From positions 18,595-82,594 of the forward strand of contig JAUXYI010000010.1 in assembly GCA_030694425.1 (NCBI GenBank): a stretch of DNA of 64,000 nucleotides, read 5' to 3'. Position numbers and translations under genes: made by a program. The notes below the pieces were generated by a model. It did not search any database. It was not told the DNA's origin and worked only from the letters and a program-made list of their open reading frames with translations. The stretch's first letter is position 1. The number at the start of each line of letters is the position of its first letter. Source of the stretch: Thermodesulfovibrionia bacterium. Lineage in GTDB: Bacteria; Nitrospirota; Thermodesulfovibrionia; UBA6902; BMS3Bbin08. Below, in pieces: positions 1-64,000 of the stretch.

Positions 1-519
1 TTTGTAAAAGATGAATTTACAATAAATTCAATATTATGTTTTTTGAATAATCTTGCGGCGTTTATGGTTCCTGAAAAAGCGCCCTTTTGTCTCCTGAAAT
101 CATCATGAATTCCTTCTGAAGCGCCATCAAGGCTTAATGAGACAATCCTTATTCCAGACTCCTTAATTTTTTCACATATTTCATCGTTGACAAGCATCCC
201 ATTGGTTGCAAGACACATTCTCAAGCCTTTTTCTGTGCCGTATTTTGCTATATCAAAAACATCCTTTCTTAATAAGGGTTCGCCGCCGGAAAGCACGATA
301 ACAGGCTTTGCATAACTTGCGATGTCATCAATAATTCTGTAGGCTTCTTGTGTAGGAAAATCAGGGTGCTCGGATACTATAAGTTCAGAAGAAGAGCGGC
401 AGTGGATACATTTAAGGTTGCATCTTCTTGTTATTTCCCATGCAATCCATCTTGGTTCAAATTTTGTCACAATATAATTTTTGCATAACCTTTGATAAAA
501 AAACAACAAAATACCTCAT
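1..519 (-). CDS. radical SAM protein, C-terminally truncated by window edge (AhbD/NirJ/SPASM-like)
   Basis: Own translation of the minus strand gives ...[23 protein letters not shown]... with a CxxxCxxC motif, then [10 protein letters not shown] as the glycine-rich SAM motif. An ATG at 519 overlaps the hemW stop as ATGA; an alternative GTG start lies at 470. Confidence 0.6.
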
Positions 520-1835
520 ATAAATTTTATGAATACCTCGTTTGAAAGAAGAAGACCTTTTCTGGTTAACCTCATGTTATCTTCTCTCAATTCCAAAAGC
601 CCGGCTTCCTGAAGCTCTTTTATTTCTTTATGATAAACCGTCAATATATCACTGCCTTGGGTTTGATAAAAAGTTTTCAGGTTTATGCCTGTAGTCTTTC
701 TTAAGCCAAGAAAAATAGCTTCTGACATAGCCTTATCTTCAGTTATTTCCTCGGTTTCTTTAACAGGGCTCTTATCCGCTGAAATCAAATTTATGTAATC
801 ATCCAAAATAGCAGTATTATGAAACCTCTTCCTTTTTATAAAATAATGCGCCCCTAAGCCAACTCCATAATATTCTCCCCTATCCCAGTAATTCAGATTG
901 TGCCTGCAGAAATAATCAGGCAGTGCAAAATTGGATATTTCATAATGTACAAAGCCCTCGGATTCTAAATAATCTATTGCATAGTTATACATCTCAATAA
1001 TTTTTTCTTCTTTCAATGGTATTAGTTTGTGTTGTTCCTTGAATATCCTCCTTTGTCCTTTTCCGTCATTCCTGCGAAAGCAGGAATCCATGTCTTTCCC
1101 GCTTTGTTCTGGATTCCCGCCTACGCGGGAATGACAACTCCCACAGTTGTTATTCTTTGTGTTATTTGTGGCATAAGCATCCGCCTTCATATACTCATAA
1201 AGCAAAGTCCCCTTCTCCACAGTAAGTTCATAAGTAGAAATATGTTTTGGCTTTAAATTTACTGCCTTCTCAAGTGTTTTCTTCCAGCTTTCGATATTTT
1301 GTTCTGGGATGCCATATATAAGGTCTATTCCAATATTTTCAAAACCTGCATCCCTTGCAAGATAAACAGCCTGCTCTGCATCATGAGAGGAATGAAGCCT
1401 GCCGAGAAGATTAAGTTCATCGTCATTAAAAGATTGAACCCCTATACTAATTCTATTTATACCAGAAGAAAAGATCGCGGAAAGCTTTTCCTTACCGAGT
1501 GTCCCGGGGTTTGCTTCAATAGTCGCCTCATAATTTTTTACAAAGGATAATTGTTTAAAAATGCAGGTGATTAAATCAGACAAGGCATCAGCAGAGAGGA
1601 CAGTAGGTGTTCCTCCCCCTATATAAAGACTTGAGAACACCCTCCCCCTTACCCCCTCCCCTTGAGGGAGGGGGATGGGGGAGGGGTAATTTCCATAGGA
1701 GATATTGTGTATCTCTTTTTTTATCGCCTGAAGATAAGCCCCTTCTTTTTCAGGGTCATAAATACCGGATACAAAGTCGCAGTAGATACATCTCTTCAGA
1801 CAAAAAGGGATGTGGACATATAGAGAAAAAACCAT
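516..1835 (-). CDS. hemW: HemW/HemN-like radical SAM haem chaperone (oxygen-independent coproporphyrinogen oxidase family)
   Basis: The N-terminus MVFSLYVHIPFCLKRCIYCDF is the classic HemN/HemW radical SAM start, and the protein has a GGGTP motif. Two repeat-derived in-frame insertions are present. Confidence 0.8.
   Translation of the reverse strand: MVFSLYVHIPFCLKRCIYCDFVSGIYDPEKEGAYLQAIKKEIHNISYGNYPSPIPLPQGEGVRGRVFSSLYIGGGTPTVLSADALSDLITCIFKQLSFVKNYEATIEANPGTLGKEKLSAIFSSGINRISIGVQSFNDDELNLLGRLHSSHDAEQAVYLARDAGFENIGIDLIYGIPEQNIESWKKTLEKAVNLKPKHISTYELTVEKGTLLYEYMKADAYATNNTKNNNCGSCHSRVGGNPEQSGKDMDSCFRRNDGKGQRRIFKEQHKLIPLKEEKIIEMYNYAIDYLESEGFVHYEISNFALPDYFCRHNLNYWDRGEYYGVGLGAHYFIKRKRFHNTAILDDYINLISADKSPVKETEEITEDKAMSEAIFLGLRKTTGINLKTFYQTQGSDILTVYHKEIKELQEAGLLELREDNMRLTRKGLLLSNEVFIKFI
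1065..1135. repeat. GTCATTCC...GGAATGAC palindromic dispersed repeat, in-frame inside hemW
   Basis: gtcattcctgcgaaagcaggaatcca...tggattcccgcctacgcgggaatgac. The same architecture occurs at 2588, 8144 and 41461. Confidence 0.7.
1639..1690. repeat. GC-rich palindromic repeat (CCCCTCCCC...GGGGAGGGG family), in-frame inside hemW
   Basis: ccctcccccttaccccctccccttgagggagggggatgggggagggg. Related copies lie at 8231, 47673, 49432, 54125, 55391, 61001 and 62268. Confidence 0.7.
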
Positions 1836-1914
1836 AAATTATTTTAACAAACATTTTTCCAATTAGTAATTACTTTTTAAAAAAATCATGTATAGATGTG
1901 ATATAATCTGCTTG

Positions 1915-2361
1915 ATGTTAGATAATAACTTATTTGGTAAAAGATTATTGCTTGCACCAATTTTTGCTATTGCTTTAATAGCAGTTGGCTCTGGTTCATT
2001 GCTTCCGAGCGTAAAGGAAACGACAAAAACGTACTGGTGGGGATCTTTTGATGAAGCCAAAATTGCTTTTGAGCAAATAATCCCTTACAAGAGCACAACC
2101 GGGGAGTTGCAAAAACTCGGTTTTGACCCTTATCAAACGCCTAATTTAAAAATTCTAACCTATCTGGATATTATTCAACGCTTTATGTTTAACCCCTCAA
2201 TCAAAAAAGAAGAGCTTGACAAAGGGATACAGGACTGTATTAATGCAAAAACAAATTGCAGCGCCTATGAAATCCAGCTAAAAAATATTACAAAAAAACG
2301 GTATGGAAATGTTTTGCTTGACCTTTTTAATTTTAAAAGAATAACAAAAAAATCAGGATAG
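1915..2361 (+). CDS. hypothetical secreted/lipoprotein-like protein
   Basis: The ORF has a hydrophobic N-terminus, LLLAPIFAIALIAVGSGSLLP. No family was recognised. Confidence 0.4.
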   Translation: MLDNNLFGKRLLLAPIFAIALIAVGSGSLLPSVKETTKTYWWGSFDEAKIAFEQIIPYKSTTGELQKLGFDPYQTPNLKILTYLDIIQRFMFNPSIKKEELDKGIQDCINAKTNCSAYEIQLKNITKKRYGNVLLDLFNFKRITKKSG

Positions 2362-2587
2362 GAATTCGAAGCGCTCATCGTCATAGTTAACAATAATGTG
2401 GTCTATAAGCTCTGGGGAGGCAAACCGATAATAGATGAGAGCAGGGGAAATCAAAAATCCCCTGGGACCCTTGCAGAATCCTTCTGATTTACTCATAGAT
2501 ACGACAAAAGGGATGCTACAATAAAAATCCGTCTTCGTTAATTTATAGTAAACGCATTAAGTTAGGTTGACATAACCCTTTAGTATT

Positions 2588-2655
2588 GTCATTCCCGCTT
2601 GTCGTCCCGATGCATCGGGATTCTTAAAAAAAGATTCTGGACAAGCCAGAATGAC
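2588..2655. repeat. GTCATTCC...GAATGAC palindromic dispersed repeat
   Basis: gtcattcccgcttgtcgtcccgatgcatcgggattcttaaaaaaagattctggacaagccagaatgac is nearly identical in architecture to the copy at 41461-41520. Confidence 0.7.
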
Positions 2656-2668
2656 AGAAAATATAACA

Positions 2669-2871
2669 TTATTTACTTCGTTTACTATAAATGCCCTTTA
2701 GCGCCTTTTTAAATAAGCCTTCCAGTTTTTTATTTTCTTCTGCAATTTGCTTGAGTATTGCAGATAATTCTTTTTTTCCTAATATGCCCATTCTCTGTAA
2801 GCCTTAACATGGGCCTCATTGTGCTCTATCCAGTGTTCAATCAGGTGTTTTAATTTCTCCAGTTCGGTCAT
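2669..2871 (-). pseudogene. small His-rich ORF (MTELEKLKHLIEHWIEHNEAHVKAYREWAY) interrupted at an A7 run
   Basis: Own translation gives a 30-codon ORF that stops at 2779. After a 1-nt shift at the homopolymer 2771-2777, a coiled-coil-like frame continues to 2669 (KELSAILKQIAEENKKLEGLFKKALKG). It lies beside the nikR/rcnA-like genes. Confidence 0.25.
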
Positions 2872-2916
2872 CTTTTATTTAGAGTACGAATATAAAACAT
2901 CCAGTTTATGTGTTAA

Positions 2917-3630
2917 TTATAACCCAAGGAATTGAATTGATACTCCACATAAACATATTGTTGCACCGGCAATAGCATGAGTATATCTCTCTAATCGATT
3001 CATCGGGATAAGATTAACACCGAAAGTTGAGATAAGAACTATACCCAGCATAGTCAGAATTGTTGTTGCACTAAAAAGACCGGTAACCAAAACTACACCG
3101 AGCAGACTATTTTTTGCCGCCGGATACATCAGTAAGGGGATTAGCGGTTCGCAGGGACCAAAAACAAAAATTGTAAATAGGACCCACGGGGTAATATTCT
3201 TGGTCCCTTTTTTTCTATGAACGTGCATATGCACTTCAGTATGATTATGGGTATGCATATGACTAAAACCATCTTTATGTTTATGTAAATGTTCGTGTGG
3301 TTTACTCCTCAATGCACGACGCATTCCCCAAATGAAGTAAACAAGACCAAAAGCAATCAGAACCCATGCCGCGATACTGCCACGAAATGATTCTATTGCT
3401 TCTAATTTTGAAACAGCAATTCCTAAAGCAATACCAATAATACCAAGTAAAGCAGAACTCAATACATGACCGATTCCACATAGTACAGTGACTAATGATG
3501 TCTTACGCAACGACCAGTTGCGTGAGCGAGACATCACAATAAACGGCAGATAGTGGTCAGGTCCCAAGAGTGTATGGAAAAAGCCTATTGAAGCTGCAGC
3601 AATTATAAGGATTAACAATTCGTTAGACAT
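2917..3630 (-). CDS. NicO/RcnA-family nickel/cobalt transporter
   Basis: A multi-TM protein with the NicO signature HTLLGPDH and a His-rich loop, HEHLHKHKDGFSHMHTHNHTEVHMHVH. Confidence 0.75.
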   Translation of the reverse strand: MSNELLILIIAAASIGFFHTLLGPDHYLPFIVMSRSRNWSLRKTSLVTVLCGIGHVLSSALLGIIGIALGIAVSKLEAIESFRGSIAAWVLIAFGLVYFIWGMRRALRSKPHEHLHKHKDGFSHMHTHNHTEVHMHVHRKKGTKNITPWVLFTIFVFGPCEPLIPLLMYPAAKNSLLGVVLVTGLFSATTILTMLGIVLISTFGVNLIPMNRLERYTHAIAGATICLCGVSIQFLGL

Positions 3631-3685
3631 CTTAAAATCTCCATGTTGTTTCTGACTGAGAATATGTCCATGATGTTAAAAAGAA

Positions 3686-4102
3686 TTATTTAAGATGTTT
3701 ACCTGTTGTTGTCACCGTGAGTTTTCCGTGTTTTACACCTTTAGTGCCTATCAATCTATCAGCTATTGTTTTTATGTCTTTTGCCCTGCCTTTTACTACA
3801 ATGACTTCAAGGCAGTTATGCTCATCGAGATGTATATGCATGGCCGAGATTATTGAACTATGATAACGATGTTGAATATCAGTAAGGGTATCTGTTAACT
3901 CTCTGGTTTCATGTGAATAAACAATGGTGATGGTTCCTACGGTCTCAACCGTAGATGATTCCCATTCCTCCATAACGAGACTATCTCTGATAAGATCCCT
4001 GATAGCCTCACTTCTATTAGCATAGCCCTTTCTTGCTATAAGGCTGTCAAAGTTCCTTAAAAGAGAAGAGTCTAATGATATCCCAAATCGTTTAATTCCC
4101 AT
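3686..4102 (-). CDS. nikR: nickel-responsive transcriptional regulator NikR
   Basis: A ribbon-helix-helix N-terminus ([33 protein letters not shown]) is followed by a C-terminal metal-binding domain. It sits next to the NicO transporter. Confidence 0.8.
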
Positions 4103-4204
4103 AGTGTTACCTTTCTAAAAAAAGTAACACTACTTTATCACCATATCAACATTTATGTCAAGTTAAAACAGCCTGTTGAACGGCCTGTTGAAAAAGTATT
4201 TTTG

Positions 4205-4364
4205 CCGTCTTTGCGAGCCCTTCGCTTCTGTCATTGCGAACGAAGTGAAGCAATCTCCTTATTCTTGCTCAGGGTAAACTCCGCGAAGCAATCTCGCAGT
4301 TAAAGAAATCAATGAGTTAGAGATTGCTTCGTCGTCCCGATGTTTCGGGACTCCTCGCAATGAC
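4205..4364. repeat. composite GTCATTGCGA...TCGCAATGAC dispersed repeat cluster
   Basis: Copies of tttgcgagcccttcgcttctgtcattgcgaacgaagtgaagcaatct and agattgcttcgtcgtcccgatgtttcgggactcctcgcaatgac. Its end overlaps the 3' end of the 4368-5321 gene. Confidence 0.7.
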
Positions 4365-4367
4365 ATT

Positions 4368-5321
4368 TCAGGGGTTTTTCAACAGCCTGAAAATTCTTGC
4401 CCCATCAAGCCTCTTCAGTCCCGCATTAATTGCAGCTTTTACAGCTTTTTTGTATTCTTCATTTGTAATCCTTCTGTCAAGTGGTGGGTGTTCATATGCC
4501 TTATAATATGGATAATATTGGGCCATGATGTTTGTATATGTGTTTGGAGAAATTTCTTCAACGAGGAATCTCACCACCTCTTCAGTGCCTGCCAGACCCT
4601 CTGGAAGCACGAGATGCCTTACACGCAATCCTCTCAAAGCGACTCCTCTATGGTCAATAATTAAATCTCCAACCTGCCCATGCATCTCTTTTATCGCAGC
4701 CTTTGCTACCAGTGGATAATCTCTTGCCTTTGAATATTTCATTGCAACATCAGGATTTGAATATTTAAAATCAGGCATGTATATGTCAATAATTCCATCA
4801 AGTATTTTTAATGTTTCAATAGACTCATATCCTCCACAATTATAAACAATAGGAACTTTCAATCCCTTTTCTATTGCGATCTCAAGAGACCTTAAAATCA
4901 TGGGAACCTGATGTGTCGGGGTTACGAGATTTATATTGTGGCAGCAGTAGTTCTGCAGGCTTAGCATTATATCAGCAAGGGTATCAAAAGAAGTCTCGCT
5001 GCCTTCGCCGAGATGACTTATCGTCCAGTTCTGACAGAATAAACATCTGAGATTGCAGTTGGTAAAAAAGATTGTGCCTGAACCGTATCTGCCAACCAGC
5101 GGAGCCTCTTCTCCAAAATGCGGATTATAGCTTGAGACAAAAGGCTTATCTCCTGTTTTGCAGACCCCGACTTTGCCTGACGTTCTGTCAACTTTGCATC
5201 TGCGGGGACAGAGTGTGCAGTTCTTTACTATCTCTTCTGCTGCCCTTATCTTTTCTTTAAGGATATCCTTTGAGAGTTTCAGATAGGCTGCTTTAAAGAC
5301 TGGAGTTTTTTCTTTGTCCAT
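4368..5321 (-). CDS. radical SAM protein, PflX-like (pyruvate formate-lyase activase homologue, COG1313-like)
   Basis: The product contains CTLCPRRCKVDR...CNLRCLFCQNW, cysteine motifs typical of the PflX family. The annotated start overlaps the leuD 3' end by about 43 nt, so the start is uncertain. Confidence 0.6.
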   Translation of the reverse strand: MDKEKTPVFKAAYLKLSKDILKEKIRAAEEIVKNCTLCPRRCKVDRTSGKVGVCKTGDKPFVSSYNPHFGEEAPLVGRYGSGTIFFTNCNLRCLFCQNWTISHLGEGSETSFDTLADIMLSLQNYCCHNINLVTPTHQVPMILRSLEIAIEKGLKVPIVYNCGGYESIETLKILDGIIDIYMPDFKYSNPDVAMKYSKARDYPLVAKAAIKEMHGQVGDLIIDHRGVALRGLRVRHLVLPEGLAGTEEVVRFLVEEISPNTYTNIMAQYYPYYKAYEHPPLDRRITNEEYKKAVKAAINAGLKRLDGARIFRLLKNP

Positions 5322-5788
5322 TCAATAAGTCCGCCTGCAGAAATTAATTCCTGCATAAATTGAGGAATGGGTTTTGCTGTGTACTCTTCTTTTTTTGTGA
5401 TATTTTTAATTATGCCCTTATCGGCATTTATTTCAATCTCATCACCTTCTCTGATTTTTTCAGATGCATCCTCAGACTCAAAAATTGGAAGCCCAATATT
5501 AAATGCATTCCTGTAAAATATCCTTGCAAAACTCTTTGCAACAACAGCCTGTATGCCTGCTGCTTTTATTGCAATCGGCGCATGTTCTCTTGATGAACCG
5601 CAGCCAAAATTAGCGCCTGCAATTATCATATCACCTAATTTTACTTTGTTCGGGAATTCTTTATCAGCATCCTCCATTATATGTCTTGCAAGTTCTCTGG
5701 GGTCTGATGTATTTAAATATCGCGCAGGTATTATTGCATCAGTATCTATGTTGTCGCCGAATTTCCATACTTTCCCTCTTAGTATCAT
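5279..5788 (-). CDS. leuD: 3-isopropylmalate dehydratase small subunit
   Basis: The N-terminus MILRGKVWKFGDNIDTDAIIPARYL is typical of LeuD. Confidence 0.9.
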   Translation of the reverse strand: MILRGKVWKFGDNIDTDAIIPARYLNTSDPRELARHIMEDADKEFPNKVKLGDMIIAGANFGCGSSREHAPIAIKAAGIQAVVAKSFARIFYRNAFNIGLPIFESEDASEKIREGDEIEINADKGIIKNITKKEEYTAKPIPQFMQELISAGGLIEWTKKKLQSLKQPI

Positions 5789-5807
5789 GTATCCTCCAAA
5801 AGAATGA

Positions 5808-5907
5808 ATCCGCAGATTACACAGATTTCACAGATTTTCTTAAGAGTGGACAGATTAACTTAAATTCACTCGATTCAATTTGCGTAATCTGCGAAATCTG
5901 TGGATAT
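5808..5907. repeat. inverted arrays of tandem CACAGAT(T) units in the leuD-leuC spacer
   Basis: atccgcagattacacagatttcacagatt ... aatttgcgtaatctgcgaaatctgtggat. The same family occurs at 40248-40324 and 33539-33570. Confidence 0.6.
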
Positions 5908-5912
5908 TTTTT

Positions 5913-7169
5913 TTAAATTACCTCTTCAGGAACAGCTATTCTTCCTTTTACTGCTGACGCAGCGGCAACTGCAGGATTTGAGAGATAAACCTCGCTTTCA
6001 GGATGCCCCATCCTGCCGACAAAATTTCTGTTTGTTGTTGCAATTGCCCTCTCGCCCTTTGCAAGAACTCCCATGTGCCCTCCGAGACACGGACCGCATG
6101 TAGGAGTTGAAACAACAGCATCCGCATTTATAAATATTTCCACTAATCTCTCTTTAATTGCCTGCAAATAAATTTTCTGTGTTGCCGGGATTACAATCAT
6201 TCTCACATTTGGATTTACTTTTTTCCCTTTTATGACTTCTGCCGCCTCTCTTAAATCTTCAATCCTGCCGTTTGTACATGAGCCGATAACAACCTGGTCT
6301 ATAGCCACTTCAAAAAGTTCTGCTGCTGGTTTTATATTTGACGGCAAATGAGGACATGATACAGTAAGAGGTATTTTTGAGCAGTCATATTCTTTTACCT
6401 CAACGTATTTCGCATCTTTATCAGATGTATAAAATTTATATCCCCTCTTTGCCCTGCCTTTAACGTAACGTTCAGTTATGTCATCAGGCACAATAATGCC
6501 GTTTTTCCCTCCTGCTTCTATTGCCATATTGCACATTGTAAGCCTTGCGTGCATTGGAAGCGTTCTGATTGTTTCGCCTTCAAATTCCATTGCCATGTAA
6601 ATGGCGCCGTCAACTCCGATATCACCGATTGTGTGGAGTATTAAATCCTTTCCGCCAACCCATTTACTTAGTTTTCCGTAATAAATGAATTTCATTGATT
6701 CAGGCACTTTAAACCAGCACTCGCCCGCAGCCATTGCAGATGCGACATCTGTAGAGCCAACGCCTGTAGAAAAAGCGCCAAGCGCTCCATACGTGCATGT
6801 ATGGCTGTCAGCGCCTATGATTAAATCACCCGGGACAACAAGACCTTCTTCAGGAAGAAGAGCATGTTCAATTCCCATTCTGCCGACTTCAAAATAAAGC
6901 CCGAGACTATACTCTCTTGAAAAGTCTCTGAGCATCTTGCACTGCTCTGCAGCTTTTATGTCTTTTTGAGGGGCAAAGTGGTCAGGTATTAAAGCAACCC
7001 TATCTTTATTGAATACGTTTTTTGCTCCTATTTTTTTAAATTCAGTTATTGCTATTGGCGCGGTTATATCATTGGCAAGAACAAGGTCAACCTTTGCGTT
7101 TATTAACTCTCCGGGTGAAACCTCTTTTCTACCTGAATGTACTGCAAGGATTTTCTCTGTGATTGTCAA
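5913..7169 (-). CDS. leuC: 3-isopropylmalate dehydratase large subunit
   Basis: 418 aa aconitase-family protein with three Cys ligands, adjacent to leuD. Confidence 0.9.
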
Positions 7170-7283
7170 TGTTCCTCCAAAGATTTCCTGATGAAATACA
7201 GATAAAAACTCCTTCGAAAAAATGATTTAAAGAAAATACTTCAAGTATTGAGAATAGTCAATTAACTGTTAGATTATTCCTAT

Positions 7284-7526
7284 TTATCTGGCGCTCGCAT
7301 TTAATATGGTTATGCCAACAATTTTATTGCCATCTTTTCTAATCAAGATGTCATCATCGGTTTCTATCGTTTTTGTAGCCCTTTGTGGTCTTCTAAAGCT
7401 TAAATAAAGAACATCTGCTTCCCTGTCATAATCAACCCACATATGTTCCATTGGAAGCTTAACAAGGTCTGATGTCAAAGCTAAACAGTTTTTAATTAAA
7501 TCACCGCCCTTTAATTTTGTTGCCAT
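7284..7526 (-). CDS. DUF2283-family small protein (putative antitoxin partner)
   Basis: 80 aa ...VDYDREADVLYLSF... pattern. It overlaps the upstream DUF4258 gene. Confidence 0.6.
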   Translation of the reverse strand: MATKLKGGDLIKNCLALTSDLVKLPMEHMWVDYDREADVLYLSFRRPQRATKTIETDDDILIRKDGNKIVGITILNASAR

Positions 7527-7810
7527 ATCACTTCTCCTTTTGGTTTTTTATCTAAAAAATAGGCTGTTATAATAAATCCTTCAGTTTTAGAAACCTCTCT
7601 ATAAATAACTACAAGCCATTTATTCCTTCCCATATTTCTTGTTGCTTTTAGTGTTCCTTTATTCCCTCTGATAACAAAATCTGGTTTCTCAATTACATCC
7701 AGAAGTTCGTAATAATAACTGGCTAAGTCATCATGGTTTTCAATAATATGATACCATCTTTCATAAGTTAAGTGAATCGGAACACCATTTATCGAATTTG
7801 CTATATTCAT
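7511..7810 (-). CDS. DUF4258-family protein (putative toxin partner)
   Basis: 99 aa. It forms an overlapping two-gene arrangement typical of DUF4258/DUF2283 pairs. Confidence 0.55.
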   Translation of the reverse strand: MNIANSINGVPIHLTYERWYHIIENHDDLASYYYELLDVIEKPDFVIRGNKGTLKATRNMGRNKWLVVIYREVSKTEGFIITAYFLDKKPKGEVIWQQN

Positions 7811-7956
7811 CTGTTTTTCATATTATCATTCAATTTGAACTGCTAACTCTCTCACCTTCTCTGCTTTTTGTAAGATAAGCGGGGCTCTGTTTTATTGTTA
7901 TAATCTTACTAAAATAAAGAGTGGAACTTCAATAACTTTCTAAATAACTTTCTAAA

Positions 7957-7996
7957 TAAAAATGCCTGCCCTCCTGAATTATCAGGACAGCAAGCG
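7957..7996 (-). terminator. putative intrinsic terminator downstream of leuA
   Basis: The minus-strand reading is gctgtcctgataattcaggagggcaggc followed by ttttta ttt. The stem is imperfect. Confidence 0.35.
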
Positions 7997-8012
7997 TTAT
8001 ATTTTTTAAAAA

Positions 8013-8090
8013 TTAGTTAGAGTTAGTGAAGATAACAAATAGAAAAACAATAAATGCTGTTGCTAAAATTATCTTTATTTTGGTAAGCAT
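8013..8090 (-). CDS. possible 25-aa hydrophobic micro-protein (MLTKIKIILATAFIVFLFVIFTNSN)
   Basis: An ATG at 8090 is preceded by AAGGAG. The ORF is not in the supplied track because it is under 60 aa. Confidence 0.25.
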   Translation of the reverse strand: MLTKIKIILATAFIVFLFVIFTNSN

Positions 8091-8143
8091 AAGACAATCT
8101 CCTTTCGTATGAAAATAGTTATCTTAAAATAGTTCTATTTAGC

Positions 8144-8258
8144 CTTCATTCCAGTAAAAACAGGAATCCAGTCATTTATTTCCCCTGGATTCCGCATCAA
8201 GTGCGGAATGACACAACACCTACAAAATCTCCCCCTCCCCTTTGCTAAAGAGGGAAGT
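8144..8258. repeat. composite repeat (CATTCC...GGAATGAC unit plus CCCCCTCCCCTTTGCTAAAGAGGGAAG unit)
   Basis: Direct reading of the sequence. Confidence 0.65.
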
Positions 8259-8427
8259 AATGAAAATTAGTTTTTAAAAAGATCTGAGTTTCCTATCTAA
8301 ATAGAATCACATTTTTCGTTATATGTTAAGGATTATCAAATAAACTTATAGATTCTATAAATATTTTAAATTTGCATAGTTGCGCAAATAGGTAAGGATT
8401 TAAGATAAGAAATCAGACAATGCAACT

Positions 8428-8466
8428 GAGATTGCTTCATCCCGATGATGTGGGATTCGCAATGAC
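8428..8466. repeat. AGATTGCTTC...TCGCAATGAC repeat unit
   Basis: gagattgcttcatcccgatgatgtgggattcgcaatgac. Confidence 0.65.
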
Positions 8467-8485
8467 TAAGAGGAATGGGAATCTT

Positions 8486-9994
8486 TTATTTTTTCCTTGT
8501 TGCTAATTTATTCAGGGCATTGATATATGCCTTGGCAGCGGCTACAATAATATCAGTATCTGCGCCGTGGCCCCTTACAAATCTGCCGCCCTCTTCAAGT
8601 GAAACCATTACTTCTCCAAGTGCATCAGTCCCGCCTGTTATGCTTTTCACTTCAAATTTAAGTAAAGTGCTTTTTGTGTTTGTTATGGATGCAATTGCCT
8701 TATATGCAGCATCAACAGGCCCGTCGCCTTGTTCGGTCTTCTCTATTATATCTTTGCCAACTTTTATCTTAATCGTTGCAGTAGGTTTCTGGCTCATACC
8801 TGTAACTATATTTAAATCTGCAAGGCTGTAAGCTTCAGGGATTTTTTCAACCTCTTCAGAAATAAGCGCCTCAATATCCTCATCAAATATGTCTTTTTTC
8901 TGGTCAGCAAGTTTTTTAAATCGGTCAAACGCAATATTAAGTTCCTCATCGCTTAATTTGTAGCCGAGTTCATCGAGTCTCGTCTTAAAAGCATGTCTGC
9001 CCGAATGTTTTCCAAGAACGAGTTTTGTCTTGTAAAGACCTACTGTTTCAGGTTTTATAATTTCATAAGTACACTTTTCCTTAAGAAGACCATCTTGATG
9101 TATCCCTGATTCATGCGCAAAAGCATTAGCGCCTACTATGGCTTTATTAGGCTGAACTGATATTCCTGTTATCTTTGTAACGAGCTTGCTGCTGCGCATT
9201 ATCTCCTCTGTTTTAATATTTGTATCAGCATTAAAAACATCTCTCCGTATTCTTAATGCCATCACAACTTCTTCTAATGAGCAGTTACCCGCACGTTCTC
9301 CTATTCCATTGATAGTGCATTCTACCTGCCCTGCTCCGTTAAGCGCTGCTGACAGGGAATTAGCAACTGCAAGCCCAAGGTCATTATGACAATGAACTGA
9401 AATCACTGCTTTATCAATATTTTTTACTCTATCGTGAATTGCTTTTATTAATGCCCCGAATTCAACAGGGATGCCGTACCCTACTGTGTCAGGTATATTG
9501 ACTGTGGATGCGCCTGCATCTATCACGGCTTCTATGACTTCACATAAATAATTAATGTCAGTCCTTGAGGCGTCCATAGGTGAAAATTCCACATCTTCAA
9601 CAAAACTTCTTGCGAGCCTAACCATCTCAACAGACCTTTTCATTGCTTCTTCACGGCTGATGCGGAACTGATACTTAAGATGTATATCAGAAGTAGAATG
9701 AAATGTATGAATCCTTTTTTTAGGAGCATCTTTAACCGCTTCCCATGCCCTTTTTATGTCCTCTTCCTTCGCCCTTGCAAGACTGCAAATTATTGGACCT
9801 TCCACTTCTGCTCCTATGGTTTTTATTGCCTCAAAATCACCGGGAGAGCTGATTGCAAACCCTGCCTCAATAATATCCACTCCAAGACGCGCAAGCTGCC
9901 TTGCAACCTGAACTTTCTCCTCCACATTCATGGAAGCGCCGGGAGACTGCTCGCCGTCCCTGAGTGTTGTATCAAAAATCTTTATTATTCTCAT
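8486..9994 (-). CDS. leuA: 2-isopropylmalate synthase
   Basis: MRIIKIFDTTLRDGEQSPGASM... TIM-barrel HMGL-like fold plus a C-terminal LeuA regulatory domain. Confidence 0.9.
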   Translation of the reverse strand: MRIIKIFDTTLRDGEQSPGASMNVEEKVQVARQLARLGVDIIEAGFAISSPGDFEAIKTIGAEVEGPIICSLARAKEEDIKRAWEAVKDAPKKRIHTFHSTSDIHLKYQFRISREEAMKRSVEMVRLARSFVEDVEFSPMDASRTDINYLCEVIEAVIDAGASTVNIPDTVGYGIPVEFGALIKAIHDRVKNIDKAVISVHCHNDLGLAVANSLSAALNGAGQVECTINGIGERAGNCSLEEVVMALRIRRDVFNADTNIKTEEIMRSSKLVTKITGISVQPNKAIVGANAFAHESGIHQDGLLKEKCTYEIIKPETVGLYKTKLVLGKHSGRHAFKTRLDELGYKLSDEELNIAFDRFKKLADQKKDIFDEDIEALISEEVEKIPEAYSLADLNIVTGMSQKPTATIKIKVGKDIIEKTEQGDGPVDAAYKAIASITNTKSTLLKFEVKSITGGTDALGEVMVSLEEGGRFVRGHGADTDIIVAAAKAYINALNKLATRKK

Positions 9995-10016
9995 ACACTC
10001 TCTTTCAGAGTTTAAA

Positions 10017-10095
10017 ATTGTTCAAGATTGTTTAATGTTGTTCAATATTGAACTATCTTGAACTACCTTAAACTATGTTGAACTTAATTTGTTAA
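10017..10095. promoter_or_regulatory. array of about 10-bp-phased TTGAACTAYC / TTGTTCAA repeats spanning the pssA stop and the leuA upstream region
   Basis: attgttcaagattgtttaatgttgttcaatattgaactatcttgaactaccttaaactatgttgaacttaa shows helical-turn periodicity. Confidence 0.4.
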
Positions 10096-10798
10096 GTTTT
10101 CTCTTCCTGTAAAAAAGCACAGCATTTTCTATAATCCCCCAGAGCATATATGCCATAGAGAAAATAAAAATTACAATCTCTCGGTGCATAAATATAAGCA
10201 CAAGAACAATTACAACTATAACTAAAAGCCAGAAGGGTTTTCTGCTTCTCGGATCAATTTCTTTCAACCCATGATACCGTAATGTGCTGACCATAAGTAT
10301 TGCAAGTAGAAATGGGAATAAAAGTATTACATAGTTCTTCCCTGTTAAAACTCCCCATACCTCATCATAAAATAACACTAAAGAAGCCATTACTGTAGCA
10401 GCCCCTGGTATGGGCATACCCGTGAATGATTTACTCTCTGCAGACCCCATCTGCACATTAAATCTCGCGAGTCTTAATGCCCCGCAAATAACAAACAGAA
10501 ATGCAGCGCCCCATCCAAGACGTCCAAAGGACTGCAAAGCCCAGAGGTAAATAAGAACAGCCGGAGCAATCCCGAATGCAACAAGGTCAGAAAGGGAATC
10601 AAGCTCAATGCCGAATCGTGTAGTGCTGTGGGTTAATCTCGCAACCCAGCCGTCAAGACCGTCAAAGATATTTGCAATCAATATTGCCCATGCGCTGTAA
10701 ATATAGTGACCTTTAAGAGATGCAAGAATGGCATAAAAACCGCAGAACATCCCGCACAGCGTCAGGGTATTGGGTAATAAGTAAATTCCTTTTCTCAT
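10073..10798 (-). CDS. pssA: CDP-diacylglycerol--serine O-phosphatidyltransferase
   Basis: CDP-alcohol phosphatidyltransferase motif DGLDGWVARL in a multi-TM protein. Confidence 0.85.
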   Translation of the reverse strand: MRKGIYLLPNTLTLCGMFCGFYAILASLKGHYIYSAWAILIANIFDGLDGWVARLTHSTTRFGIELDSLSDLVAFGIAPAVLIYLWALQSFGRLGWGAAFLFVICGALRLARFNVQMGSAESKSFTGMPIPGAATVMASLVLFYDEVWGVLTGKNYVILLFPFLLAILMVSTLRYHGLKEIDPRSRKPFWLLVIVVIVLVLIFMHREIVIFIFSMAYMLWGIIENAVLFYRKRKLNKLSST

Positions 10799-10869
10799 AA
10801 AAAACAGTGATGCGTAATCAGTAACAAGTAACGGGAAAAGAATATATGCAGTCTTTAACTCGTCACCAG

Positions 10870-11505
10870 TTACTGTTCACTCGTTACTGCAATTACCGTT
10901 TCTCCTGCTTTTACTTTATCATTCAATTTTACTTTAATTTGAGTATTTAATGGTAGAAATATATCAAGCCTTGAACTGAATTTTATAATCCCGTATCTCT
11001 GCCCCTGTTTAAGCAAATCCCCGTCTTTTACCCTGCAGACAGCACGCCTTGCAATAAAACCTGCTACCTGCCTCACCACTATCTTTCCGTGCTCAGTCTC
11101 AAGCAGCATTGTTATATGTTCATTCTGTAATGATGATTCTTCTTTAAATGCAGCAAGAAATTTTCCGGGATAATGCTTTACATCTTTTACAACACCATTA
11201 CACGGCGCCCTGTTGACATGCACATCAAAAGGTGACATAAAAATACTTACTTCAAGCGCTTTTTCGTTTAACAGTTCATTCTCAACGGTTTCCTTTATAA
11301 GAATAACCTTGCCGTCTGCCGGAGAATAAAATGCATTTTTGTTTTCAGTGGTAATCCTTTCCGGGTCCCTGAAGAAAAAAAACATGAACAGCAGAAGCAC
11401 AAGCGGAACTGCAACCATCCATGGTTTTCCAAAGACTGCAGTTATTACTGCTGCCAGAGCAAATATGAAGAAAAATGGATAACCTTCAGGTGCGAATTTA
11501 AACAT
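10870..11505 (-). CDS. psd: phosphatidylserine decarboxylase (short archaeal-type)
   Basis: FMSPFDVHVNRAPCNG and the C-terminal GETVIAVTS are typical of the short Psd proenzyme. Confidence 0.8.
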   Translation of the reverse strand: MFKFAPEGYPFFFIFALAAVITAVFGKPWMVAVPLVLLLFMFFFFRDPERITTENKNAFYSPADGKVILIKETVENELLNEKALEVSIFMSPFDVHVNRAPCNGVVKDVKHYPGKFLAAFKEESSLQNEHITMLLETEHGKIVVRQVAGFIARRAVCRVKDGDLLKQGQRYGIIKFSSRLDIFLPLNTQIKVKLNDKVKAGETVIAVTSEQ

Positions 11506-11606
11506 TATACCGGTAACAAGTAATACGTGATGAGTAAGGAGTTATAAGAGAAGATTTATTTTGGAAATAATAATTCATACTTGTCACTCGTCACTTGTTA
11601 CTGTTT

Positions 11607-12760
<1,154 letters not shown>

Positions 12761-12762
12761 TT

Positions 12763-13251
12763 TTACGCCTTTTTCACTCCTTCTCTTGCCATTGCAACTT
12801 TACCAGTCCGGACAAATTCTTTTATCCCGTAACCCTTCATAAGCTCAACAAATGCCTCTATTTTTTTCTCATCGCCTGTAATCTCAATTGTAAAAGTTTT
12901 AGGTCCTGAATCCACTATTCTTCCTCTGAAAATTTCTGCAAGCCTCAACACTTCAGTCTTATCTTCTTTCTTAGGGGCAACCTTTACAAGCACCATTTCC
13001 CTCTCAACGTGGTCAACCTCCATGAAATCAACAACCTTGATGACATCAATAAGTTTATTGAGCTGCTTGGTTATCTGCTCAATAATCTGGTCGTCACCAG
13101 TTGTGACTATTGTCATAATGGATATCTGCGGGTCTATGGTCTCTCCGACAGAGAGGCTTTCAATATTATAGCCCCTTCCGCTAAAAAGTCCTGATATCCT
13201 TGAAAGAACCCCGAATTTGTTTTCAACAAGAACTGAAATTGTATGCCTCAT
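12763..13251 (-). CDS. ilvN: acetolactate synthase small (regulatory) subunit
   Basis: ACT-domain start [35 protein letters not shown]. Confidence 0.9.
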
Positions 13252-13264
13252 CTTTCTCCTTCGG

Positions 13265-13355
13265 AAAATTCAAAAATTAAAATTTAAAATGCAAAATTAA
13301 GAAATTTATTATTAAATTTTTTTCTTCCATAATTTTGATTTTTGAGTTTTGCATT
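13265..13355. repeat. AT-rich AAAATGCAAAAT / GTTTTGCATTTT inverted-repeat element
   Basis: Lies between ilvB and ilvN. Confidence 0.6.
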
Positions 13356-13359
13356 TTCT

Positions 13360-15096
13360 TTATTTCACTGCTCTAACTTTTTTCTCTTCTTTTTTTTCTT
13401 CCTCAAACAGCATCTCATCTATTGAGGCACCTGCGGGAACCATAGGATAAACTTTCTCTCTCCAGTCAACAACAAAGTCCATAAACACGGGTTTGTCTTT
13501 TACCTTGAGCGCCTCTCTTAGAACAGGCTCTACCTCTTCAGGTTTTGTTGCCCTCAGTCCGACAGCATTGTATGCCTCTGCCACTTTCACAAAATCAGGC
13601 ACCACGTCAAGATAGGTGTGTGAATAACGCTCTCTGAAAAATAACTCCTGCCACTGTCTTACCATCCCCAGATAATGGTTATTAAGTATTGCAACCTTAA
13701 CCGGCAGTTTATTTATAACAGCAGTTGCAAGCTCCTGTATGTTCATCTGAATACTGCCGTCGCCAGCTATATCTATAACCAAATCATTAGGGCATGCAAA
13801 CTGTGCTCCGATTGCAGCAGGGAAACCAAACCCCATCGTGCCAAGACCGCCTGAAGACAGAAATCTCCTTGGTTTATCATATTTATAAAATTGCGCAGCC
13901 CACATCTGATTCTGCCCCACCTCTGTACAGATTATTGCATTGCCTTTTGTCAACTCGTATATCTTCTCAATAACAAATTCGGGTTTAATGATTTTTTCAT
14001 CATATCTGTACGTAAGGGGTCTTTCCTTTTTCCACTGCTCCATCTGCTTTAACCATGATTTCCTTATCGCACTCCACTGTTCTTTTCCAACTTCTTCCTT
14101 AAGAATTTTCAATATCTCCTTTAATACCAGCTTTACATCCCCGACTACAGGCACATCAACTCTTACGTTTTTTCTTATTGAGGTCGGGTCAATATCTATA
14201 TGAACTATTTTTGCATTAGGCGCAAAAGACGCTGTCTTTCCGGTCACGCGGTCGTCAAATCTCACACCAATGCCTATCAACAAGTCTGCATTCTGAACAG
14301 CCATGTTGGCATAATATGTCCCGTGCATGCCAAGCATTCCCAGAGATAAATTATGTGTTCCGGGGAATCCGCCAAGACCCATAAGCGTCATTGTTACGGG
14401 TATATCCATAAACTCTGCCAGTTCTTTAAGTTCTTTTGAAGCTCCGGATAGAATCACGCCGCCGCCTGCCATAATAACAGGTTTTTTAGCGCGTGCTATC
14501 TCATGCGCTGCCTGCTTTATCATCCATTTATTGCCTTCATAAGTCGGGTTATAGCTTCTTATTTGTATGTGCTGGGGCCATATAAAATCAGTTTTGCCTG
14601 CTGTTACATCCTTTGGTAAATCAATCAAAACAGGGCCTGGTCTGCCTGTTGATGCAATATAAAATGCTTCTCTCACTGTTTTGGCAAGGTCATTTATATC
14701 TTTAACAAGATAATTATATTTCGTACACGGCCTTGTTATTCCTACGATGTCAGCTTCCTGAAAGGCGTCATTGCCTATTAACATTGTCGGCACCTGTCCT
14801 GAAAACACAACAATTGGCACTGAATCCATTGAAGCATTGGCAATACCTGTAACAGTATTAGTTGCGCCGGGCCCTGATGTAACAATAGCCACGCCTACTT
14901 TTCCGCTTGCCCTCGCATAACCGTCTGCAGCATGTACAGCGCCCTGTTCATGTCTTGTAAGGATAAGTTTTATGTCTTTTTCATCATAGAGGGTGTCAAA
15001 AATATTGAGGACCACACCTCCGGGATAGCCAAAGATGTGCTTTACCCCCTCTCGCTTTAAACATTCAACTAATATTTCAGCGCCGCTTTTTTTCAT
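13360..15096 (-). CDS. ilvB: acetolactate synthase large subunit
   Basis: [27 protein letters not shown]... ThDP/FAD enzyme. The first 54 codons of the track ORF are repeat-derived ([10 protein letters not shown]), so the start is set at 15096. Confidence 0.9.
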
Positions 15097-15120
15097 CTGT
15101 TCTCCATTTCTTTGCAAGGT

Positions 15121-15184
15121 GTCATTCCGAGCGAAGCGAGCAATCTCATGGAGATTGCTTCGGTCATAACGACCTCGCAATGAC
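15121..15184. repeat. GTCATTCCGAGCGAAGCGAG...CTCGCAATGAC palindromic repeat
   Basis: Lies in the ilvD-ilvB gap. Confidence 0.7.
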
Positions 15185-15194
15185 AATACTATTT

Positions 15195-16850
15195 TCAAAT
15201 TTTCATTATAGCCCCTGTACTTGCTGATGTAGCAAAGGCAGCGTATCTGGCAAGCCATCCTGTATTAATCTTGGGCTTAGGAGGCTTCCATGATGCAAAC
15301 CTTTTCTTCATTTCCTGATTGCTAATAAATATATCTATTTTTCTTTTTGGAATATCTATGTTTATTATATCCCCGTTTTTCACAATGGCAATAGGTCCTC
15401 CTTCCATTGCCTCAGGAGATATATGTCCGATGCACAGCCCTCTTGTGCCGCCGGAGAAACGGCCGTCTGTAATCAATGCTACTGATTCACCCAGCCCCAT
15501 GCCCGCAATAGAAGCGGTTGCGTTCAACATCTCCCTCATGCCAGGGCCGCCTTTAGGCCCTTCATAACGTATAACTACAACATCGCCTGCCTTAATTTTG
15601 TCGGCAAGGATTGACTTCATCGCATCCTCCTCTGACTCAAACACCCTTGCCCTGCCTCTAATCGTTAACATCTTATTAGTTACAGCTGTTTGTTTTACCA
15701 CAGCTCCATCCGGAGCAAGATTGCCTTTTAAGACAGCTATACCGCCCTCTTTATGATATGCCTGGTTAAGCGGCCTTATCACTTCTGAATTAACAATATC
15801 AGCATTATCCGCTATATCATAAATTTTTTTGCCTGATACCGTCAGGGCATTATTAAGTTTTGGTTTTAATCTCTTCAGCACAGCAGGAATACCGCCTGCA
15901 TATTCAAGGTCCTCAAGGTAATCTGTTCCTCCGGGAAGCATGTTAGCAATATGAGGGGTATCCTTACTTATTCTATCAAACATCTCAAGAGACACGAATA
16001 TCCCCGCTTCATGGGCAATCGCAGGAATATGTAAAACAGTATTTGTAGAGCCGCCAAGAGCCATATCAACTCTTATGGCATTCTCAAATGCCTTTGGCGT
16101 TAAAATTTTTCTGGGAGTAATGTTTTTCTTTACAATCTCCACTATCCTTACTCCGCTGTGAAAAGCTATCCTGCGTTTTTTTGATGAAACAGCAAGAGAT
16201 GTTGCGCACTCCGGAAGACTCATGCCCAGCGCCTCGGTTACACAAGCCATTGTATTTGCCGTGTACATTCCCTGGCATGAACCCGGACCAGGACATGCAC
16301 ACACCTCAAGCTCTGCCATTTCTGCGTCGCTTAACAGCCCTTTCTTGTATTTCCCTATTGCCTCAAATGTATCGTTTACAAGGGAAAGTCTCCTGCCCCG
16401 GAGATTGCCGGCAAGCATAGGACCTGCAGTCACAACAATAGACGGCACATTTACCCTTGCTGCTGCCATAAGCATTCCAGGGGTAATCTTGTCGCAGTTC
16501 GTAAGAAGCACCAATCCGTCAAACTGATGCGCTTCAGCAATCGTTTCAACCATATCCGCTATGAGCTCCCTTGATGGCAGACTGTAATGCATTCCCCTAT
16601 GCCCCATTGCAATGCCGTCACAGATGCCGGGTATGCCAAAAAAAAACGGGTAGCCGCCGCCAGTATGAATCCCCTTTTCTATAAACCTTTCAAGGTCACG
16701 CATGCCGATATGCCCGGGAATAATATCAGTAAAACTTGTAGCAACTCCTATAAACGGCTTGTTCATCTCCGTGCGAGGCATTCCCGTGGCATACAGCAAT
16801 GCCCTGTGCGGCAATCTTTCTACACCTTTTTTAATTAAATCGCTTTTCAT
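15195..16850 (-). CDS. ilvD: dihydroxy-acid dehydratase
   Basis: 551 aa ILVD/EDD family protein, [24 protein letters not shown]. Confidence 0.9.
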
Positions 16851-16868
16851 TTAAAATATTCCTAATTT

Positions 16869-16939
16869 GTCATTCCGAGTGAAGCGAGGAATCTCGTCTT
16901 TAAAGATTGCTTCTGCCGAAACTTCGGCATCGCAATGAC
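16869..16939. repeat. GTCATTCCGAGTGAAGCGAG...CATCGCAATGAC palindromic repeat
   Basis: Lies upstream of ilvD. Confidence 0.7.
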
Positions 16940-16975
16940 ATTTTAATTGTTATCTGCGCTATAGACTTTCAACTT

Positions 16976-17203
16976 TTAACTTTTCACTTTTTGCCTGTAT
17001 TCCCTTATAAGCTCTGCCATACGGTCCTTCTTGAGCAGTTTTTGTTTCTGGAGCTTTTTTCTTTCTATTTCTTCTTCAGGGGTCAGATATTTATTTTTGT
17101 CCATCTCTGCAAGTATACGGTCAAGCTCTTTATGTCCTTCATGTAGTTTTTTATATTCTTCATTTTCCTTTTTTAAAATTTCTGCTATTTCAGAGTCTTT
17201 CAA
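16976..17203 (-). CDS. DUF465 (YdcH-like) small coiled-coil protein
   Basis: 75 aa, ...KLHEGHKELDRILAEMDKNKYLTPEEEIERKKLQKQKL... Confidence 0.6.
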   Translation of the reverse strand: MKDSEIAEILKKENEEYKKLHEGHKELDRILAEMDKNKYLTPEEEIERKKLQKQKLLKKDRMAELIREYRQKVKS

Positions 17204-17743
17204 TAATAGTCCCTCCTCTCTTTTTAACCCAAAATTCGTTAAAATTAAAATATTAAATTAAGTAGTTCTGGGAAATGTCTGCCTTATTTGGTTCAAAGGA
17301 GAAATTATCATATTTTCGCCAAAAAAACAAGTTTTTGTATAACTCATAAGCGGGAACAAGACAGACAGGTCAGGATTCAAAGGGTTTTAAAATGCTTTCA
17401 CCTAAGATGCCTGCCTATATGAAAGTCAAATGTAGATTTGCAAACATTGATTGCAGATTATGGCAAATTGGAAGGGGTCGTGAGGCAAAAAAAGCTAACA
17501 TTTTAATTTTCTGAAAAAATCTATTTTGCTATCTCATCTGCCCATAGCCAACGTTCTTTGACTTCTAATTGTCTTGAGAGTCTTTCTAAAAATTCTTCAC
17601 TTTTTTGATTAAAACCTGTTTCTACGATTTTCCACCACTTCTTACTTGAACCTTTTTCGGCAAAAAGATCAGTCATTGGATAAATATAAACTACAATGCC
17701 CTGAAGTTTCTTCTCTATCCAAACGGTAAAAGGGAATCTTTTA

Positions 17744-19156
17744 CTATCTTTTCCATAATAAAACTTTTAGCCCTGTGTAAAACAATATAAAATATTTCCT
17801 TAATGATAAACCTTGAAGCTTGAGAATTCTTCTTATTATGTAAGATGGTCTTAAATAAAATCTTTTATATGCTTTTCTTATACATTCTTTCAGTTCCTCT
17901 TGTGTTCTCCCATATGGAATATATGTAGGATAGTCATATAATGTAGCTTTATGTAACTCATCTTTGAGGATAGTCCCATATTGAGAGCATAATTTATAAA
18001 AGGCTTCTCCAGATATATGAGGTATTGTAAGGCTAATTTGAACATAATCAGATTCTATTTCTATAGCGAACTTAATGGTTTGTTCTGATTCCTCACGAGT
18101 TTCCCCTGGAAGTGCCAACATGTAAGAGCAGATAGTCTCTATTCCTGCTTCTTTAGCTAACTTTATAGAGATACGAGCTTGGTCTAATGTAATGCCCTTA
18201 TTAATTAAATTTAAAAGACGTTGTGAACCAGATTCTATCCCATAATAAATCTGATAACAACCAGCTTCTTTAAGTTTTCTAAGTATTTTCTCATCTACCA
18301 AATCTACACGTGTGAAACAAGACCAAGGAAGATTTAAATTCTCGGCATTAAGAAGATCACAGAATTCATATACCCATTTTTTATTTACTGTAAAAGAATC
18401 ATCCCAAAACCTTATACTGTCAGCACTATACTCTTCTTTTAGAATTCGCATCTCTTCAACAACTCGTTTTGGACTGTGATACCTGACGGTTCTCCCAAAA
18501 GACTGTTGGATCCAACAAAAAACACATTTAAAAGGACAACCTCTTGAGGCTATCATGCTTAATGTCCTTATACCTCTTAAATGAGAAGTAGCATGATATT
18601 TATTCATAGGGAAAAGATGTTTTGCAGGAAAAGGAAGGATATCCAAATTCTCTATGAAAGGTTGTGGTTTATTTTTAATTATATTCTTCCCATCTTTCCA
18701 GACAATACCTGGCACTCCTGAAAAATCAACCCCATTTTGTAGGCAATCTAAAAGGTTCTTCATTACAAATTCACCTTCACCATAAACACCAAAATCTATA
18801 CTTTCATCTCTAATTGTTTCTTCTGGATACATTGTAATATGAGAGCCACCTAATACCACTTTAATGTCTGGATTTATTCTTTTAGCAATTTTAGCTATCT
18901 TATAACAGGACTCTAAATTGCTGAAAATAGTTTGTTGCCCTACAATATGGGGAGAAAAATCTCTTGTTACTCTTTCAATATCATCAAAATTTGACTTGGT
19001 AACAACAGCATCTATTACCTTTACCTCATGTCCATCTTTTTCTAAAAAAGCGGCAACGTATGCTAATCCTAAAGGGAAATATGGCTGAATTGAGGTATTA
19101 AATTTTCCAAATCCTTCTTTCCATGAACTTGGAGGTACTACAAGCAAAACCCTCAT
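17744..19156 (-). CDS. B12-binding (class B) radical SAM enzyme, substrate unknown
   Basis: An N-terminal B12-binding domain (MRVLLVVPP...GLAYVAAFLEKDGHEVKVID) is followed by a radical SAM core with RGCPFKCVFC. The AAGGAG RBS favours a start at 19156. Confidence 0.75.
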   Translation of the reverse strand: MRVLLVVPPSSWKEGFGKFNTSIQPYFPLGLAYVAAFLEKDGHEVKVIDAVVTKSNFDDIERVTRDFSPHIVGQQTIFSNLESCYKIAKIAKRINPDIKVVLGGSHITMYPEETIRDESIDFGVYGEGEFVMKNLLDCLQNGVDFSGVPGIVWKDGKNIIKNKPQPFIENLDILPFPAKHLFPMNKYHATSHLRGIRTLSMIASRGCPFKCVFCWIQQSFGRTVRYHSPKRVVEEMRILKEEYSADSIRFWDDSFTVNKKWVYEFCDLLNAENLNLPWSCFTRVDLVDEKILRKLKEAGCYQIYYGIESGSQRLLNLINKGITLDQARISIKLAKEAGIETICSYMLALPGETREESEQTIKFAIEIESDYVQISLTIPHISGEAFYKLCSQYGTILKDELHKATLYDYPTYIPYGRTQEELKECIRKAYKRFYLRPSYIIRRILKLQGLSLRKYFILFYTGLKVLLWKR

Positions 19157-19197
19157 TTTAGAACTTCTCCTTCTTCTTAGATTAATTAATGCCACGG

Positions 19198-19299
19198 CCC
19201 AGTAGGCAATGGAATACCACCTTCACCACCGCTACCTCCTCCATAGGAAGTCAATACCACTGCAAGCAAGAGAAACAATGGCGTTAGAATTGATAAACA
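19198..19299 (-). other. possible small ORF in the radical SAM 1 / radical SAM 2 spacer, in frame with and immediately after the upstream TGA
   Basis: Own translation gives ...LFLLLAVVLTSYGGGSGGEGGIPLPTGPWH*. It has no ATG; only TTG or GTG starts are available. Confidence 0.15.
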
Positions 19300-20886
19300 T
19301 CAACCTTTTTTAAACAAAGCAGGTTGTGTTTTTTTAAGCAAGGCTAACCTTTCACCGTATTTCAAATCTTTTTCGCCAAGATAGTTGTAGAGAAGTTTCG
19401 ATATTGCAGACCCCCAGTTGCCAAGAACCGTTCTTATAGTCCATGCAATATTGTAATTTAATGCCCTTGTGGTAATAAAAAAATACACAGTCGGTTCAAT
19501 AGTCCTTTTGACTATAAAAAATAAACTGTTTACTAATAATAAATGGAGTAGTTTTCTGGATTTCTTTGGCTTATTTAAATACCTTGTAATAATTCGAGGT
19601 ATATATGGGGTCATGTAAAGCAGTTTATTAAAATATGTTTTATCAATCTTAACCATGTACCTTGTAAGATAGGCTTCAGGGTCAATAATATTGTCTTTAA
19701 CAGCCTTTTCAGTTAGAGGAGTTCCCTGGAAAAATGTCAGATGAGCTAACGAAATTGCATAAGGCCTTTTTAGCCTTGCCATAGAATCTATAGTCTCCAT
19801 CTGGTCTTCCTCTGTCTCATAAGGGTTGTCCACTATCATTTCGTAAAACGGAGCTGCCTTTGTTTCAGCAACTATCCTTGCTGCATTTATAACCGATGAG
19901 AAGCTAACATTTCTCTCATAAACCTCAAAATTGACGCGGTCGCTTCCACTTTGAACACCCATGACAACCCAGCTCAACCCTGCCCCTCTGAGCAGAAATA
20001 TTTTTTCTCTGTCGAGGTTAGAAGGATATACACGAACCATAAAAGGCAGATTTATATACCTCTTGTATTCATTGCAGAATCTTCTAATCCACTCATGGCT
20101 ATGGATAAAAAACGAGTCATCCTCAAAATTTATATACAGAACATATTGGTCCTTTTTTACCTCCTTTAACTCTTTTATACAGTTCTCAACTGATCTTTCT
20201 CTAACCTTCTTTCCATAGATGGTCATAAGGTAAGAGTTAGCACAATATCCACAATGGAAAGGACAGCCTCTTGATGTTATCATCATGTGGCAGGTACCTC
20301 CGTACAGAGCATACTGGCGGAACAAACGTGGATTTTGTGCAAAATTATATATCTTATTTTTGTGAAAACCGTAAAAATAATCAGGCAGGTACTCCTGCAA
20401 TGGAAGGCTGTCAAGATTCATTTCAGGAGGAGCCATGGATTGTCTTAATATCTTTCCGTTATCATTTACCCATATGTTAGGAATTTCAGGTGGGATACTC
20501 TTATCTTTATCCTTTAGATGCTCTAATAACGAAACAACAACTCTTTCTCCTTCTCCACAGCATATATAGTCAGCATACTTTATACATTCATTCGGCCTGA
20601 TTACTACATGCACTCCACCCCATATTATCGGTATCTGAAACTTTTCACGAAGAAGGAATGTAAGGTTTTTTGCCGGGTAAAACTCGATAGACATAAGCCC
20701 TATTCCAATTAAATCAGGACTATAATCAAGGATAAAGTCTTCCATCGCAGGAGCCAATATCCGCTCAAAATAGCCTGGAAGAAGTAATATACGGGCATCA
20801 TGACCATTAGCCAACACATTAGCTGCTATGTACTTAAGCCCTGTAACATAAGCATTAGACTGTAAAGAAATCAGTAATAATCTCAT
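19300..20886 (-). CDS. B12-binding (class B) radical SAM enzyme, substrate unknown
   Basis: MRLLLISLQ... B12-binding domain and SRGCPFHCGYC. It is a paralogue of the downstream gene. Confidence 0.75.
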   Translation of the reverse strand: MRLLLISLQSNAYVTGLKYIAANVLANGHDARILLLPGYFERILAPAMEDFILDYSPDLIGIGLMSIEFYPAKNLTFLLREKFQIPIIWGGVHVVIRPNECIKYADYICCGEGERVVVSLLEHLKDKDKSIPPEIPNIWVNDNGKILRQSMAPPEMNLDSLPLQEYLPDYFYGFHKNKIYNFAQNPRLFRQYALYGGTCHMMITSRGCPFHCGYCANSYLMTIYGKKVRERSVENCIKELKEVKKDQYVLYINFEDDSFFIHSHEWIRRFCNEYKRYINLPFMVRVYPSNLDREKIFLLRGAGLSWVVMGVQSGSDRVNFEVYERNVSFSSVINAARIVAETKAAPFYEMIVDNPYETEEDQMETIDSMARLKRPYAISLAHLTFFQGTPLTEKAVKDNIIDPEAYLTRYMVKIDKTYFNKLLYMTPYIPRIITRYLNKPKKSRKLLHLLLVNSLFFIVKRTIEPTVYFFITTRALNYNIAWTIRTVLGNWGSAISKLLYNYLGEKDLKYGERLALLKKTQPALFKKG

Positions 20887-20930
20887 GGTTTAAATATTTT
20901 CCTTTCTAAAATAGCCGCCACTGTATTGTG

Positions 20931-20946
20931 AGCAACAACTATGCCA
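20931..20946 (-). promoter_or_regulatory. sigma-54 (-24/-12) promoter TGGCATAGTTGTTGCT upstream of the tandem radical SAM genes
   Basis: On the minus strand GG and GC are separated by 10 nt, matching TGGCAC-N5-TTGCW. It lies about 45 nt upstream of the 20886 start and directly downstream of the sigma-54 activator gene. Confidence 0.6.
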
Positions 20947-21145
20947 CAATTATGAAATTGTTTTATTATCCTTTAAAAACAAGAAGGCAGATAAAAATGA
21001 TTGCGCTCTTTAAAGTTATAGGGGGTGCAACAGAACTTTACGAAGAATTTGATAAAAAAGAGTAACTTCTGCTGAGATAAAGATTTTTTGGTATGCAAGA
21101 ATTCTTTACTGATATAAAAAACGTTGCAGTCTTTTTAGATGGGAC

Positions 21146-22561
21146 CTATGAGGATTTGGCTCTTCTCTTTAATCGCTGATTAAGTGCCTGACGTGTAATA
21201 CCTAAAAGGGATGCTGCAATCCCTTGATTGTCGTTTGCGCGCTTTAGCGCCTCGGATATAAAATAGTCTTCAACTTCTTTTAGGGTAGGAAAATGTCCGG
21301 AAAGGCTGATACCATAGGTTACATCTTGGGTTGTAGGCAACAGAATCGTTTGAGTACGTGAACGTCCTTCTTTTATAAATTCCTTAAAACTCTCTAAGGG
21401 AAGCATTCCTGATTCATGCTGCGCAACAGCATCAAAGACCATTGCCTGAAACTCACGGACATTTCCGGGATAGTTATAGTTAGAAAGCAACGTTGTAAGT
21501 TCAGGAGGAGGTGTAGGTTTTTTCTTTTTCATAGACCTTGCTGCATCATTTAGGAAATGGTCAAGTAATAAAGAGACGTCTTCAAGTCGTTCGCGAAGAG
21601 GTGGAATATGAATATGATGGGTACAAAGCCGAAAATATAAATCTCTGCGGAACTTTCCTTCTGATATCTGCTTTTGGACGTCATGATTGGAGATGGCAAC
21701 AATGCGTGTATTACTCTTCATGGGAATATCCGAACCGAGGGAATAATACATTTTTTCCTCTAACAAACGTAAGAGTTTAACCTGTGATGATTCGTTCAGG
21801 TCGCCGATTTCATCAAGAAGCAAGGTACCCCCGGATGCCTTAACAATCAGCCCCTCTCTTTCCACGTCTGCTCCAGTATATGCACCTTTTTTATGGCCGA
21901 ACAGGGCATCAGAAAACATAGTATCATCTAACCCGGCTACATTCACTGCAACAAACGATCCTTTAAGTCCGCTCGCCTGGTGTATTGACCTTGCGATTAA
22001 CTCTTTACCAACCCCTGTTTCTCCTGTAATAAAAACAGGTTTCTGGGATCTCGCAACGGCTTCAATGTAATGGAAAATGGCCCGCATCTTTTTGCTGTTT
22101 GTAATAATCAGGGAAAAAATATCTCCATGCTCCAGCTGGTCTGTAAGGAGATGCTGTTTTAGGGAGTTAACCTCATTGTGTAAATCCCTCAATTCCAGAA
22201 CCTTCTGTATACAAGAGATAAAGTGATTTTCTTCCACTGGTTTTACAAGATAATCCGATGCACCGGCCTTCATACTCTCTACAGCCTTTTCTACTTCATT
22301 TACTGCAGTCATGACAATAACCGGAATATGGGGAAAATCATTCTTGATCTTGGGAAGCAGTTCGATCCCTGAAATGTAGGGTATGATCAAGTCTAATACA
22401 ATTAATGCAACATCCTGTTTTTCAAGAAAGGGTAGAACCTCCCTGCTGTCCTTCAAGGTTAAAACATATTTAATTCCAGCGCTGCGGAGCGTTAAGCTGT
22501 AACTGAGTAAGATCTGCTCCTCGTCGTCTACGAGAAGTATGGGGAGTGAAGAATCGCTCAT
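21146..22561 (-). CDS. sigma-54-dependent response regulator (NtrC family: REC, AAA+, Fis-type HTH)
   Basis: REC (ILLVDDEEQILL...D), Walker A GETGVGKE, GAYTGA motif and a C-terminal HTH, AASLLGITRQALNQRLKR. Confidence 0.85.
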   Translation of the reverse strand: MSDSSLPILLVDDEEQILLSYSLTLRSAGIKYVLTLKDSREVLPFLEKQDVALIVLDLIIPYISGIELLPKIKNDFPHIPVIVMTAVNEVEKAVESMKAGASDYLVKPVEENHFISCIQKVLELRDLHNEVNSLKQHLLTDQLEHGDIFSLIITNSKKMRAIFHYIEAVARSQKPVFITGETGVGKELIARSIHQASGLKGSFVAVNVAGLDDTMFSDALFGHKKGAYTGADVEREGLIVKASGGTLLLDEIGDLNESSQVKLLRLLEEKMYYSLGSDIPMKSNTRIVAISNHDVQKQISEGKFRRDLYFRLCTHHIHIPPLRERLEDVSLLLDHFLNDAARSMKKKKPTPPPELTTLLSNYNYPGNVREFQAMVFDAVAQHESGMLPLESFKEFIKEGRSRTQTILLPTTQDVTYGISLSGHFPTLKEVEDYFISEALKRANDNQGIAASLLGITRQALNQRLKRRAKSS

Positions 22562-24090
22562 TTTAAACTATATACGGGGAGCCTCACTACAGCGGTTGTC
22601 CCCTTCCCTGGTTCTGATTCAAATTGCAGCATTCCGTTATGCTCCTTAATAATGGCATAGGAGATTGAAAGCCCCAGTCCTGTGCCTCCACTTTTAAGTT
22701 TTGTAGTAAAAAAAGGCTCTGTGATGCGCTCAAGAATATCCCCGGACATTCCGATACCTTCGTCTCTTACCTGTATTACCACATTGTCCTCTTTTTTACT
22801 AAAACAAGCAGATACCCAGACCCCACAATGCTTATCCGGTAATGCCTGCAATGAATTCATAATAAGATTGATAAGCACCTGCTCTATCTGCTGGGGATTT
22901 CCTCTTATAATCGGAACATCTTCCTCACAGGTGATGTTGAAATTATCGGTATACTGCTTAATCTGATTACCGAGAATGGTTATAGAGCCCTTAATAACCT
23001 TGCTGATGTCTACCTCATTAACTATGCTGGCTTTGTCCGGACGGGCAAAATCCCTCAAGTTGTCAACTATACTCTTAATCCTGAAGGCGCCATCATTTAT
23101 CCCTTTAAGCAGTTTTGGCATAACCTCACACACTTCCGAAAAAGGAAGTCCTCCCGGAGAAAAATTCTCATTATCCTGATAATATTCTTCAAGGATCTTG
23201 ATGACATCTCCCCAGACCTTAGAAAGCAAGTTGGAATTGGATATAATAAAACTATTCGGATTATTAATCTCATGGGCAATACCAGAAACAAGGGTACCCA
23301 GGGCAGTCATTTTGTTTGCTTGAATCAATTTTACCTGCATGAGTTTAGCCTCTTTTTCCATGCGGACCTTGGCAGTGATCTCTCTCGCTAACTCTATTAC
23401 GCTTTTTACCCTCCCGGTTTCATCTTTTATGGGGAATGCCCTTACATCCCAGACCCTTCCATCAGGGGTTGAAATCTCGCCTGTTTCCTCTTCCCCTGTG
23501 CGAAGACTTCTCATTGATGGATAGTTATCGTCTAAAGGAGATTTGCATATGCTAAAACAATATTGTCCTGTAAGTTCGGGGATATCTTTACCAAATGCAG
23601 AAGCAGCAGCTTTATTTGCCCACATTATTTTTAGATCAGGGGATAGGAGGACTAAGTTGTCAGGGATGGCATCAAGCAGGGCATTGAATTCCTGCTTTCG
23701 TTCAGTGATGTCACGACCGACAGCATATATCAAACCTTCATTAATATCTGAATAGGAAGTCCACGCCAGCCATTTAAAAGAACCATCTTTACAGAGATAC
23801 CGATGTTCACAATATATAACAGGCATGCCATCGCTCAAACTCTGCAATTCAGTGCGGTTGCTTTCACGGTCTTCGGGATGAACAAATTCATAAAACGGTT
23901 TTGCAAGAATTTCCTCTTTAGAGTATCCAAGTGTCCTCTCGAATGCAGGATTTACAAGCTTAAAATAACCATCCAATCCCGCAATACAGAGCATATCGTT
24001 TGAAAGGTTAAAAAAGTGCTCATATATTTTTTTTCTTAGGCCACGCTTTTTCTCCAAGGCTTTAAGTTTAGCAGTTCGTTGCTTAATCAT
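22558..24090 (-). CDS. PAS-domain sensor histidine kinase
   Basis: Two PAS-like regions, an H-box HEINNPNSFI, and a G2 box GGTGLGLSISYAII. It overlaps the response regulator gene by 4 nt. Confidence 0.85.
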   Translation of the reverse strand: MIKQRTAKLKALEKKRGLRKKIYEHFFNLSNDMLCIAGLDGYFKLVNPAFERTLGYSKEEILAKPFYEFVHPEDRESNRTELQSLSDGMPVIYCEHRYLCKDGSFKWLAWTSYSDINEGLIYAVGRDITERKQEFNALLDAIPDNLVLLSPDLKIMWANKAAASAFGKDIPELTGQYCFSICKSPLDDNYPSMRSLRTGEEETGEISTPDGRVWDVRAFPIKDETGRVKSVIELAREITAKVRMEKEAKLMQVKLIQANKMTALGTLVSGIAHEINNPNSFIISNSNLLSKVWGDVIKILEEYYQDNENFSPGGLPFSEVCEVMPKLLKGINDGAFRIKSIVDNLRDFARPDKASIVNEVDISKVIKGSITILGNQIKQYTDNFNITCEEDVPIIRGNPQQIEQVLINLIMNSLQALPDKHCGVWVSACFSKKEDNVVIQVRDEGIGMSGDILERITEPFFTTKLKSGGTGLGLSISYAIIKEHNGMLQFESEPGKGTTAVVRLPVYSLK

Positions 24091-24251
24091 ATCTTTTTAT
24101 AATTCACTACCGTCAGATATATATTATAGGTTTTTTATTGAATCTTTAACGGACACCGCAACTTAAAATAAGTATACCAAATATATGAAATTTTGAATAT
24201 CTTGAGAAAGCTCATACTTTACAAAATCCTTTAGTTTCACTAAGATAACAT

Positions 24252-25664
24252 TTGATAATGACAAAAATATACAAAGAAGATAGTCACAAATTGAAGCCTT
24301 TCCTCATAGACTCTCACTGCCATCTTGATATGGATGTCTTTGACAATGACAGAAGAGAAGTCATTAAGCGCGCCCAAGATGCATGTGTTAAGCATATAAT
24401 CAATATAGGCTCTGACAGAAAAGGGAATATAAAGAGTTTAAAAATCTGCCATGATTATCCTGAAATTTACACATCAGTCGGCATCCATCCTCATGATGCA
24501 AAAACTCTAAATGAAGAGCTTTATGCTGAAATAAAAGAGTGGTTAAAACAGCCAAAAGTTGTTGCCATAGGTGAAATCGGTCTTGATTATCACTATATGC
24601 ACTCTCCCAGAGAAACTCAAATAGACGCCTTTAAAAAGCAAATAGCCATAGCAAAAAATTCAGGTCTTCCTATTATAGTTCACAGCAGAGAAGCAAAAAA
24701 TGACACTATGCAGATACTCAAGGAGGACGCAACTAAGATTTCAGGCGTTCTGCATTGCTTTTCCGGGGATATGGACATGGCTAAAAAGGCTATGGAACTC
24801 GGATTCTACATATCAATTGCAGGACCGGTTACATTCAGCAATGCAAAAAATCTAAGGGAGGTTGCTAAATTTATCCCTGATGAGTATCTCCTCATAGAAA
24901 CAGATGCCCCATATCTAAGCCCTGTGCCAATGAGAGGCAAGAGGAATGAGCCTTCTTTTGTTAAATACACTGCTCAGGCAATTGCAGACCTGAGAGGCGT
25001 AGGCATCTCTGATATAGCAAGGATTACAACACTGAATGCAATGAAGCTTTTTAAACTCGGTCAGATTCCTGACAAAGGAGAAATAGCTTACAAAATCAGA
25101 GATTCACTTTATCTGAATATTACAAACAGATGCACTAACAGATGCGGGTTTTGCATAAGATTTGAGACAGACTATGTAAAAGGGCACAACCTGCGCCTTG
25201 AAAAAGAACCTTCAGCAGAGGAAATAATCAAATCAATAGGCAACCCGAACTTATATAAAGAAATTGTCTTCTGCGGTCTCGGCGAACCCCTTTTAAGACT
25301 TGATGTTGTTAAAGAGGTATCCGCATGGGTTAAACAAAAAGGCGGTAAAGTCAGGATAAATACAAACGGTCATGGCAATTTAATTCACGGAAGAAACATA
25401 CTCCCTGAGCTTCAGGGCATTGTAGACAGCCTCTCAATCAGCCTCGATGCCGAGGATGAAAAAAAATATGAAGACATCTGCAAGCCTGTTTATAAAAATG
25501 CCTTCCAGTCTGTTATCTCGTTTATAAAAGAAGCCAAGAGATATATCCCAGAAGTAAAAGTTACGGTCGTAAAATTACCAGAGATTGATATTGAAAAATG
25601 CAGGGCTATTGCTGAAGAGTTAGGGGTGGAACTAAGAGTAAGGGAGTTTAATGTGGTTGGGTAA
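24252..25664 (+). CDS. fusion protein: TatD-family metal-dependent hydrolase plus TatD-associated radical SAM-like domain
   Basis: Residues 1-260 are TatD-like (IDSHCHLD...HSRE...ETDAPYL). The C-terminal 200 aa carry CTNRCGFC (CxxxCxxC) and FCGLGEPLL. Confidence 0.7.
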   Translation: MIMTKIYKEDSHKLKPFLIDSHCHLDMDVFDNDRREVIKRAQDACVKHIINIGSDRKGNIKSLKICHDYPEIYTSVGIHPHDAKTLNEELYAEIKEWLKQPKVVAIGEIGLDYHYMHSPRETQIDAFKKQIAIAKNSGLPIIVHSREAKNDTMQILKEDATKISGVLHCFSGDMDMAKKAMELGFYISIAGPVTFSNAKNLREVAKFIPDEYLLIETDAPYLSPVPMRGKRNEPSFVKYTAQAIADLRGVGISDIARITTLNAMKLFKLGQIPDKGEIAYKIRDSLYLNITNRCTNRCGFCIRFETDYVKGHNLRLEKEPSAEEIIKSIGNPNLYKEIVFCGLGEPLLRLDVVKEVSAWVKQKGGKVRINTNGHGNLIHGRNILPELQGIVDSLSISLDAEDEKKYEDICKPVYKNAFQSVISFIKEAKRYIPEVKVTVVKLPEIDIEKCRAIAEELGVELRVREFNVVG

Positions 25665-25735
25665 GAAAGCGTGAGCTTGTTTCTCGCATCTATTTTGTGA
25701 TACAATTTTGTAATACAAAATTAAAAGGAGTAAAT

Positions 25736-25999
25736 ATGCCTGTAAGCGTCAGACTTGACAGAGAAACGGAAAGATTACTGGAAAAGGCAGCAAGGCTTAT
25801 GAGCAAGCCTAAGAGTAAGGTTATGAAAGAGTCAATCAAAGAATACTGTTCCCGGATAATAACCCGGGAAAAAAGAAGTCCTTATGAGCTTGCCAAAGAT
25901 TTAATCGGTAAAGAAGGCAGCGGCAGAGGCGACCTCTCTATAAGAGGAGAAGAAATCCTGAGAGAGCTTTTTAAGAGAAAAAGACATGATCGCCATTGA
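25736..25999 (+). CDS. ribbon-helix-helix antitoxin (VapB/CopG-like)
   Basis: MPVSVRLDRETERLLEKAARL. An AAGGAG RBS lies upstream, and the gene overlaps the PIN gene. Confidence 0.65.
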   Translation: MPVSVRLDRETERLLEKAARLMSKPKSKVMKESIKEYCSRIITREKRSPYELAKDLIGKEGSGRGDLSIRGEEILRELFKRKRHDRH

Positions 26000-26399
26000 C
26001 ACTGGCCCCATAGTTGCTCTTTTTGATAAAGAAGATGACAAGCATGCCCTCTGCACAAAAATCTTCAAAGAAATACACGAACCCCTTGTAACTACATGGC
26101 CTGTTCTTACAGAAGCATTTTATCTGCTCAGTTTCTCACCTACTGTCCATGATGATTTATGGGAATTTATAGAACGGGGTATTGTAATTGTCTATAATCT
26201 AAATACCAATTTATTTTCCACATGTAGAACGTTAATGAAACAATATCGTGACCTTCCAATGGATTTGGCTGACGCAACGTTGATAGCCATGGCAGAGGCG
26301 GAAAACATCCGGACTATTTTTACCCTTGACCATAAGGACTTCAAGGTGTACAAAACAAAACATAAGAAGCACTTCAAATTACTGCCGTCAGAGTTATAG
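25986..26399 (+). CDS. vapC: PIN-domain toxin VapC
   Basis: MIAIDTGPIVALFDKED... with the conserved acidic residues. Confidence 0.75.
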   Translation: MIAIDTGPIVALFDKEDDKHALCTKIFKEIHEPLVTTWPVLTEAFYLLSFSPTVHDDLWEFIERGIVIVYNLNTNLFSTCRTLMKQYRDLPMDLADATLIAMAEAENIRTIFTLDHKDFKVYKTKHKKHFKLLPSEL

Positions 26400-26474
26400 C
26401 TGATATTATGACGGTAAATTACTTTCAGAACATTAGATTGCCTGGGATAGATATCGGAAGTAGAAATACTAAAT

Positions 26475-26744
26475 TTACTTGGGTATTTTTATATTTAACT
26501 CTTTTAGCTTCCTGTGGAGATTCGACCTCTCGATACCAATAATTTCTGCCGTTCTAGAAATATTCCATTGATTCTCTTCAAGTTTTTTTATAATGAAATC
26601 TTTTTCAAAAGCATACCTTGCGTCTTTAAGTTTTATATATGAATAGCAATCTTGTGGTTGTGTTTCCTTGAACCATTCATGACAATGCTTACATTTGAGT
26701 GCTTCTTCTAAAACTTCTTCGGCACAATAAGGACACTTTTTCAT
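26475..26744 (-). CDS. zinc-ribbon plus Fis-type HTH small protein
   Basis: CPYC...CKHC at the N-terminus, and a C-terminus ISRTAEIIGIERSNLHRKLKELNI resembling the HTH of sigma-54 activators. Confidence 0.5.
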   Translation of the reverse strand: MKKCPYCAEEVLEEALKCKHCHEWFKETQPQDCYSYIKLKDARYAFEKDFIIKKLEENQWNISRTAEIIGIERSNLHRKLKELNIKIPK

Positions 26745-26804
26745 ACAGAACCATCTTTTATGATATTATTACAAGTATATCAAAAAATGTGAGAAAACAA
26801 AAAA

Positions 26805-27002
26805 ATGAGTATTGAAGAAATAATCAAGGGACAATATTCAAAATTTTTTAAAGAAAATAACTGGAGTACTTTCAAATTAGTCGCTGACTATTATTTTAGA
26901 AAAGCTGCTACCATAAAAAATAAGGACATTGATGTAAAGAAACAATTTAAATTGCTTTTTCGCAATATTCAAAAAAAGACTTTTTCTCGGAATTGGTTGT
27001 GA
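26805..27002 (+). CDS. hypothetical small protein
   Basis: ORF only. A weak hairpin plus T-tract lies downstream, at about 27010-27055. Confidence 0.25.
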   Translation: MSIEEIIKGQYSKFFKENNWSTFKLVADYYFRKAATIKNKDIDVKKQFKLLFRNIQKKTFSRNWL

Positions 27003-27116
27003 ATTAATGGTAAAAGCCTGCTACCTAAAAATAGACCGAGGTAGGCTTTTGTTCTCTTATTACCTTAAGTATCTGGAGTCTTTTATTATAGATAACGTAC
27101 TAAATACTGTTACGTT

Positions 27117-27167
27117 GTCATTGCGAGCCCGAAGGGCGTAGCAATCTTGTTCTCTTGAGATTGCTTT
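27117..27167. repeat. GTCATTGCGAGCCCGAAGGGCGTAGCAATCT...AGATTGCTT repeat
   Basis: Direct reading of the sequence. Confidence 0.65.
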
Positions 27168-27292
27168 AAGATACACCATTTCAAGTGGAAACAAATAAAT
27201 TGTTTTATATAAATATCATTTTTTTATTTGCAAATTATTTGTTTTGTGATAAATTGTTATATAACAAAGTCTATTCTCTGGTATAAGATTGC

Positions 27293-27619
27293 ATGCAAGA
27301 AAGAGCTTTTGAGAGAATCGGGTCAAGTTTAATGGCAAAATTTTTCTGTGCCGACTCAATATACTATGGAGTCGCGACGAATCTCTCAGAAAATGGCATG
27401 TGTTTTAAAACGGTGATGAATCTTTCCTCGGAATCAATTCCAGTAGGTTCGAGCATTAACATTTTTATCCATTTAATTGAAGAAAGATTAGAGATTCCTG
27501 TTAAAGTTGTCAGAATAGCAAAGACTATGGGTTTTTGCGATACTATGGGTGTAGAACTCTTAAAGCAACCCCCAAACTATTTAGAATTTATTAAAAGGTT
27601 CAAATCCTATACGGGGTAA
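27293..27619 (+). CDS. single-domain PilZ protein (putative c-di-GMP receptor)
   Basis: RAFER (RxxxR) and NLSENG (D/NxSxxG) motifs. It is a paralogue of the 33032 and 33706 genes. Confidence 0.7.
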   Translation: MQERAFERIGSSLMAKFFCADSIYYGVATNLSENGMCFKTVMNLSSESIPVGSSINIFIHLIEERLEIPVKVVRIAKTMGFCDTMGVELLKQPPNYLEFIKRFKSYTG

Positions 27620-27676
27620 AAAGCAATTTAGGATGGGGGCGAAGAACACATCCCAGATTTTGATATAGACTATTTA

Positions 27677-28444
27677 TTAATAAATAATTTCTTCAAGAAA
27701 TAATCCTTGCGCAGGCGCTGTTGGTCCTGAAAAACGTCTGTCTTTGAGGCCAAGTACTTCTTTTGTATATGATACAGGCTTCTTGCCTCTTCCAATCTCT
27801 ACCAGTGTGCCAACAATATTTCTTACCATGTGCCTGAGAAAAGCATCTGCCTGTACGCTTATCTTTATCAATGGGACATTAAATTTAAAGTTCATAAAAT
27901 CAACGAAGGAATCTTCCACTATTTCAATTTTGAATATTGTCCTGACAGGATTTTTTGAACTGCATCCCGAAGCACGAAAACAGGAAAAATCATGTGTTCC
28001 AATTAGATATTCCACAGCCTCTCTCATTAAATCGCAATTAAGTTGATATGGTATCTGCCATGAATATCTCCTCAGAAAAACAGCATAAGCGCCCTTGTGC
28101 GAAATACGATAGGAATATGTTTTGTTTTTTGCGCTGTACCGCGGGTGAAAATCTTCTGAACACCCCTCAGCCTTTATTACCCTTATATCATGAGGGATGT
28201 TGGCATTGATGGCACGGAGAAAAACCTGCGGCTCTAAGTTAGATTGGGTTTTAAAAGCAGCAATCTGTGCAAAGGCATGAACACCTGCATCAGTTCTGGC
28301 TGCCCCTGTAATTCTCAACCTCTCACCCGTAACAGTATAAATTGCATCTTCTATAATCTGCTGGATTGTTCTTTCTTTTTTCTGAACCTGCCAGCCTGAA
28401 TAATCAGTACCGTCATATTGGAGAGTAAGTTTAATGTGTTTCAA
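27677..28444 (-). CDS. truA: tRNA pseudouridine(38-40) synthase
   Basis: MKHIKLTLQYDGTDYSGWQVQ... Confidence 0.85.
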   Translation of the reverse strand: MKHIKLTLQYDGTDYSGWQVQKKERTIQQIIEDAIYTVTGERLRITGAARTDAGVHAFAQIAAFKTQSNLEPQVFLRAINANIPHDIRVIKAEGCSEDFHPRYSAKNKTYSYRISHKGAYAVFLRRYSWQIPYQLNCDLMREAVEYLIGTHDFSCFRASGCSSKNPVRTIFKIEIVEDSFVDFMNFKFNVPLIKISVQADAFLRHMVRNIVGTLVEIGRGKKPVSYTKEVLGLKDRRFSGPTAPAQGLFLEEIIY

Positions 28445-28477
28445 AGTAACCTCTTATTTTCAATATCCTTTTAATTT

Positions 28478-28580
28478 GTCATTCTGAGCGTAGCGAAGAA
28501 TCTCGCTTCTAAGATTCTGGAACCTGTTCCGAGCCTGTCTTTGAGATTGCTTCGCCTGACTTTGTCAGCCTCGCAATGAC
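28478..28580. repeat. composite GTCATTCTGAGCGTAGCGAAGAATCTCG...CCTCGCAATGAC repeat
   Basis: Direct reading of the sequence. Confidence 0.7.
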
Positions 28581-28585
28581 ATTCA

Positions 28586-29830
28586 TTAGCGCATCTTTAT
28601 ATTCGGTCCTCCACCCTTTACATACTGAACCAGAACAAGCCCGATAATGAAGAAAACAGACACAGCAAGTATCGCCGGTCTCTGGCTTCCAAGGGCTGAA
28701 GAAATATACCCAAACACAATTGGTCCTGCAATGGCAGAGGATTTGCCAACAAGCGAATATACGCCGAAATATTCACTTTCATGCTCAATTGGAATAAATT
28801 GAGAAAAGAACGCGCGGCTTGCAGCCTGAACCGTGCCAAGACCAAGACCTGCAAAAGTTGCAAGAACAAAGAAATGGCTTTTCACCTCTATAAAATATGC
28901 AATAACAGCCACAAAAGACCACAACAAAAGTGAGAGCGTAACAATTTTTTTTGGTCCCCATAAATCAATGGGCTTAGCCATGATAAATGCTCCGACAAGC
29001 GCTGTAATCTGAACAATGAGATAAAGCCCTATTAATTCCTTCGCATCAAAACCAAGGGTAGTTGCGGCGAAAATACCTGAAAACACAATCACAGTATTAA
29101 CGCCGTCTTCATAAATAAGAAATGACAGAAGAAATTTGCGCAGTTCTTTATGCTTACACATCTCTTTAAGTGTCTTCCATGAATATTTCCCCCCCTGGCC
29201 TGCAGAACGCAATAAGGTCTGACCTGTCTTTCTGTCAGGCGGAAGAAAAAAGAACGCGGGCAAAGAAAAAACTGCAAAAAAAACTGCAACCATGAACCAT
29301 GTTTCATTATAATGACCGCTTTTGACCAGTGGAAGGGCGATTAACAGAGATAGGATAGAGCCTGCATAACCTATTGCATATCCCCATGCAGAAACTCTTC
29401 CTTGATATTCTTTTTCTGCTAGTTCAGGCAAGAATGAATTGTAGAATACAAGACCGCCTTCCATCCCGATATTTGCAAGCATCACAAGGAAAAAACCTTC
29501 TATTATCATCCCCTTCTTTAACAAAGAAAAACTCGTTACTGATAAAACGCACAGGAGTGTATAAAACAAAAGGAGTTTTTTTCTTCTGCCGCTGTAATCT
29601 GCAATGCCGCCAAGAAACATTGATGTTACCGCCACAAAAGCCATGCTTGCTGATATAGCCCTTCCCCACCATAAATCCCCCAGTCCTGCTTCATTGCCGA
29701 CTATTGCAGATACATAATACACAGGAAAAACTACAGCGGCTATCACAGCAGAATAACTTGAATTTGCAAAATCAAAAAAACACCAGCTAAGGATCTGTTT
29801 CGGATTTTTTATTTTCATTAAACTTATCAA
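28586..29830 (-). CDS. MFS transporter
   Basis: A 12-TM-like hydrophobic profile with 414 aa. It overlaps the HepT remnant. Confidence 0.7.
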   Translation of the reverse strand: MISLMKIKNPKQILSWCFFDFANSSYSAVIAAVVFPVYYVSAIVGNEAGLGDLWWGRAISASMAFVAVTSMFLGGIADYSGRRKKLLLFYTLLCVLSVTSFSLLKKGMIIEGFFLVMLANIGMEGGLVFYNSFLPELAEKEYQGRVSAWGYAIGYAGSILSLLIALPLVKSGHYNETWFMVAVFFAVFSLPAFFFLPPDRKTGQTLLRSAGQGGKYSWKTLKEMCKHKELRKFLLSFLIYEDGVNTVIVFSGIFAATTLGFDAKELIGLYLIVQITALVGAFIMAKPIDLWGPKKIVTLSLLLWSFVAVIAYFIEVKSHFFVLATFAGLGLGTVQAASRAFFSQFIPIEHESEYFGVYSLVGKSSAIAGPIVFGYISSALGSQRPAILAVSVFFIIGLVLVQYVKGGGPNIKMR

Positions 29831-29912
29831 AAGAGATTTTTTTATAAGGCAATAGGTCGTTTAGATATTTAGTCATTGATACAAGCTTTTTCTTAACAAC
29901 GTCAGGCGACAT
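29787..29912 (-). pseudogene. truncated HepT/DUF86 (HEPN) toxin remnant
   Basis: Own translation gives MSPDVVKKKLVSMTKYLNDLLPYKKISFDKF.... Its ATG overlaps the MNT stop (ATGTCGCCTGA). Only 41 codons survive, and the remnant is overlapped by the MFS start. Confidence 0.35.
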
Positions 29913-30303
29913 TTCTCATTTTTCTTACAAATTCTTTGAGATATTTCCTTTGCATCAACCGTAATTTCTCTGTATCTATATACAGCTTCCACGCCCTTAA
30001 TCTCTCTTTATCAAAAAGGTCTGGATATTTTTCATAAAGAAGTCTTCCATTTAAAAAAATTTCAAAGAGGAGCAGCGGGTCAGTTTCAGTTCTGAGAATA
30101 ACAAGGTCTATATTCCTCCCGCTAAATAAATCATTAAGTTTATAAATCAGTTTAAGCTTTGAAATCTCTGCTCCCTGTCTAAATTTAACAGCCACGTCAA
30201 TATCACTTGAAGGGTGTATTTTCCCGGATGCCTGAGAGCCAAAAACAATGAGCAGTTCTATGTTATTTTCTCTGCAAAAACTTCTGACCTCTTTATTTTT
30301 CAT
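29902..30303 (-). CDS. nucleotidyltransferase-domain protein (MNT-type antitoxin)
   Basis: FGSQASGKIHPSSDIDVAV (GSx9-13DxD). Confidence 0.7.
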   Translation of the reverse strand: MKNKEVRSFCRENNIELLIVFGSQASGKIHPSSDIDVAVKFRQGAEISKLKLIYKLNDLFSGRNIDLVILRTETDPLLLFEIFLNGRLLYEKYPDLFDKERLRAWKLYIDTEKLRLMQRKYLKEFVRKMRNVA

Positions 30304-30349
30304 AAAATAATCATAAGATTGAGAAATGGTATTGTCAAGATAAATAGGG

Positions 30350-30520
30350 GCCTATCCGAGCCTTGCTGAAGCATAGCGAAAGATTGCAAGGCGAAGGACA
30401 AGCCCCGTATAGATATTTGAAAATCTTACGGGGCAGGCTTTGGTCGAGCGCCCTCCAGAGGCGGGTAAAAAGGCATAAAGCTTGCTCTCTACGAGTCGTA
30501 GACTGGCACGAGAAAGATTA
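30350..30520. repeat. composite repeat (ATAGGGGCCT...GAGCCTTGCTGAAGC unit plus CTCTACGAGTCGTAGAC palindrome)
   Basis: A related copy at 31178-31260 flanks the other side of the DUF433/DUF5615 pair. Confidence 0.6.
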
Positions 30521-30866
30521 GTCTTCTGTCCGAACTCTTACTCGAAATCTCTCAACAGTAATTAATGCTTTCTTCTCTATATCATTCTTATGCGTTTCTA
30601 TTAATCTAATAAGAAATTTACCCTGTTCTTTTGCTGGAATATCTACTAATCTTATTATTGTGGAATGGGGTTTGCCGAAGACAAAGACGAGTTCTCCAAA
30701 ATCTTTATCAGCAGTAACTAATACCCAGCCCTCATCAAATGCTTTTTTGATAATGGCTTCATCACCAGGGTCTTTGCCAATCTCTGGTATCCACAACACA
30801 TCAAAACCAGAATCTTAAGGTCTTCTACTGCAAAACTTGAAATACAACTGTCGAGCAGGAATTTCA
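30518..30866 (-). pseudogene. DUF5615 (PIN-like) toxin gene, frameshifted
   Basis: The ATG at 30866 encodes MKFLLDSCISSFAVEDLKI, the canonical DUF5615 start. The rest of the domain (...FDVLWIPEIGKDPGDEAIIKKAFDEGWVLVTADKDFGE...) is in another frame, and a 1-nt indel near ctggtttt would join the two. Confidence 0.5.
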
Positions 30867-30872
30867 TTAGAG

Positions 30873-31115
30873 TTACACAGTGAGAGCAGGTTCAACCCTT
30901 TCGTGTGCAATTATCCGATGGGCATAGACAAGGCATGCCTGTATATCTTCTTTTTCCAAAAATGGATAGCCTTCCAGTAATTCTTCAACTGCAGAGCCGG
31001 CAGCAAGCATTCCAAGAATATGCTCTACAGCTATTCTCATTCCACGGATGATTGGCTTTCCACCAAAAATCGCAGGATTAAAAGTAATACGCTTTAGAAG
31101 TTCTTCGTCTTTCAT
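30873..31115 (-). CDS. DUF433 antitoxin-like protein
   Basis: 80 aa in a canonical DUF433-DUF5615 two-gene arrangement. Confidence 0.6.
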   Translation of the reverse strand: MKDEELLKRITFNPAIFGGKPIIRGMRIAVEHILGMLAAGSAVEELLEGYPFLEKEDIQACLVYAHRIIAHERVEPALTV

Positions 31116-31177
31116 TTTCTTTCCCCTCGTTTGTCTGTTTTACACAGTATAACATATTAGGAGAAATCCTAAAACTA

Positions 31178-31260
31178 TATAGGGGCTTGCTCAAGCCTTG
31201 CGGAAGCTTGCTTTCCTTGAGCAGGACTCACTTTTATTTCTTGAGCAATCTGACGCCCGC
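31178..31260. repeat. ATAGGGGCTTGCTCAAGCCTTGCGGAAGC... repeat (paired with 30350-30520)
   Basis: Direct reading of the sequence. Confidence 0.55.
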
Positions 31261-31495
31261 TCCACTCTGCCTCTGTCTTGCAAAGAAAACGCAAGATTTT
31301 AACCTTTACCTCATTATTTAAAATCTTATCTAACGGGTTATGCACTCTCATAAATTCGCCTGCTTTTTTATGTTTTGGAGCATAAACATATGTTTACAAA
31401 TCTAAACATAATATATTTTCAATATAGGGCAATGTCAAGTCAAGTTAAAAAAGGAATTATTTTACACAGCTAAAACAATTAAAGTATAATGTCCT

Positions 31496-33028
31496 ATGCT
31501 TTCTAAGATTCTGAGTGCAGCACTGATCGGGATTGACGCCCATGTAGTTGAGGTTGAGGTAGACATTACCTCGCGAGGGCTGCCCCATTTCTCCACTGTC
31601 GGCCTTCCGGATGCAGCAGTCAAAGAAAGTAAAGACCGGGTGAGAGCGGCGCTCAAAAATACAGGTTTCAATTTCCCGTTAAAACAAATAACCGTAAACC
31701 TTGCCCCTGCTGATATTAAAAAAGAGGGATCTTCATTTGACCTTCCTATTGCAATGGGAATAATAGTAGCAGAAGGAATTATAGAGCCGCGCTCTGTTGA
31801 AGGATATATGATCTCAGGGGAACTGTCATTAGATGGAAGGATAAAATCTATAAAGGGCGCCCTTTCAATGGCTATTACAGCAAGGGAACAAAAATTTAAA
31901 GGATTGATACTGCCTAAGGAAAATGCAAAAGAGGCTGCTGTTGTGAATGGTATACAGGTCTATGGAGTTGAGAGTCTGCCTCAAGTCATTGAATTTTTCA
32001 GGGGAAACAATATCATAGATTCAACGCCAATAGACATAGATTCTGCGATGAAAGAAAATTCTGTTTATCAGGATGATTTCTCAGATGTAAAAGGACAGGA
32101 ACATGTAAAACGGGCTCTTGAAGTTGCTGCAACAGGCGGACACAATGTGCTGATGATCGGTCCGCCTGGTTCAGGAAAGACAATGCTTGCAAAAAGAATA
32201 TCAACGATACTGCCTGATATGACTTTTGAAGAGGCATTGCAGACAACAAGGATTCATAGCGTAATGGGTTTATTAAAAAGCGGACAGTCTCTTCTTGCGA
32301 TAAGGCCCTTTCGCTCCCCTCACCATACACTGTCAGATGTAGCAATGGTTGGAGGCGGTCAAGTCCCAAAACCAGGAGAAGTGAGCCTTGCACACAGCGG
32401 AGTTTTATTTCTGGATGAGCTTCCAGAATTTAAAAGAAATGTCCTCGAAGTCCTGAGACAGCCAATTGAAGACGGCTCTGTTACAATTTCAAGGGCAGTA
32501 AGCTCTATCACCTATCCTGCATCAATAATGCTCGTATGCGCCATGAACCCCTGCCCGTGCGGCTATCTTGGAGACCCTCATCATCAGTGCACATGCTCTC
32601 CTTCCCAGATACATCGTTATCGTCACCGGGTATCAGGGCCCCTGCTTGACAGAATAGATATTCATGTGGAAGTCCCCGCAGTTCCCTATAAGGAACTTTC
32701 AAAGGATTTCTGCGGTGAGCCTTCTGCAAATATCCGCAAACGAATCCAAAACGCAAGGGAGATTCAGGTTGAAAGATTTAAAAAAGATAACATTTATTCA
32801 AATGCAAAGATGCGCTCAAAACACATTAAAAAATATTGCGCCCTTAAGCCTGAGGCTCAGAGTATTCTTGAGGCAGCAATGCATAAACTTGGCCTATCTG
32901 CAAGGGCATATACAAGGATACTAAAGGTCTCCCGCACAATTGCAGATTTGGCAGAATCAGAGCAGATTAATGCTGAACACATCTCAGAAGCTATTCAATA
33001 CAGGACTCTGGATAGAGGGATGTTTTAA
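31496..33028 (+). CDS. comM: YifB/ComM-family Mg-chelatase-like AAA+ ATPase
   Basis: A Lon-like N-terminal domain, Walker [14 protein letters not shown], and a zinc-binding C4 motif. Confidence 0.85.
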
Positions 33029-33031
33029 GAC

Positions 33032-33343
33032 TTACTGACAGCGGACTTTAAGATTGCTTACAAATTCTAAATAATTCTTGGGGCGTTCCAGAAGTTCAAG
33101 ACCCATACCATCATAAAAATCATCTGTCTTTACTATTCTGCTGACTTTAACGGGGATTTTTAGAATCTCCTCATTAACGGGAATAAGTATTTCAAACTTT
33201 GATTCAAAAGGGAAACACAATCTTGCACTAATAAATATGCCATTTTCTGAGAGATTAGCAATCTCTCCTGTATAAATTGAATTGCCGTAGAAAAATTTTC
33301 CCTCTATATTTGCAGACACCCTTTCAAAAGCTCTTTTATCCAT
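33032..33343 (-). CDS. single-domain PilZ protein
   Basis: RAFER ... NLSENG motifs. Confidence 0.7.
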   Translation of the reverse strand: MDKRAFERVSANIEGKFFYGNSIYTGEIANLSENGIFISARLCFPFESKFEILIPVNEEILKIPVKVSRIVKTDDFYDGMGLELLERPKNYLEFVSNLKVRCQ

Positions 33344-33538
33344 AAATTTCTCTCAATATATTTTACATTAGCATAAGTATTACATTAATATAAATATAAA
33401 ATTCTTAAGCAAAAAATACTCCAGCATATAAATACTTAAAAATCAAAGAGTTAGAATTCACATCATTTCCTAACCATATCAAAATGACAATTTATCTGTC
33501 ATTTTGGCAATATATTTATTAACCTATAAAAAGCATTT

Positions 33539-33570
33539 GGCCACAGATAAACACAGATAACCACAGATAG
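33539..33570. repeat. tandem CCACAGATAA / ACACAGATAA units
   Basis: ccacagataaacacagataaccacagata. Confidence 0.5.
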
Positions 33571-33705
33571 AATAACAAATTATGCTTATTTCATATTTCA
33601 CCAAAAAGGTGAAATATGAACTTCTTGTAACTCATTGAAAAATCCGTGTCAATCTGCGTAAATCAGCGGCTAACTGCCATTTTTAGGATAAACTCTCACC
33701 ATAAA

Positions 33706-34017
33706 TTACAAATATATTTTAAGGCTGTTTATAAATTCTAAATACTCATCAGGCTGTTCTAAAACTTCAACGCCAATGCCATCATAAAAATCTTTTGTCT
33801 TTATCATCCTGGCAATTTTAACAGGGACTTTTAAATCCCCTTCTTTACGAGGGATAAACACTTCAAATCTTGGTTCAAAGGGGAAATTACATTCCGTCCT
33901 GATAAACATGCCGTTTTCTGATATATTTGTAATCTTTCCTGTATAATTTTCATTGCAGCAGGAAAATTTTACCTCTATATTATTTACAAATATCCTTTCA
34001 AATGCTCTTTTATGCAT
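33706..34017 (-). CDS. single-domain PilZ protein
   Basis: RAFER ... NISENG motifs. It is 103 aa, like 33032-33343. Confidence 0.7.
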   Translation of the reverse strand: MHKRAFERIFVNNIEVKFSCCNENYTGKITNISENGMFIRTECNFPFEPRFEVFIPRKEGDLKVPVKIARMIKTKDFYDGIGVEVLEQPDEYLEFINSLKIYL

Positions 34018-34177
34018 AAATCCCTAATAAAAATTTTAAAAATTTAGCATTTATAGAAGATTTTTATCATATTAAATGCAATTTGTCAATGCCGAAAAAA
34101 CTACACCAGCGTTAGAAAAAATTACACTCGTATGCAGGCTTGATACAGGATTGGAGGATTCAAGAAACTAAATTAAA

Positions 34178-34370
34178 GATTATCCCGAATAGTCGGGACA
34201 AAATGCAAAATTAATCATATCTCAAAGCTTAGAACTCAAAGTTCAAAACCACAACCTTATAACTTATAACTTTACAGTTTTTAGCTGTAGTTTTGACTTT
34301 TGACATTTGAGTTTTGAGTTATATACTTCACAACTTTAATTTTTGCTTTTTTATTTTTGATTTATTTCAC
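34178..34370. repeat. AT-rich element: TCCCGAATAGTCGGGA palindrome plus AAAATGCAAAATT plus imperfect long palindrome (AACTCAAAGTTCAAAAC / GTTTTGACTTTTGACATTTGAGTT)
   Basis: Direct reading of the sequence. Confidence 0.55.
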
Positions 34371-34401
34371 TTGAACCCTTGAATCCTTATAAATTTAAAT
34401 C

Positions 34402-35316
34402 TTAAACATACGTCAGCCATGATTGATAAGCCTTCTCTTCTCCGCCTACTATCTTAAAGAAAAGGCTTTGTAGTTTTTTAGTTACTGGACCGGGCTTGCC
34501 TTTCCCGATAATCCTGCCATCCACCTCTTTAATTGGCGTTATTTCAGAAGCTGTGCCTGTCAGGAAGGCTTCGTCTGCAATATAAAGCTCATCTCTTGTG
34601 AAGTTTGCTTCTTTTACCTGAATATTTTCATTCTGCGCAATCTCAATTACAGTATTCCTCGTAATGCCCTCGAGGACAGATGTGAGCGGTACCGTCTTTA
34701 AAACTCCCTTCCTGACAATAAAAATATTCTGGCCGCTTCCTTCTGCTACATAACCCATTGTGTCAAGCAGTAATGCTTCATCATAACCGCAAGAGATGGC
34801 TTCTCTTTTGGCAAGCAAAGAATTAACATAATCACCGCATGTCTTGCTCTTTGTCATGGTTACATTTACATGGTGTCTTGCGAAAGAAGATATTTTCAGT
34901 CTGATACCGTTTTTAATGCCATCTTCACCGAGGTATGCTCCCCACGGCCAGACCGCTATGGCAACCCTTACAGGATTCTGCTTAGGATAAATGCCCATGG
35001 TCCCGTAACCAAGATAAACTATAGGTCGTATATAACACTCTTCAAGTTTATTGACCCTCACTGATTCAATAACAGCCTTACTAATCTCTTCAGGAGTATA
35101 TTCAAGTTTCATCTGCAAGATATGGCATGAATTAAAGAGTCTTTCTATGTGCTCTTTTAATTTGAATACTGCTGAACCTTTAGATGTTTTATAGCATCTT
35201 ATTCCCTCAAATGCTCCAAGACCATAATGTAATGTATGCGTGAGAATATGAACATTGGCATCAGCCCAGTTAACAAACTTGCCATCCATCCATATCTTTT
35301 TTGATTCCTTAATCAT
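34402..35316 (-). CDS. ilvE: branched-chain amino acid aminotransferase
   Basis: A fold-type IV PLP enzyme, ...[24 protein letters not shown]... Confidence 0.85.
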
Positions 35317-35401
35317 TTTTTTTCTCCTAACCTATGGGTCATAGACAAATCTTTGACTGAAAAGCAGCATTAGATGTTTTACCTAAAAGGTATCCCTATT
35401 G

Positions 35402-36070
35402 TCAATAAGCAGGATATTGCGCTTCTGTCTCATCCCAGCCGTATTTGCCTATGAGCGGTACAAATACACAGGGAGTTGACGCTGATGTAGTTATGCCTGA
35501 AGGTGTTTTTCTAACCTGATAAAGCATCTGAGAAAATCTGCTGCCCACAGGAATAACAAGCCTGCCGCCGACTTTTAATTGCTTTATGTACGTATCAGGT
35601 ATCTGGGGCGCTGCAGCCGTGACTATTATGCCGTCAAAAGGCGCCTGCTCAGGCAGTCCCAGTGTCCCATCGCCAACCACCACATAGATATTTGTATATT
35701 TAAATCTTCTAAATCTCTCCTGCGTTTTTAGAGCAATCGTCTCAATTCTCTCCACGGTAAAAACTTCTGCAGCAAGCAGTGAAAGAACTGCTCCCTGATA
35801 GCCTGAGCCTGTCCCTATCTCAAGCACTTTTTCATCTCCTTTCAGTTCAAGTAATTCTGTCATTACCGCAACCATATAAGGCTGAGATATTGTCTGCCCT
35901 TCTCCTATAGGCAAAGCGCAATCATCATATGCCCTTTCCGGAAAAGCATCCCCAACGAATAAATGCCTCGGTACGGTTTCCATTGCCTTAAGAACACGCT
36001 CGTCTTTTATTCCCCGCGGTATAAGCTGCTGCTCAACCATCAGTTCTCTGAGTTTTTTAAAATCTTCCAT
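35402..36070 (-). CDS. pcm: protein-L-isoaspartate O-methyltransferase
   Basis: LEIGTGSGYQGAVL SAM motif. The gene pairs with surE. Confidence 0.85.
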   Translation of the reverse strand: MEDFKKLRELMVEQQLIPRGIKDERVLKAMETVPRHLFVGDAFPERAYDDCALPIGEGQTISQPYMVAVMTELLELKGDEKVLEIGTGSGYQGAVLSLLAAEVFTVERIETIALKTQERFRRFKYTNIYVVVGDGTLGLPEQAPFDGIIVTAAAPQIPDTYIKQLKVGGRLVIPVGSRFSQMLYQVRKTPSGITTSASTPCVFVPLIGKYGWDETEAQYPAY

Positions 36071-36077
36071 AGAAAGT

Positions 36078-36135
36078 CTAATGTAAAAATTATCCCGAAT
36101 AGTCGGGATGCATTTTGCATTTTTATTTTTGAATT
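36078..36135. repeat. TATCCCGAATAGTCGGGATG palindrome plus ATTTTGCATTTTT unit
   Basis: Direct reading of the sequence. Confidence 0.55.
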
Positions 36136-37508
36136 CTTCTTAATATCTCTCTCGCTGCAATTATTCCTGACGCTGAAGCCTGTATAAGTCCTCTGCTGAC
36201 ACCCGCACCGTCACCCACAGCAAAAAGGTTTTGAATCTCTGTCTCAAGGTTGCTGTCAAGTTTAAGTTGTCTTGAATAGAACTTAACTTCAACACCGTAA
36301 AGAAGCGTATGACGGCTGTTAACACCCGGGGCAATTTTATCCATTGCCTTAAGCATTTCAAGGATATTTGAAATATAACGGTAGGGAAGAACAAAACTCA
36401 GGTCCCCTGGAACAGCATCTGAAAGCGTTGGTTTCACATGGCCCCTCGCTATCCTTACAGGAGTTGACCTCCTGCCCGCATGCAAATCCCCGAGTCTCTG
36501 CAAAATAACCCCATTGCCTAAAAGATTCGCAAGCCTTGCAATATATCTTCCATATAAATGGGGCTCATCAAAAGGCTCTGTGAAAAAAGTACTCACAAGA
36601 AGGGCAAAATTTGTATTGTCAGTTGTCCTGTTGGAATAACTGTGGCCATTAACACTCCATACGCCTTTTACATATTCTTTCACAACCTCTCCATAAGGAT
36701 TTACACAAAAAGTTCTAACCTTATCATTAAATTTTTTTGAATAAAAAATCAGTTTCGGCTCATAAACAACCTTTGTAATCGGCTCCAGTACTGAGGCAGG
36801 AAGCTCAACCCTGACTCCTATATCCACAGGATTTTTCAATAGAGAAAGCCCCATAACCCTTGCCTGCTCTTCAAGCCAGAGGGAACCCTCTCTGCCAGGC
36901 GCAATAATTACAAAATCTCCATGGATAATTTCTCTATCCCTTGTTTCAACGCCAATAACTTTATCGTTCTCAAATAAAATTGTTTTAACTTCCTTAGAAA
37001 ATCGAATATCTATTTTAGAGTTGAGATCCGCCTTCATTTTCTTGAGAAGTTCAGGACATCGGTCTGTCCCGATGTGTCTTATACGGGACGGTATAAGTAT
37101 GAGCCTATTTTTTTCTGCTCGATTTTTAAGTGCATTAACTTTATCTTCATCCCCGCCGTAAACATTAGAAGGCGCTCCATATCGCAGATAGATTTCATCT
37201 GTATAATTTATAAGGTCCTGTAAAACCGCATCATCTACATATTTTGACAGATTGCCGCCGATATCCCTGGAAAGAGTAAGTTTGCCGTCGCTGAAGGCCC
37301 CGGCTCCTCCCCATCCGCATAAAAGACTGCACTCAGGGCATGTCCTGCAGGCGACCTTGTCAGCCTTTGTAGGGCAAACCCTTGCCTCTATGTCCTTGCC
37401 CTTTTCAAGTAAAAGTATCTTGAGCTTTTTATTATGGGATAGCAGCTCGAGTGCGGAAAAAATACCTGCTGGTCCGGCACCGATTATAATGACGTCATAG
37501 TGTTCCAT
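36123..37508 (-). CDS. FAD-dependent oxidoreductase (COG2509-like) with Cys cluster
   Basis: MEHYDVIIIGAGPAGIF dinucleotide motif and CPTKADKVACRTCPECSLLCGWGGAG. Confidence 0.65.
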   Translation of the reverse strand: MEHYDVIIIGAGPAGIFSALELLSHNKKLKILLLEKGKDIEARVCPTKADKVACRTCPECSLLCGWGGAGAFSDGKLTLSRDIGGNLSKYVDDAVLQDLINYTDEIYLRYGAPSNVYGGDEDKVNALKNRAEKNRLILIPSRIRHIGTDRCPELLKKMKADLNSKIDIRFSKEVKTILFENDKVIGVETRDREIIHGDFVIIAPGREGSLWLEEQARVMGLSLLKNPVDIGVRVELPASVLEPITKVVYEPKLIFYSKKFNDKVRTFCVNPYGEVVKEYVKGVWSVNGHSYSNRTTDNTNFALLVSTFFTEPFDEPHLYGRYIARLANLLGNGVILQRLGDLHAGRRSTPVRIARGHVKPTLSDAVPGDLSFVLPYRYISNILEMLKAMDKIAPGVNSRHTLLYGVEVKFYSRQLKLDSNLETEIQNLFAVGDGAGVSRGLIQASASGIIAAREILRRIQK

Positions 37509-37512
37509 ATCT

Positions 37513-37613
37513 AAAAATGCAAAAATTAAAATGCAAAATGTAAAATTAAGGAGTTATTTTATAAAATTTTTCTTCCTTAATTTTGTCCCGACTATTCGGG
37601 ATGATTTTTGATT
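37513..37613. repeat. AT-rich AAAATGCAAAAT...TCCCGACTATTCGGGATGATTTTTGATTTT element
   Basis: Direct reading of the sequence. Confidence 0.6.
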
Positions 37614-38372
37614 TTACATCCTCCATTTCTTCCTCATATACTCAAGCGCCTTATAATTTGTTAAGTCAAGATGAATCGGAGTAACCGAGATAAAGCCTTC
37701 CTGAATTGCCTCAAAATCAGTATCCTCGCCGCGGTGCCATAAAGGCGTACCGCCGCCAATCCAGTAATGTTTTCTCCCGCGCGGGTCTGACATTTCCTGG
37801 ATGGAATTATCATACGCCCTCTTGCCCTGTCGGGTGAGTCTCATGCCTTTAACTTTAAAGATATCTGGAACATTTACATTTAAAAGGGTGTCTGGCGGTA
37901 GACCTTCTTTAATAACCATAGACACAAGCCTTTGTGCAAATCTTGCTGCATCCTGAAAGCCTGAATATTTTTTTTTATTATTCAGGGGTTCCGTAACTAA
38001 AGATATAGCAATTGAGGGGATGCCAAGAAAAGTCCCTTCTATTGCTGCTGCTACTGTACCCGAATATGTTATGTCATCGCCCATGTTGCCCCCGTGATTT
38101 ATTCCTGAGACTATGATATCAGGTTTTTGAGGAAGTAGCCTGTTAACGCCCAGAATAACACAATCCGTCGGGGTACCGTTTATGAAATAGACCTTTTTGT
38201 TTAAGTTCGCAAATTTTAATGGCCTGTGAAGGGTGAGCGCATGTCCCACGGCGCTTTGCTCCCTCTCCGGGGCAACGACGTAAACATCTCCTAAAGAACG
38301 CAACGCCTTTGCGAGAGTCCTGATACCAAATGAGCCTACTCCGTCATCGTTTGTGACAAGAATGACCGGCAT
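37614..38372 (-). CDS. surE: 5'/3'-nucleotidase SurE
   Basis: MPVILVTNDDGVGSFGIRTLAKAL. Confidence 0.85.
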   Translation of the reverse strand: MPVILVTNDDGVGSFGIRTLAKALRSLGDVYVVAPEREQSAVGHALTLHRPLKFANLNKKVYFINGTPTDCVILGVNRLLPQKPDIIVSGINHGGNMGDDITYSGTVAAAIEGTFLGIPSIAISLVTEPLNNKKKYSGFQDAARFAQRLVSMVIKEGLPPDTLLNVNVPDIFKVKGMRLTRQGKRAYDNSIQEMSDPRGRKHYWIGGGTPLWHRGEDTDFEAIQEGFISVTPIHLDLTNYKALEYMRKKWRM

Positions 38373-38487
38373 AACATGTGTATTTTAACAAAACTTGGCT
38401 ATGTTTAGACTATATATTTTTTAAATACTATATTAAGTTCCTTGTAAAATTATAAATTAATGGTAAAATTTTAATTAAGGTCATTAA

Positions 38488-39224
38488 GGGAAAAAAGAAC
38501 CTTGCCCGCTCAGAAAAATCTTAAAAACAAAATCCCCTGTTATAGTGACACATACTCACTATGACAGCAAAGGAAACAAAATTCTTGTTGAGATTAATGC
38601 ATCACCTGTATTGGATAAAAAAGGGAATGTGGTTCAGATTATAGAGTTGTGCAGAGATATTACTGAACGCAAGAAAATCGACGAGGCGCTGAACGAAATA
38701 AATTAATAAAAGAACTTGAGCATACGTCACAAACAGACGGACTCACAGGTTTGCTGAACAGACAACATCTAAATAAACGGCTCTCTGAAGAAATCAGCAG
38801 AGCAAAAAGATACGGAAATCCGCTCTCTCTAATAATGTTTGATATTGATAATTTCAAAAAGATTAATGATAAATACGGGCATATTGCCGGAGACAAAATA
38901 TTACAAAAAATTGCCAGCGTCTTAAAGGAAACACTCCGGAATACTGATATAGCAGGAAGATTTGGCGGAGATGAATTTATTGTTATATTAGTTCAAACAG
39001 ATATAAATGTTGGCATGCAGGTAGCAGAACGCATTCATTCCCGGGTTGAGCAGGCGCGAATTACACCCAAAAAAGAACAATCTATCAATTTCATTATCAG
39101 TATGGGTATCTGCCAGTACAATAAAGGGATAAAAAGCCTTGAAGATTTTATCGCAAAAGTAGATGAAGGTTTATACAGGGCAAAACACACCGGATACAAT
39201 AAAATTTGTAAGGCAAAAGATTAA
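38488..39224 (+). pseudogene. PAS-GGDEF diguanylate cyclase remnant (5'-truncated, frameshifted)
   Basis: Frame A (38488-38703) encodes the end of a PAS domain, ...ELCRDITERKKIDEALNEIN**. The frame with IKELEHTSQTDGLTGLLNRQHL...RFGGDEF continues to 39224. A -1 shift in gaaataaattaataaaag joins the two. No start codon and no N-terminal PAS half were found. Confidence 0.55.
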
Positions 39225-39233
39225 ATAGGAAAT

Positions 39234-39309
39234 GGTCGGGGCGAGCAGATTTGAACTGCCGACCACTCGCACCCCAAGCGAGTGCGCTACCAGGCTGCGC
39301 TACGCCCCG
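39234..39309 (-). tRNA. tRNA-Pro (anticodon GGG)
   Basis: The minus-strand cloverleaf reads CGGGGCG-TA-GCGC-AGCCTGGTA-GCGC-A-CTCGC-TTGGGGT-GCGAG-TGGTC-GGCAG-TTCAAAT-CTGCT-CGCCCCG-ACCA. Confidence 0.85.
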
Positions 39310-39314
39310 TTTTA

Positions 39315-39423
39315 TCAAATTTAAAAATTAAATATCAAAATGTAAAATTAAGCAATTTTTAATTATTAATTTTTTACCACAATTTTGATTTTTGTCCCGA
39401 CTTATTCGGGATGATTTTTAATT
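39315..39423. repeat. AT-rich AAAATGTAAAATTAAG...TCCCGACTTATTCGGGATGATTTTTAATTTT element
   Basis: Direct reading of the sequence. Confidence 0.6.
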
Positions 39424-39765
39424 TTATCTCAGTATTTTTAAAATCTCTTTAAGCCGCTTTTTAACATTTTCAATTGTCTCTATGCCAACCGTTTTCTTCT
39501 TCAGCGAATCTTTCTTAAATTTCTCCTTAACGCCTGCAATTGTATATTTTTCATTATACAGAAGGTTTTTTATTTGAAGAATAAGTTCCAGATTATTTTT
39601 TGTATAAACGCGCTGTCCTGCTTTATTTTTTCGGGGTTTTAAAAAAGGGAATTCAGATTCCCAGTATCTTAAAACATAAGACTCCACCTGGGCTATTTCA
39701 CTGACTTCTCCGATTTTATAGAAAAGTTTCTCTGGGATTATCCTTTTCTGGAGTGCAGGCTCCAT
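39424..39765 (-). CDS. MerR-family transcriptional regulator
   Basis: The HTH KIGEVSEIAQVESYVLRYWESEF lies downstream of ihf. Confidence 0.7.
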   Translation of the reverse strand: MEPALQKRIIPEKLFYKIGEVSEIAQVESYVLRYWESEFPFLKPRKNKAGQRVYTKNNLELILQIKNLLYNEKYTIAGVKEKFKKDSLKKKTVGIETIENVKKRLKEILKILR

Positions 39766-39774
39766 AATTTAAAA

Positions 39775-40053
39775 TTACGCCTTTTCAACCACTGCCTTAA
39801 ACTCTAAACTCGGCTTAAATGTAATTACTTTCCTTGCTGTTATCTCCATCTCTTCTCCCGTCTTTGGGTTTCTGCCCCTGCGAGAACTTTTCTTCCTCAC
39901 TAAAAAAGTGCCAAATCCGGTTATCTTGATTGATTCTCCTTCTGAGAGAATGCTCTTCATGGAGCTAAAAAGCGTCTCAATCATTTCTACTGCTTCCTTT
40001 CTTGCAAGCCCCACTTTTTCATAAACCTTGTCCGCTAAATCTGCCTTTGTCAT
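39775..40053 (-). CDS. ihfA: integration host factor / HU-family DNA-binding protein
   Basis: ...GFGTFLVRKKSSRRGRNPKTGEEMEITARKVITFKPS... Confidence 0.8.
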   Translation of the reverse strand: MTKADLADKVYEKVGLARKEAVEMIETLFSSMKSILSEGESIKITGFGTFLVRKKSSRRGRNPKTGEEMEITARKVITFKPSLEFKAVVEKA

Positions 40054-40247
40054 AGTTCCTCCTGCTCTACGAGTCGTAGATTATTTCTCAAAGCAAAGAA
40101 CACAACAGCTTCCCGTGTGCTCTCAGGATGTAGATTTATTCTACGCCATCATATATATATATTTGTTAAATTATAAGGGGATATACATGCCTTGTCAAGA
40201 TAAATTAGTTTAATAAAAAATATAATTAGCTAATGATAATAAATTTT

Positions 40248-40324
40248 ATCCGCAGATTTCACAGATTAAAATATCAATATATCTTTTTTAAAAATCTGTG
40301 TAAATCTGAGTAATCTGTGGATTG
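40248..40324. repeat. inverted arrays of tandem CACAGATT units
   Basis: atccgcagatttcacagatt...aaaatctgtgtaaatctgagtaatctgtggat. Confidence 0.6.
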
Positions 40325-40333
40325 ATTTAGTTT

Positions 40334-41362
40334 TTAAAAAACCAACCACGGCTGCGGCAGGAATAATTTTTCATACATCATAAGTGCAAACCGGTCAGTC
40401 ATTCCAGCTATAAAATCACACACTATCCTTTCTTTCTTGTCTATTGTTTCCTTCGGTATCTCTTTAAACACTTCATCAGTATGCTTTAGATAATAATCAT
40501 ATAGGTCAAAGAGAATCTTTTTTGCCTTTTTAAATTCCCTTTTTGTCACTTCACTCTCATAAATATTTTCATAGAGGAAATCTCTCAGGGCATACGTTGT
40601 TTTTTTGATATCATCGCTCATCTGAATTTCTTTAAGCCCGTTAGCCTGTGAGGTATAAATAACATCCCTGACCAATGTATTAATCCTCTTAGAATGGGAC
40701 TCTCCTATCTTGAAGAACTCCTGTGGTATATCGGACTTCTTGAGCACGCCTGCCCTCATCGCATCATCAAGGTCATGATTAACATAAGCAATGATATCAG
40801 AAATCCTGACCACCTCGCCTTCAAGAGTCATGATTTCCCCTTGCTTTGAAAAAATTTTCCCTTTGCCCTTTGAATGTTTTAAAATCCCGTCCCTTACTTC
40901 ATGGGTAAGATTAAGACCCTGTCCGTTTCTCTCAAGGACATCCACAACCCGCAGGCTCTGCTCGTAATGCTCAAAACCTCCGGGATAAATTTCGCGAAGG
41001 ACATCTTCTCCTGCATGCCCAAAAGGCGTATGTCCAATGTCATGCCCGAGGGCAATAGCCTCTGTAAGGTCTTCATTAAGCCTGAGCGCCCTTGCGATTG
41101 TCCTTGCAATCTGTGACACTTCAAGGGTATGCGTCAACCGCGTTCTGTAATGATCGCCCTTTGGGGCAAGAAATACCTGTGTTTTATGTTTTAGCCTTCT
41201 AAATGCCTTTGAATGTATAATCCTATCTCTGTCCCTTTGAAAGCATGTCCTTATATCGCCTTCTTTTTCGGGTTTTAACCTGCCTTTACTCTGTGAACTC
41301 AGACATGCCTTTGGATGAAAGGTTTTTCTCTCTATTTCTTCTGTCTGTTCACGGATTGTCAT
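40334..41362 (-). CDS. dgt: dGTPase-like HD-domain phosphohydrolase
   Basis: [16 protein letters not shown]...[11 protein letters not shown]. Confidence 0.8.
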
Positions 41363-41460
41363 ACAAATAGATTAAATTGTCGGTTCTTTATATTCAAGAC
41401 CTCTTTTTAGATCATTTACTAAGCAGTTCATAAGTAGTAACACATCATTGGCTCCTTTTT

Positions 41461-41520
41461 GTCATTGCGGCTTGTCCGCAATCCTTCTTTAAAAAAAGAT
41501 TCCCGACAAGCGGGAATGAC
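41461..41520. repeat. GTCATTGCGGCTTGTCCGCAATCC...GATTCCCGACAAGCGGGAATGAC palindromic repeat
   Basis: Direct reading of the sequence. Confidence 0.7.
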
Positions 41521-41568
41521 ATACAAGGCAAGCTATTCATGGACTCATTAGTTATCATGTGACTTTAC

Positions 41569-43587
41569 TTATGACTGCCTTAGTAATTTGTTATTAGGGG
41601 TATTTTGGGAATCTGCAAGAAAATCCCTTATATCATCTATTGCTGTAGTCATCCTGCATTCGGGAAGGGAATTCAAAAAATGCACTCCGTAACCCTTTGT
41701 CATAAGTCTTGAATCAAGGATTGCAATAATGCCCTTATCTGTTTTTGTTCTTATCAATCTTCCAAAGCCTTGTTTAAGCAGGATTGCTGCCTGAGGGACT
41801 TGATAATGTGAAAAGGGGTCTTTGTCTTCTCTTTGAAGCGCCTCCATCCTTGCCTCAGTAATTGGCGCATCAGGGACAGCAAATGGAAGTTTTGTTATTA
41901 TCACACATTGTAAATCATCTCCGGGAACATCAATGCCCTGCCAGAAAGTATATGTGCCAAACAGTGCAGAATTATTATCATTTTTAAATTTTTCAATCAA
42001 CCTGTAACTGTCTGCATCTCCCTGTTTATAGATTTTAACTCCTGCTACATCAACGGTATCATAAGCCTTGTTAAGAAGGCTGTAACTTGTGAAAAGCACA
42101 AGCGTCCTTCCCCTCATTATTTCAAGAATCTTTTTCAGCCTGTCAATCAATCTTTCTTCAAAATCTTTCGCCCTTGGCTCTGAGAGGTCATCGGCTATGT
42201 AAAGGATAGATTGCTCTTTATAATTAAAAGGAGACTCCAGAAGAAGTCCCTCTGCATCCTGTAACCCGAGACGCTCTTTTATATAATCAAAATTATTATT
42301 GATGGAAAGCGTTGCTGACGTAAGAATAGCAGAACTTAGATTATCAAAAACACCTGTTTTAAGTAATTTTGCTATTTCTATGGGCGTTGCTACAAACCTC
42401 AACATTTTTCCATCTTTCTCAGTCCAGTAGACATAACCTTCAAGTTCCTGCATTAATATTGTTTTCAGGGAATTCAAGAACTCTTCACATCTATTCATAA
42501 GGGCGATTATCCCTTTCTTTTCATCCTCATCACCTGATGCTTTATATACACCGCCAAGCTGATTAAATAGTTTTGATAGAGGCTCAGATATTGTATCCCC
42601 CGCAAATCCCTTTTCATGGATTCTCAATGTGGTTAAATTATTCAATCTCTGAGCAAGCTCCTGAAAGAATATATCGCCTTTTATCCGCACCATGTTTAAA
42701 AGTGCATTTGCCTCTGAGAAGTCGCTCTGAGAAAGCCATTTAAGCCTTATGAGCAAACCCTTGCCGTGCGTGCTCAGAATGGAATCAAGCAGATGTTTGA
42801 GTTTATAGTTGGATATTTCTACTCCGAGATAATCTGCTGCCACATCCTCAAGCTCGTGTGCCTCATCAAAGACCGTAATATCAAAATGCGGCAGAACCTG
42901 CCAGCCTGAAGCAATATGCGCAAAAAAGAGATGATGGTTTGTGACAAGGACATGAGCGCGCCTTTCATTTGCCTTTGCCTTTTGATAAAAACATCTATTA
43001 AAAAGTTTGCAGTCCTTGCCATAGCATAAATCGCCTTCTCTGCAAACCTTCTGCCAGAGACTTCCTCTTATATCAATCTCAGCCCTGATGCCTGTGTCGG
43101 TTCCCCTTATCCAATTTAGTAATGCATCTGTTTCACGAATCTCATCTATTTCAAAAAGTCCGTGGGTCTTTGTCTGTTCCAGTCTCCTCAGGCACACATA
43201 ATTCTCACTTCCGAGACAGAGTGCGAACCGCAGATTTTTAAAGATATTATCTCTTAAGAAAGGAAGTTCTTTTTCAATAAGCTGTCTCTGGAGCGCCTTT
43301 GTGTATGTTGATACAACTACCCTTTTACTGCTTGAACCACTTAAACTGTTTGTCCCGAAATATCGGGATGAACTATTTTCATCAAGCACCCATTCAATAA
43401 CAGGGACAAGATAGGCAAGGCTTTTGCCGACGCCTGTACCTGCCTCTACTATCAGGTGGTTTTTATTTCTCAGGGCTTTATCAATTGCCTCTGCCATTGC
43501 CTGCTGTTCAGGTCTTTGTTCATAGGCATGAAGCGTCTTGGAGAGGACACCGCTGATACCAAAAAAATTATTTAACATTTTCATCAC
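41569..43587 (-). CDS. dinG: DinG/Rad3-family ATP-dependent DNA helicase
   Basis: Walker A AGTGVGKSLAYL, a DEAH-like VFDEAHEL motif, and an FeS Cys cluster. Confidence 0.8.
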   Translation of the reverse strand: MMKMLNNFFGISGVLSKTLHAYEQRPEQQAMAEAIDKALRNKNHLIVEAGTGVGKSLAYLVPVIEWVLDENSSSRYFGTNSLSGSSSKRVVVSTYTKALQRQLIEKELPFLRDNIFKNLRFALCLGSENYVCLRRLEQTKTHGLFEIDEIRETDALLNWIRGTDTGIRAEIDIRGSLWQKVCREGDLCYGKDCKLFNRCFYQKAKANERRAHVLVTNHHLFFAHIASGWQVLPHFDITVFDEAHELEDVAADYLGVEISNYKLKHLLDSILSTHGKGLLIRLKWLSQSDFSEANALLNMVRIKGDIFFQELAQRLNNLTTLRIHEKGFAGDTISEPLSKLFNQLGGVYKASGDEDEKKGIIALMNRCEEFLNSLKTILMQELEGYVYWTEKDGKMLRFVATPIEIAKLLKTGVFDNLSSAILTSATLSINNNFDYIKERLGLQDAEGLLLESPFNYKEQSILYIADDLSEPRAKDFEERLIDRLKKILEIMRGRTLVLFTSYSLLNKAYDTVDVAGVKIYKQGDADSYRLIEKFKNDNNSALFGTYTFWQGIDVPGDDLQCVIITKLPFAVPDAPITEARMEALQREDKDPFSHYQVPQAAILLKQGFGRLIRTKTDKGIIAILDSRLMTKGYGVHFLNSLPECRMTTAIDDIRDFLADSQNTPNNKLLRQS

Positions 43588-43621
43588 ACATAATGCATAA
43601 CTCTTGACAAATCCATTGGAA

Positions 43622-44578
43622 TCATTTCTCTGCGCTTATTAATACAGAATCCGCAAGGAGCTGTTTTTGTATTTTTCTGAAGCCTGTCTTTAAATACCAC
43701 CTTTTGACTTCTTCTGGAGAGTAACATCTTCCTCCGCTCGTATTTGCGAGCATGTTTATAGAGAAAAGCGCTGCTTGAACAGGATGGGTTCTGTCTTTAT
43801 CAATAAAGAATTCCTGAATTACAATTCTGCCGTTTTTGTTTAGTGCATTTCTGCATTTTTTTAAAACCATAATATTATCGTCTTCTGAATATGCATGTAA
43901 AATCTGACTTATAAAGATGAGGTCATAATCTCTTCCAAAATCATCAGCAAGAAAATCTCCCTGTAAAAAATTTATGTTTTTCACACCTGACTTCTTGATA
44001 ACTTCTTTTGCAATCTCTATAGTCTCCGGCGTATCAAAGATTGTTACTGAGATGCCTTTTTTTGCCATTTCGATTGTGTATGTGCCGGGACCGCCGCCGA
44101 GGTCAAGCGCCTCTTTTACTCCCTTCAGTCCAACTGCCTTAAGAACTTTGTCTGCTTTTAAAACAGCGAGGTTGTGCATTCCAAGAATAAAGGCTCTGTG
44201 ATCGTGTGATACATGATGCGGTTTGCCTGTCTTAACCACATTATCAAGTCCTGACCAGTTCTGCCATAAAGTATCTGCGTGCCTGATGATATCTCCCTGA
44301 TAGTAGGGACTTCCTGATACAAGAAATTGAGAGGCAAGACTTGAATTTTTATATTGAGCCTTTTGTTTTTTAAGAAGACCAAGCCCTGTAAGTGCATCAA
44401 GTAAAATCTCAGTTGCCCTTTTGTCCGCTCCTATATCTTTTGCAAGCCCTGCTGCTGCCTTTTGCTTTTTAAGATAATCAAATACCCTGTAATTATTCGC
44501 TGTGAGCAAAACCCGTGCTCCCTGAAAACCACCCCAGATTTTCCTTAATTCTTTAGACTGCTCAAGAATGTCTGCCAT
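43622..44578 (-). CDS. class I SAM-dependent O-methyltransferase (COMT-like)
   Basis: LDLGGGPGTYTIEMAKKG motif I and an N-terminal dimerisation region. Confidence 0.7.
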   Translation of the reverse strand: MADILEQSKELRKIWGGFQGARVLLTANNYRVFDYLKKQKAAAGLAKDIGADKRATEILLDALTGLGLLKKQKAQYKNSSLASQFLVSGSPYYQGDIIRHADTLWQNWSGLDNVVKTGKPHHVSHDHRAFILGMHNLAVLKADKVLKAVGLKGVKEALDLGGGPGTYTIEMAKKGISVTIFDTPETIEIAKEVIKKSGVKNINFLQGDFLADDFGRDYDLIFISQILHAYSEDDNIMVLKKCRNALNKNGRIVIQEFFIDKDRTHPVQAALFSINMLANTSGGRCYSPEEVKRWYLKTGFRKIQKQLLADSVLISAEK

Positions 44579-44589
44579 ATGAGTTATGA

Positions 44590-44670
44590 GATTGCTTCAG
44601 CACCCCGTGCTTCGCAATGACAGTATTATGTTCGTCTATTTTGTCATTGCGAGCTAAGCGAAGCAATCTA
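44590..44670. repeat. AGATTGCTTCAGC...TTCGCAATGAC / GTCATTGCGAGCTAAGCGAAGCAATCT repeat pair
   Basis: Direct reading of the sequence. Confidence 0.7.
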
Positions 44671-44751
44671 TTTTTTGCAGTATTTAGATAAATCTAATTC
44701 GGTTCATTTAATTAAATCTGCAATTTTAAATTTTCAATCTGCAATTTAGAA

Positions 44752-45030
44752 TTATAATCCCATTTTCTTTAATGCATCATCCCCGATGTCTTTGACTATA
44801 GGCGCCTCCTCAGGAAGATAAAGCATTACCCCGCCTTTAACAGGTCTGATAACTATCTTCCCTTCTTTAGCAAGTTTGTTTGTTGCGTCAACAGGGTTTT
44901 CACCATCAAAATATTTTTTAAACGCCGTGTTGAACCCTGAATAAACAGTGTGTATGCCTTTGTATCCTTCCTTTCTGAGACTGACAATTGCCTTCTTGAT
45001 AAACTCCTCTTGACTCAATTTTTCTGACAT
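44752..45030 (-). CDS. hypothetical 92-aa protein
   Basis: ORF only. Confidence 0.35.
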   Translation of the reverse strand: MSEKLSQEEFIKKAIVSLRKEGYKGIHTVYSGFNTAFKKYFDGENPVDATNKLAKEGKIVIRPVKGGVMLYLPEEAPIVKDIGDDALKKMGL

Positions 45031-45058
45031 AATGTCCTCCTTTGGTTAGGATTAAAAG

Positions 45059-46405
45059 TTATTGTTTATTCCCTTCATCTTCTATTTCTCCATTTTCAGT
45101 TGTTTCATCGGATATATATAATAAGGATTCTTGTGATGGCAATTCTTGCACGTTTTTAAGTTTTCGCTGAATCTGTTTTGTTCTGACCCCAACTAACTTA
45201 TCTATTTCATCGTCTGCTTCCTTTATCTTTTCTTGGGCTTTCTTTAAAACAACACCAAACCTTTCAAATTCTGTTTTGACAGCTCCTAAAATCTTCCATA
45301 CTTCACTTGATCTTTTTTCAATCACTAGAGTTCTAAATCCCATCAGCAAGCTGTTTAAAAATGCAGATAGTGTTGTTGGGCCAGCAATCATTATATTATA
45401 GCTTTGTAAGACTTCGAATAAAGCAGGCCTTCTTACAACTTCAGCATAAAGCCCCTCAATAGGTAAAAACATAATTCCAAAATCTGTAGTTTTTGGAGGG
45501 TCAATATATTTATCCCTGATATCTCTGGCAAATTTTTTTATATCATCTTCAAGAAGTTTTGCGGCCTTCTCGATAGTAGATGGATCTCCGTGTTCGTAAG
45601 CATTTACTAATAATTCATAATTCTCCCTTGGAAATTTTGAGTCCAGAGGTAAATAAACAACTTCTCCTAAATCGTCTTTCCCGGGGAGCTTAATCGCAAA
45701 TTCAACACTATTGCCTTTTTTGATAGCTACATTTCTACCATATTGCTCCGGAGTTAAAATTTGCTCCAAGATATTGCCCAACAAGATTTCGCCAATTATC
45801 CCTCGAGTCTTTACATTTGATAAGACTTTTTTCAAATCGCCAACCCCGACAGCTAAGGACTGCATTTCTCCCAATCCTTTATGAACCAATTCCAATCTTT
45901 CACTAACCATTTTAAAGGATTGACTGAGCCTGTCTTCGAGTGTTTTATGAAGTTTCTCATCAACAGTCTCTCTCATCTTATCTAATTTTTTGGCGTTATC
46001 TTCTTGAAGTAATTTTAATCTCTCCTCCACTGTTTCTCTCATCTTATCAAGTTTTTGCTCATTGGTCTGGGTTAATGTAGTAAGTTGTTTTGAAAAAATA
46101 TCTAACTGATCTTTCTGCATTGTCGCAATCTTCGTCATTTGGTTAAGAAGCAAATCATTAAATGACTTTAAAGAATTACTCACTTCTTCTCTTAGCTGTT
46201 TCGAGCTATTACCGGCCTCTTCTCTGTTCTGGGCTATTTCTTCTTTTAGAGTTCTTTCAGTCTTTTCCTGATTTTTTTCAAAAGATGCCAACTGGGTTTC
46301 AAATTGTAATAGCTTAGTGTTCGAACTGCGTATTAACAGCACAATTAATAAAATAACAGCCCCGACAACTAAGACCGTCAATATTATCAATAAGAATTCA
46401 ATCAT
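45059..46405 (-). CDS. rmuC: DNA recombination protein RmuC
   Basis: An N-terminal TM segment, a long coiled coil, and a C-terminal RmuC nuclease-like domain. Confidence 0.8.
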   Translation of the reverse strand: MIEFLLIILTVLVVGAVILLIVLLIRSSNTKLLQFETQLASFEKNQEKTERTLKEEIAQNREEAGNSSKQLREEVSNSLKSFNDLLLNQMTKIATMQKDQLDIFSKQLTTLTQTNEQKLDKMRETVEERLKLLQEDNAKKLDKMRETVDEKLHKTLEDRLSQSFKMVSERLELVHKGLGEMQSLAVGVGDLKKVLSNVKTRGIIGEILLGNILEQILTPEQYGRNVAIKKGNSVEFAIKLPGKDDLGEVVYLPLDSKFPRENYELLVNAYEHGDPSTIEKAAKLLEDDIKKFARDIRDKYIDPPKTTDFGIMFLPIEGLYAEVVRRPALFEVLQSYNIMIAGPTTLSAFLNSLLMGFRTLVIEKRSSEVWKILGAVKTEFERFGVVLKKAQEKIKEADDEIDKLVGVRTKQIQRKLKNVQELPSQESLLYISDETTENGEIEDEGNKQ

Positions 46406-46440
46406 TTAAGAGTCTCTAACCAATTTACTAAAAATAGCCG

Positions 46441-46905
46441 TCATTCAATCTCCTCTGGAGTTATCTTCCACTCTACTGACCATTTGCCGTCCTCAGACTT
46501 TTTCAAGCATACAACGCCACCCATCTTAAAATCTATTACATTCTTGTCTTTATCACCAGTAAGAATCAGCGATGAAAGTCTGCTTAAATGCGGCAGATGA
46601 CCTACAAGCATTATGTCTTCATTTATGTTAGAAATACGCTCAAACCAGATTTGAGGGTCATCAAGGGGCGCCAGCCCTTCTGTCTCAGATATTTTCTCTT
46701 CCACCTTAACATAATCAGCCAATACCAGAGCAGTCTGAAATGCCCTTATCTTATTACTATGTAATATCTGGCTTACTTTTATATTCAACCCCGCTATATG
46801 CTTAGCAACCTTCCTGATATCCTGAATTCCTTTTTCTGACAAACTGCGGGCTGCATCTTCCTCTTTGCTTACTGCCTCAGCATGCTGGACAAGATAAAGA
46901 AGCAT
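46441..46905 (-). CDS. sixA: phosphohistidine phosphatase SixA-like (histidine phosphatase superfamily)
   Basis: MLLYLVQHAEA has the RHG-type catalytic His. Confidence 0.7.
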   Translation of the reverse strand: MLLYLVQHAEAVSKEEDAARSLSEKGIQDIRKVAKHIAGLNIKVSQILHSNKIRAFQTALVLADYVKVEEKISETEGLAPLDDPQIWFERISNINEDIMLVGHLPHLSRLSSLILTGDKDKNVIDFKMGGVVCLKKSEDGKWSVEWKITPEEIE

Positions 46906-46929
46906 CGTTACCCTCCTTAGTTGTTAATA

Positions 46930-47490
46930 TTATATCCTCTCATACACCCAGACCCTTCCGCCACCTTTTATTTCATCTATTCTTTTTACAAGCCTTTTCT
47001 TGTGAAGATTTAATAATCTTGTGCCACTTGTATTAGCCTCAAGCTTCATAATCTCTGATAATTCTTTAGCAGTAATTTTGCCTTTTTTTACAATAAGTTC
47101 CAGAGTTTCCTTAAGATAATTGTTTAAGTTGCCGAGAAGTATTTTCTTCCCATTTTTCATATCTGCTATGACAGCTAAATCCTTCCTCTCCAGAGCTACT
47201 TCTATGTTCTCTTTTTGGTTGTCATTAAGACCCGCAAGAATGATGTATTTGTCTCCGTACTCGTTGCTCAATAAACGGGATATAAGTTTTGCCACAATCT
47301 CATCGGCACAGGAATAATCAATTATTCCTATCTTAGAGAAATCAAGGGCAATAACCTCTCCATCTTTTTCTTTCTCAATATCTCTCTTAATCCGCTCCCG
47401 TATCACCTGACCCGATTGTCTCGTAACAAGGTCGGATGAACCATTCTTGAGTTCTTCTTTAAGGAGTTTATAGAGATTATAAGTTTGCAT
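46930..47490 (-). CDS. STAS-like (DUF4325-like) plus C-terminal wHTH protein, last gene of a three-gene overlapping operon
   Basis: ...VIALDFSKIGIIDYSCADEIVAKL... followed by a C-terminal helix-turn-helix. It overlaps the MTase gene by 14 nt. Confidence 0.4.
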   Translation of the reverse strand: MQTYNLYKLLKEELKNGSSDLVTRQSGQVIRERIKRDIEKEKDGEVIALDFSKIGIIDYSCADEIVAKLISRLLSNEYGDKYIILAGLNDNQKENIEVALERKDLAVIADMKNGKKILLGNLNNYLKETLELIVKKGKITAKELSEIMKLEANTSGTRLLNLHKKRLVKRIDEIKGGGRVWVYERI

Positions 47491-48505
47491 AACTTTCTTT
47501 TAAATCTGAATTGTCTATCTTTGAACCGAATTTCAATTTCTTCGGGTCAATCTTTTTATCAAATTTAACAGGGTCTTTAAAGACATATGGCAGATTGAGG
47601 ATTTCTTTCTTAAAATCAATATCCTTCTTCTTCTGAATAATAATTTCAATTTTATTCGGATTATTATCTAAAAATCCCCCTGCATCCCCCTTTTTAGCAA
47701 AAGGGGGCAAGGGGGGATTTTTCTCACCATTTATTAGCTTCTCTTTAATTATTGGCAAGAAGTCCTTGTTGGTTTCATATCCGATAAAGTCCCTTCTGAG
47801 ATTTCTTGCAGCAAGGCATGTTGTGCCGCTCCCAAGGAATGGGTCAAGAACTGTATCTCCTACGAAACTGAACATTTTAATTAATCTTTTTGGTAATTCT
47901 TCTGGAAACATTGCAAGGTGTTTGTCCTGTTTTTCACCAGAGAAATTCCAGTGTCCATAAAAATATTCGTTCCATTCTTCAGTAGTAAGTTTAGATTTTT
48001 CTTTTATCTCTCGACTTACTTTCGGTGGATCACCGAGCTTCTTGAATATCAGAATAAACTCATAATCGAATTTGATGATTCCATTCCTTGGATACGGGAA
48101 AGACCCCATAATTGTAGCTCCGCCTGTTGTATTACATGTCGTAACCTTTTGCCAGATAATCGCTCCCATATAATCAAATCCAATTGTTTCACAGAATTTT
48201 ATTATTTCTTCTCTAATTGGAATAATTTTGTATCTTCCGTAATAAACAGACCTTGCGAACTGGTCTCCAATGTTTATGCATAAACGACAGCCGTTATGTA
48301 ATACGCGGTAGCACTCTTTCCATACAAGGTTCAGATTATTTATGTAATCCTCGTAACTGTCATTAAACCCTATCTGGCTTCCATTGCCATAGTCTTTCAA
48401 TTGCCAGTAAGGAGGTGAGGTGATGATGAGATGAACGCTTTCATCTTTTAGTTCATCCATCCTCCTGCTGTCGCCAATGATTATGTTTGTTTTAGGGTTT
48501 ATCAT
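47477..48505 (-). CDS. beta-class DNA methyltransferase (N4-C/N6-A, SPPY then DPFLGSGTT)
   Basis: Motif IV IITSPPYW precedes motif I LDPFLGSGTTCLAA. An in-frame GC-palindrome repeat insertion lies near the 3' end. Confidence 0.8.
   Translation of the reverse strand: MINPKTNIIIGDSRRMDELKDESVHLIITSPPYWQLKDYGNGSQIGFNDSYEDYINNLNLVWKECYRVLHNGCRLCINIGDQFARSVYYGRYKIIPIREEIIKFCETIGFDYMGAIIWQKVTTCNTTGGATIMGSFPYPRNGIIKFDYEFILIFKKLGDPPKVSREIKEKSKLTTEEWNEYFYGHWNFSGEKQDKHLAMFPEELPKRLIKMFSFVGDTVLDPFLGSGTTCLAARNLRRDFIGYETNKDFLPIIKEKLINGEKNPPLPPFAKKGDAGGFLDNNPNKIEIIIQKKKDIDFKKEILNLPYVFKDPVKFDKKIDPKKLKFGSKIDNSDLKESYANL
47673..47722. repeat. GC-rich palindromic repeat in-frame inside the MTase gene
   Basis: aaatccccctgcatccccctttttagcaaaagggggcaaggggggattt encodes PPLPPFAKKGDAGGF. 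Confidence 0.65.
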
Positions 48506-49349
48506 TTTTTATTTTATTCGCCCTATAGAGAAGTCCAAATTGAACACCATTCAGTGGATCAGGTTGTTTACCATAATGATCACTTAACACAGAAGTATTT
48601 CTCGATAATCCCAGCAAATAATTAGATGCTCGGTTCTTTTTTTCTATTTCCATTTTATACGCTACCAATTCAAAGCCGATATCAGATAACTGCCATCCTC
48701 CATATGTTTGCATATGTGTTAGAAGCTTCTTTTTCCCGAGTGATCTTATTGTAAAATTTATATCCCTTCCCCTCATTAGGTATTTAGTGAGCAATAAATT
48801 CTCTAAATCAGTATCGCTCATAAAACCATTTTTCTTGTCGCTTATGTCTATGCAAATCTTTTTAAGTTTTTCATTGACTGATTCTGAAAACTTAGCCATA
48901 TCTATCTGAGACTCTTTTTGTTCAACCTTCTTTTTGTCAAACCAACCTGCCTGCTTTAAGTCTTTGATAAACGATGTGATAGCCTTAACAATTGACCTGG
49001 GTTTGTCACGATCAAACGGGATATAGGGTTTTTGATCAATAGTTGGAACAGTACAGTTTTTATCTACTAAGTAAATCGCCTTTTCCGGCTTATTTTTGAA
49101 CTTTTGTGTTGCTTGTCCCATTTCATGAGAAACGCTTGAAGAAGGAGAGCTTCCTATTCGAGGCGTAATCAAAAAAATTGCTCCCTCAGCAGAGTCAAAG
49201 TAATGTTCTTCTTTATCTTGAAGGGTCTTCCCTTTATTAGAAGATAAAGGGATCATGCTTACTTCAATATCAAGTTCAGCAAGAAAATCCTTAAAGTCAC
49301 GCGCTAAATCTTCTTCTTGAGTGTCATATAAAAGTAAAATATTATTCAT
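48492..49349 (-). CDS. hypothetical protein with N-terminal TIR-like/nucleotide-binding alpha/beta domain and C-terminal wHTH-like region (tentative)
   Basis: MNNILLLYDTQEEDLARDFKDFLAELDIEV...AIFLITPR...AIYLVDKN. It is the first gene of the overlapping operon. Confidence 0.3.
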   Translation of the reverse strand: MNNILLLYDTQEEDLARDFKDFLAELDIEVSMIPLSSNKGKTLQDKEEHYFDSAEGAIFLITPRIGSSPSSSVSHEMGQATQKFKNKPEKAIYLVDKNCTVPTIDQKPYIPFDRDKPRSIVKAITSFIKDLKQAGWFDKKKVEQKESQIDMAKFSESVNEKLKKICIDISDKKNGFMSDTDLENLLLTKYLMRGRDINFTIRSLGKKKLLTHMQTYGGWQLSDIGFELVAYKMEIEKKNRASNYLLGLSRNTSVLSDHYGKQPDPLNGVQFGLLYRANKIKNDKP

Positions 49350-49431
49350 ACTTCCTCCTTCTTACCTTTCCTTCCTCACTCCCTTAAACGGCTCATTAGC
49401 CGTCTACTGGTCAATGAATCTCATTTAAAAA

Positions 49432-49520
49432 TCTCCCCACCCCCCTCTTTGTCAAAGAGGGAATGATTCCCGACAAGCGGGAATAACATCCTAAGCGCAG
49501 GCTAAAGCCTGCGGCTACCC
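49432..49520. repeat. composite repeat (CCCCACCCCCCTCTTTGTCAAAGAGGGAATG plus GATTCCCGACAAGCGGGAATAAC plus GCGCAGGCTAAAGCCTGCGGC hairpin)
   Basis: Direct reading of the sequence. Confidence 0.65.
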
Positions 49521-49541
49521 ATTCCAATTTCTCACAACCTC

Positions 49542-51362
49542 TCATACACTCACACCCTTCCGACATGCAAATAAAGACGGCTGATTTCCTTCTCGGTTTT
49601 TCACATTAGCAAACTGTTCACGGAAAGCAATCCATTCGCCTTCGTTTATATTAATTAACATTGTCTTGGCCAATGACAAAATCTGATTAACAATATCTTC
49701 ATAAGTCACGTCACAAGCAACCTGATTAATATCGAGTCTCATTAAGACATCTTTTGTATAAGGTCGTTTGGCATCTAAAAATGTTATTGAGGCAAGCAGT
49801 TCTTGAACATATATGCTATTGAGAATAGCCCATACAAAGACAGCTTCTGAAATATTTTCAAAACCTAATAAATAGCAGGTATCGTCCAGCATGAGAGGCT
49901 TGCCGTTCACAGGCAATATCAGAGAAAAGTTTGACCGCTTATAAAGACCGGAGATTGCAACTTTATACGGTTTGAAAGAATACTCTCCCACTCCGAATAT
50001 TGAAAACAACGGTTTGTTTTTATAAATGGTTGATTTCCGCTGATCAAAATAATGTTTATGTTCCATTAAATAACGATAGAGTTTAGGGAATTTATATTCA
50101 ATATATGTTGTGCTTTCTCCGATCATTCTTTGTGTTACAATTACATATTTTCTATGCTGCGTTATTACCGGAGAATTCAAATCGGAACTTTTTATCAACC
50201 CGTACACCAGTTCATCTTCAATATCTACTTCCTGTCCCAACCCGTTACGATATTTATTGTAGGGCAGTATTTCAAGCTCCATGATATTTGAGCAGTCATG
50301 TTTTATCCCCTGCCTCCATATGTATCGAGAAACGCCGTCATATTTTTTATGCGTTCCGTAAGAAGTCATATCGGAAACAAATTTATCTCCAACCCAGCCA
50401 AATGTATTTTCAACAACATTTGGAGCGGCGAGCATTGAGACCTTGCATGAAAAAGCGGATCGATTATCATTCTTGCCAAAGCTGCATTTGAATAATGAGG
50501 CCTCTACAGAAGCGTCAAAGTGTTCTTTGGCATTAATTCTCATGGCAACTGTATTGTGAATGTTGTAGTTCATCTTCGGCAAATCGCAGATCAAGTTTTT
50601 AATCACAGCATTCTTTGTCAGCATTGCCATATGTCCGTTATACTTTGAAAACAACTTAATCATCATTAGGATGATGTATTCACAGATGTCAAAATTTCCC
50701 TTGCCGGTAATAGCATCAAGTCCATTGAGCGCTTTGAAATTACTTTTATTGGGAAGGTTTCGGGCATTTAAGCTTCCCAATTCAGAGTTAGTCACCCACG
50801 GCGGATTGCCTAATATCAAAACATTTTTAGAGCCAATAAATCTTTCAATTTTTCCAAAATCAAATTCGAAAACATTATCAAGGTGTAGACATATCTTCGG
50901 TTTGTTTAATTCCGGCTTATTTATAAAATACTCAAGAATGCTGAATTTAGTCTGCCAATAATATGGCTCGTGAATTTCTACTCCGTGAATTATTTTTACT
51001 TTCTCAAAAAACTTGATGGCTGACAGTAAAAAAGAGCCTTTACCGAAAGTGGGCTCGATTATTACATCCGGCGATATATTCTCTGCAATCAAATATGAAC
51101 ATATTGAATCTGTCAATTCAGGAGGGGTCTGAAAATCTCCATACTCACGTCTGTCGATTCCATCGGAAACCATAAAGCATGGTTCAAGGATTTCCAGCAG
51201 CGTTAAGAAATCCTCCTGACTTCTGAAAAACGTTTCAATTCCCGAAATTTCAGCCAATAGATTATTGGCGAGTTTGAAATCGGTCATATTGCCGATTCTT
51301 GTCTTGAGGTATTGAATTGTATCAGGCTGTAGATGTCTTATTGCAGATCGCATTGTTATCAA
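49542..51362 (-). CDS. type II N6-adenine DNA methyltransferase (gamma-class, NPPW) with large C-terminal TRD
   Basis: Motif I EPTFGKGSF precedes motif IV LGNPPW. It overlaps the downstream REase-like gene by 4 nt. Confidence 0.75.
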   Translation of the reverse strand: MITMRSAIRHLQPDTIQYLKTRIGNMTDFKLANNLLAEISGIETFFRSQEDFLTLLEILEPCFMVSDGIDRREYGDFQTPPELTDSICSYLIAENISPDVIIEPTFGKGSFLLSAIKFFEKVKIIHGVEIHEPYYWQTKFSILEYFINKPELNKPKICLHLDNVFEFDFGKIERFIGSKNVLILGNPPWVTNSELGSLNARNLPNKSNFKALNGLDAITGKGNFDICEYIILMMIKLFSKYNGHMAMLTKNAVIKNLICDLPKMNYNIHNTVAMRINAKEHFDASVEASLFKCSFGKNDNRSAFSCKVSMLAAPNVVENTFGWVGDKFVSDMTSYGTHKKYDGVSRYIWRQGIKHDCSNIMELEILPYNKYRNGLGQEVDIEDELVYGLIKSSDLNSPVITQHRKYVIVTQRMIGESTTYIEYKFPKLYRYLMEHKHYFDQRKSTIYKNKPLFSIFGVGEYSFKPYKVAISGLYKRSNFSLILPVNGKPLMLDDTCYLLGFENISEAVFVWAILNSIYVQELLASITFLDAKRPYTKDVLMRLDINQVACDVTYEDIVNQILSLAKTMLININEGEWIAFREQFANVKNREGNQPSLFACRKGVSV

Positions 51363-52033
51363 CTCTCCGATTTACCGATAATTTTAACTATTCCTTGAAC
51401 GTCTTCATTTAAATCTAGAATTCTTCCATACTGTAACCGCCATTGCAGTGCATTTGATATGGTCAGATATCCTTGTTCAGGCGGACTGTCAAGTATTTCT
51501 TGTGCCAACTTATTCATGGTAATTTCATCGGCGGGAATGTTTCTGTCAGTTAAGTATGCGACAATATCCTCTGCATTTGCGTTGTTCTCCAGCATTTGAC
51601 TGATAGTTCGCGTTAATTGATAATCTGCTGTTCGATTTTTATCTATAAACGTACAGCTTAGAAAATTAAGTCTGGATATTTTCTTTGCAGGATCATCATT
51701 TTTTTCATAAACAAACACTAACAGGTTATATCCTAAACCATATATTTTTTGACGTGCATTTCTAAAAGGGCATGATGATTGAGGTTGTTTAATAGAGGTA
51801 ACTTTAATATCTGTATTTATATCTTCGGAGGGCATGTCAATGCCGTTTGCAGACGAGCCTATTATGTAATCATACTTTGATGAAAGATAGTCCTGAAACT
51901 TGTGTTCAATAAAAGTTCCAACAGCCTTGCCATCCGTTATTCCAAACAAGGCAGAATTATCATATTGGGATTCAGCTTCACAAAAAGCCTTTGCTTCTTT
52001 AATCAAAATATCAATGGTCAGTTTCTGCCTCAT
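51359..52033 (-). CDS. putative type II restriction endonuclease
   Basis: The protein has 224 aa. A PD-(D/E)xK-like IDMPSEDINTDIK segment is present. The gene is translationally coupled to the MTase. Confidence 0.45.
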   Translation of the reverse strand: MRQKLTIDILIKEAKAFCEAESQYDNSALFGITDGKAVGTFIEHKFQDYLSSKYDYIIGSSANGIDMPSEDINTDIKVTSIKQPQSSCPFRNARQKIYGLGYNLLVFVYEKNDDPAKKISRLNFLSCTFIDKNRTADYQLTRTISQMLENNANAEDIVAYLTDRNIPADEITMNKLAQEILDSPPEQGYLTISNALQWRLQYGRILDLNEDVQGIVKIIGKSES

Positions 52034-52143
52034 TTTGACTTCCTCAACTCCTCCATCCTTCTGCTATCACCGATGATTATGGTGGTTTGGGTTTTGTAGG
52101 GTTTAACAATTAGAACCGTCCCCTTTTTGTTTTCTCTTAAAAA

Positions 52144-53151
52144 TTAATTAACCAATGAAGAATGTTTAAGCAATTTGCTGATATTTGGCTTGTTCGATGT
52201 CTTCAACATTTCTGACTCTTGCCCTTTAAGAATAGTATTAACCGGCGGAATATTCCATGCAGTGATTGAATCGCAAAGCCATCTATCATGAAAGCTTGAG
52301 AGTATATCCTGGTCAATTATAGTTTTCCATTCAATAGTTATTCCTTTATTATGTAATTCAGCCCTTAATCTTAAAAATTCATTTACTGCTGATTGTGTTT
52401 TATTTTGATCGCCAGAAATTATAACGAAGCTATTTAGCTTAGAAGCATCAAGACTATCGGCCAGAATCTCAAAAGCCTTTTTATCAAAATGCTTATCTAT
52501 CCAGTAGGCTGTTCCTTTTAAGGATTTTATTATCTCTTGTAGTCTTTTTATATTTGAAAATGGTGTTTCTGGTGAAATAAATTGATGAGCAGGTATCTGT
52601 GTAATATCCTGCTGCCATAAGACTTTGACATCTCTGGTATTTTTGTTATATGAAACAATACCGCCGAGTTTTAGAATTTCTAGGAAATTATTAAGCACAA
52701 CATCTTGGAAATCCAGGTGAAAATTGTGATGTTTTAATAAATTGTAGATATTTATTCGTTTAATGTTTTTACTGCCGCTTAAAACCTGAGAAATTAAAAT
52801 GACAGCAGGATGCAATTTAAGTGCTTCACCAAGAATTCTTTTTGCTTCGACTCCATTATTTTTTATGTACTTTTGGTTATAGTATTCTTTACCGAAAGAT
52901 GTTAGAGACACGCTTATTTCTTTAATTTTGTTTTCGATATTATTACTCGTAATGAAGTCGTACCCCTGCACAACTTTCTCTTTTTCTTCGGTCTTTATAA
53001 AATCCATACTTTCAAGAAATGCTATTTCGTCACTGTAATTTACTGTCTTCGACAATTCGCCATGTGCAATTCGCTTTATCAATTCATCAAAATATTTCCA
53101 TGGAAGATTTGTAATAATATATTTAGTATCCTTAGTTTCTGTCTCTTCCAC
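52144..53151 (-). CDS. hypothetical protein (335 aa), unknown function, defence-island context
   Basis: No family recognised. A possible Rx5H (HEPN-like) segment RLRAELH is present. The start codon shares the ATGA overlap with the upstream gene. Confidence 0.4.
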   Translation of the reverse strand: MEETETKDTKYIITNLPWKYFDELIKRIAHGELSKTVNYSDEIAFLESMDFIKTEEKEKVVQGYDFITSNNIENKIKEISVSLTSFGKEYYNQKYIKNNGVEAKRILGEALKLHPAVILISQVLSGSKNIKRINIYNLLKHHNFHLDFQDVVLNNFLEILKLGGIVSYNKNTRDVKVLWQQDITQIPAHQFISPETPFSNIKRLQEIIKSLKGTAYWIDKHFDKKAFEILADSLDASKLNSFVIISGDQNKTQSAVNEFLRLRAELHNKGITIEWKTIIDQDILSSFHDRWLCDSITAWNIPPVNTILKGQESEMLKTSNKPNISKLLKHSSLVN

Positions 53152-53834
53152 TATTTATTCTCTCCAAAAACAGACTTTTTTGCGCTATAAATATTTTTGA
53201 AAAGTTCTTCGATAGCCTCTCTCGATACCCCAATATCCAAATTTATATTTAAATTGAGAATTAACTTGATATCTCCAGAATGGGGTTTGTGAGGATCGAT
53301 GACTGTTGCCCGCGATTGTGCTTTTTCTTTTTTATTTATATTCTCAGGCGTTTCCTTTATAGGTTTTTTTTGTTGTGATTCTAAAGAAATAAGATCCCCA
53401 TCACTGTTGACGACATCTCTCAGGGCTAAAAAACAGTTAGTTATCATTCTTAACATGCTTTGCTTAACATCCGTAAAATGATTTTTAAAATAGTTTCTAA
53501 CTTCATTGTCATTTTCTGAATTTAAAGCATCTTTTACTGTGTTAAATAAATCTTCGTATACAACACTAATTTTATCCTTCAGACATTGCTTAAATTTGTC
53601 TGGCGTTCCTCTTAAATCATTTGCGGTATTGCTTAAGGTATTGTCGTCATTGAGGAACCCTAAAGTGTTTAACATAGCAATAACATAGGTGGGAGAGCCT
53701 ATGCCAAGAGTCTTCAGTTTTTGATTGTTTATTGGTTTAGGTTCTCTTCTCTCATGGATTAATTTAAAAATTTTGATTGTATCCCCACGCCCAGCATAAG
53801 GTAATTTTGGTTTTTCTTCTGAAGCTCTAGCCAT
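53151..53834 (-). CDS. hypothetical protein (227 aa), unknown function, coupled to 52144-53151
   Basis: ORF with a 1-nt overlap (ATGA) to the downstream gene. No recognisable motifs. Confidence 0.4.
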   Translation of the reverse strand: MARASEEKPKLPYAGRGDTIKIFKLIHERREPKPINNQKLKTLGIGSPTYVIAMLNTLGFLNDDNTLSNTANDLRGTPDKFKQCLKDKISVVYEDLFNTVKDALNSENDNEVRNYFKNHFTDVKQSMLRMITNCFLALRDVVNSDGDLISLESQQKKPIKETPENINKKEKAQSRATVIDPHKPHSGDIKLILNLNINLDIGVSREAIEELFKNIYSAKKSVFGENK

Positions 53835-53936
53835 CTCTAAGTTCCTCCTTTAAATACTGTTTTTTTCCTTCCTCACCCCTTCAACCATTCCCTTATCCGC
53901 CTTCTGGCCAATAAGCCTTCTTGCCTCTTTCTGCTG

Positions 53937-54116
53937 TCAATGTAAAATTTCATTTTGCATAGCCATATCAATTGCGCTATACCAGTCTATATAATCGCCA
54001 ATTTTATCTTCAATAACTTGCAACTCCTTTTTCGTAAACTTTCTTCCAAGTTCTTCTTCTGCAACATTTTGAACATCTTCAAGATTAATTGAATAAATGA
54101 TTTTTGAGGTATTCAT
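53937..54116 (-). CDS. hypothetical small protein (59 aa from MNTSKIIYSINLED...)
   Basis: The ORF's upstream extension is repeat-derived, so the start is set at 54116. Confidence 0.3.
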   Translation of the reverse strand: MNTSKIIYSINLEDVQNVAEEELGRKFTKKELQVIEDKIGDYIDWYSAIDMAMQNEILH

Positions 54117-54124
54117 ATTCTCTG

Positions 54125-54175
54125 TACCCCTCACCCTAACCCTCTCCCGCAAGGGGAGAGGGGAATGGATGACAC
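54125..54175. repeat. GC-rich palindrome CCCCTCACCCTAACCCTCTCCCGCAAGGGGAGAGGGGAATGG
   Basis: Direct reading of the sequence. Confidence 0.65.
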
Positions 54176-54199
54176 TACCGAGGGAATTGGGAGTCTCCC

Positions 54200-54424
54200 T
54201 TATTTCTGTATAAAACCCGCTGCCTTTTGCAGGCCTTCGCTAAAAGATTGAATGTCCTCTTCAAAGACCATTACCCTGTTATGCTCACGGGACTCTCCGA
54301 CCTTCCTCGATTCACTAATTACCAGATACTTTGAACCGCTGGTCGCCTCTTTGACATCAAAGAAATAGGTGCGACTGCCAGCCCTTACTTTTTCTGAAAA
54401 TAATTCCTTTTTTTCTGCAGACAT
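54200..54424 (-). CDS. DUF3276/PUR-like small nucleic-acid-binding protein
   Basis: ...RTYFFDVKEATSGSKYLVISESRK... Confidence 0.45.
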   Translation of the reverse strand: MSAEKKELFSEKVRAGSRTYFFDVKEATSGSKYLVISESRKVGESREHNRVMVFEEDIQSFSEGLQKAAGFIQK

Positions 54425-54497
54425 AGATATTCTCCTTTTACTTCAATTGATTCAATTGAACCATGTTTTTATACTTTTGTCAAGGGGAAAATAAAAG

Positions 54498-55340
54498 TCA
54501 AATTTCAGGCAAGAGGATGTTTATTTGGGCGCCTGGGAAATAGGCAAGATTAGCCTCTTTTTCTTTTCCCCTTGCCCAATCAGGTATTATCGAAAGCTTT
54601 GCTGTTCCCGAACGGATAGAAAGTTTACCACCCCACTGTTTGGCAAAACGCCTTACTGCTGCAAGTCCATGCCCTCTTCCCTTATCTGCATATCGTGATG
54701 CTCCATGTAGAAGGGCTTTTTCAATAGCATCAATATCTTTTTTAAAAGAAAACCTTTCTGACAACGATTTTCTGAAACCAACTCCGATATCCATAACAGC
54801 AATCTTAACAATATTTTTATCAATATTCTGAAAATGATATTTCTGTATTCCAACAAATCCGATATTTTTGCTATGCTCAAGGATATTTTGGCATACCTCT
54901 GAAAGGGCAACAATAAATCCATTGATTGCCCTGTTATCGTAGTGGAGATGCGTCATAAGGATAGCATGCGCACGTTCTTTTACCCTACCGACAATAAAAT
55001 GGATGTCATCTGACTTTTCTATCGGCGTAATCTCAAGTAAGACATCAGAATAAGAGCTTCTCAGATATTTATTTGATAATTGTGGCTTAGAGGGTTCAAG
55101 CTTAAAATATTTACCGGCAAATTTAAAAAAATCCATTCGCTCAAGATATTTCAGAACATCTTCTGATTCAGGAAGTTTGATGGTTTTCTGGATACCCTCT
55201 GACTTGAGAAGTTCACCAATTTCAAGAATGCCAACCATTCCATAAGGGTCTATAAATGTTACATCCTGAAGATTAATAACATCTACTTCATTGAAAAGTT
55301 TTAGAACTTGCTCAAAGGTATCTTCTGTTATCTGTGACAT
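54498..55340 (-). CDS. STAS-like N-terminal domain fused to GHKL (HATPase_c, anti-sigma-factor-kinase-like) ATPase
   Basis: N-box EVCQNILEHS, G1 box MDIGVGF and G2 box GRGHGL. The N-terminal 110 aa resemble SpoIIAA/STAS (VINLQDVTFIDPYGMVGIL). Confidence 0.55.
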   Translation of the reverse strand: MSQITEDTFEQVLKLFNEVDVINLQDVTFIDPYGMVGILEIGELLKSEGIQKTIKLPESEDVLKYLERMDFFKFAGKYFKLEPSKPQLSNKYLRSSYSDVLLEITPIEKSDDIHFIVGRVKERAHAILMTHLHYDNRAINGFIVALSEVCQNILEHSKNIGFVGIQKYHFQNIDKNIVKIAVMDIGVGFRKSLSERFSFKKDIDAIEKALLHGASRYADKGRGHGLAAVRRFAKQWGGKLSIRSGTAKLSIIPDWARGKEKEANLAYFPGAQINILLPEI

Positions 55341-55390
55341 TTGATATTTGAACTATGCAGGAAATTCTGCGCAGTAAAAAAAGTTATATG

Positions 55391-55485
55391 CCCCTCACCC
55401 TGACCCTCTCCTCTACGAGCCATGGCCGCAAGGGGAGAGGGGACTTGCTTATTCTCCCATCCCTTGATGTGAGGGGATGAAGGGG
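55391..55485. repeat. GC-rich palindrome (CCCCTCACCCTGACCCTCTCCTCTACGAGCCATGGCCGCAAGGGGAGAGGGG) plus GAGGGGATGAAGGGGATGG
   Basis: Direct reading of the sequence. Confidence 0.65.
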
Positions 55486-55502
55486 ATGGTGTTAATTTCA
55501 AG

Positions 55503-56174
55503 CTAAACAATCCTTCCATCCAGCATCCTGATAATTCTTTTGCATTTTGATGCGAGATGTTCATTGTGGGTCACAATTATAAAGGTTATGCCTTTCTTAT
55601 CATTTAGCTCCATCAAAAGCCTGAACAACTCCTCACCCGTCTGGGTATCAAGGTTCCCTGTAGGCTCATCAGCCAGTACAACAGCAGGCTCAAGCATAAG
55701 CGCCCTTGCAACAGCAACCCTCTGCTGTTCTCCACCTGAAAGTTCGCCAGGCTTATGCAGTAATCTATTGGAAAGCCCAACCTCTCCAAGAATTGCCTCT
55801 GCCCTTTTATATGCTTCTTTTTGATTAATACCGGAGATAAGCGCTGGCATCATTGTATTCTCTACTGCATTAAATTCGGGCAAAAGATGATGAAATTGAA
55901 ATACAAAACCAACTGTTTTATTCCTGAAATCAGACAGGGCATCGTTCTTTAAACTGAAAATATCCTTACCGTCATAAAAAATATTTCCTGACGTAGGCCT
56001 ATCAAGAGTGCCAAGTATATGAAGCAGGGTGCTTTTGCCGACGCCAGATGGTCCCATAATTGCTGCCATCTCACCCCTGTATAAATCAAGTGTTATGCCC
56101 TTTAACACATGGAGTTCTCTCCCCGGGGTCAGGAAGGATTTGTTCAGATTATTTATTTTTATGAACGTCTCCAC
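55503..56174 (-). CDS. lolD: lipoprotein-releasing system ATP-binding protein (LolD/MacB-type ABC ATPase)
   Basis: Walker A GPSGVGKST, the LSGGEQQRVAVARAL signature, and Walker B LADEPTGNLD. Confidence 0.8.
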   Translation of the reverse strand: METFIKINNLNKSFLTPGRELHVLKGITLDLYRGEMAAIMGPSGVGKSTLLHILGTLDRPTSGNIFYDGKDIFSLKNDALSDFRNKTVGFVFQFHHLLPEFNAVENTMMPALISGINQKEAYKRAEAILGEVGLSNRLLHKPGELSGGEQQRVAVARALMLEPAVVLADEPTGNLDTQTGEELFRLLMELNDKKGITFIIVTHNEHLASKCKRIIRMLDGRIV

Positions 56175-56439
56175 CTTTATCCTCTAATTGTTCTTCCTGC
56201 CTGCTGTTTTGTTTCAGGTCTAAATTTTCTTTAAGTTCCATTATCTTCTTCTTTATTTTTCCACTGCCTTTTTTTATTCCGTCAATTGCATCCCCAAATG
56301 CCTCAATTGCCCTGCCCGCGGTTACTACTTTTGCACCTGTCCATCTGAATGGTTCCCCGCCCTTCCAAATGGCAAGAACTACAGTAACTACAAACAGAAT
56401 AAATATAATCAATATTGTCCTGAAAATCAGTCTAAGCAT
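56149..56439 (-). CDS. hypothetical small membrane protein
   Basis: An N-terminal TM helix, ILIIFILFVVTVVLAIW. It overlaps the lolD start by 26 nt. Confidence 0.35.
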   Translation of the reverse strand: MLRLIFRTILIIFILFVVTVVLAIWKGGEPFRWTGAKVVTAGRAIEAFGDAIDGIKKGSGKIKKKIMELKENLDLKQNSRQEEQLEDKGGDVHKNK

Positions 56440-56469
56440 AACCAGCCCTTCATTAGTGTTTAAAGTTAG

Positions 56470-56575
56470 AGATTGCTTCGCTTCGCTCGCAATGACACAT
56501 TAGATGATAGCGTAACTTTCTTGTCATTGCGAGGAGTCGCGTAATATCGGGATGACGTGGCAATCTCATTGGTAA
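56470..56575. repeat. composite AGATTGCTTCGCTTCGCTCGCAATGAC ... GTCATTGCGAGGAGTCGCG...GCAATCTCATTGG repeat
   Basis: Direct reading of the sequence. Confidence 0.7.
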
Positions 56576-56605
56576 AAACGGTTTCACTTTTAAATTTTGC
56601 TTTCA

Positions 56606-57838
56606 TCACTCATATCTCAATGGCTCTACAGGATTTAATCTTGCTGCCTGCCACGATGGATAAATAGTTGCAAGGAAGCTGATAATAATTGCTGTCGCGG
56701 GAACAACAATAAAGTCAAACAAACTCATTCTAACAGGAAGATAGCTTAAATAATAAATATCAGGAGGAAGGTTTATAAATTTGTAAGTTTTTAAGAGATA
56801 GCATGTAATATATCCGCCTGCAAGACCAAGCAATGTCCCGATAATACCAATAGCAATTCCGTGAATCATAAAAATAGACATCACACCCCTGCTTGTAGCT
56901 CCCATAGCCCTGATTATAGCTACCTCACGGGATTTCTCTATAACAATCATAATCAGGTTGCTTATGATATTAAAAGATGCAACAAGAACAATTAAAACAA
57001 GGATTATAAACATAACTAATTTTTCAAGTTTGAGCGCTGAAAAAAGATTCCTGTTCATCTGCATCCAGTCTTTTGCATAGTAAGGTGGGCCGAGTGCGGT
57101 TTCTATTTTATCTGCGATTGCTGCTGAATTGTCAACATTATTCACTTTAACCTCAAAGCCCGTAATCGCATCACCAAATCTGAAAAAATCCTGAGCATCA
57201 TGGATATTAATAATCGCAAGGTTTGAATCATACTCATACATGCCTATTTCAAAGATGCCTGCTACTTTGAATTTCTTCATCCTGGGAATCATTCCAAGAG
57301 GACCGATATCTCCTGTTGGAGAAATCATTCTAACCTCATCACCTATTAATAAACCGAGGTTTCGCGCAAGTTCTCTGCCGATTATTATGCCCGGAACTTC
57401 TAAATTGTCTTTCTTGAGACCTTTCACGCTTCCGTCTTTAAGATATTTAAGGATATCTGTTGTATCTGCCTCCTGCTCTGGCTTAATGCCTCTAACTATA
57501 ACACCAAAAGCCCTTTCTCCAAAGCTCAGCATCACCTGACCAAAGATAAAAGGCGAGGAATATTTAACCCCCTGAATACCGTTAATTTTTTCTCTAAGGG
57601 GTTCATAATTTTGAATCCTTCCGCCATAATTTAAAACCACAATATGCGCATTTGCTCCAAGGATTTTCTTTTGAAGGTCTTCATGAAACCCTCCCATTAC
57701 AGAAAGCACCACAATAAGAGCCATAACTCCAAGGGCAACTCCTCCGATAGATATTAAGGTATTAATTGAAATGCCTTTATGTCTTTTTTTGGCTTTAAAA
57801 TAACGGAGGGCTATAAAAAATTGATAGGGAAAATTCAT
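56606..57838 (-). CDS. lolE: lipoprotein-releasing system permease (LolC/E, FtsX family)
   Basis: An N-terminal TM helix, a MacB-like periplasmic domain, and a C-terminal FtsX four-helix region. Confidence 0.8.
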   Translation of the reverse strand: MNFPYQFFIALRYFKAKKRHKGISINTLISIGGVALGVMALIVVLSVMGGFHEDLQKKILGANAHIVVLNYGGRIQNYEPLREKINGIQGVKYSSPFIFGQVMLSFGERAFGVIVRGIKPEQEADTTDILKYLKDGSVKGLKKDNLEVPGIIIGRELARNLGLLIGDEVRMISPTGDIGPLGMIPRMKKFKVAGIFEIGMYEYDSNLAIINIHDAQDFFRFGDAITGFEVKVNNVDNSAAIADKIETALGPPYYAKDWMQMNRNLFSALKLEKLVMFIILVLIVLVASFNIISNLIMIVIEKSREVAIIRAMGATSRGVMSIFMIHGIAIGIIGTLLGLAGGYITCYLLKTYKFINLPPDIYYLSYLPVRMSLFDFIVVPATAIIISFLATIYPSWQAARLNPVEPLRYE

Positions 57839-57840
57839 AA

Positions 57841-57917
57841 AAATTCAAAATGCAAAGTTCAAAATGCACAATTGAGGAATTCCATAATTTTGATTTTTAA
57901 TTTTTAATTTTTGCATT
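57841..57917. repeat. AT-rich CAAAATGCAAAGTTCAAAATGCAC...TTTGATTTTTAATTTTTGCATTT inverted-repeat element
   Basis: Direct reading of the sequence. Confidence 0.6.
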
Positions 57918-57921
57918 TATT

Positions 57922-59439
57922 CTATTGTTCCGGTTTAAGCTGTGGAAACAATACCACATCTCTTATGGATGGAGAATTGGTAAAAATCATAAACAGCCTG
58001 TCAATGCCTATCCCTTCACCTGCAGCAGGCGGCATACCGTATTCAAGCGCCCTTACAAAATCCTCATCCATATAACCTGCCTCTTCATCCCCCATGTTCC
58101 GCGCTTCAACCTGTTTTAAAAATCTTTCTTTCTGGTCGGCAGGGTCATTAAGCTCGGAAAAGGCATTGGCAATTTCTCTTCCGGCTACAAACAACTCAAA
58201 CCTTTCCACAAATTCAGGATTATCTTTCTTCCTCTTCGCAAGGGGTGAAAGCTCAACAGGATAATCTACAATGAAGACAGGCTGGATGAGCTTTGGCTCA
58301 ACCTTTTTCTTAAATATCTCATCCAGTATCTTCCCGTATGTAGCCTTTCTGCTGATATCGATATTATTCTGGATTGCGTACTCTCTCGCCTTTTCTATAT
58401 CACTGAACACTGCAGAATCAACTCCCTGCTGTTCCATTGCATCCTTCATGCTTAATCTTGGCCACGGAGGAGTAAAATCAATTATCTGTTCCTGAGATTG
58501 TGCTGCACCGGCATCATGAGATGCAGAACTTTCACTGTAAGGTATGCGCAGTCCTCCTGCGATTTCCCTGCAGAGATGTGCAATGAGCGCCTCTGTGAAA
58601 TCCATCAGATATTTATAATCTGCATATGCAATGTAAAATTCCAGCATGGTAAACTCAGGGTTATGTTTTGTGGATATGCCTTCATTCCTAAAGTTTTTAT
58701 TGAGCTCATAGACCTTTTCATATCCGCCGACAAGAAGTTTTTTTAAATAAAGTTCAGGCGCTATCCTGAGGTAAAGGTCAATCCCTAATGCTATATGGTG
58801 GGTTTTAAATGGCCGTGCAGTTGCTCCGCCCGGTATCTGGTGCATCATTGGGGTCTCAACTTCTATAAAATCCCTCTCATCAAAAAAAATCCTGATTGCC
58901 TTTATCAGTCTGCTGCGTTTTAAAAATATTTCTCTCACGTGCGGATTGACGATAAGGTCAACGTACCTCTGTCGGTACCTGGTCTCAACATCCCTGAGCC
59001 CGTGCCATTTCTCAGGCAGCGGCCTCAAAGACTTGCACAGCAATACAAATTCCATAACCTCAATAGTAAGCTCGTTTGTCTTTGTCCTGAAAAGCGGTCC
59101 TTTTAAGCCAATTATATCTCCGACATCAAGATTTTTCAGTACATCATATTTTTTGCCAAGGACGTCTTTCTTAAAATATATCTGCAGCTTTCCGCTTGCA
59201 TCCTGAACATGTGCAAAGGCAGCCTTGCCAAAACTCCTTAAGGCAATAATGCGGCCCGCGATAGTGTAGTTTTCATTTTTAGTCTCTAATTCTTCCTTGC
59301 TTATATTCTCATATTTTTCAAGTATGTCAGATACCCTGTCTTTGACTTCAAACACACCGCCGTAAGGGTCAATGCCCAGCTCTCTAAGCTGTTTAAGTTT
59401 TTTAATCCTCTCCTGCATCAGTTCATTAATTTCTTCCAT
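57922..59439 (-). CDS. lysS: lysine--tRNA ligase (class II)
   Basis: An OB-fold anticodon-binding N-terminus plus class II motifs. The protein has 505 aa. Confidence 0.9.
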   Translation of the reverse strand: MEEINELMQERIKKLKQLRELGIDPYGGVFEVKDRVSDILEKYENISKEELETKNENYTIAGRIIALRSFGKAAFAHVQDASGKLQIYFKKDVLGKKYDVLKNLDVGDIIGLKGPLFRTKTNELTIEVMEFVLLCKSLRPLPEKWHGLRDVETRYRQRYVDLIVNPHVREIFLKRSRLIKAIRIFFDERDFIEVETPMMHQIPGGATARPFKTHHIALGIDLYLRIAPELYLKKLLVGGYEKVYELNKNFRNEGISTKHNPEFTMLEFYIAYADYKYLMDFTEALIAHLCREIAGGLRIPYSESSASHDAGAAQSQEQIIDFTPPWPRLSMKDAMEQQGVDSAVFSDIEKAREYAIQNNIDISRKATYGKILDEIFKKKVEPKLIQPVFIVDYPVELSPLAKRKKDNPEFVERFELFVAGREIANAFSELNDPADQKERFLKQVEARNMGDEEAGYMDEDFVRALEYGMPPAAGEGIGIDRLFMIFTNSPSIRDVVLFPQLKPEQ

Positions 59440-59488
59440 TGCTCACCTTATTATTAAAATAAAAAACGGGAAAAATGAATAATTTTAG

Positions 59489-59755
59489 TTATTCTAATAA
59501 ACCCGACAGAATCTTTGTTTTTTCTGCAATTATCCTGTCCAGATTCTCCTGTTCCATTTTGAGTTTGAAAAATTCATCTGCTATGCCGAAGGCAGCCATG
59601 ATTGCCGCCTTAACATGAGTTATATTCGGTGCAACGTTGTAAATCTCGTTTAATTTCTCATCCACATACTGCGCAAGGCTTCTTATGTATGCCTCGTCCT
59701 CCTCTGTTCTGATAGAATAACTCTGGCCTAATATTTTGACTTCTACGGAACGCAT
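59489..59755 (-). CDS. zapA: cell division protein ZapA
   Basis: MRSVEVKILGQSYSIRTEEDEAYIRSLAQYVDEKL. Confidence 0.75.
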   Translation of the reverse strand: MRSVEVKILGQSYSIRTEEDEAYIRSLAQYVDEKLNEIYNVAPNITHVKAAIMAAFGIADEFFKLKMEQENLDRIIAEKTKILSGLLE

Positions 59756-59773
59756 TGTTATTGCCCCATTGTC

Positions 59774-60118
59774 TTAATTATCTTTGGTTATGAGCTCTAC
59801 TGACTCAAGTTCTTTTATCAAACCTTCTACCTGAGATTTTATGGTTGAACGCTCATTATTAAGCCTGTCAACATCAGCTTTAAGTTTTACAATTTCCTTC
59901 ATATCCTGCTTTGCTGCCTTTAATTCATCATCCTTTTTCTTAAGCTCTTCATGGTAAGTCTTTATCTTTGCATTTAATGCCTTATTTTCTTCAGTTAAAG
60001 CCTTAATCTTATCAACTACTTTCGCTATCTTTTCTTCAAGCATTCTTATATTTTCCACAGATGACTCCCCCCTTATAGAATCAAACATATTTTGCTGCAT
60101 TTGCATGTAAATTATCAA
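59774..60118 (-). CDS. ZapB-like coiled-coil cell-division protein
   Basis: The whole protein is a heptad coiled coil. It lies immediately upstream of zapA. Confidence 0.5.
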   Translation of the reverse strand: MIIYMQMQQNMFDSIRGESSVENIRMLEEKIAKVVDKIKALTEENKALNAKIKTYHEELKKKDDELKAAKQDMKEIVKLKADVDRLNNERSTIKSQVEGLIKELESVELITKDN

Positions 60119-60166
60119 AAATAAAGTTGAAAAGTAAACCTTTATTATTATTTATGCCTTTAACTC

Positions 60167-62719
60167 TCAATAAATCGAGAGACCGTTTATTGCTCTGTAC
60201 TGCCAGTAGCTCCTCATCACCCTTTTTACATAGTTCCTTGTCTCCTGATATGGTATATCCTCGATAAACTCTTCTATGTCCTTATGTTTGGAGCTAAGCA
60301 GCCACTTCCTTATCGTACCCTCTCCTGCATTATAAGATGCAATGGCTAAAGGTAAAATACCGAATTCTTTTACAAGCTGCGAAAAATAATGTGTGCCTAT
60401 TGATATATTTTTTTTGACATTATAAATCTCTGAATCATTTTTCAGCTCTATTTTTAATTCTTTTTTAAATTCATGCGCAGTAAAAGGCATAAGCTGCATA
60501 AGTCCGATTGCTCCTGCCTGAGAAAGCGCATCAGGCTCAAACCGGCTTTCTTCCCTGATTAATGCAACGATAAGGTACGGGTCAATGCCTTCTCTTTCAG
60601 AAGCCTGCTTCACAATATTCCAGAAACCAAGTGGATATGCAAGCGGAAGCACTTCTTTACTTGCCAGACCTTCTACAGAATAAATTACACTTCTATATTC
60701 ATCCAATTCAAACGCAATCTGTCCGAGATATTTTAATTCTTCAAGACTCTTTGCAAACCTGATAGCTGTCCTTATTTCATCTACTGCCTCTTTATTCATC
60801 TCTAAAGATTTAAGCGCCTCTATCATTTCATATACTTGACCTTCAGGCGCTTTAGGTTTTGGGAATTCAATTTTATTAATTGTGTTATCTTCCTTAAGAT
60901 GCCTCTTTGCAAGAAAACCATAATAGCCTGCGTCTTTTAAAAGTCTGTGATACATGACAGAAGTATCTGCATCAGAGCAGGCATTATTCCCACCTGATAA
61001 TCCCCCCTTCCCCCCTTTGTCAAAGGGGGGTGAGGGGGGATTATTTTTGTTGTCCTTTGCATTAATATGTAACATGTTTGTCTCATCTTCTGTGTTTAAA
61101 CCTGCCTTTTGCTCCATACAGGCTTTAGATAGCATTTCACGACTCTTTGCTTCCCAGTAAAGATATCTGCCATTACCTTTTAAAGACATAAGTTTAGAGA
61201 AAATTTTTTCTGATTCCTTATAATTTCCATTAGTATAACTTATCCAACCAATGCCCCAGAGCGCATCTTCAGCTTCTTCTGGAAAATCATTTGAAACTTT
61301 TTTAAAGATTTCCTCTGCTTCGTTTAAATTTCCCATCCTCCTCTTCCCGTCACCAAGTAAAAGAAGAAGCCTGGCAAGGTATTGATTGCCCGGATATTCT
61401 TTTTCAAGTCTTTTTATAATGCCCTCGAAACCTCTTGTATCATCAACCCTGTAAACAGCCCGCGCCCTCCAGTACATTGCCTCAGGAGTTTTGACAAGTT
61501 CAAAAGTTTTAGCTGCCTCGCTATATTTTTTCTGTTTGAACTGGCATGTGCCGATTGAAAATCTGATTTTATCCTTAAGCACAGAATCTTTTATAGATTT
61601 AAGAATCTTTTTAAAAGCAGTTTCTGCACTCTCAAAACTGCCATTTTTTAATAGATTCTCAGCCCTCTTCAAAGTTTCTTCCAATGTAAATTTAGCGGCG
61701 TTGATGCCTTCCAGTTCTTTTAGTGCATCTGCTGAAAAAGGACTTGCACTGATATAAACCTCATTAAGAAGGCTAATTGCTTTATCTCTTCCTGTTTTTT
61801 TAAGAAGCTGCGCTAAAAGCAACTTATAATTCCACTCTGCCGGATATCCTTTAATATATTGATAAAGCATCGTTACAGCAGTTTCTTCGTCTTTTAATGC
61901 AAGCAACGAGGCAATTTCAGATTGTTTTGCTCCCTGTATCAGAGTCTTATGCTGAATCTGCCTGGTGGTTTCCACGGCTTTATTGAATTCTCCCTTGGCA
62001 AAATAAGTATCAGCAAGCAATTTCAAGGCATAATCTCTTAGTAAATAGCTGTTAACAGAAGCCTTCTTAAAACAATCCTCTGCCTTATCAAAAAAACCCT
62101 GTTCTTTGTAGAGCCTGCCGAGCAAAAAATATACCTTGTCCAGATAGATGTCATGCGCTACAAAACTTAAAAGAACATTTTCCGCTTCCTTATAAGACCT
62201 TATATCAATAAGATGAAGGGCATTTTTAAATTGTTTGTCTAATTCAGATGAAAATACATCGTTCACCATCCCCCTCGCCCCCTCTCCCGATATCTCGGGA
62301 AGGGGGATGGGGGAGGGGTAATTTTCACCTGAAAATACTCCTAACTTGTCATTGCGAGCCCCTTCGCTTCTGTCATTCTGAGCGTTAGCGAAGAATCTCG
62401 CCTTATCGCTCAGGGCAGGCTCCGGCGTGGCAATCTTGTCTTTAGAGATTGCGGAGCCTGCCCCGAGCGTGCCTTGAGATTGCTTCGAGACTTCGTCTCT
62501 CGCAATGACAGGCAAAGGGGTCTCGCTCCTCGCAATGACATTTTCATAGTCCTTTGCGTCTCTTTGAGATATGAGTGTTTCTCTTTGTAATTCATTTGAG
62601 GAAAATTCAGGAGAACTACTGGAATTTGAAAAAGTGTATGTCAATGGATAGATAAGGGTAAAAAAGAAAAATGCTAAGAATTGAATAAAGATTTGGAATT
62701 TCCTACATTCTATACGCAC
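60167..62719 (-). CDS. TPR-repeat soluble lytic transglycosylase (Slt-like) with repeat-derived in-frame insertions
   Basis: C-terminal SLT domain (ESRFEPDALSQAGAIGLMQLMP) and multiple TPRs. The N-terminal hydrophobic signal/anchor at 62719 is separated from the TPR body by about 90 codons encoded by the 62268-62540 repeat cluster. A second insertion at 61001-61042 encodes PPSPPFDKGGKGG. An alternative start lies at 62260. Confidence 0.7.
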   Translation of the reverse strand: MRIECRKFQIFIQFLAFFFFTLIYPLTYTFSNSSSSPEFSSNELQRETLISQRDAKDYENVIARSETPLPVIARDEVSKQSQGTLGAGSAISKDKIATPEPALSDKARFFANAQNDRSEGARNDKLGVFSGENYPSPIPLPEISGEGARGMVNDVFSSELDKQFKNALHLIDIRSYKEAENVLLSFVAHDIYLDKVYFLLGRLYKEQGFFDKAEDCFKKASVNSYLLRDYALKLLADTYFAKGEFNKAVETTRQIQHKTLIQGAKQSEIASLLALKDEETAVTMLYQYIKGYPAEWNYKLLLAQLLKKTGRDKAISLLNEVYISASPFSADALKELEGINAAKFTLEETLKRAENLLKNGSFESAETAFKKILKSIKDSVLKDKIRFSIGTCQFKQKKYSEAAKTFELVKTPEAMYWRARAVYRVDDTRGFEGIIKRLEKEYPGNQYLARLLLLLGDGKRRMGNLNEAEEIFKKVSNDFPEEAEDALWGIGWISYTNGNYKESEKIFSKLMSLKGNGRYLYWEAKSREMLSKACMEQKAGLNTEDETNMLHINAKDNKNNPPSPPFDKGGKGGLSGGNNACSDADTSVMYHRLLKDAGYYGFLAKRHLKEDNTINKIEFPKPKAPEGQVYEMIEALKSLEMNKEAVDEIRTAIRFAKSLEELKYLGQIAFELDEYRSVIYSVEGLASKEVLPLAYPLGFWNIVKQASEREGIDPYLIVALIREESRFEPDALSQAGAIGLMQLMPFTAHEFKKELKIELKNDSEIYNVKKNISIGTHYFSQLVKEFGILPLAIASYNAGEGTIRKWLLSSKHKDIEEFIEDIPYQETRNYVKRVMRSYWQYRAINGLSIY
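61001..61042. repeat. GC-rich palindrome TCCCCCCTTCCCCCCTTTGTCAAAGGGGGGTGAGGGGGGA, in-frame inside slt
   Basis: Direct reading of the sequence. Confidence 0.7.
62268..62540. repeat. large composite repeat cluster (GC palindrome plus at least four GTCATTGCGAG/CTCGCAATGAC-type units) in-frame within the slt 5' region
   Basis: Direct reading of the sequence. Confidence 0.7.
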
Positions 62720-62964
62720 AAAAATATATTAGCTCAAAAACTTATGGACAGGCAAGAATTAATAAATAGTTTGTCGGAATTCCTTACATAAATTTAAGAA
62801 ATCCTCTGAAAAACTCATAAAAATGTCTGAAAAACTTTACACTTAATCTTTTTTATATCCCCCCCTAAAAAAAATCAATAAAATCAATATATTATAATTT
62901 GGCATGGGATTTGCATATTAAGTTAATTAAAAATAATTTAATAAAAGGAAAGGAGGTGAAAAAG

Positions 62965-63657
62965 ATGAAAAAGAAATTTCTGACAGGTTTGTTAACAACA
63001 TTGTTTTTACTTGCAACGGTAGGCATGTCCAATGGTGTTATCGTTGACTTCGCTGGTGGCACGGCAACATTAAACGATGGCACTACTGTTGTCACAACAA
63101 ACACAGGACTTTGGAATAGTATAGTAGATTACTATGTGGAAGATGGAATAAAAGTAGATTTCATCGGTGGTTACGGGACTATCGGAGATTACTATTCAAT
63201 AGGTAGCGGAACGGGAGGAGGCCCCCCTTATGAAAATAGCGTAATCCATGCCCATCTATTTACTGATATTTCTGTATTTTTCTCAAAGGTGGATAGTTCA
63301 TCGTTCGATCTCAATTATGTAGATATGACCTCAAACACTGAGGTAGGCGGTGACCTGGCAACTGGGGAACGAAATATCATGGATCACGGCATCAAACGGT
63401 TACTCGATGCTCTTACCCTCGTCCGACTGGGGACTTGACTATACTTATTTTGGTAATCCAGGTGACGGTATTCAAAGGCTATGGCTTGATAGTAATTTCG
63501 ACAGTATTACTTCCTTTACACTGACTTCACAGAATGCATATTGCTTTGGAATGGACAATTTCTATATTGATGAGCCGCCACCACCCCAACAACCTTGCTT
63601 CTTCTTGGCAGTGGATTAATAGGGCTGGCAGGGATTAGAAAAAAGTTTAAGACTTAA
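62965..63657 (+). pseudogene. PEP-CTERM-anchored secreted protein, reading frame broken twice
   Basis: An RBS AAGGAGG precedes an ATG at 62965 and the signal peptide MKKKFLTGLLTTLFLLATVGMSNG. Frame 1 stops at 63438, and frame 2 runs 63350-63619. Frame 1 resumes after the C-run ccaccaccccaacaacc, giving DEPPPP-TTLLLLGSGLIGLAGIRKKFKT*, a PEP-CTERM sorting signal. Confidence 0.5.
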
Positions 63658-63683
63658 AATTCAAGATTCAAAATTATAAGAAG

Positions 63684-63733
63684 AAACGCCCATTGGTCTG
63701 ATGTCTCAGGATGATGGGCGTTTTTATTTTTTT
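63684..63733 (+). terminator. rho-independent terminator
   Basis: The stem aaacgcccat / atgggcgttt is followed by a T-run (tttttatttttttg). Confidence 0.65.
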
Positions 63734-63795
63734 GTGAGGCTTTTACGATAAACCTATTTAAAAACTCTAATAATATACATCTACAATGCTACAAG

Positions 63796-64000
63796 CTATA
63801 CTTCTACTAATTCAACCTTCACGTTATAGCCGAGTTTGTGAAGAAAATCATAACAATCATCATCCCATGTAAGCCCAAATTCACGGACATCTGCAAGCCC
63901 TATCCTTGCAAGTATGTCTCTTATGAGTTCAAAGCTTTTGCTTTCAAAATCAGATTCCCTTATCATGTACTCTGCCCAGTTAACAAGACCCTGTAAGTCT
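63796..64000 (-). CDS. C-terminal part of an unidentified protein (5' end outside window)
   Basis: Own translation gives ...SDFESKSFELIRDILARIGLADVREFGLTWDDDCYDFLHKLGYNVKVELVEV*. Confidence 0.3.
   Translation of the reverse strand, partial: DLQGLVNWAEYMIRESDFESKSFELIRDILARIGLADVREFGLTWDDDCYDFLHKLGYNVKVELVEV

Follow-up and report, generated by a model that had tools for sequence, protein, structure and literature searches.

What are the short palindromic repeats that recur throughout this stretch of DNA, and how have some of them come to lie inside genes without breaking the reading frame? The analysed 64,000 nucleotides from a Thermodesulfovibrionia (Nitrospirota) genome, hereafter the window, are full of small hairpin-forming mobile repeats, several of them in-frame inside genes. 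A hand-curated census gave 38 elements with a total of 2,765 nt (4.3% of the window), in agreement with the more than 35 copies reported in the first-pass annotation, and all motifs named there were recovered where it had placed them. Its statement that the repeats occupy nearly every intergenic gap was too strong, because they are found in only about 24 of the approximately 46 gaps longer than 40 nt, i.e., about half.

The repeats exceed chance expectation, as estimated from 100 dinucleotide-preserving shuffles of the window. GTCATT[GC][CT] was observed 31 times (7.6 expected), GCAATCTC 19 times (2.7), paired C5/G5 runs 12 times (0.6), and perfect GC-rich hairpins of 8 bp 13 times (1.3); TCCCGA-N-TCGGGA and TCTACGAsTCGTAGA occur in eight and three copies, respectively, with none expected. 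Most families have marked hairpin potential as single-stranded DNA (fold z = -3.4 to -5.6), which is weaker in the AT-rich ones.

The GTCATT hairpins are members of the known CGTC/TGTC-tagged REP superfamily (Neisseria dRS3/NTS, Rickettsia RPE-4 and RPE-6), whose tag, AT-first stem, tail, and dimer organisation they match (PMC3733652). The families first proposed rest on real motifs, but GTCATTGCGAG and GTCATTCC proved to be subtypes of this one superfamily. The GTCATT elements located outside genes, assigned to subtypes A1 to A3, are as follows:

2588..2655: A2, GTCATT..CTTGTC.. dimer with nested TCCCGA hairpin (2605-2620), intergenic
4210..4364: A3 composite of a partial unit, a unit, a central repeat, and a unit with nested hairpin, intergenic
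8146..8212: A1 dimer, intergenic
8418..8466, minus strand: A3 single unit with nested TCCCGA-like hairpin, directly downstream of leuA
15121..15184: A3 dimer, ilvD/ilvB spacer; intergenic because it lies upstream of the real ilvB start, though within the longest ilvB ORF
16869..16939: A3 dimer, 18 nt upstream of the ilvD start, fold z = -5.1
27117..27165, plus strand: A3 single unit with partial partner, intergenic
28478..28580: A3 dimer with central segment, intergenic
41461..41520: A2 dimer, intergenic, fold z = -4.4
44587..44670: A3 pair, tail-to-tail, intergenic
49430..49487: B1 half palindrome adjoining A2 single unit, intergenic
56469..56567: A3 pair, tail-to-tail, intergenic

The remaining families also needed some redrawing. 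The GC palindromes are present, but as at least three subfamilies (B1 to B3) rather than one. The tandem CACAGATT arrays do consist of tandem units of 9 nt, but these form the arms of inverted repeats (E). The ATAGGGGCYT repeat (F) exists in just two copies with about 35 nt in common. Together with the AT-rich arrays (D) and the C palindrome, they are located at the following positions:

8222..8254: B1-type half palindrome, intergenic
54128..54165: B3, CCCTCACCCTAACCCTCTCCC-GCAA-GGGGAGAGGGG
55391..55497: B3 copy with adjoining B2-like palindrome, intergenic
12635..12762: D, AT-rich inverted array (AAAATGC units), ilvN/ilvC spacer
12683-12697: C palindrome TCTACGAGTCGTAGA, inside the preceding array
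30487..30504: C palindrome, second copy
40065..40081: C palindrome, third copy, directly upstream of the HU gene ribosome-binding site
13265..13357: D, AT-rich inverted array, ilvB/ilvN spacer
34183..34330: D-type AT-rich inverted array with TCCCGAATAGTCGGGA hairpin
36093..36122: TCCCGAATAGTCGGGA hairpin with ATTTTGCATTT
37514..37608: D, AT-rich inverted array with TCCCGA hairpin, fold z = -3.4
39317..39420: D, AT-rich inverted array with TCCCGA hairpin, adjoining tRNA-Pro
57840..57921: D, AT-rich inverted array
5806..5905: E, inverted repeat with arms of tandem CACAGATTN units, leuC/leuD spacer, fold z = -3.4
33540..33680: E-like inverted array of CACAGATAA units
40250..40330: E, inverted CACAGATT array
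30344..30410, plus strand: F, 60-nt imperfect palindrome (ATAGGGGCCT...), fold z = -3.0
31179-31240: F, second copy, weakly similar

The copies within genes are the most informative. Every in-frame copy previously listed in hemW, the methylase, and the transglycosylase was confirmed by translations and orthologue alignments, and one hairpin in a DinG-like helicase is probably a seventh intragenic in-frame copy that had been overlooked:

516..1835, minus strand: hemW, radical-SAM heme chaperone (Pfam Radical_SAM and HemN_C), host of two inserts
1065..1135: A1, head-to-head dimer of NTS-like GTCATTCC hairpins, in-frame in the hemW linker, fold z = -4.5
1639..1690: B2, G/C-run palindrome, in-frame in hemW, encoding YPSPIPLPQGEGVRGRV, fold z = -4.0
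43353..43368: TCCCGATATTTCGGGA hairpin in the DinG-like helicase (41569-43587), encoding DENSSSRYFGTNSLSG
47477..48505, minus strand: N4/N6 DNA methyltransferase (Pfam N6_N4_Mtase), host of one insert
47670..47722: B1 palindrome, in-frame in the methylase linker, encoding NPPLPPFAKKGDAGGF
60167..62719, minus strand: TPR and SLT lytic transglycosylase (Pfam), host of three inserts
60997..61044: B1 palindrome, in-frame in the transglycosylase, encoding NNPPSPPFDKGGKGG, fold z = -5.6
62243..62333: B2 element with outer arms, an inverted repeat, in-frame in the transglycosylase, encoding ENYPSPIPLPEISGEGARGMV
62348..62540: A3 composite cluster, in-frame between the signal anchor and the TPR body

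The hemW product, a 100% match to a Thermodesulfovibrionia MAG protein, carries the A1 element translated as CHSRVGGNP...DSCFRRND. The DNA alignment of hemW orthologues gives both filled and empty sites: the A1 segment is missing from L002, the B2 site is 48 nt longer in the window than in L002 and L001 (93% identical protein), the orthologue P0003 (93% identical) is 48 nt shorter, and P0006 lacks both inserts. In the AlphaFold model, the inserts form low-confidence coil between secondary-structure elements, with pLDDT below 50 across residues 219-268 at the A1 insert and a coil between H28-46 and E66-73 at B2. Insertion into tolerant loops, as suggested at first, is supported: the inserts sit in loops or linkers. 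At least one internal insert was present in 63 of 120 hemW orthologues, concentrated in about six hot spots that all lie in loops or turns of the model, and the same site is filled by different repeat families in different lineages. Some lineages share linker alleles that are 93% similar, compared with 73% for the rest of the gene, so part of the hemW polymorphism may reflect homologous recombination instead of new insertion. Ferrochelatase and HemY of a related MAG contain additional in-frame copies.

At one site in the transglycosylase, the inserts accumulated step by step: L126 lacks the segment, L127 contains B2 only, and the window has B2 plus a 219-nt addition with the A3 cluster; the 86% identical P0121 lacks the whole N-terminal cluster, and among the aligned orthologues only P0121 shares B1 (60997-61044) with the window. 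The 193-nt intragenic cluster (listed above as 62348..62540, aligned as 62336-62545) aligns over its full length, with identical module order, to the intergenic composite at 4200-4367, and the intragenic DNA has the same repeat signature as the intergenic copies. The methylase insert is missing from homologues 82%–88% identical, including that of cultured Dissulfurispira (P0201, P0222, P0252, P0254, and P0256 all lack it), and in other homologues that linker site is filled by B1 or a GTCATT dimer. In the DinG-like helicase, 14–16 extra residues are missing from nine homologues (44%–57% identity, N-terminal region). The refutation proposed in the first-pass annotation, relatives with the same peptides but no repeat signature, did not overturn the insertion reading, as close orthologues are without the segments.

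Taken together, these data indicate that short hairpin-forming repeats of the REP/REPIN type, non-autonomous and belonging to several families, have probably colonised the genome. The earlier description of MITE-scale mobile elements kept in frame is supported as to mobility and frame retention; target-site duplications were looked for at the elements and none were found, so they resemble REPs or REPINs rather than classical MITEs. The main family is the GTCATT-tagged hairpins, mostly head-to-head dimers or larger composites, which in other genomes serve as recognition sites of small single-domain GIY-YIG ssDNA nucleases and flank their genes. New copies would arise at a low rate, mostly in intergenic spacers, and tend to land beside or within existing elements. 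A genic copy would survive only if its net length change is a multiple of three, its reading frame is stop-free, and it lies in a surface loop or domain linker; it would then be translated as an added Pro/Gly-rich or Arg/Ser/Asp-rich loop. According to the census, the intragenic families all have three or four of six frames open, and the stop-rich AT families never occur within genes. The inserts in proteins would be neutral passengers, although at least four contexts read B2 in a single frame despite four of six being open, which a purely neutral filter does not predict.

The cognate enzyme suggested at first was a transposase or REP-associated tyrosine transposase. An enzyme encoded elsewhere in the genome remains part of the explanation, but for the main family it is more likely a GIY-YIG nuclease acting in trans; no GIY-YIG, RAYT, or other transposase gene is present within the 64-kb window. 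Superfamily hairpins, as 'Ssn-related motifs' (SRMs), have been tied to small GIY-YIG single-strand DNA nucleases, for which cutting but not transposition was shown (PMC11893778). The dominant subtype GTCATTGCGAG...GCAATCTC falls outside the published SRM search pattern, which one of about 25 window units fits (1109-1136, minus strand, one position off the Neisseria NTS consensus). The lack of such a gene in the window, the single fitting unit, and the cutting-only activity count against this explanation. This subtype was found in assemblies labelled as about 25 phylum-level groups and in viral contigs. Outside the window, the GCGAG subtype is associated with one GIY-YIG gene subfamily: GTCATTGCGAG units lie within 200 nt of 77 of its 80 metagenomic genes, on both sides in 60, at 8.3 per kb in flanks versus 0.74 per kb elsewhere, and at 3 of 120 genome loci, which represent three phyla, they border GIY-YIG ORFs. 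The non-GTCATT families would be mobilised by another enzyme.

A tentative alternative is that the repeats mainly serve the host, in control of incoming ssDNA during transformation or as mRNA stabilisers, processing or protein-binding sites, with intragenic copies as collateral. In Neisseria, the NTS-SsnA pair modulates transformation (PMC11893778), many elements occupy short spacers within operons such as ilv and leu, and the syntenic relative L124 has the same architecture with another unit sequence in the same spacers. The C palindrome, too short in its loop for a full-length hairpin because its 7-nt arms surround a single base, suggests a candidate protein-binding site, one copy lying just ahead of the HU ribosome-binding site. 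Nevertheless, terminator-like sites are not in excess in the window, its repeats match no Rfam family, presence or absence between close relatives and nested elements indicate selfish spread, and host function does not explain copies inside proteins.

Another reading, rather unlikely, is that a REP-associated tyrosine (IS200/IS605-like) transposase moves some of the families or all of them as REPINs, the G/C-run palindromes in particular. The build of the elements as dimers of hairpins would fit, as would the missing target-site duplications, and TTAC, the IS608 cleavage tetranucleotide, directly precedes B2 (...AATTAC followed by CCCTCCCCC). Furthermore, GGGGAGAG within B3 fits GGGGWSAS, a motif of inverted repeats flanking some tyrosine transposase genes (PMC3733652). 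However, the window has neither a Y1 transposase gene nor the GTAG tag, and a survey of CGTC-type repeats explicitly reports that they do not border tyrosine transposase genes (PMC3733652). The genes next to which the GCGAG subtype does occur are GIY-YIG genes.

Very improbable is an ancient linker lost in some lineages, or palindromes arising by local template switching or slippage: hot-spot linkers are intrinsically variable and the sequence beside hemW insert 1 differs between filled and empty alleles, but this idea is largely refuted by the same 50–190-nt sequences at unrelated intergenic and genic sites, the predominance of the minimal form (372–380 aa) among hemW orthologues, and orthologues 86%–93% identical without inserts. 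Misjoining of repeats into genes, as an assembly or binning artefact, is scarcely credible. The sequence does come from a MAG, and assemblers are known to stumble over repeats, but contigs from ENA, JGI, NCBI, and Logan that were assembled independently (P0002, P0003, P0007-P0010, P0121, P0122) have these in-frame inserts too, and the insert-bearing frames are intact.

Elements of this kind are already known from Rickettsia and other bacteria, and the window provides a genuine and striking example. For the G/C-run palindromes, and likewise for the AT-rich and tandem-unit inverted arrays, no published description was found. The G/C-run and AT-rich families are without any candidate enzyme, a point against the reading of colonising mobile repeats.

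The CGTC/TGTC-tagged REPs (Di Nocera et al. 2013, PMC3733652), including Neisseria dRS3 and Rickettsia RPE-4 and RPE-6, share with the window an unpaired (C/T)GTC tag, A-T pairs opening the stem, a CCA-like tail, predominant head-to-head dimers, and occasional genic copies, there adding 20–80 residues; A1 and A2 match their 8-bp stem and 4–5-nt loop. In contrast, the commonest window subtype, GTCATTGCGAG-variable hairpin-CGAAGCAATCTC, combines a short outer stem with a bulge and an inner hairpin that varies, forms composites of 100–190 nt, and belongs to a Nitrospirota lineage not mentioned in that survey. Relative to the NTS/SRM and SsnA system (Chenal et al. 2025, PMC11893778), one window unit differs from the NTS consensus by a single base, units of the GCGAG type in other genomes stand on both sides of ~95-aa single-domain GIY-YIG genes, and the distribution likewise spans many phyla; the published degenerate pattern fails to recover about 24 of 25 window units, the window contains no ssn gene, and in-frame genic copies and insertion polymorphism were not found in that paper's passages on coding and within-gene sites. 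REPIN-RAYT systems (Bertels and Rainey 2011, PMC3116915) likewise replicate as mostly intergenic inverted hairpin dimers without target-site duplications, but the window lacks the GTAG tag and a RAYT gene, and the cognate gene of its main family appears to encode a GIY-YIG nuclease. Coxiella QMITE1 and QMITE2 (Wachter et al. 2018, PMC5896051) also overlap or extend annotated ORFs, but they are 150–400 bp long, end in direct repeats, and mostly overlap gene termini, not internal loops. The Rickettsia palindromic elements (Ogata et al. 2000, 2002), as cited in PMC10969869, are similarly in-frame in unrelated housekeeping genes, translated as fold-compatible extra peptides, and divided into several families per genome. 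RPE-1-type elements measure ~100–150 bp, most window elements 50–100 bp, and the Rickettsia host has a reduced intracellular genome, whereas ours is a free-living anaerobe; unlike the Rickettsia elements described there, several unrelated families here hit the same loop in different lineages.

The repeats lie in a stretch of about 38% G+C in which the minus strand carries nearly all genes. Its hemW product matches a protein of a Thermodesulfovibrionia (Nitrospirota) metagenome-assembled genome at 100% identity. A Pfam scan of every ORF of at least 100 aa, together with plausible smaller ones, identified hemW, the leu and ilv operons, psd, pssA, truA, a ComM-like gene, surE, HU, a DinG-like helicase, rmuC, restriction-modification genes, lolCD, lysS, zapAB, a TPR-SLT transglycosylase and several toxin-antitoxin-like pairs; no GIY-YIG nuclease, transposase or tyrosine (RAYT-type, Y1_Tnp) transposase was found among the scanned ORFs of the 64-kb window. 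All motif locations listed in the first-pass annotation were confirmed, and the motifs counted below are represented far above the expectation from 100 dinucleotide-preserving shuffles.

Repeat motifs in the window, observed counts and counts expected from the shuffles
GTCATT[GC][CT]: 31 observed, 7.6 expected
GCAATCTC: 19 observed, 2.7 expected
Paired C5/G5 runs: 12 observed, 0.6 expected
TCCCGA-N-TCGGGA hairpins: 8 observed, 0 expected
TCTACGAsTCGTAGA: 3 observed, 0 expected
Perfect 8-bp GC-rich hairpins: 13 observed, 1.3 expected

The curated census comprises 38 elements, which make up 2,765 nt, or 4.3% of the window. Among intergenic gaps of more than 40 nt, about one in two contains an element, rather than nearly every one as had been claimed. 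Family A consists of a GTCATT tag followed by a hairpin and family B of G/C-run palindromes, each with three subtypes.

Subtypes of families A and B
A1: GTCATTCC(C/T)GC-loop-GC(G/A)GGAATCC
A2: GTCATT(G/C)C(G/C)GCTTGTC...AATC
A3: GTCATT(G/C)(C/T)GAG-variable inner hairpin-CGAAGCAATCTC, the commonest A subtype
B1: AATC6-N-C6TTTGTCAAAG6-N-G6ATT
B2: TTAC-CCCTCCCCCATCCCCCT..., about 90-110 nt in the full form including the outer arms
B3: CCCTCACCCTAACCCTCTCCC...GGGGAGAGGGG

The A units are assembled into head-to-head dimers of 60-100 nt and composites of 155-193 nt, and the same module order is found in the intragenic cluster 62348-62540 and the intergenic element 4210-4364. A 16-nt hairpin, TCCCGA-N4-TCGGGA, stands alone or is nested within A2, A3 and B2 loops. 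Families D and E are inverted repeats in which each arm repeats a 7-9-nt unit two or three times in tandem. Two further intergenic families, missing from the first-pass list, share the architecture of the CACAGATT and AAAATGC families, with arms of tandem 9-nt units: an inverted repeat of GTTCAAGAT units at 10006-10084, and GTAACAAGT/GTGACGAGT units at 10799-10869 and 11506-11606. Family C, with three copies of 7-nt arms around one central base, resembles a site for protein binding rather than a hairpin repeat. The copy of the TCTACGAGTCGTAGA palindrome at 40065-40081 immediately precedes the HU ribosome-binding site (gene at 39775-40053) and may be an operator. Family F is limited to just two, weakly similar copies. 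The ATAGGGGCYT copies (30344-31240) bracket, in direct orientation, a DUF433/DUF5615 toxin-antitoxin-like gene pair (30518-31115), and the bracketed pair may constitute a small mobile cassette. PilZ-domain paralogues are encoded in tandem at 33032-33343 and 33706-34017 (73% identity over 264 nt), and a third PilZ gene at 27293-27619.

When folded as ssDNA, elements of types A, B, E and GTTCAAGAT are predicted to form a single long hairpin (z -3.4 to -5.6); folding was weaker for the AT-rich elements (z -1.4 to -3.4) and for the longest of the A3 dimers (z = -2.8). They are not canonical intrinsic terminators, since a terminator scan gave no excess (16 versus 15.5 expected). The Rfam gathering scan of the window returned tRNA-Pro only, and CRISPR was ruled out on inspection, as regularly spaced direct repeats are absent.

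Comparisons of three genes show that the intragenic copies are insertions.

Genes with in-frame elements considered here
516-1835, minus strand: hemW, with B2 at 1639-1690 (insert 1) and an A1 dimer at 1065-1135 (insert 2)
47477-48505, minus strand: methylase
60167-62719, minus strand: TPR-SLT transglycosylase

The inserts are absent from close relatives of all three genes. In an alignment of 32 HemW sequences, most orthologues show gaps where the window has its two inserts. In the nucleotide comparison, the contig that encodes a 93% identical homologue (P0003) is 48 nt shorter than the window at insert 1, and the one that encodes another (P0006) lacks both inserts within flanks of about 95% identity. 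In five methylase homologues, including that of the cultured Dissulfurispira thermophila, nothing is inserted after FLPVIKEKL; at the same point other homologues have an element, either B1 (NPPSPPFSKGG.GGF) or a dimer of GTCATT units (VIPACRESFLKKDAGQAGMT). The transglycosylase was found in three states: empty in one relative (L126, 86% identical protein), with a B2 element in another (L127), and with the L127-type B2 plus an adjoining 219-nt A3 cluster in the window. A second transglycosylase insert (NNPPSPPFDKGGKGG) is common, in the protein alignment, only to the window and one homologue (P0121). No relatives were encountered that retain the same peptides with the repeat signature gone, and ancient linker sequence is effectively excluded as the source of the inserts; so is an assembly artefact.

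Following its Walker A region, the product of the DinG-like helicase ORF (41569-43587) has an additional 14-16 residues (DENSSSRYFGTNSLSG) that nine homologues lack, and the TCCCGATATTTCGGGA hairpin that they contain (43353-43368) is probably a seventh in-frame insert. Reading through an A3 dimer gives the longest ilvB ORF (13360-15258) a spurious 54-residue N-terminal extension; the true start is MKKSGAEIL. The methylase ends with ...KIDNSDLKESYANL and is devoid of the C-terminal SNase (thermonuclease) domain found in nearly all homologues; the adjacent ORF (46930-47490) encodes an unrelated DUF4325 protein.

In the AlphaFold model of HemW (mean pLDDT 76.9), insert 1 is placed in coil between helix 28-46 and strand 66-73; insert 2 lies between helices 211-224 and 276-292, in a stretch of 50 residues with pLDDT below 50. 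Of 120 orthologues, 63 contain one or more internal inserts, counted from 8 residues upwards, and all hot spots are junctions or turns in the model.

Insertion hot spots in HemW and the number of orthologues with an insert at each
After residue ~43-56: 12 orthologues
After residue 99-100: 11 orthologues
After residue 126: 2 orthologues
After residue 222: 47 orthologues
After residue 333: 2 orthologues
After residue 420: 12 orthologues

The orthologue gaps and the loop positions support the earlier interpretation of small mobile repeats residing in-frame in tolerant loops. The hemW linker itself (alignment columns 400-500) is 93% identical between P0001 and P0007, compared to 73% elsewhere in the gene, and 96% identical between P0004 and P0008, compared to 80% elsewhere. 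These linker alleles are thus common to lineages otherwise much more divergent, which suggests either that linker 'cassettes' are exchanged by recombination or that one composite was inserted repeatedly.

The coding sequence of the window holds only A and B elements, in which three to four of the six frames are open; the stop-rich D and E families never occur there in the census. In other phyla, the A3 unit is strongly depleted from long ORFs, with 6 of 100 copies in them versus 65% of the sequence under such ORFs. A purifying filter on insertion that is random or biased towards loops would produce this pattern. A pure filter alone would not predict two details, namely the hemW linker alleles common to divergent lineages and the constant frame of B2, which reads YPSPIPLPQGEG.RGRV at two hemW sites, in the transglycosylase and in ferrochelatase of a related MAG, at least four contexts in all.

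Copies of A, B1 and B2 are found at other positions in a Nitrospirae MAG (L123) and in a syntenic contig from JGI (L124). In L123, the ferrochelatase gene (17071-18210) has two in-frame palindromes, B2 and another, and the last residues of the protein and its stop codon are supplied by an A1 (GTCATTCC) unit (…NVIPAEAGIQ and stop); in HemY (18294-18600), B1 is inserted directly after the GxGxxG motif. In the Dissulfurispira region that was examined, window-type elements are almost absent. B1 was also found in other Nitrospirota loci and in 60 stretches of viral contigs (L328-L387) of 34-69% G+C, where 40 of 62 copies are inside ORFs of at least 150 aa, with portal-like, Mu-F-like, DUF1018-like and TraR-like proteins among the hosts. 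As for an enzyme candidate, no recurrent neighbour family lies next to the viral B1 copies, the recurrent genes being phage structural genes that host the element. B2 is rare outside the window. In the ilv operon spacers, L124 and the window differ in the family of element.

Operon spacers compared
L124 1424-1543 versus window 13252-13359
L124 2033-2189 versus window 12675-12762
L124 3204-3283 versus window 11506-11606

The ilvB-ilvN and ilvC-psd spacers of L124 contain tandem-unit inverted arrays of the window architecture with a different unit, GTGTCAGTG, and the ilvN-ilvC spacer contains an A2 dimer, its counterpart in the window being C and D elements. Position and shape are kept and the sequence family is replaced.

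When one genome per species was scanned, A3 was detected in at least 120 stretches, whose record titles name about 25 phylum-level groups; it also occurs in the viral collection. At three of the 120 genome loci listed (L020, L087 and L050, from Planctomycetota, Bacteroidota and Omnitrophota), A3 units directly bracket a GIY-YIG ORF of about 95 aa. In 77 of 80 metagenomic GIY-YIG relatives, a GTCATT unit is located no more than 200 nt from the gene, and in 60 of the 80 such units are present on both sides; GTCATTGCGAG starts 197 of the 266 flanking units, and units number 8.3 per kb in these flanks versus 0.74 per kb elsewhere. On account of this flanking association, the A3 hairpin is, in other genomes, the cognate repeat of a GIY-YIG subfamily. 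The A3-flanked proteins match Pfam GIY-YIG (E ~1e-17) and, weakly, UPF0213 proteins in the PDB, and their catalytic spacing Y9/Y20/E67 parallels Y6/Y17/E64 of SsnA, the residues mutated in that enzyme (PMC11893778). No convincing Thermodesulfovibrionia-like ssn locus was found among the 80 metagenomic loci by lineage-specific repeats and tblastx.

The best-supported reading is that the repeats are hairpin-forming, non-autonomous elements mobilised in trans, the copies in genes having passed a filter set by reading frame, stop codons and tolerance of the structure. Possible host-serving roles of the intergenic copies, which in the ilv spacers keep position and shape, are compatible with such mobilisation. 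The association suggests that a GIY-YIG nuclease would mobilise the GTCATT repeats; for the B, D and E families no candidate enzyme emerged. SsnA, a 94-aa GIY-YIG nuclease, binds hairpins and cuts ssDNA beside them (PMC11893778); for the published SsnA-type enzyme cutting is known and pasting is not (PMC11893778). For the B families, a RAYT-type mechanism is possible, hinted at by the TTAC adjoining B2 and the GGGGAGAG motif in B3; unlike REPIN-RAYT systems, the hairpin families of the window have no GTAG tag, and no Y1 (RAYT) gene is present among the window ORFs. The description of the elements as MITE-like holds for their inverted termini but not for target-site duplications, which classical MITEs require: none surround any element, and flanking direct repeats are inconsistent and no longer than 4 nt.

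Trans-mobilisation may be extended, rather speculatively, to an unlikely but far-reaching proposal. The GTCATTGCGAG hairpin and its GIY-YIG partner would form an active pan-bacterial, phage-borne mobile system, spread by an ssDNA-specific nuclease and not a transposase, which, with the G/C-run palindromes (always giving PPxPPFxKGGxGG-like or PSPIPLP..GEGxRG-like peptides), would continually remodel protein surface loops at preferred sites, including the apical loops of earlier inserts. If so, the inserts would be a general and overlooked source of loop innovation, beyond tolerated junk.

The filled and empty sites provide natural evidence that Ssn-type hairpin repeats are mobile, which bears on the roles of Ssn nucleases beyond Neisseria transformation. 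Selfish DNA in coding genes extends from reduced intracellular genomes (Rickettsia) to free-living uncultured Nitrospirota, at high density. In practice, the repeats lead annotation to false N-terminal extensions, proteins of exaggerated length and hypothetical ORFs of repeat peptides, and the inserts also affect alignment-based phylogeny of MAG proteins.

Among known systems, family A appears to match the CGTC/TGTC-tagged REP superfamily because of its tag, AT-first stem, tail and head-to-head dimers. Every curated A unit begins with (T/C)GTC-ATT, one with CGTC and most with TGTC. Compared to the REP norm (stem of 8-9 bp, A-T first, loop of 4-5 nt), A1 and A2 have 7-8-bp ATT...AAT stems with loops of 4-6 nt, and A3 a 5-bp ATTGC/GCAAT stem with a bulge and a variable inner hairpin. 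The unpaired CCA tail, its C directly after the palindrome, is found in A1 (...GGAATCCA); A3 (...GCAATCTC) keeps the C, the rest of its tail differing from the consensus. The 14 loci comprise eight head-to-head dimers or composites, two tail-to-tail arrangements and four single units. Among the members of this superfamily are dRS3 of Neisseria and RPE-4 and RPE-6 of Rickettsia (PMC3733652), and its describers recorded intragenic copies adding 20-80 residues and found no dedicated transposase (PMC3733652). Kinship with the Rickettsia palindromic elements is drawn from this published assignment of RPE-4 and RPE-6 and not from comparison with the RPE-1 to RPE-10 consensus; as in those elements, palindromic repeats lie in-frame in housekeeping genes whose orthologues lack the insert.

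NTS/SRM repeats, linked to SsnA in 2025, typically flank an ssnA-type gene (PMC11893778). The repeats of the window do not as a set conform to the published SRM pattern, HGTCWYN(0-2)YYVSBRHN(0-5)WNVSBRGN(0-2)RNCYNB, which has one match versus 0.1 expected: the unit at 1109-1136 (TGTCATTCCCGCGTAGGCGGGAATCCAG), one base from Neisseria NTS. The GCGAG (A3) and CTTGTC (A2) subtypes lie outside the pattern, so that searches with it miss a very widespread subtype; a strict-stem hairpin finder likewise misses the GCGAG subtype and takes in chance GTCATA matches. A literature search, run for B and E with DNA and peptide sequences, returned no published description of the B, D or E sequences, and no paper on REP-type repeats in Nitrospirota was among the best 20 of 496 matches; the G/C-run and tandem-unit families are apparently undescribed so far. 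The repeats nevertheless belong to a known kind, tagged REPs/SRMs and RPE-like coding palindromes. What is new is the host lineage, the density, the hot spots common to several families, and a GCGAG subtype, widespread but outside the published pattern, that tracks a GIY-YIG subfamily.

Follow-up and report, generated by a model that had tools for sequence, protein, structure and literature searches.

Gene content and organization of the locus

The window (the whole stretch of DNA that was analyzed, 64 kb in length) derives from an uncultured Thermodesulfovibrionia bacterium and contains a sensor kinase gene, a regulator gene, a sigma-54 box, and two radical SAM genes, all on the minus strand. 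The four ORFs described in an earlier, sequence-only reading are present at the coordinates it gave: a 510-aa sensor histidine kinase (22558-24090, assigned from Pfam domains and the sequence), a 471-aa NtrC-type response regulator and sigma-54 activator (21146-22561, assigned from Pfam, NCBIfam, and the sequence), and two class-B enzymes assigned by Pfam, namely rSAM1 (19300-20886, 528 aa, with B12-binding and radical SAM domains) and rSAM2 (17744-19156, 470 aa). The regulator gene overlaps the kinase stop codon by 4 nt and is separated from rSAM1 by a 259-nt gap that holds the sigma-54 -24/-12 element. The rSAM1 gene is intact and has its own RBS, and rSAM2 starts with an ATG at 19156 that has a strong RBS. 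Neither a terminator-like hairpin nor a sigma-54 box was found in the 143-nt spacer between them (19157-19299). The spacer contains a Gly-rich small ORF, possibly decayed. No rpoN gene was seen among the scanned ORFs of the window. When synteny was checked, the exact order kinase-regulator-rSAM1-rSAM2 was found in no other sampled species.

The sensor kinase and the sigma-54 activator

The kinase comprises two PAS domains, a HisKA domain with the H-box AHEINNP, and a HATPase_c domain (Pfam and sequence), and no transmembrane region was noted in it. The regulator matches Response_reg (85 bits), Sigma54_activat (184 bits), and HTH_8 (28 bits) in Pfam, together with AAA_lid_14, and it carries the Walker A motif GETGVGKE, the LLLDEIGD motif, a GAYTGA loop, and the acidic pocket and Asp of the receiver; its domains and motifs are those of an NtrC-type bacterial enhancer-binding protein. 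The arrangement resembles the NtrB/NtrC, AtoS/AtoC, and ZraS/ZraR systems, in which translation of a cytoplasmic or PAS kinase is likewise coupled to that of a REC-AAA+-HTH_8 activator and which have a downstream -24/-12 promoter, its GG and GC spaced 10 nt, with upstream sites ∼80 to 190 nt away (candidate sites in the present case). It departs from those systems in that the loop reads GAYTGA rather than GAFTGA, an F-to-Y variant shared with the activator of locus L144 and many other family members, and in that sister lineages fuse the sensor PAS directly to the activator. The regulator reaches no curated equivalog cut-off, the best being AtoC at 328 bits versus 714.

Homologs of the regulator are widespread in Nitrospirota, where over 120 clusters share at least 60% identity with it, and the HTH regions of the 12 members inspected are near-identical, with a nearly identical recognition helix. 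Because this family is far more common than the rSAM2 orthologs (∼10 clusters), most of its members must control other targets. Two of its members, from L062 and L144, have the architecture PAS-AAA+-HTH and are encoded next to an rSAM2 ortholog. Their N-terminal PAS domains are 61 to 62% identical to PAS1 of the kinase (residues ∼12-138), their cores are 63 to 64% identical to that of the regulator, and they nest within the regulator family, with cores ranking 21st and 94th of 122. Judged by these comparisons, a two-component system and a one-component PAS activator can stand in for each other.

Two class-B radical SAM enzymes outside the curated families

Both enzymes exceed the Pfam cut-offs for the B12-binding and Radical_SAM domains (32.1 and 29.5 bits), with scores of 87.8 and 98.4 bits for rSAM2 and 44.4 and 60.9 bits for rSAM1. 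Each carries the CxxxCxxC motif with an invariant cysteine triad, so that, as read from their sequences, both have the combination of PF02310 and a CxxxCxxC core that defines the class-B radical SAM enzymes. In rSAM1 the triad is Cys208, Cys212, and Cys215; the additional residues Cys101, Cys109, and Cys199 are also invariant, and a partly hydrophobic, helical extension of ∼110 aa is found at the C terminus.

The earlier description of both proteins as enzymes of unknown function was borne out by the NCBIfam profile search, in which neither was placed in a characterized family and every curated family score fell below its cut-off. The best curated matches were HpnJ, BchE, ApyD, HpnR, PhpK, and TIGR04072, with alignments that are nearly full length and scores far below the cut-offs. 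The scores of rSAM2 and rSAM1 were 234.6 and 55.1 bits for HpnJ (TIGR03471, cut-off 577.6), 196.7 and 73.2 bits for BchE (TIGR02026, cut-off 481), 147.9 and 117 bits for the ladderane-associated lipid B12 radical SAM family (TIGR04072, cut-off 360), and 131.8 and 44 bits for HpnR (TIGR04367, cut-off 650). For HpnP, Grs, and Tes, which lack a model in these libraries, the comparison was limited to PDB sequence matches, and there were none. No hopanoid, bacteriochlorophyll, or phosphonate genes were found near the locus.

AlphaFold models of the two proteins (pLDDT 85-91) show a generic class-B fold. The top PDB matches were MgmA (9ccb), AprD4 (6fd2), TsrM (6wte), CysS (9n1b), OxsB (5ul4), and TokK (7kdx), at 14 to 22% identity and TM-scores of ∼0.6 to 0.75, and all six share with rSAM1 and rSAM2 the N-terminal Rossmann-type B12-binding domain and the partial TIM-barrel radical SAM domain with CxxxCxxC. 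The helical C-terminal domain and the three additional invariant cysteines set rSAM1 apart from the solved structures, and the substrate-binding regions are not comparable. Structurally, rSAM2 comes closest to AprD4, which is a diol dehydratase and not a methylase despite its class-B-like fold. By sequence and modeled fold, rSAM1 and rSAM2 each represent an undescribed subfamily of class-B radical SAM enzymes.

The sigma-54 promoter element and candidate activator sites

A sigma-54 promoter was defined as TGGCAC-N5-TTGCW upstream of a gene and downstream of activator sites, with GG and GC exactly 10 nt apart. The textbook -24/-12 element that had been claimed ahead of rSAM1 was recovered exactly as TGGCATAGTTGTTGCT by motif match (20931-20946, reading 20946 to 20931 on the minus strand); the ATG at 20886 follows after 44 nt. 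The element conforms to this definition, the activator sites being candidates (see below). Exact copies of TGGCAYN5TTGCW numbered two in the window versus 0.19 expected, a count reached by 2 of 100 shuffled sequences, and each lies between genes, on the coding strand, 44 to 50 nt before a start codon.

The box might instead be a chance match, with the two-component system acting elsewhere and the radical SAM genes expressed constitutively. Matches with one mismatch are at chance level (8 versus 5.1 expected), a weak sigma-70-like match (9 of 12 positions) overlaps the box region, and the regulator family is, as noted, much more common than rSAM2. Against this explanation, the element is an exact consensus on the right strand and at the right distance, in the gap directly after the activator gene, and rSAM2 orthologs of independent lineages likewise have the box and a homologous activator (see below), with the box present before none of ∼75 distant homologs. 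We consider incidental adjacency highly improbable.

Three candidate sites were located upstream of the box on the minus strand. By alignment, site A is a TGCAAC half-site (21123-21128) ∼182 nt upstream of the box; its counterparts are palindromic, TGCCAC-N4-GTTGCA in L144 and TGCAAC-N4-GTTTCA in L062, and lie at -194/-184 and -185, respectively, compared with -182 in the window. Site B is TTGCATACC followed by an A-run (21090-21098), with the L144 counterpart TTGCATATCAAAAAAA. Site C, GTTGCACCCC (21022-21031), is 85 nt upstream of the box; the identical 10-mer occurs at -96 in L144, and GTTGCAC occurs at -124 in L062. The upstream regions share two 7-mers versus 0.49 expected, a statistically weak excess that was equaled in 52 of 500 shuffles. 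The GTTGCAC/TGCAAC candidate sites, although comparably spaced from the box across the three loci, are thus suggestive only.

Conservation of the sigma-54 box with rSAM2

Orthologs of rSAM2 (60 to 67% identity) are preceded by a sigma-54 box in three other Nitrospirota lineages, with the sequences TGGCATAAAGATTGCT (L007/L008), TGGCAAGGATAATGCA (L062/L063), and TGGCACAAAGGTTGCA (L144), and in two of the three (L062 and L144) a homologous activator gene adjoins the ortholog. The box is absent in two other ortholog lineages, L146 and L004/L005, the latter with the gene behind ResB-CcsA. The 600 nt upstream of the ∼75 distant homologs (28 to 47% identity) contained no box in any case, and a nearby NtrC-type activator, itself a 36% homolog encoded on the opposite strand, was found only in L124. 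No strong sigma-54 box was present upstream of the rSAM1 orthologs checked. By the earlier reading's own yardstick, conservation of the box across orthologous loci, rSAM2 thus agrees in three other lineages and disagrees in two, and the rSAM1 orthologs checked do not agree.

In all three boxed lineages an ORF for a 34-aa membrane peptide ending in P-x-C-G-x-T lies directly behind the box, a secreted protein of ∼175 aa is encoded in two of them, and further small ORFs flank the rSAM2 orthologs. These small ORFs, together with the presence of RiPP maturases (ApyD, TIGR03975) among the sub-threshold NCBIfam matches, raise the idea of a RiPP-like system in which a small gene-encoded peptide, for instance the 34-aa one of the relatives, is modified by rSAM2 and perhaps also by rSAM1. 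That peptide has no Pfam match, looks more like a membrane anchor with a single pass than like a leader-core precursor, and is absent from the window, and no gene for a protease, transporter, or RiPP recognition element was found nearby; we judge such a system quite improbable.

Distribution and context of the rSAM1 family

The sequence-only reading described the enzymes as a duplicated, paralogous pair. They are paralogous at the level of the superfamily, but as a pair the description does not hold, because rSAM1 and rSAM2, at 25% identity, are members of separate subfamilies that differ in distribution and gene context; they are not each other's closest relatives, and each has many far closer ones in other genomes. 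The rSAM1 gene falls in clade A of its family tree, and its orthologs (63 to 75% identity) are widespread in Nitrospirota, the group in which the subfamily has been found so far. The orthologs are neighbored by divergent Rrf2-TusA-IscS-NifU genes and by convergent genes for a ∼345-aa protein, SAM_HAT, and pyrD, and ∼17 lead genes of the family have a conserved sigma-70 promoter (TTGAC-N16-19-TAnAAT) in this different context. Given these sigma-70 promoters, and the lack of a strong box before the orthologs checked, rSAM1 looks like a later recruit to a sigma-54/rSAM2 module that is older.

A further B12 radical SAM gene lies within 2.5 kb of roughly half of the rSAM1-family genes, and in L045 and L061 the partner is rSAM2-like (35 to 37% identity). 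Tandem pairs of rSAM1 type (the CP070632 locus L002/L037, L001, L011, L020, and L038) include a gene of the same subfamily (61 to 75% identity), usually as the first of a two-enzyme unit. They differ from the present locus in that the partner is a true paralog of the same subfamily, unlike rSAM2, and the promoter is of the sigma-70 type (TTGACT-N17-TATAAT), with no sigma-54 activator or box found alongside.

These observations bear on the possibility that a genuine sigma-54 promoter and regulator have rSAM2 as their sole functional target, with rSAM1 a recently translocated passenger that happened to land behind the promoter and the two enzymes not working in one pathway. The distinct conserved context and sigma-70 promoters of the rSAM1 orthologs, the association of sigma-54 boxes with rSAM2 orthologs only, and the lack of the exact gene order in any other sampled species are as this account would predict. 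The habit of rSAM1-family genes of adjoining varied second B12 radical SAM genes, rSAM2-like ones included, argues instead for cooperation, and the rSAM1 gene of the window is intact, has its own RBS, and begins exactly 44 nt after the box. On balance we regard a passenger rSAM1 as unlikely, though not far-fetched.

Discussion

The proposal of a signal-responsive sigma-54 switch proved the best reading of the locus, as the box recurs before rSAM2 orthologs in three lineages and a homologous activator in two. We put the probability that the locus is a signal-controlled, sigma-54-dependent transcription unit at about 60%. In such a unit, the cytoplasmic PAS kinase would sense a cue, probably an intracellular one (redox or a metabolite), and phosphorylate the receiver Asp of the regulator, which would oligomerize on sites containing TGCAAC/GTTGCAC that lie ∼85 and 182 nt ahead of the promoter and, at the expense of ATP, open the closed complex of sigma-54 at TGGCAT-N5-TTGCT, yielding a single transcript that spans rSAM1 and rSAM2. 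The older conserved module would consist of the regulator, the sigma-54 promoter, and rSAM2, to which relatives add the 34-aa membrane peptide; some lineages would have fused the sensor directly to the activator, and in the present lineage rSAM1, elsewhere sigma-70-driven and common across Nitrospirota, would have been put directly behind the promoter. Counting against such a unit are the weak statistics of the candidate sites, the two rSAM2-ortholog lineages that have no box, the sigma-70 promoters of rSAM1 orthologs and the weak sigma-70-like match near the box, the breadth of the regulator family, the missing 34-aa peptide, and the GAYTGA variant.

With low confidence, we suggest that the two enzymes most likely share a hydrophobic envelope substrate, for example a lipid or a lipid-linked molecule, and carry out cobalamin-dependent methylation or rearrangement at its unactivated carbons. 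A bolder version, which we think improbable as a whole, is that the regulator, box, 34-aa peptide, ∼175-aa protein, and rSAM2 together make up a signal-induced envelope-remodeling system of Nitrospirota that is as yet undescribed, and that the widespread rSAM1 family, with a second B12 radical SAM enzyme as its regular partner, is a new class of C-methylases or cross-linkers of lipids or lipid-anchored molecules, placed here under sensory control.

Nothing at this locus overturns current knowledge, and we view it as a good lead rather than a surprise. To our knowledge, thousands of class-B radical SAM enzymes are without a known substrate, and a subfamily linked to a dedicated, conserved sensory switch offers an experimental handle, in that the switch can be induced and a new product sought. 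The locus also illustrates the interconversion of two-component and one-component PAS activators with the target unchanged, and the apparent capture of a constitutive sigma-70 gene by a sigma-54 promoter. Conservation of the rSAM1 family, in multiple copies, across Nitrospirota suggests that its function is probably important to the physiology of this uncultured group.

Organization of the operon and its promoter

In the window, which derives from an uncultured Thermodesulfovibrionia (Nitrospirota) genome, the histidine kinase gene (22558-24090) overlaps by 4 nt at its stop codon with the response regulator gene (21146-22561), which is separated by a 259-nt gap (20887-21145) from rSAM1 (19300-20886); a further gap of 143 nt (19157-19299) precedes rSAM2 (17744-19156), and all four genes lie on the minus strand. 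Pfam searches of the kinase ORF identified two PAS domains, HisKA, and HATPase_c, those of the regulator identified REC, sigma-54 AAA+, AAA_lid_14, and HTH_8 domains, and inspection of the regulator sequence revealed a GAYTGA loop and intact Walker motifs. For both rSAM1 and rSAM2, the B12-binding and Radical_SAM models of Pfam matched above threshold, and a CxxxCxxC motif is present. A sigma-54 box, TGGCATAGTTGTTGCT, is located at 20946-20931 (minus strand), 44 nt 5' of the rSAM1 ATG; a purine-rich ribosome-binding site (RBS) accompanies this start codon. The sequence-only reading, which had proposed a kinase and an NtrC-type activator beside a textbook -24/-12 element ahead of the first of two B12-binding radical SAM genes, was thus borne out for each of these components.

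Exact matches to TGGCAYN5TTGCW numbered two in the 64-kb window compared to 0.19 expected; when one mismatch was allowed, the eight matches obtained versus 5.1 expected were at the level of chance. The second exact box, TGGCATGGGATTTGCA (62900-62915, plus strand), is positioned about 50 nt before an ATG with a strong RBS, and the gene starting at 62965 encodes a product that carries a signal peptide and matched nothing in Pfam; the frame of this gene seems to shift near 63350-63440. Because each exact box precedes a start codon by 44-50 nt, both look like working promoters. The rSAM1-rSAM2 gap contains no terminator-like hairpin and no second promoter or box, so the two genes are likely to share one predicted transcript. 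The same gap holds, on the minus strand, a Gly-rich frame, LFLLLAVVLTSYGGGSGGEGGIPLPTGPWH followed by a stop, with no ATG and no RBS. This frame, possibly the remnant of a decayed gene, is similar to a small lipoprotein-like ORF located 5' of the rSAM2 orthologue in comparison locus L007 (235-381).

Downstream of rSAM2, a spacer of approximately 900 nt (about 16851-17743, minus strand) precedes ilvD and contains two small ORFs (16976-17203 and 17521-17676, both minus strand), one, which uses TTG as its start codon behind a strong RBS, encoding a 75-aa DUF465-like product (E = 0.02) and the other a 51-aa product without a match; neither was seen adjoining rSAM2 orthologues. The ilvD-ilvB-ilvN-ilvC ... 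leuA-leuC-leuD cluster that follows (8486-16850, minus strand) has two genes embedded between ilvC and leuA, psd for phosphatidylserine decarboxylase (10870-11505, minus strand) and one for a CDP-alcohol phosphatidyltransferase (10073-10798, minus strand). Upstream of the kinase gene and divergently transcribed from it is a single 470-aa ORF (24252-25664, plus strand) that joins a TatD nuclease domain (residues 19-268) to a TIGR04038 "TatD-associated radical SAM" domain (residues 277-466), proteins that are usually encoded by two adjacent genes. These window neighbors (the branched-chain amino acid genes, psd, the CDP-alcohol phosphatidyltransferase gene, and the TatD fusion) provided no pathway clue for rSAM1 or rSAM2, and an Rfam scan of the window returned a single tRNA and no riboswitch, such as one for cobalamin, near the operon.

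The sigma-54 box recurs with rSAM2 orthologues

Orthologous clusters of rSAM2 at ≥59% identity number only about ten, with the next relatives at around 50% identity in assorted phyla. Three sister lineages among the comparison loci possess a box. In L007/L008 (rSAM2 67% identical), the box TGGCATAAAGATTGCT is followed by a 34-aa membrane peptide, the small lipoprotein-like ORF, and rSAM2; in L062/L063 (60%), TGGCAAGGATAATGCA is followed by a peptide of the 34-aa type, rSAM2, and a 174-aa secreted protein; and in L144 (61%), TGGCACAAAGGTTGCA is followed by the peptide, a 177-aa secreted protein, and rSAM2. The single-pass membrane peptide, directly 3' of the box in all three sister loci (L007 146-250, L062 9913-10017, and L144 2158-2262) and absent from the window, has the consensus ...W-x-x-I-S-[SG]-M-S-[KR]-x-[DE]-x-P-x-C-G-x-T and belongs to no Pfam family.

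Two further lineages with rSAM2 orthologues, L004/L005 and L146, lack the box. The L004 (6437-11407)/L005 orthologue (61%) is immediately preceded by ResB-CcsA and a gene for a 355-aa radical SAM protein; although a single case, the presence of cytochrome c biogenesis system II genes beside an rSAM2 orthologue might point to a connection with heme or cytochromes. A metagenome scan with the rSAM2 alignment used peptide patterns that were too general and so yielded only distant homologues (28-47% identity), which served as a negative control: in none of approximately 75 did the 600 nt upstream contain a box, and just one (L124) had a nearby NtrC-type activator, a 36% homologue encoded on the opposite strand.

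Sigma-70 promoters precede rSAM1-family genes in other Nitrospirota

The rSAM1 subfamily is conserved in Nitrospirota (>120 clusters at ≥63% identity), often with two or more copies in one genome. Its closest relatives to the window protein (72-75% identity) are flanked by a divergent Rrf2-TusA-IscS-NifU unit on one side and by convergent genes for a ∼345-aa protein that has no Pfam hit, SAM_HAT, and pyrD on the other, and they often come first in a tandem arrangement of two true paralogues; a neighbor-joining tree placed the window rSAM1 in this first-of-pair clade. Within 2.5 kb of about half of the rSAM1-family genes there is another gene for a B12 radical SAM protein. Some of these partners are paralogues from the same family, some are of a third type with divergent transcription, and some, as in L045 and L061, are rSAM2-like (35-37%). 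On the basis of their 25% identity and differing histories, rSAM1 and rSAM2 are not the duplicated pair that had been proposed.

A sigma-70 promoter, TTGAC-N16-19-TAnAAT and mostly TTGACT-N17-TATAAT, precedes about 17 rSAM1-type lead genes. In its TTGACT-N16-17-TATAAT form, located 40-120 nt 5' of the rSAM1-type gene in L001-L003, L006, L010, L011, L016, L020, L026, L037, L038, L041, L044, L050, and L053, this element is unusually well conserved across Nitrospirota. A good sigma-54 box was found for none of roughly 60 rSAM1-family genes inspected (drawn from 51 GTDB loci and some additional ones); GG-N10-GC matches that are weak or atypical occur 5' of the orthologues in L022 (TGGAACAGTCGCTGC), L018, and L001, the last falling within its own sigma-70 promoter. 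The box is thus present 5' of rSAM2 orthologues in three other lineages and absent in two, and for the rSAM1 orthologues checked no strong box was seen, sigma-70 promoters being found instead. The kinase-regulator-rSAM1-rSAM2 order was not found elsewhere in the loci compared. The proposed sigma-54 switch is supported where promoter, regulator, and rSAM2 are concerned, and for rSAM1 it is lineage-specific.

Exchange of one- and two-component control

The activators upstream of the L062 and L144 boxes are one-component PAS-AAA+-HTH (L062, 8178-9653, 491 aa) and PAS (L144, 325-1842, 505 aa) proteins, the counterparts of the window pair at 21146-24090. From the linker to the C-terminus they share 63-64% identity with the window regulator, and the identity between their PAS domains and window kinase PAS1 is 61-62% (residues ∼12-138). 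Since their cores rank 21st and 94th among 122 close regulator-family members by core similarity, they are derived members of that family with the kinase sensor domain in place of the receiver. The sister-lineage activators and the window pair clearly illustrate how control can pass between two-component and one-component forms while the target stays the same. The recognition helix hardly varies among the regulator-family members inspected, and the family is more than 10 times as widespread as the rSAM2 orthologues; therefore, its usual targets must be elsewhere.

Alignment of the regions from activator stop to box revealed shared blocks: a TGCAAC-type candidate site at -182 to -194 that is palindromic in L144 and L062, TTGCATAyCAAAAAA common to the window and L144, and GTTGCACCCC at -85 (window) and -96 (L144), with GTTGCAC at -124 in L062. 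The observed k-mer count was matched in 52 of 500 shuffles (roughly p = 0.1), and because these statistics alone are weak the TGCAAC/GTTGCAC blocks are treated as candidate sites only.

The ancestral module would have comprised the regulator, upstream sites, the sigma-54 promoter, the membrane peptide, and rSAM2, to which two of the three sister lineages add the secreted protein. The window has its sensor in two-component form, lacks the membrane peptide, and has rSAM1 as the first gene behind the promoter.

Identity of the two enzymes

Neither enzyme reached a curated NCBIfam cut-off. The rSAM2 scores were 235 bits for HpnJ (cut-off 578), 212 for ApyD (750), 197 for BchE (481), and 132 for HpnR (650), and those of rSAM1 were 117 for TIGR04072 (360) and 98 for TIGR04013 (251). 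PDB sequence matches were remote for both, and the AlphaFold models of the pair (pLDDT 91 and 85) matched the class-B structures MgmA, AprD4, TsrM, CysS, OxsB, and TokK at 14-22% identity using Foldseek. Membership in a characterized family was rejected for both on the basis of these searches, which identify a generic class-B fold only and agree with the earlier view that their function is unassigned. rSAM1 differs in having three more invariant cysteines and, at its C-terminus, an additional domain that is helical and in part hydrophobic. A full-text literature search for B12 radical SAM together with Nitrospirae, Thermodesulfovibrio, or sigma-54 recovered nothing relevant.

No significant match was obtained when the small ORFs and the 177-aa protein were searched against Pfam. 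With low confidence, we suggest that the enzymes use cobalamin to methylate or rearrange a hydrophobic molecule of the envelope. Three weak observations underlie this guess: the sister loci encode a membrane peptide together with a secreted protein whose lipocalin-like match is weak (E = 0.06), the C-termini of both enzymes are amphipathic, and genes of the rSAM1 family habitually have another B12 radical SAM gene as a partner. We conclude that rSAM1 and rSAM2 are new, uncharacterized members of a known superfamily and that their control is of a conventional type.

What the first reader, a model, noticed from the sequence alone, without database searches (positions are those of the whole stretch)
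46930..49349. Three-gene overlapping operon: TIR-like/wHTH protein, beta-class DNA methyltransferase and STAS-like/wHTH protein (candidate novel defence or epigenetic module)
Three genes on the minus strand overlap successive neighbours by 14 nt: 48492-49349, 47477-48505 and 46930-47490. The middle gene is a clear SPPY/DPFLGSGTT N4-C or N6-A methyltransferase, but neither partner resembles a restriction endonuclease or a C-protein. The first has a Rossmann-like alpha/beta N-terminal domain reminiscent of TIR or nucleotide-binding effector domains, plus a putative wHTH. The last has a DUF4325/STAS-like domain plus a wHTH. The locus is visibly more AT-rich than the flanking housekeeping genes and sits beside a classical restriction-modification pair.
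Basis: partly seen in the sequence, partly recalled or inferred. Interest (0 to 1): 0.7.

Follow-up and report, generated by a model that had tools for sequence, protein, structure and literature searches.

The report
Mosaic defence-island genes, not one module
The three overlapping genes are real, but they are three unrelated pieces packed together in a restriction-modification hot spot: a rare TIR-plus-DNA-binding protein, a truncated leftover methylase, and a CapS-type damage-responsive repressor whose real partner kinase lies 7 kb away.

Summary
The interpretation as one three-gene module does not hold.

- **C (46930-47490)** belongs to the recently described CapS family of STAS-wHTH repressors. 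A profile of its family matches CapS crystal-structure sequences at E 6.5e-11, and S60 aligns with the phospho-serine S54. Its conserved partner is a CapK-like STAS-GHKL kinase at 54498-55340. The two genes are adjacent in divergent relatives. In this Nitrospirota lineage they are separated by 0.8-7 kb of swapped restriction-modification and defence cargo.
- **M (47477-48505)** is a truncated remnant of an MjaI-type (probably CTAG, m4C) type II system. Full-length orthologues carry an SNase-like tail and an MjaI-family endonuclease. The M/C overlap is a deletion scar.
- **A (48492-49349)** is a rare, divergent CAP12/Pycsar-type TIR domain with the conserved Glu, fused to a wHTH. It recurs just upstream of beta-class methylases of at least three restriction-modification types, but more distant homologues have no methylase nearby.

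The A-M-C order occurs only in a near-identical strain. Interest is moderate, mainly for protein A and for the split CapK/CapS arrangement.

The parts
48492..49349 (-). A: divergent CAP12/Pycsar-type TIR domain (aa 1-135, invariant E76) + MarR-like wHTH (aa ~150-256) + disordered tail
47477..48505 (-). M: beta-class N4/N6 DNA methyltransferase. It is a truncated orphan remnant of an MjaI-type type II system, with the SNase-like C-terminal domain and the REase lost.
   Evidence: PF01555 E 1.9e-44. PADLOC MTase_II PDLC03259 E 1.2e-155, covering only model positions 5-323 of 423. Orthologues of 424-429 aa carry an SNase domain and are followed by an RE_MjaI REase.
47670..47725 (.). Palindromic G/C-run element inserted in frame in M (peptide NPPLPPFAKKGDAGGF)
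   Evidence: The orthologue in L001 lacks these ~20-22 aa.
47496..47504 (.). Deletion/recombination junction that fused codon ~335 of M to 6-14 nt upstream of the C start codon, creating the 14-nt M/C overlap
   Evidence: Homology to full-length M ends near 47504. Homology to another C-upstream class starts at 47496. Upstream sequences of C differ between loci right up to the ATG.
46930..47490 (-). C: CapS-family STAS-wHTH repressor, with candidate phospho-acceptor S60
54498..55340 (-). CapK-like STAS-GHKL kinase gene, the conserved partner of C, 7 kb upstream
   Evidence: HATPase_c E 8.4e-7, HATPase_c_2 and weak STAS. Synteny with C in many loci. Directly adjacent to C homologues in L058 and L067-L069. 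N-box, G1 and G2 motifs are invariant.
49542..52033 (-). Neighbouring complete type II system: REase 51359-52033 and gamma-class MTase 49542-51362. It is cargo of the same hot spot.
   Evidence: NCBIfam NF052465 E 2.9e-103. PADLOC REase_II E 3.6e-89 and MTase_II E 2.3e-134.
52144..53834 (-). DUF5343 / PDC-M34A candidate defence gene (53151-53834) with an unknown 335-aa partner (52144-53151). More cargo between the CapK-like gene and C.
   Evidence: PF17278 E 2.7e-15. PADLOC PDC-M34A E 7e-16.
41569..46905 (-). Conserved genes downstream of C: SixA-like phosphatase, RmuC, a 92-aa protein, an O-methyltransferase and a DinG-like helicase. These are the likely 'adjacent pathway' of the CapS-like regulator.
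   Evidence: Pfam RmuC E 8.9e-74 and His_Phos_1. Synteny. In minimal loci C overlaps the DinG-like gene.

Best explanation
The 'operon' is a tail-to-head mosaic of three evolutionarily independent units in a restriction-modification/defence hot spot of a groundwater Nitrospirota (Thermodesulfovibrionia-like) genome.

1. **C is a CapS-family STAS-wHTH repressor.** Its real partner is the CapK-like STAS-GHKL kinase at 54498-55340. By analogy with CapK/CapS, damage-derived ssDNA would activate the kinase. The kinase would phosphorylate S60 of C, and C would leave its operators and de-repress adjacent genes. Here those are probably the DinG-like helicase and RmuC genes downstream. In this lineage the stretch between the two regulator genes has become an integration site where restriction-modification and other defence cassettes are swapped.
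2. **M is the surviving methylase of an MjaI-type (probably CTAG, m4C) type II system.** A deletion removed its SNase-like tail, its endonuclease and the small gene that normally precedes C. M now runs 14 nt into C.
3. **A is a separate, rare single-gene unit.** It has a CAP12/Pycsar-type TIR domain that retains the conserved Glu, fused to a wHTH. It is most likely a DNA-sensing NAD+-consuming effector, or a TIR-regulated DNA-binding protein. It tends to sit just upstream of methylase-led restriction-modification cassettes.

The three genes are probably co-transcribed here. That follows from packing, not from a shared function.

**Shown:** anatomy, homologies, synteny and the junction. **Inferred:** the kinase-substrate relation, the CTAG specificity and the NADase activity.
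For: **C and the kinase**
- C has 1772 homologues, and the best 120 are at least 82% identical.
- In 49 metagenomic loci C is an anchor. The CapK-like gene lies upstream and DinG or SixA-RmuC lie downstream.
- Four divergent loci have the CapK-like and CapS-like genes 68-76 nt apart. L067 and L069 continue with DUF2188 (the YegP family), Prok-E2 and ThiF, as described for capKS loci in PMC13373217.
- The C-family profile hits CapS structures 9Z71 and 9Z72 at E 6.5e-11 and 2.2e-9, and S60 aligns with S54.
- The GHKL N-box, G1 and G2 motifs are invariant in the kinase.

**The hot spot**
- Of 97 ORFs upstream of C in 26 loci, 14 are N6_N4 MTases. The rest include EcoRV, DpnII, EcoO109I, CfrBI, PstI, MjaI, BglII and XcyI REases, plus AbiJ, OLD-like and Piwi proteins.
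- Sequence upstream of C differs between loci up to the ATG.

**M**
- Orthologues of 424-429 aa have an SNase domain and are followed by an RE_MjaI REase.
- The deletion junction maps to 47496-47504.
- L042 keeps only a ~120-nt remnant of the M 3' end next to C.
- CTAG occurs 6 times against 69.6 expected in the window.
- M.MjaI-type enzymes are beta-class m4C CTAG MTases (PMC5867850).

**A**
- See for the fold and the TIR relationship.
- Homologues more distant than L008 have no MTase or CapS-like gene nearby.
Against: - A is immediately followed by a beta-class MTase in several contexts. These cover three MTase/REase types and three chromosomal sites: window/L014, L007, L010, L070/71 and L072/73. 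That is more than the ~14% MTase frequency in the hot spot would predict, so some functional tie between A and restriction-modification cassettes is not excluded.
- A/M overlaps of 4-14 nt are kept in window, L014, L007 and L010.
- The catalytic core of M is about 94% identical to that of L001. Flanking housekeeping proteins are 71-76% identical. M is therefore under constraint or was recently transferred.
- No transcript data exist.
- No operator sites for C were identified. The published CapK proteins carry an N-terminal HTH that this kinase lacks.
Confidence: 0.75

Rival explanations
1. A plus M (with or without an endonuclease) form a functional unit. A would be an accessory arm or controller of methylase-led restriction-modification cassettes. 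Its wHTH would read the DNA or the methylation state, and the TIR domain would act as an abortive-infection effector or as a regulatory domain.
For: - A sits directly upstream of a beta-class MTase in window/L014, L007 and L010 (M type with an MjaI REase), in L070/71 (a 293-aa MTase with an EcoO109I REase) and in L072/73 (a 236-aa MTase with a 385-aa partner). These cover the CapK, RNR and LexA chromosomal contexts.
- The A/M overlaps are 4-14 nt.
- The wHTH half of A is much more variable than the TIR half.
- The catalytic-position Glu is conserved.
Against: - A persists intact where M is destroyed (L009) or absent (L008). Homologues at 40-47% identity (L004, L061, L063, L065) have no MTase nearby.
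- In L001 three unrelated genes separate A from M.
- Each associated MTase already has its own REase.
- Adjacency could simply reflect a cassette-insertion site downstream of A.
Confidence: 0.15
2. The trio A-M-C is a genuine new three-component defence or epigenetic system.
For: - The three genes are co-oriented with two 14-nt overlaps and no terminator-like site inside.
- All three genes are present somewhere in the same locus in L001, L007 and L009.
Against: - The A-M-C order is found only in the near-identical strain L014.
- The orders C-A, A-M-REase-78aa-C and C-A-M remnant occur elsewhere.
- C is a CapS homologue paired with a CapK-like gene.
- The M/C overlap is a deletion scar.
- Family sizes differ about 30-fold.
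- No PADLOC system model covers the trio.
Confidence: 0.03
3. The CapK-like and CapS-like genes regulate the cargo lying between them, including A and M. The whole 8.4-kb block would then be one damage-inducible defence island.
For: - Published CapK/CapS control adjacent immune operons, and about 20% sit next to restriction-modification systems (PMC13373217).
- Nearly all cargo ORFs share the orientation of the two regulator genes.
Against: - In the published systems capS immediately follows capK, and the regulated operon is downstream of capS.
- Cargo differs in every locus up to a few nt from the C start codon, leaving no conserved operator region.
- No binding sites were identified.
Confidence: 0.15

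Closest known systems
CapK/CapS damage-responsive regulators (Chambers et al., EMBO J 2026, PMC13373217; CapS structures PDB 9Z71, 9Z72, 9Z73)
   Same: - C has the STAS-wHTH architecture.
- Its family profile matches CapS sequences over the full length (E 6.5e-11).
- The phospho-serine position is conserved (S60 against S54), as is the GG motif in the wing.
- The partner protein is a STAS-GHKL kinase with intact ATP-binding motifs.
- Divergent relatives show the typical capK-capS-YegP-E2/E1 layout.
- There is an association with restriction-modification systems.
   Different: - The kinase lacks the N-terminal HTH. It is 280 aa, with the N-box Asn at 152 against 218.
- The kinase and repressor genes are not adjacent. 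They are split by 0.8-7 kb of variable cargo, whereas all 443 published capK genes are immediately followed by capS.
- The genes downstream are DNA-repair-type (DinG-like, RmuC), not Bub or CBASS.
- There is no conserved promoter or operator region upstream of C.
MjaI/MthZI/BfaI-type type II restriction-modification systems (CTAG, beta-class m4C methylases)
   Same: - M is a beta-class PF01555 enzyme with an SPPY motif.
- Orthologues in L007 and L010 are followed by RE_MjaI-family endonucleases.
- CTAG is the most avoided 4-mer palindrome in the window (O/E 0.09).
   Different: - The window copy has no endonuclease and has lost the SNase-like C-terminal domain of its orthologues.
- It carries a 22-aa in-frame palindromic insertion.
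- The specificity is inferred, not measured.
CAP12 / Pycsar TIR effectors (Pfam PF10137), TIR-STING, TIR-SAVED, Cat1
   Same: - The A profile retrieves PF10137 proteins.
- The motif (S/N)V.HE.G.A is shared, with an invariant Glu.
- The overall logic is one sensor domain plus one TIR domain in a single polypeptide.
   Different: - The sensor is a MarR-like wHTH rather than a cyclic-nucleotide-binding domain.
- There is no cyclase or other signal-generating partner.
- Direct Pfam scores are below the gathering threshold.
- The family is tiny: about 55 full-length representatives among 1.84 billion.
Restriction-modification controller (C) proteins
   Same: A and C each carry a DNA-binding domain and lie next to a methylase gene.
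   Different: C proteins are ~80-100 aa Xre-type HTH proteins that usually precede the endonuclease gene. Neither A nor C has that architecture. C's family is explained by CapS.

Membership tests
CapS (STAS-wHTH repressor) | [quoted passage not shown] | tested here: met
   [not shown]
CapS (STAS-wHTH repressor) | Sequence homology to experimentally characterised CapS | tested here: met
   Profile A6 against PDB sequences: 9z71_A E 6.5e-11 (query 20-176 against chain 23-176), 9z72_A E 2.2e-9, VapS 9z7o E 0.016.
CapS (STAS-wHTH repressor) | Conserved phospho-acceptor serine on STAS helix 2 (S54 in E. roggenkampii CapS) | tested here: met
   DYSCADE aligns with DSSFPRE. The chain numbering offset of 2 was derived from N145, K151, G169 and G170 in the paper. 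S60 is invariant in close and divergent homologues.
CapS (STAS-wHTH repressor) | Encoded immediately downstream of capK | tested here: not met
   In the window the CapK-like gene ends 7,007 nt upstream of C. The two genes are adjacent (68-76 nt apart) only in the divergent loci L058 and L067-L069.
CapS (STAS-wHTH repressor) | Represses the adjacent operon and is released on DNA damage | not testable with these tools
   Needs reporter, ChIP or phosphorylation assays.
CapK (HTH-STAS-GHKL kinase) | STAS + GHKL kinase domains with the catalytic N-box Asn | tested here: met
   HATPase_c E 8.4e-7, HATPase_c_2 E 0.007, STAS E 0.022. E148, N152, D184xGxG and G221-G225 are invariant across homologues that are 29-35% identical. 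No CapK sequence was available for a direct comparison.
CapK (HTH-STAS-GHKL kinase) | N-terminal HTH domain | tested here: not met
   The protein is 280 aa and the STAS-like motif starts at about aa 20. The N-box Asn is at 152 against 218 in the published CapK. The paper reports that deleting the HTH had no effect in its assays.
TIR domain, CAP12/Pycsar clade (PF10137) | Score above the Pfam gathering threshold | tested here: not met
   PF10137 15.2 bits against 24.7. TIR_2 19.7 bits against 28.
TIR domain, CAP12/Pycsar clade (PF10137) | TIR fold | tested here: met
   [not shown]
TIR domain, CAP12/Pycsar clade (PF10137) | Homology by profile, and a conserved Glu at the catalytic position on helix C | tested here: met
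   The A profile hits proteins of which 10 of 10 tested are PF10137 members. E76 aligns with their invariant Glu, and K46, T62 and F112 are also shared. That this Glu is the catalytic one is an inference from knowledge of TIR NADases.
TIR domain, CAP12/Pycsar clade (PF10137) | NAD+ cleavage activity | not testable with these tools
   Needs a biochemical assay.
Type II restriction-modification system (MjaI-like) | Beta-class MTase with intact catalytic and AdoMet motifs | tested here: met
   PF01555 covers positions 1-221 of 221. SPPY and DPFLGSGTT are present. The core is about 94% identical to orthologues.
Type II restriction-modification system (MjaI-like) | Cognate endonuclease gene adjacent | tested here: not met
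   There is none next to M in the window. RE_MjaI is present after the orthologues in L007 (E 4.6e-30) and L010 (E 2.2e-42).
Thoeris / CBASS / Pycsar (TIR-containing multi-gene systems) | Signal-producing or signal-sensing partner (ThsA, cyclase) in the locus | tested here: not met
   PADLOC gives no such hits for any of the seven island proteins. Neighbours of A homologues are variable.

The most novel reading that the evidence does not exclude
A is a DNA-sensing TIR effector that works as an alternative 'restriction arm' of methylase-led cassettes. Its variable wHTH would read unmethylated or foreign DNA, and the CAP12-type TIR domain would then deplete NAD+. The adjacent methylase would protect the host. 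This would explain why A-M stays translationally coupled, and why the M core stays intact, after the endonuclease was lost.
Probability: 0.07. Interest if true: 0.8.

Novelty: new variant of a known kind. Interest (0 to 1): 0.4.

Why it matters
The analysis corrects a tempting false positive. Tight overlaps in a defence island can come from deletion scars and cassette swapping, and need not indicate a system.

Two leads remain.
- **A split CapK/CapS pair.** This is a lineage-wide variant of the newly described regulators in which the kinase and repressor genes flank a restriction-modification/defence integration hot spot and sit next to DinG and RmuC repair genes. It extends that regulator family to Nitrospirota and to a new gene layout.
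- **A rare TIR-wHTH family.** It has about 55 full-length representatives among 1.84 billion and repeatedly sits in front of methylase-led cassettes. It is a cheap, testable candidate for a DNA-triggered NADase.

Tried and rejected
- PADLOC and NCBIfam scans of A and C gave no system-level hit.
- A sequence search of the A profile against PDB sequences found only spurious EF-hand matches. The same search for the CapK-like protein found nothing.
- A literature search for 'DUF4325' gave nothing useful. So did 'TIR domain + winged helix + restriction-modification'.
- The promoter/terminator scan found no more sites than in shuffles, so it says nothing about operon structure.
- The afdb50 fold library was unavailable. 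The viral fold library gave only weak TIR and deoxyribosyltransferase matches.
- Pfam scans of the small conserved ORFs were empty. These were the 57-aa ORF before A, the 78-aa and 119-aa ORFs before C, the 385-aa partner in L072 and the 227-aa ORF after M in L001.
- The genome-collection scan with A returned only 6 loci. The search with the divergent CapS-like protein returned only 6 proteins.
- The idea that one partner is a hidden REase was rejected, because the folds are TIR+wHTH and STAS+wHTH.
- The idea that C is a restriction-modification controller protein was rejected in favour of CapS.
- The AT-richness argument for horizontal origin was rejected as too weak.
Full report
**Observation.** Both overlaps are 14 nt.
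- M matches PF01555 at E 1.9e-44, with SPPY before DPFLGSGTT, the beta-class order.
- C matches DUF4325 above threshold (E 1e-5).
- A has only sub-threshold TIR hits: TIR_2 E 0.0012 and CAP12-PCTIR_TIR E 0.022.
- The neighbouring REase/gamma-MTase pair is real.
- The AT-richness claim is marginal. The trio is 35.8% GC against 38.4% for the window, with an SD of 2.1%.

**Protein A.**
- An alignment of 35 homologues shows a strongly conserved N-terminal ~135 aa and a much more variable C-terminal half.
- A profile search of 1.84 billion representatives finds only 166 relatives. Of these, 55 at E <= 1e-30 have the full architecture.
- The weaker hits are proteins whose matching segment is a bona fide PF10137 CAP12/Pycsar TIR domain. 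All 10 of 10 tested were, with E down to 4e-22.
- In a joint alignment, E76 of A (SVSHEMGQA) falls on their invariant Glu (NVIHEIGLAQ).
- A is therefore a divergent CAP12-type TIR domain with the catalytic-position Glu, fused to a wHTH.

**Protein C and its real partner.**
- C has 1772 homologues, and the best 120 are at least 82% identical. A has only 61.
- I compared the window's proteins by tblastn with 49 metagenomic loci found with C. C is a syntenic anchor there. A 280-aa HATPase_c gene (window 54498-55340) lies upstream at a variable distance. A DinG-like helicase, or SixA-RmuC-92aa-OMT, lies downstream.
- Four divergent loci were examined: L058, L067, L068 and L069. Their C homologues are 28-35% identical to window C. 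There the kinase-like gene sits directly upstream of the C homologue, 68-76 nt away.
- The kinase keeps an invariant N-box, G1 and G2, and has a STAS-like N-terminus.
- A literature search then found that this pair was described in 2026 as CapK/CapS (PMC13373217). CapK is an ssDNA-activated GHKL kinase. It phosphorylates S54 of the STAS-wHTH repressor CapS, which breaks the CapS dimer and de-represses the adjacent immune operon. In that study 88 of 443 loci lie next to restriction-modification systems, and many are followed by YegP and Bub operons.
- The C-family profile hits the CapS crystal-structure sequences 9Z71 (E 6.5e-11) and 9Z72 (E 2.2e-9) over both domains. After working out the chain-numbering offset, S60 of C aligns with CapS S54.
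- L067 and L069 even show the published capK-capS-YegP(DUF2188)-E2-E1 layout.
- C is therefore a CapS-family regulator, and its partner is the CapK-like gene 7 kb away.
- There are four differences from the published family. The kinase lacks the N-terminal HTH. The two genes are split. The downstream genes are repair-type. No conserved region lies upstream of C.

**The hot spot.**
- The DNA upstream of C's ATG falls into a dozen or so unrelated classes, and they diverge right up to 5-15 nt before the start codon.
- I collected 97 ORFs from this variable stretch in 26 loci. They include 14 N6_N4 MTases and three D12 MTases. They also include EcoRV (x3), DpnII/MboI (x2), EcoO109I, CfrBI, BsuBI/PstI, MjaI, BglII, XcyI and Eco57I enzymes. 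AbiJ, an OLD/AAA_15 ATPase, Piwi and HD proteins are present too.
- In the window the stretch holds a DUF5343/PDC-M34A pair, a complete type II system, A and M.

**Protein M.**
- PADLOC's best model covers only positions 5-323 of 423.
- Orthologues in L001, L007 and L010 are 424-429 aa with an SNase-like C-terminal domain.
- In L007 and L010 the orthologue is followed by an RE_MjaI-family endonuclease: Pfam E 4.6e-30 and 2.2e-42, PADLOC REase_II E 3.4e-80.
- M.MjaI-type enzymes are beta-class m4C CTAG methylases (PMC5867850).
- CTAG is the most avoided 4-mer palindrome in the window, with 6 observed against 69.6 expected.
- Homology to full-length M stops near 47504. Homology to another C-upstream class begins at 47496. 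The M/C overlap is therefore the scar of a deletion that removed the SNase tail, the REase and the 78-aa gene that commonly precedes C.
- L042 retains only a ~120-nt remnant of the M 3' end beside C. Upstream of it are a BsuBI/PstI-type REase and an OLD-like ATPase.
- M also carries a 22-aa in-frame palindromic insertion that its orthologues lack.

**Is any part of the trio linked?**
- The A-M-C order occurs only in L014, which has 97-98% protein identity to the window.
- Other orders occur elsewhere:

| Locus | Gene order |
|---|---|
| L001 | C-A-HEAT-MTase-kinase-M-227aa |
| L009 | C-A-M remnant |
| L011 | C-A (truncated) |
| L007 | CapK-A-M-REase-(78aa)-C |

- A does recur directly upstream of beta-class MTases of three different restriction-modification types, at three chromosomal sites:

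| Locus | MTase and partner | Chromosomal context |
|---|---|---|
| L007 | M with MjaI REase | CapK locus |
| L010 | M with MjaI REase | RNR locus |
| L070/71 | 293-aa MTase with EcoO109I REase | CapK locus |
| L072/73 | 236-aa MTase with 385-aa partner | LexA locus |

- A conserved 57-aa ORF often lies just before A in these loci.
- However, L008 and the more distant homologues L004, L061, L063 and L065 have no MTase nearby. A is intact in L009, where M is destroyed.
- I therefore rate a functional tie between A and restriction-modification cassettes as possible but unproven (about 0.15). I rate the full trio as a system as very unlikely.

**Verdict.** The finding is a real, tightly packed gene string in a defence island, but it is a mosaic: a CapS-family regulator, a decayed MjaI-type methylase and an independent rare TIR-wHTH gene. 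The regulator family is already known, and the methylase is an ordinary remnant. Two things are new variants of known kinds and worth modest follow-up: the TIR-wHTH architecture, and the split CapK/CapS layout bracketing a cargo hot spot.

Noticed in passing
window 1640-1690, 47670-47725, 61000-61045 (and a related hairpin at about 49440-49480): Palindromic G/C-run elements of about 45-50 nt have the form AATCCCCC..CCCCC-loop-GGGGG..GGGGGATT. They lie in frame inside three long ORFs and encode PSPIPLPQGEGVRGRV, NPPLPPFAKKGDAGGF and NPPSPPFDKGGKGGL. The copy in M is absent from orthologues. They resemble Rickettsia-palindromic-element-type in-frame insertions.
   Followed up: partly
whole window: CTAG is extremely avoided, with 6 observed against 69.6 expected (O/E 0.09). 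GATC (0.25) and GGCC (0.40) are also depleted. This is consistent with long exposure to MjaI-, DpnII/MboI- and HaeIII-type restriction.
   Followed up: partly
window 52144-53834: A DUF5343 protein (PADLOC candidate PDC-M34A, E 7e-16) overlaps by one base an unknown 335-aa protein that has no hit in any library. This is an uncharacterised candidate defence pair inside the same cargo stretch.
   Followed up: no
L070:3699-3872, L072:972-1145, L008:9822-9992; remnants at L014:1744-1827 and L003:55-111: A conserved 57-aa ORF (MAKNAPYGD...KGVRKEK) lies directly upstream of A homologues in three chromosomal contexts. It has no Pfam hit and is absent from the window.
   Followed up: partly
L070:6501-6737 and about 14 other loci, for example L057:5728-5949 and L035:3098-3319: A conserved ~78-aa ORF usually lies directly upstream of the CapS-like gene. 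In other 'minimal' loci a 115-119-aa ORF takes that place. Both are missing in the window because of the M/C deletion junction.
   Followed up: partly
L014 (Hainich aquifer contig, proteins 97-98% identical to the window): This near-identical strain has the gamma-class MTase but lacks its REase and the DUF5343 pair seen in the window. Island content therefore varies within one population.
   Followed up: no
L001:6897-10296: In a related MAG, a HEAT-repeat protein, a second N6_N4 MTase and a Ser/Thr kinase are inserted between A and M. The kinase matches PADLOC mad6 and PD-T4-6 at about E 1e-35. One distant relative of A's TIR domain is itself fused to HEAT repeats (P0330).
   Followed up: no
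L058:3785-5642: In a divergent capK/capS-like locus the downstream genes are an alpha/beta-hydrolase-like protein and what looks, by eye from its translation, like a patatin-like phospholipase. This cargo type is not among those listed for capKS in the paper section I read. The call rests on reading the sequence only.
   Followed up: no
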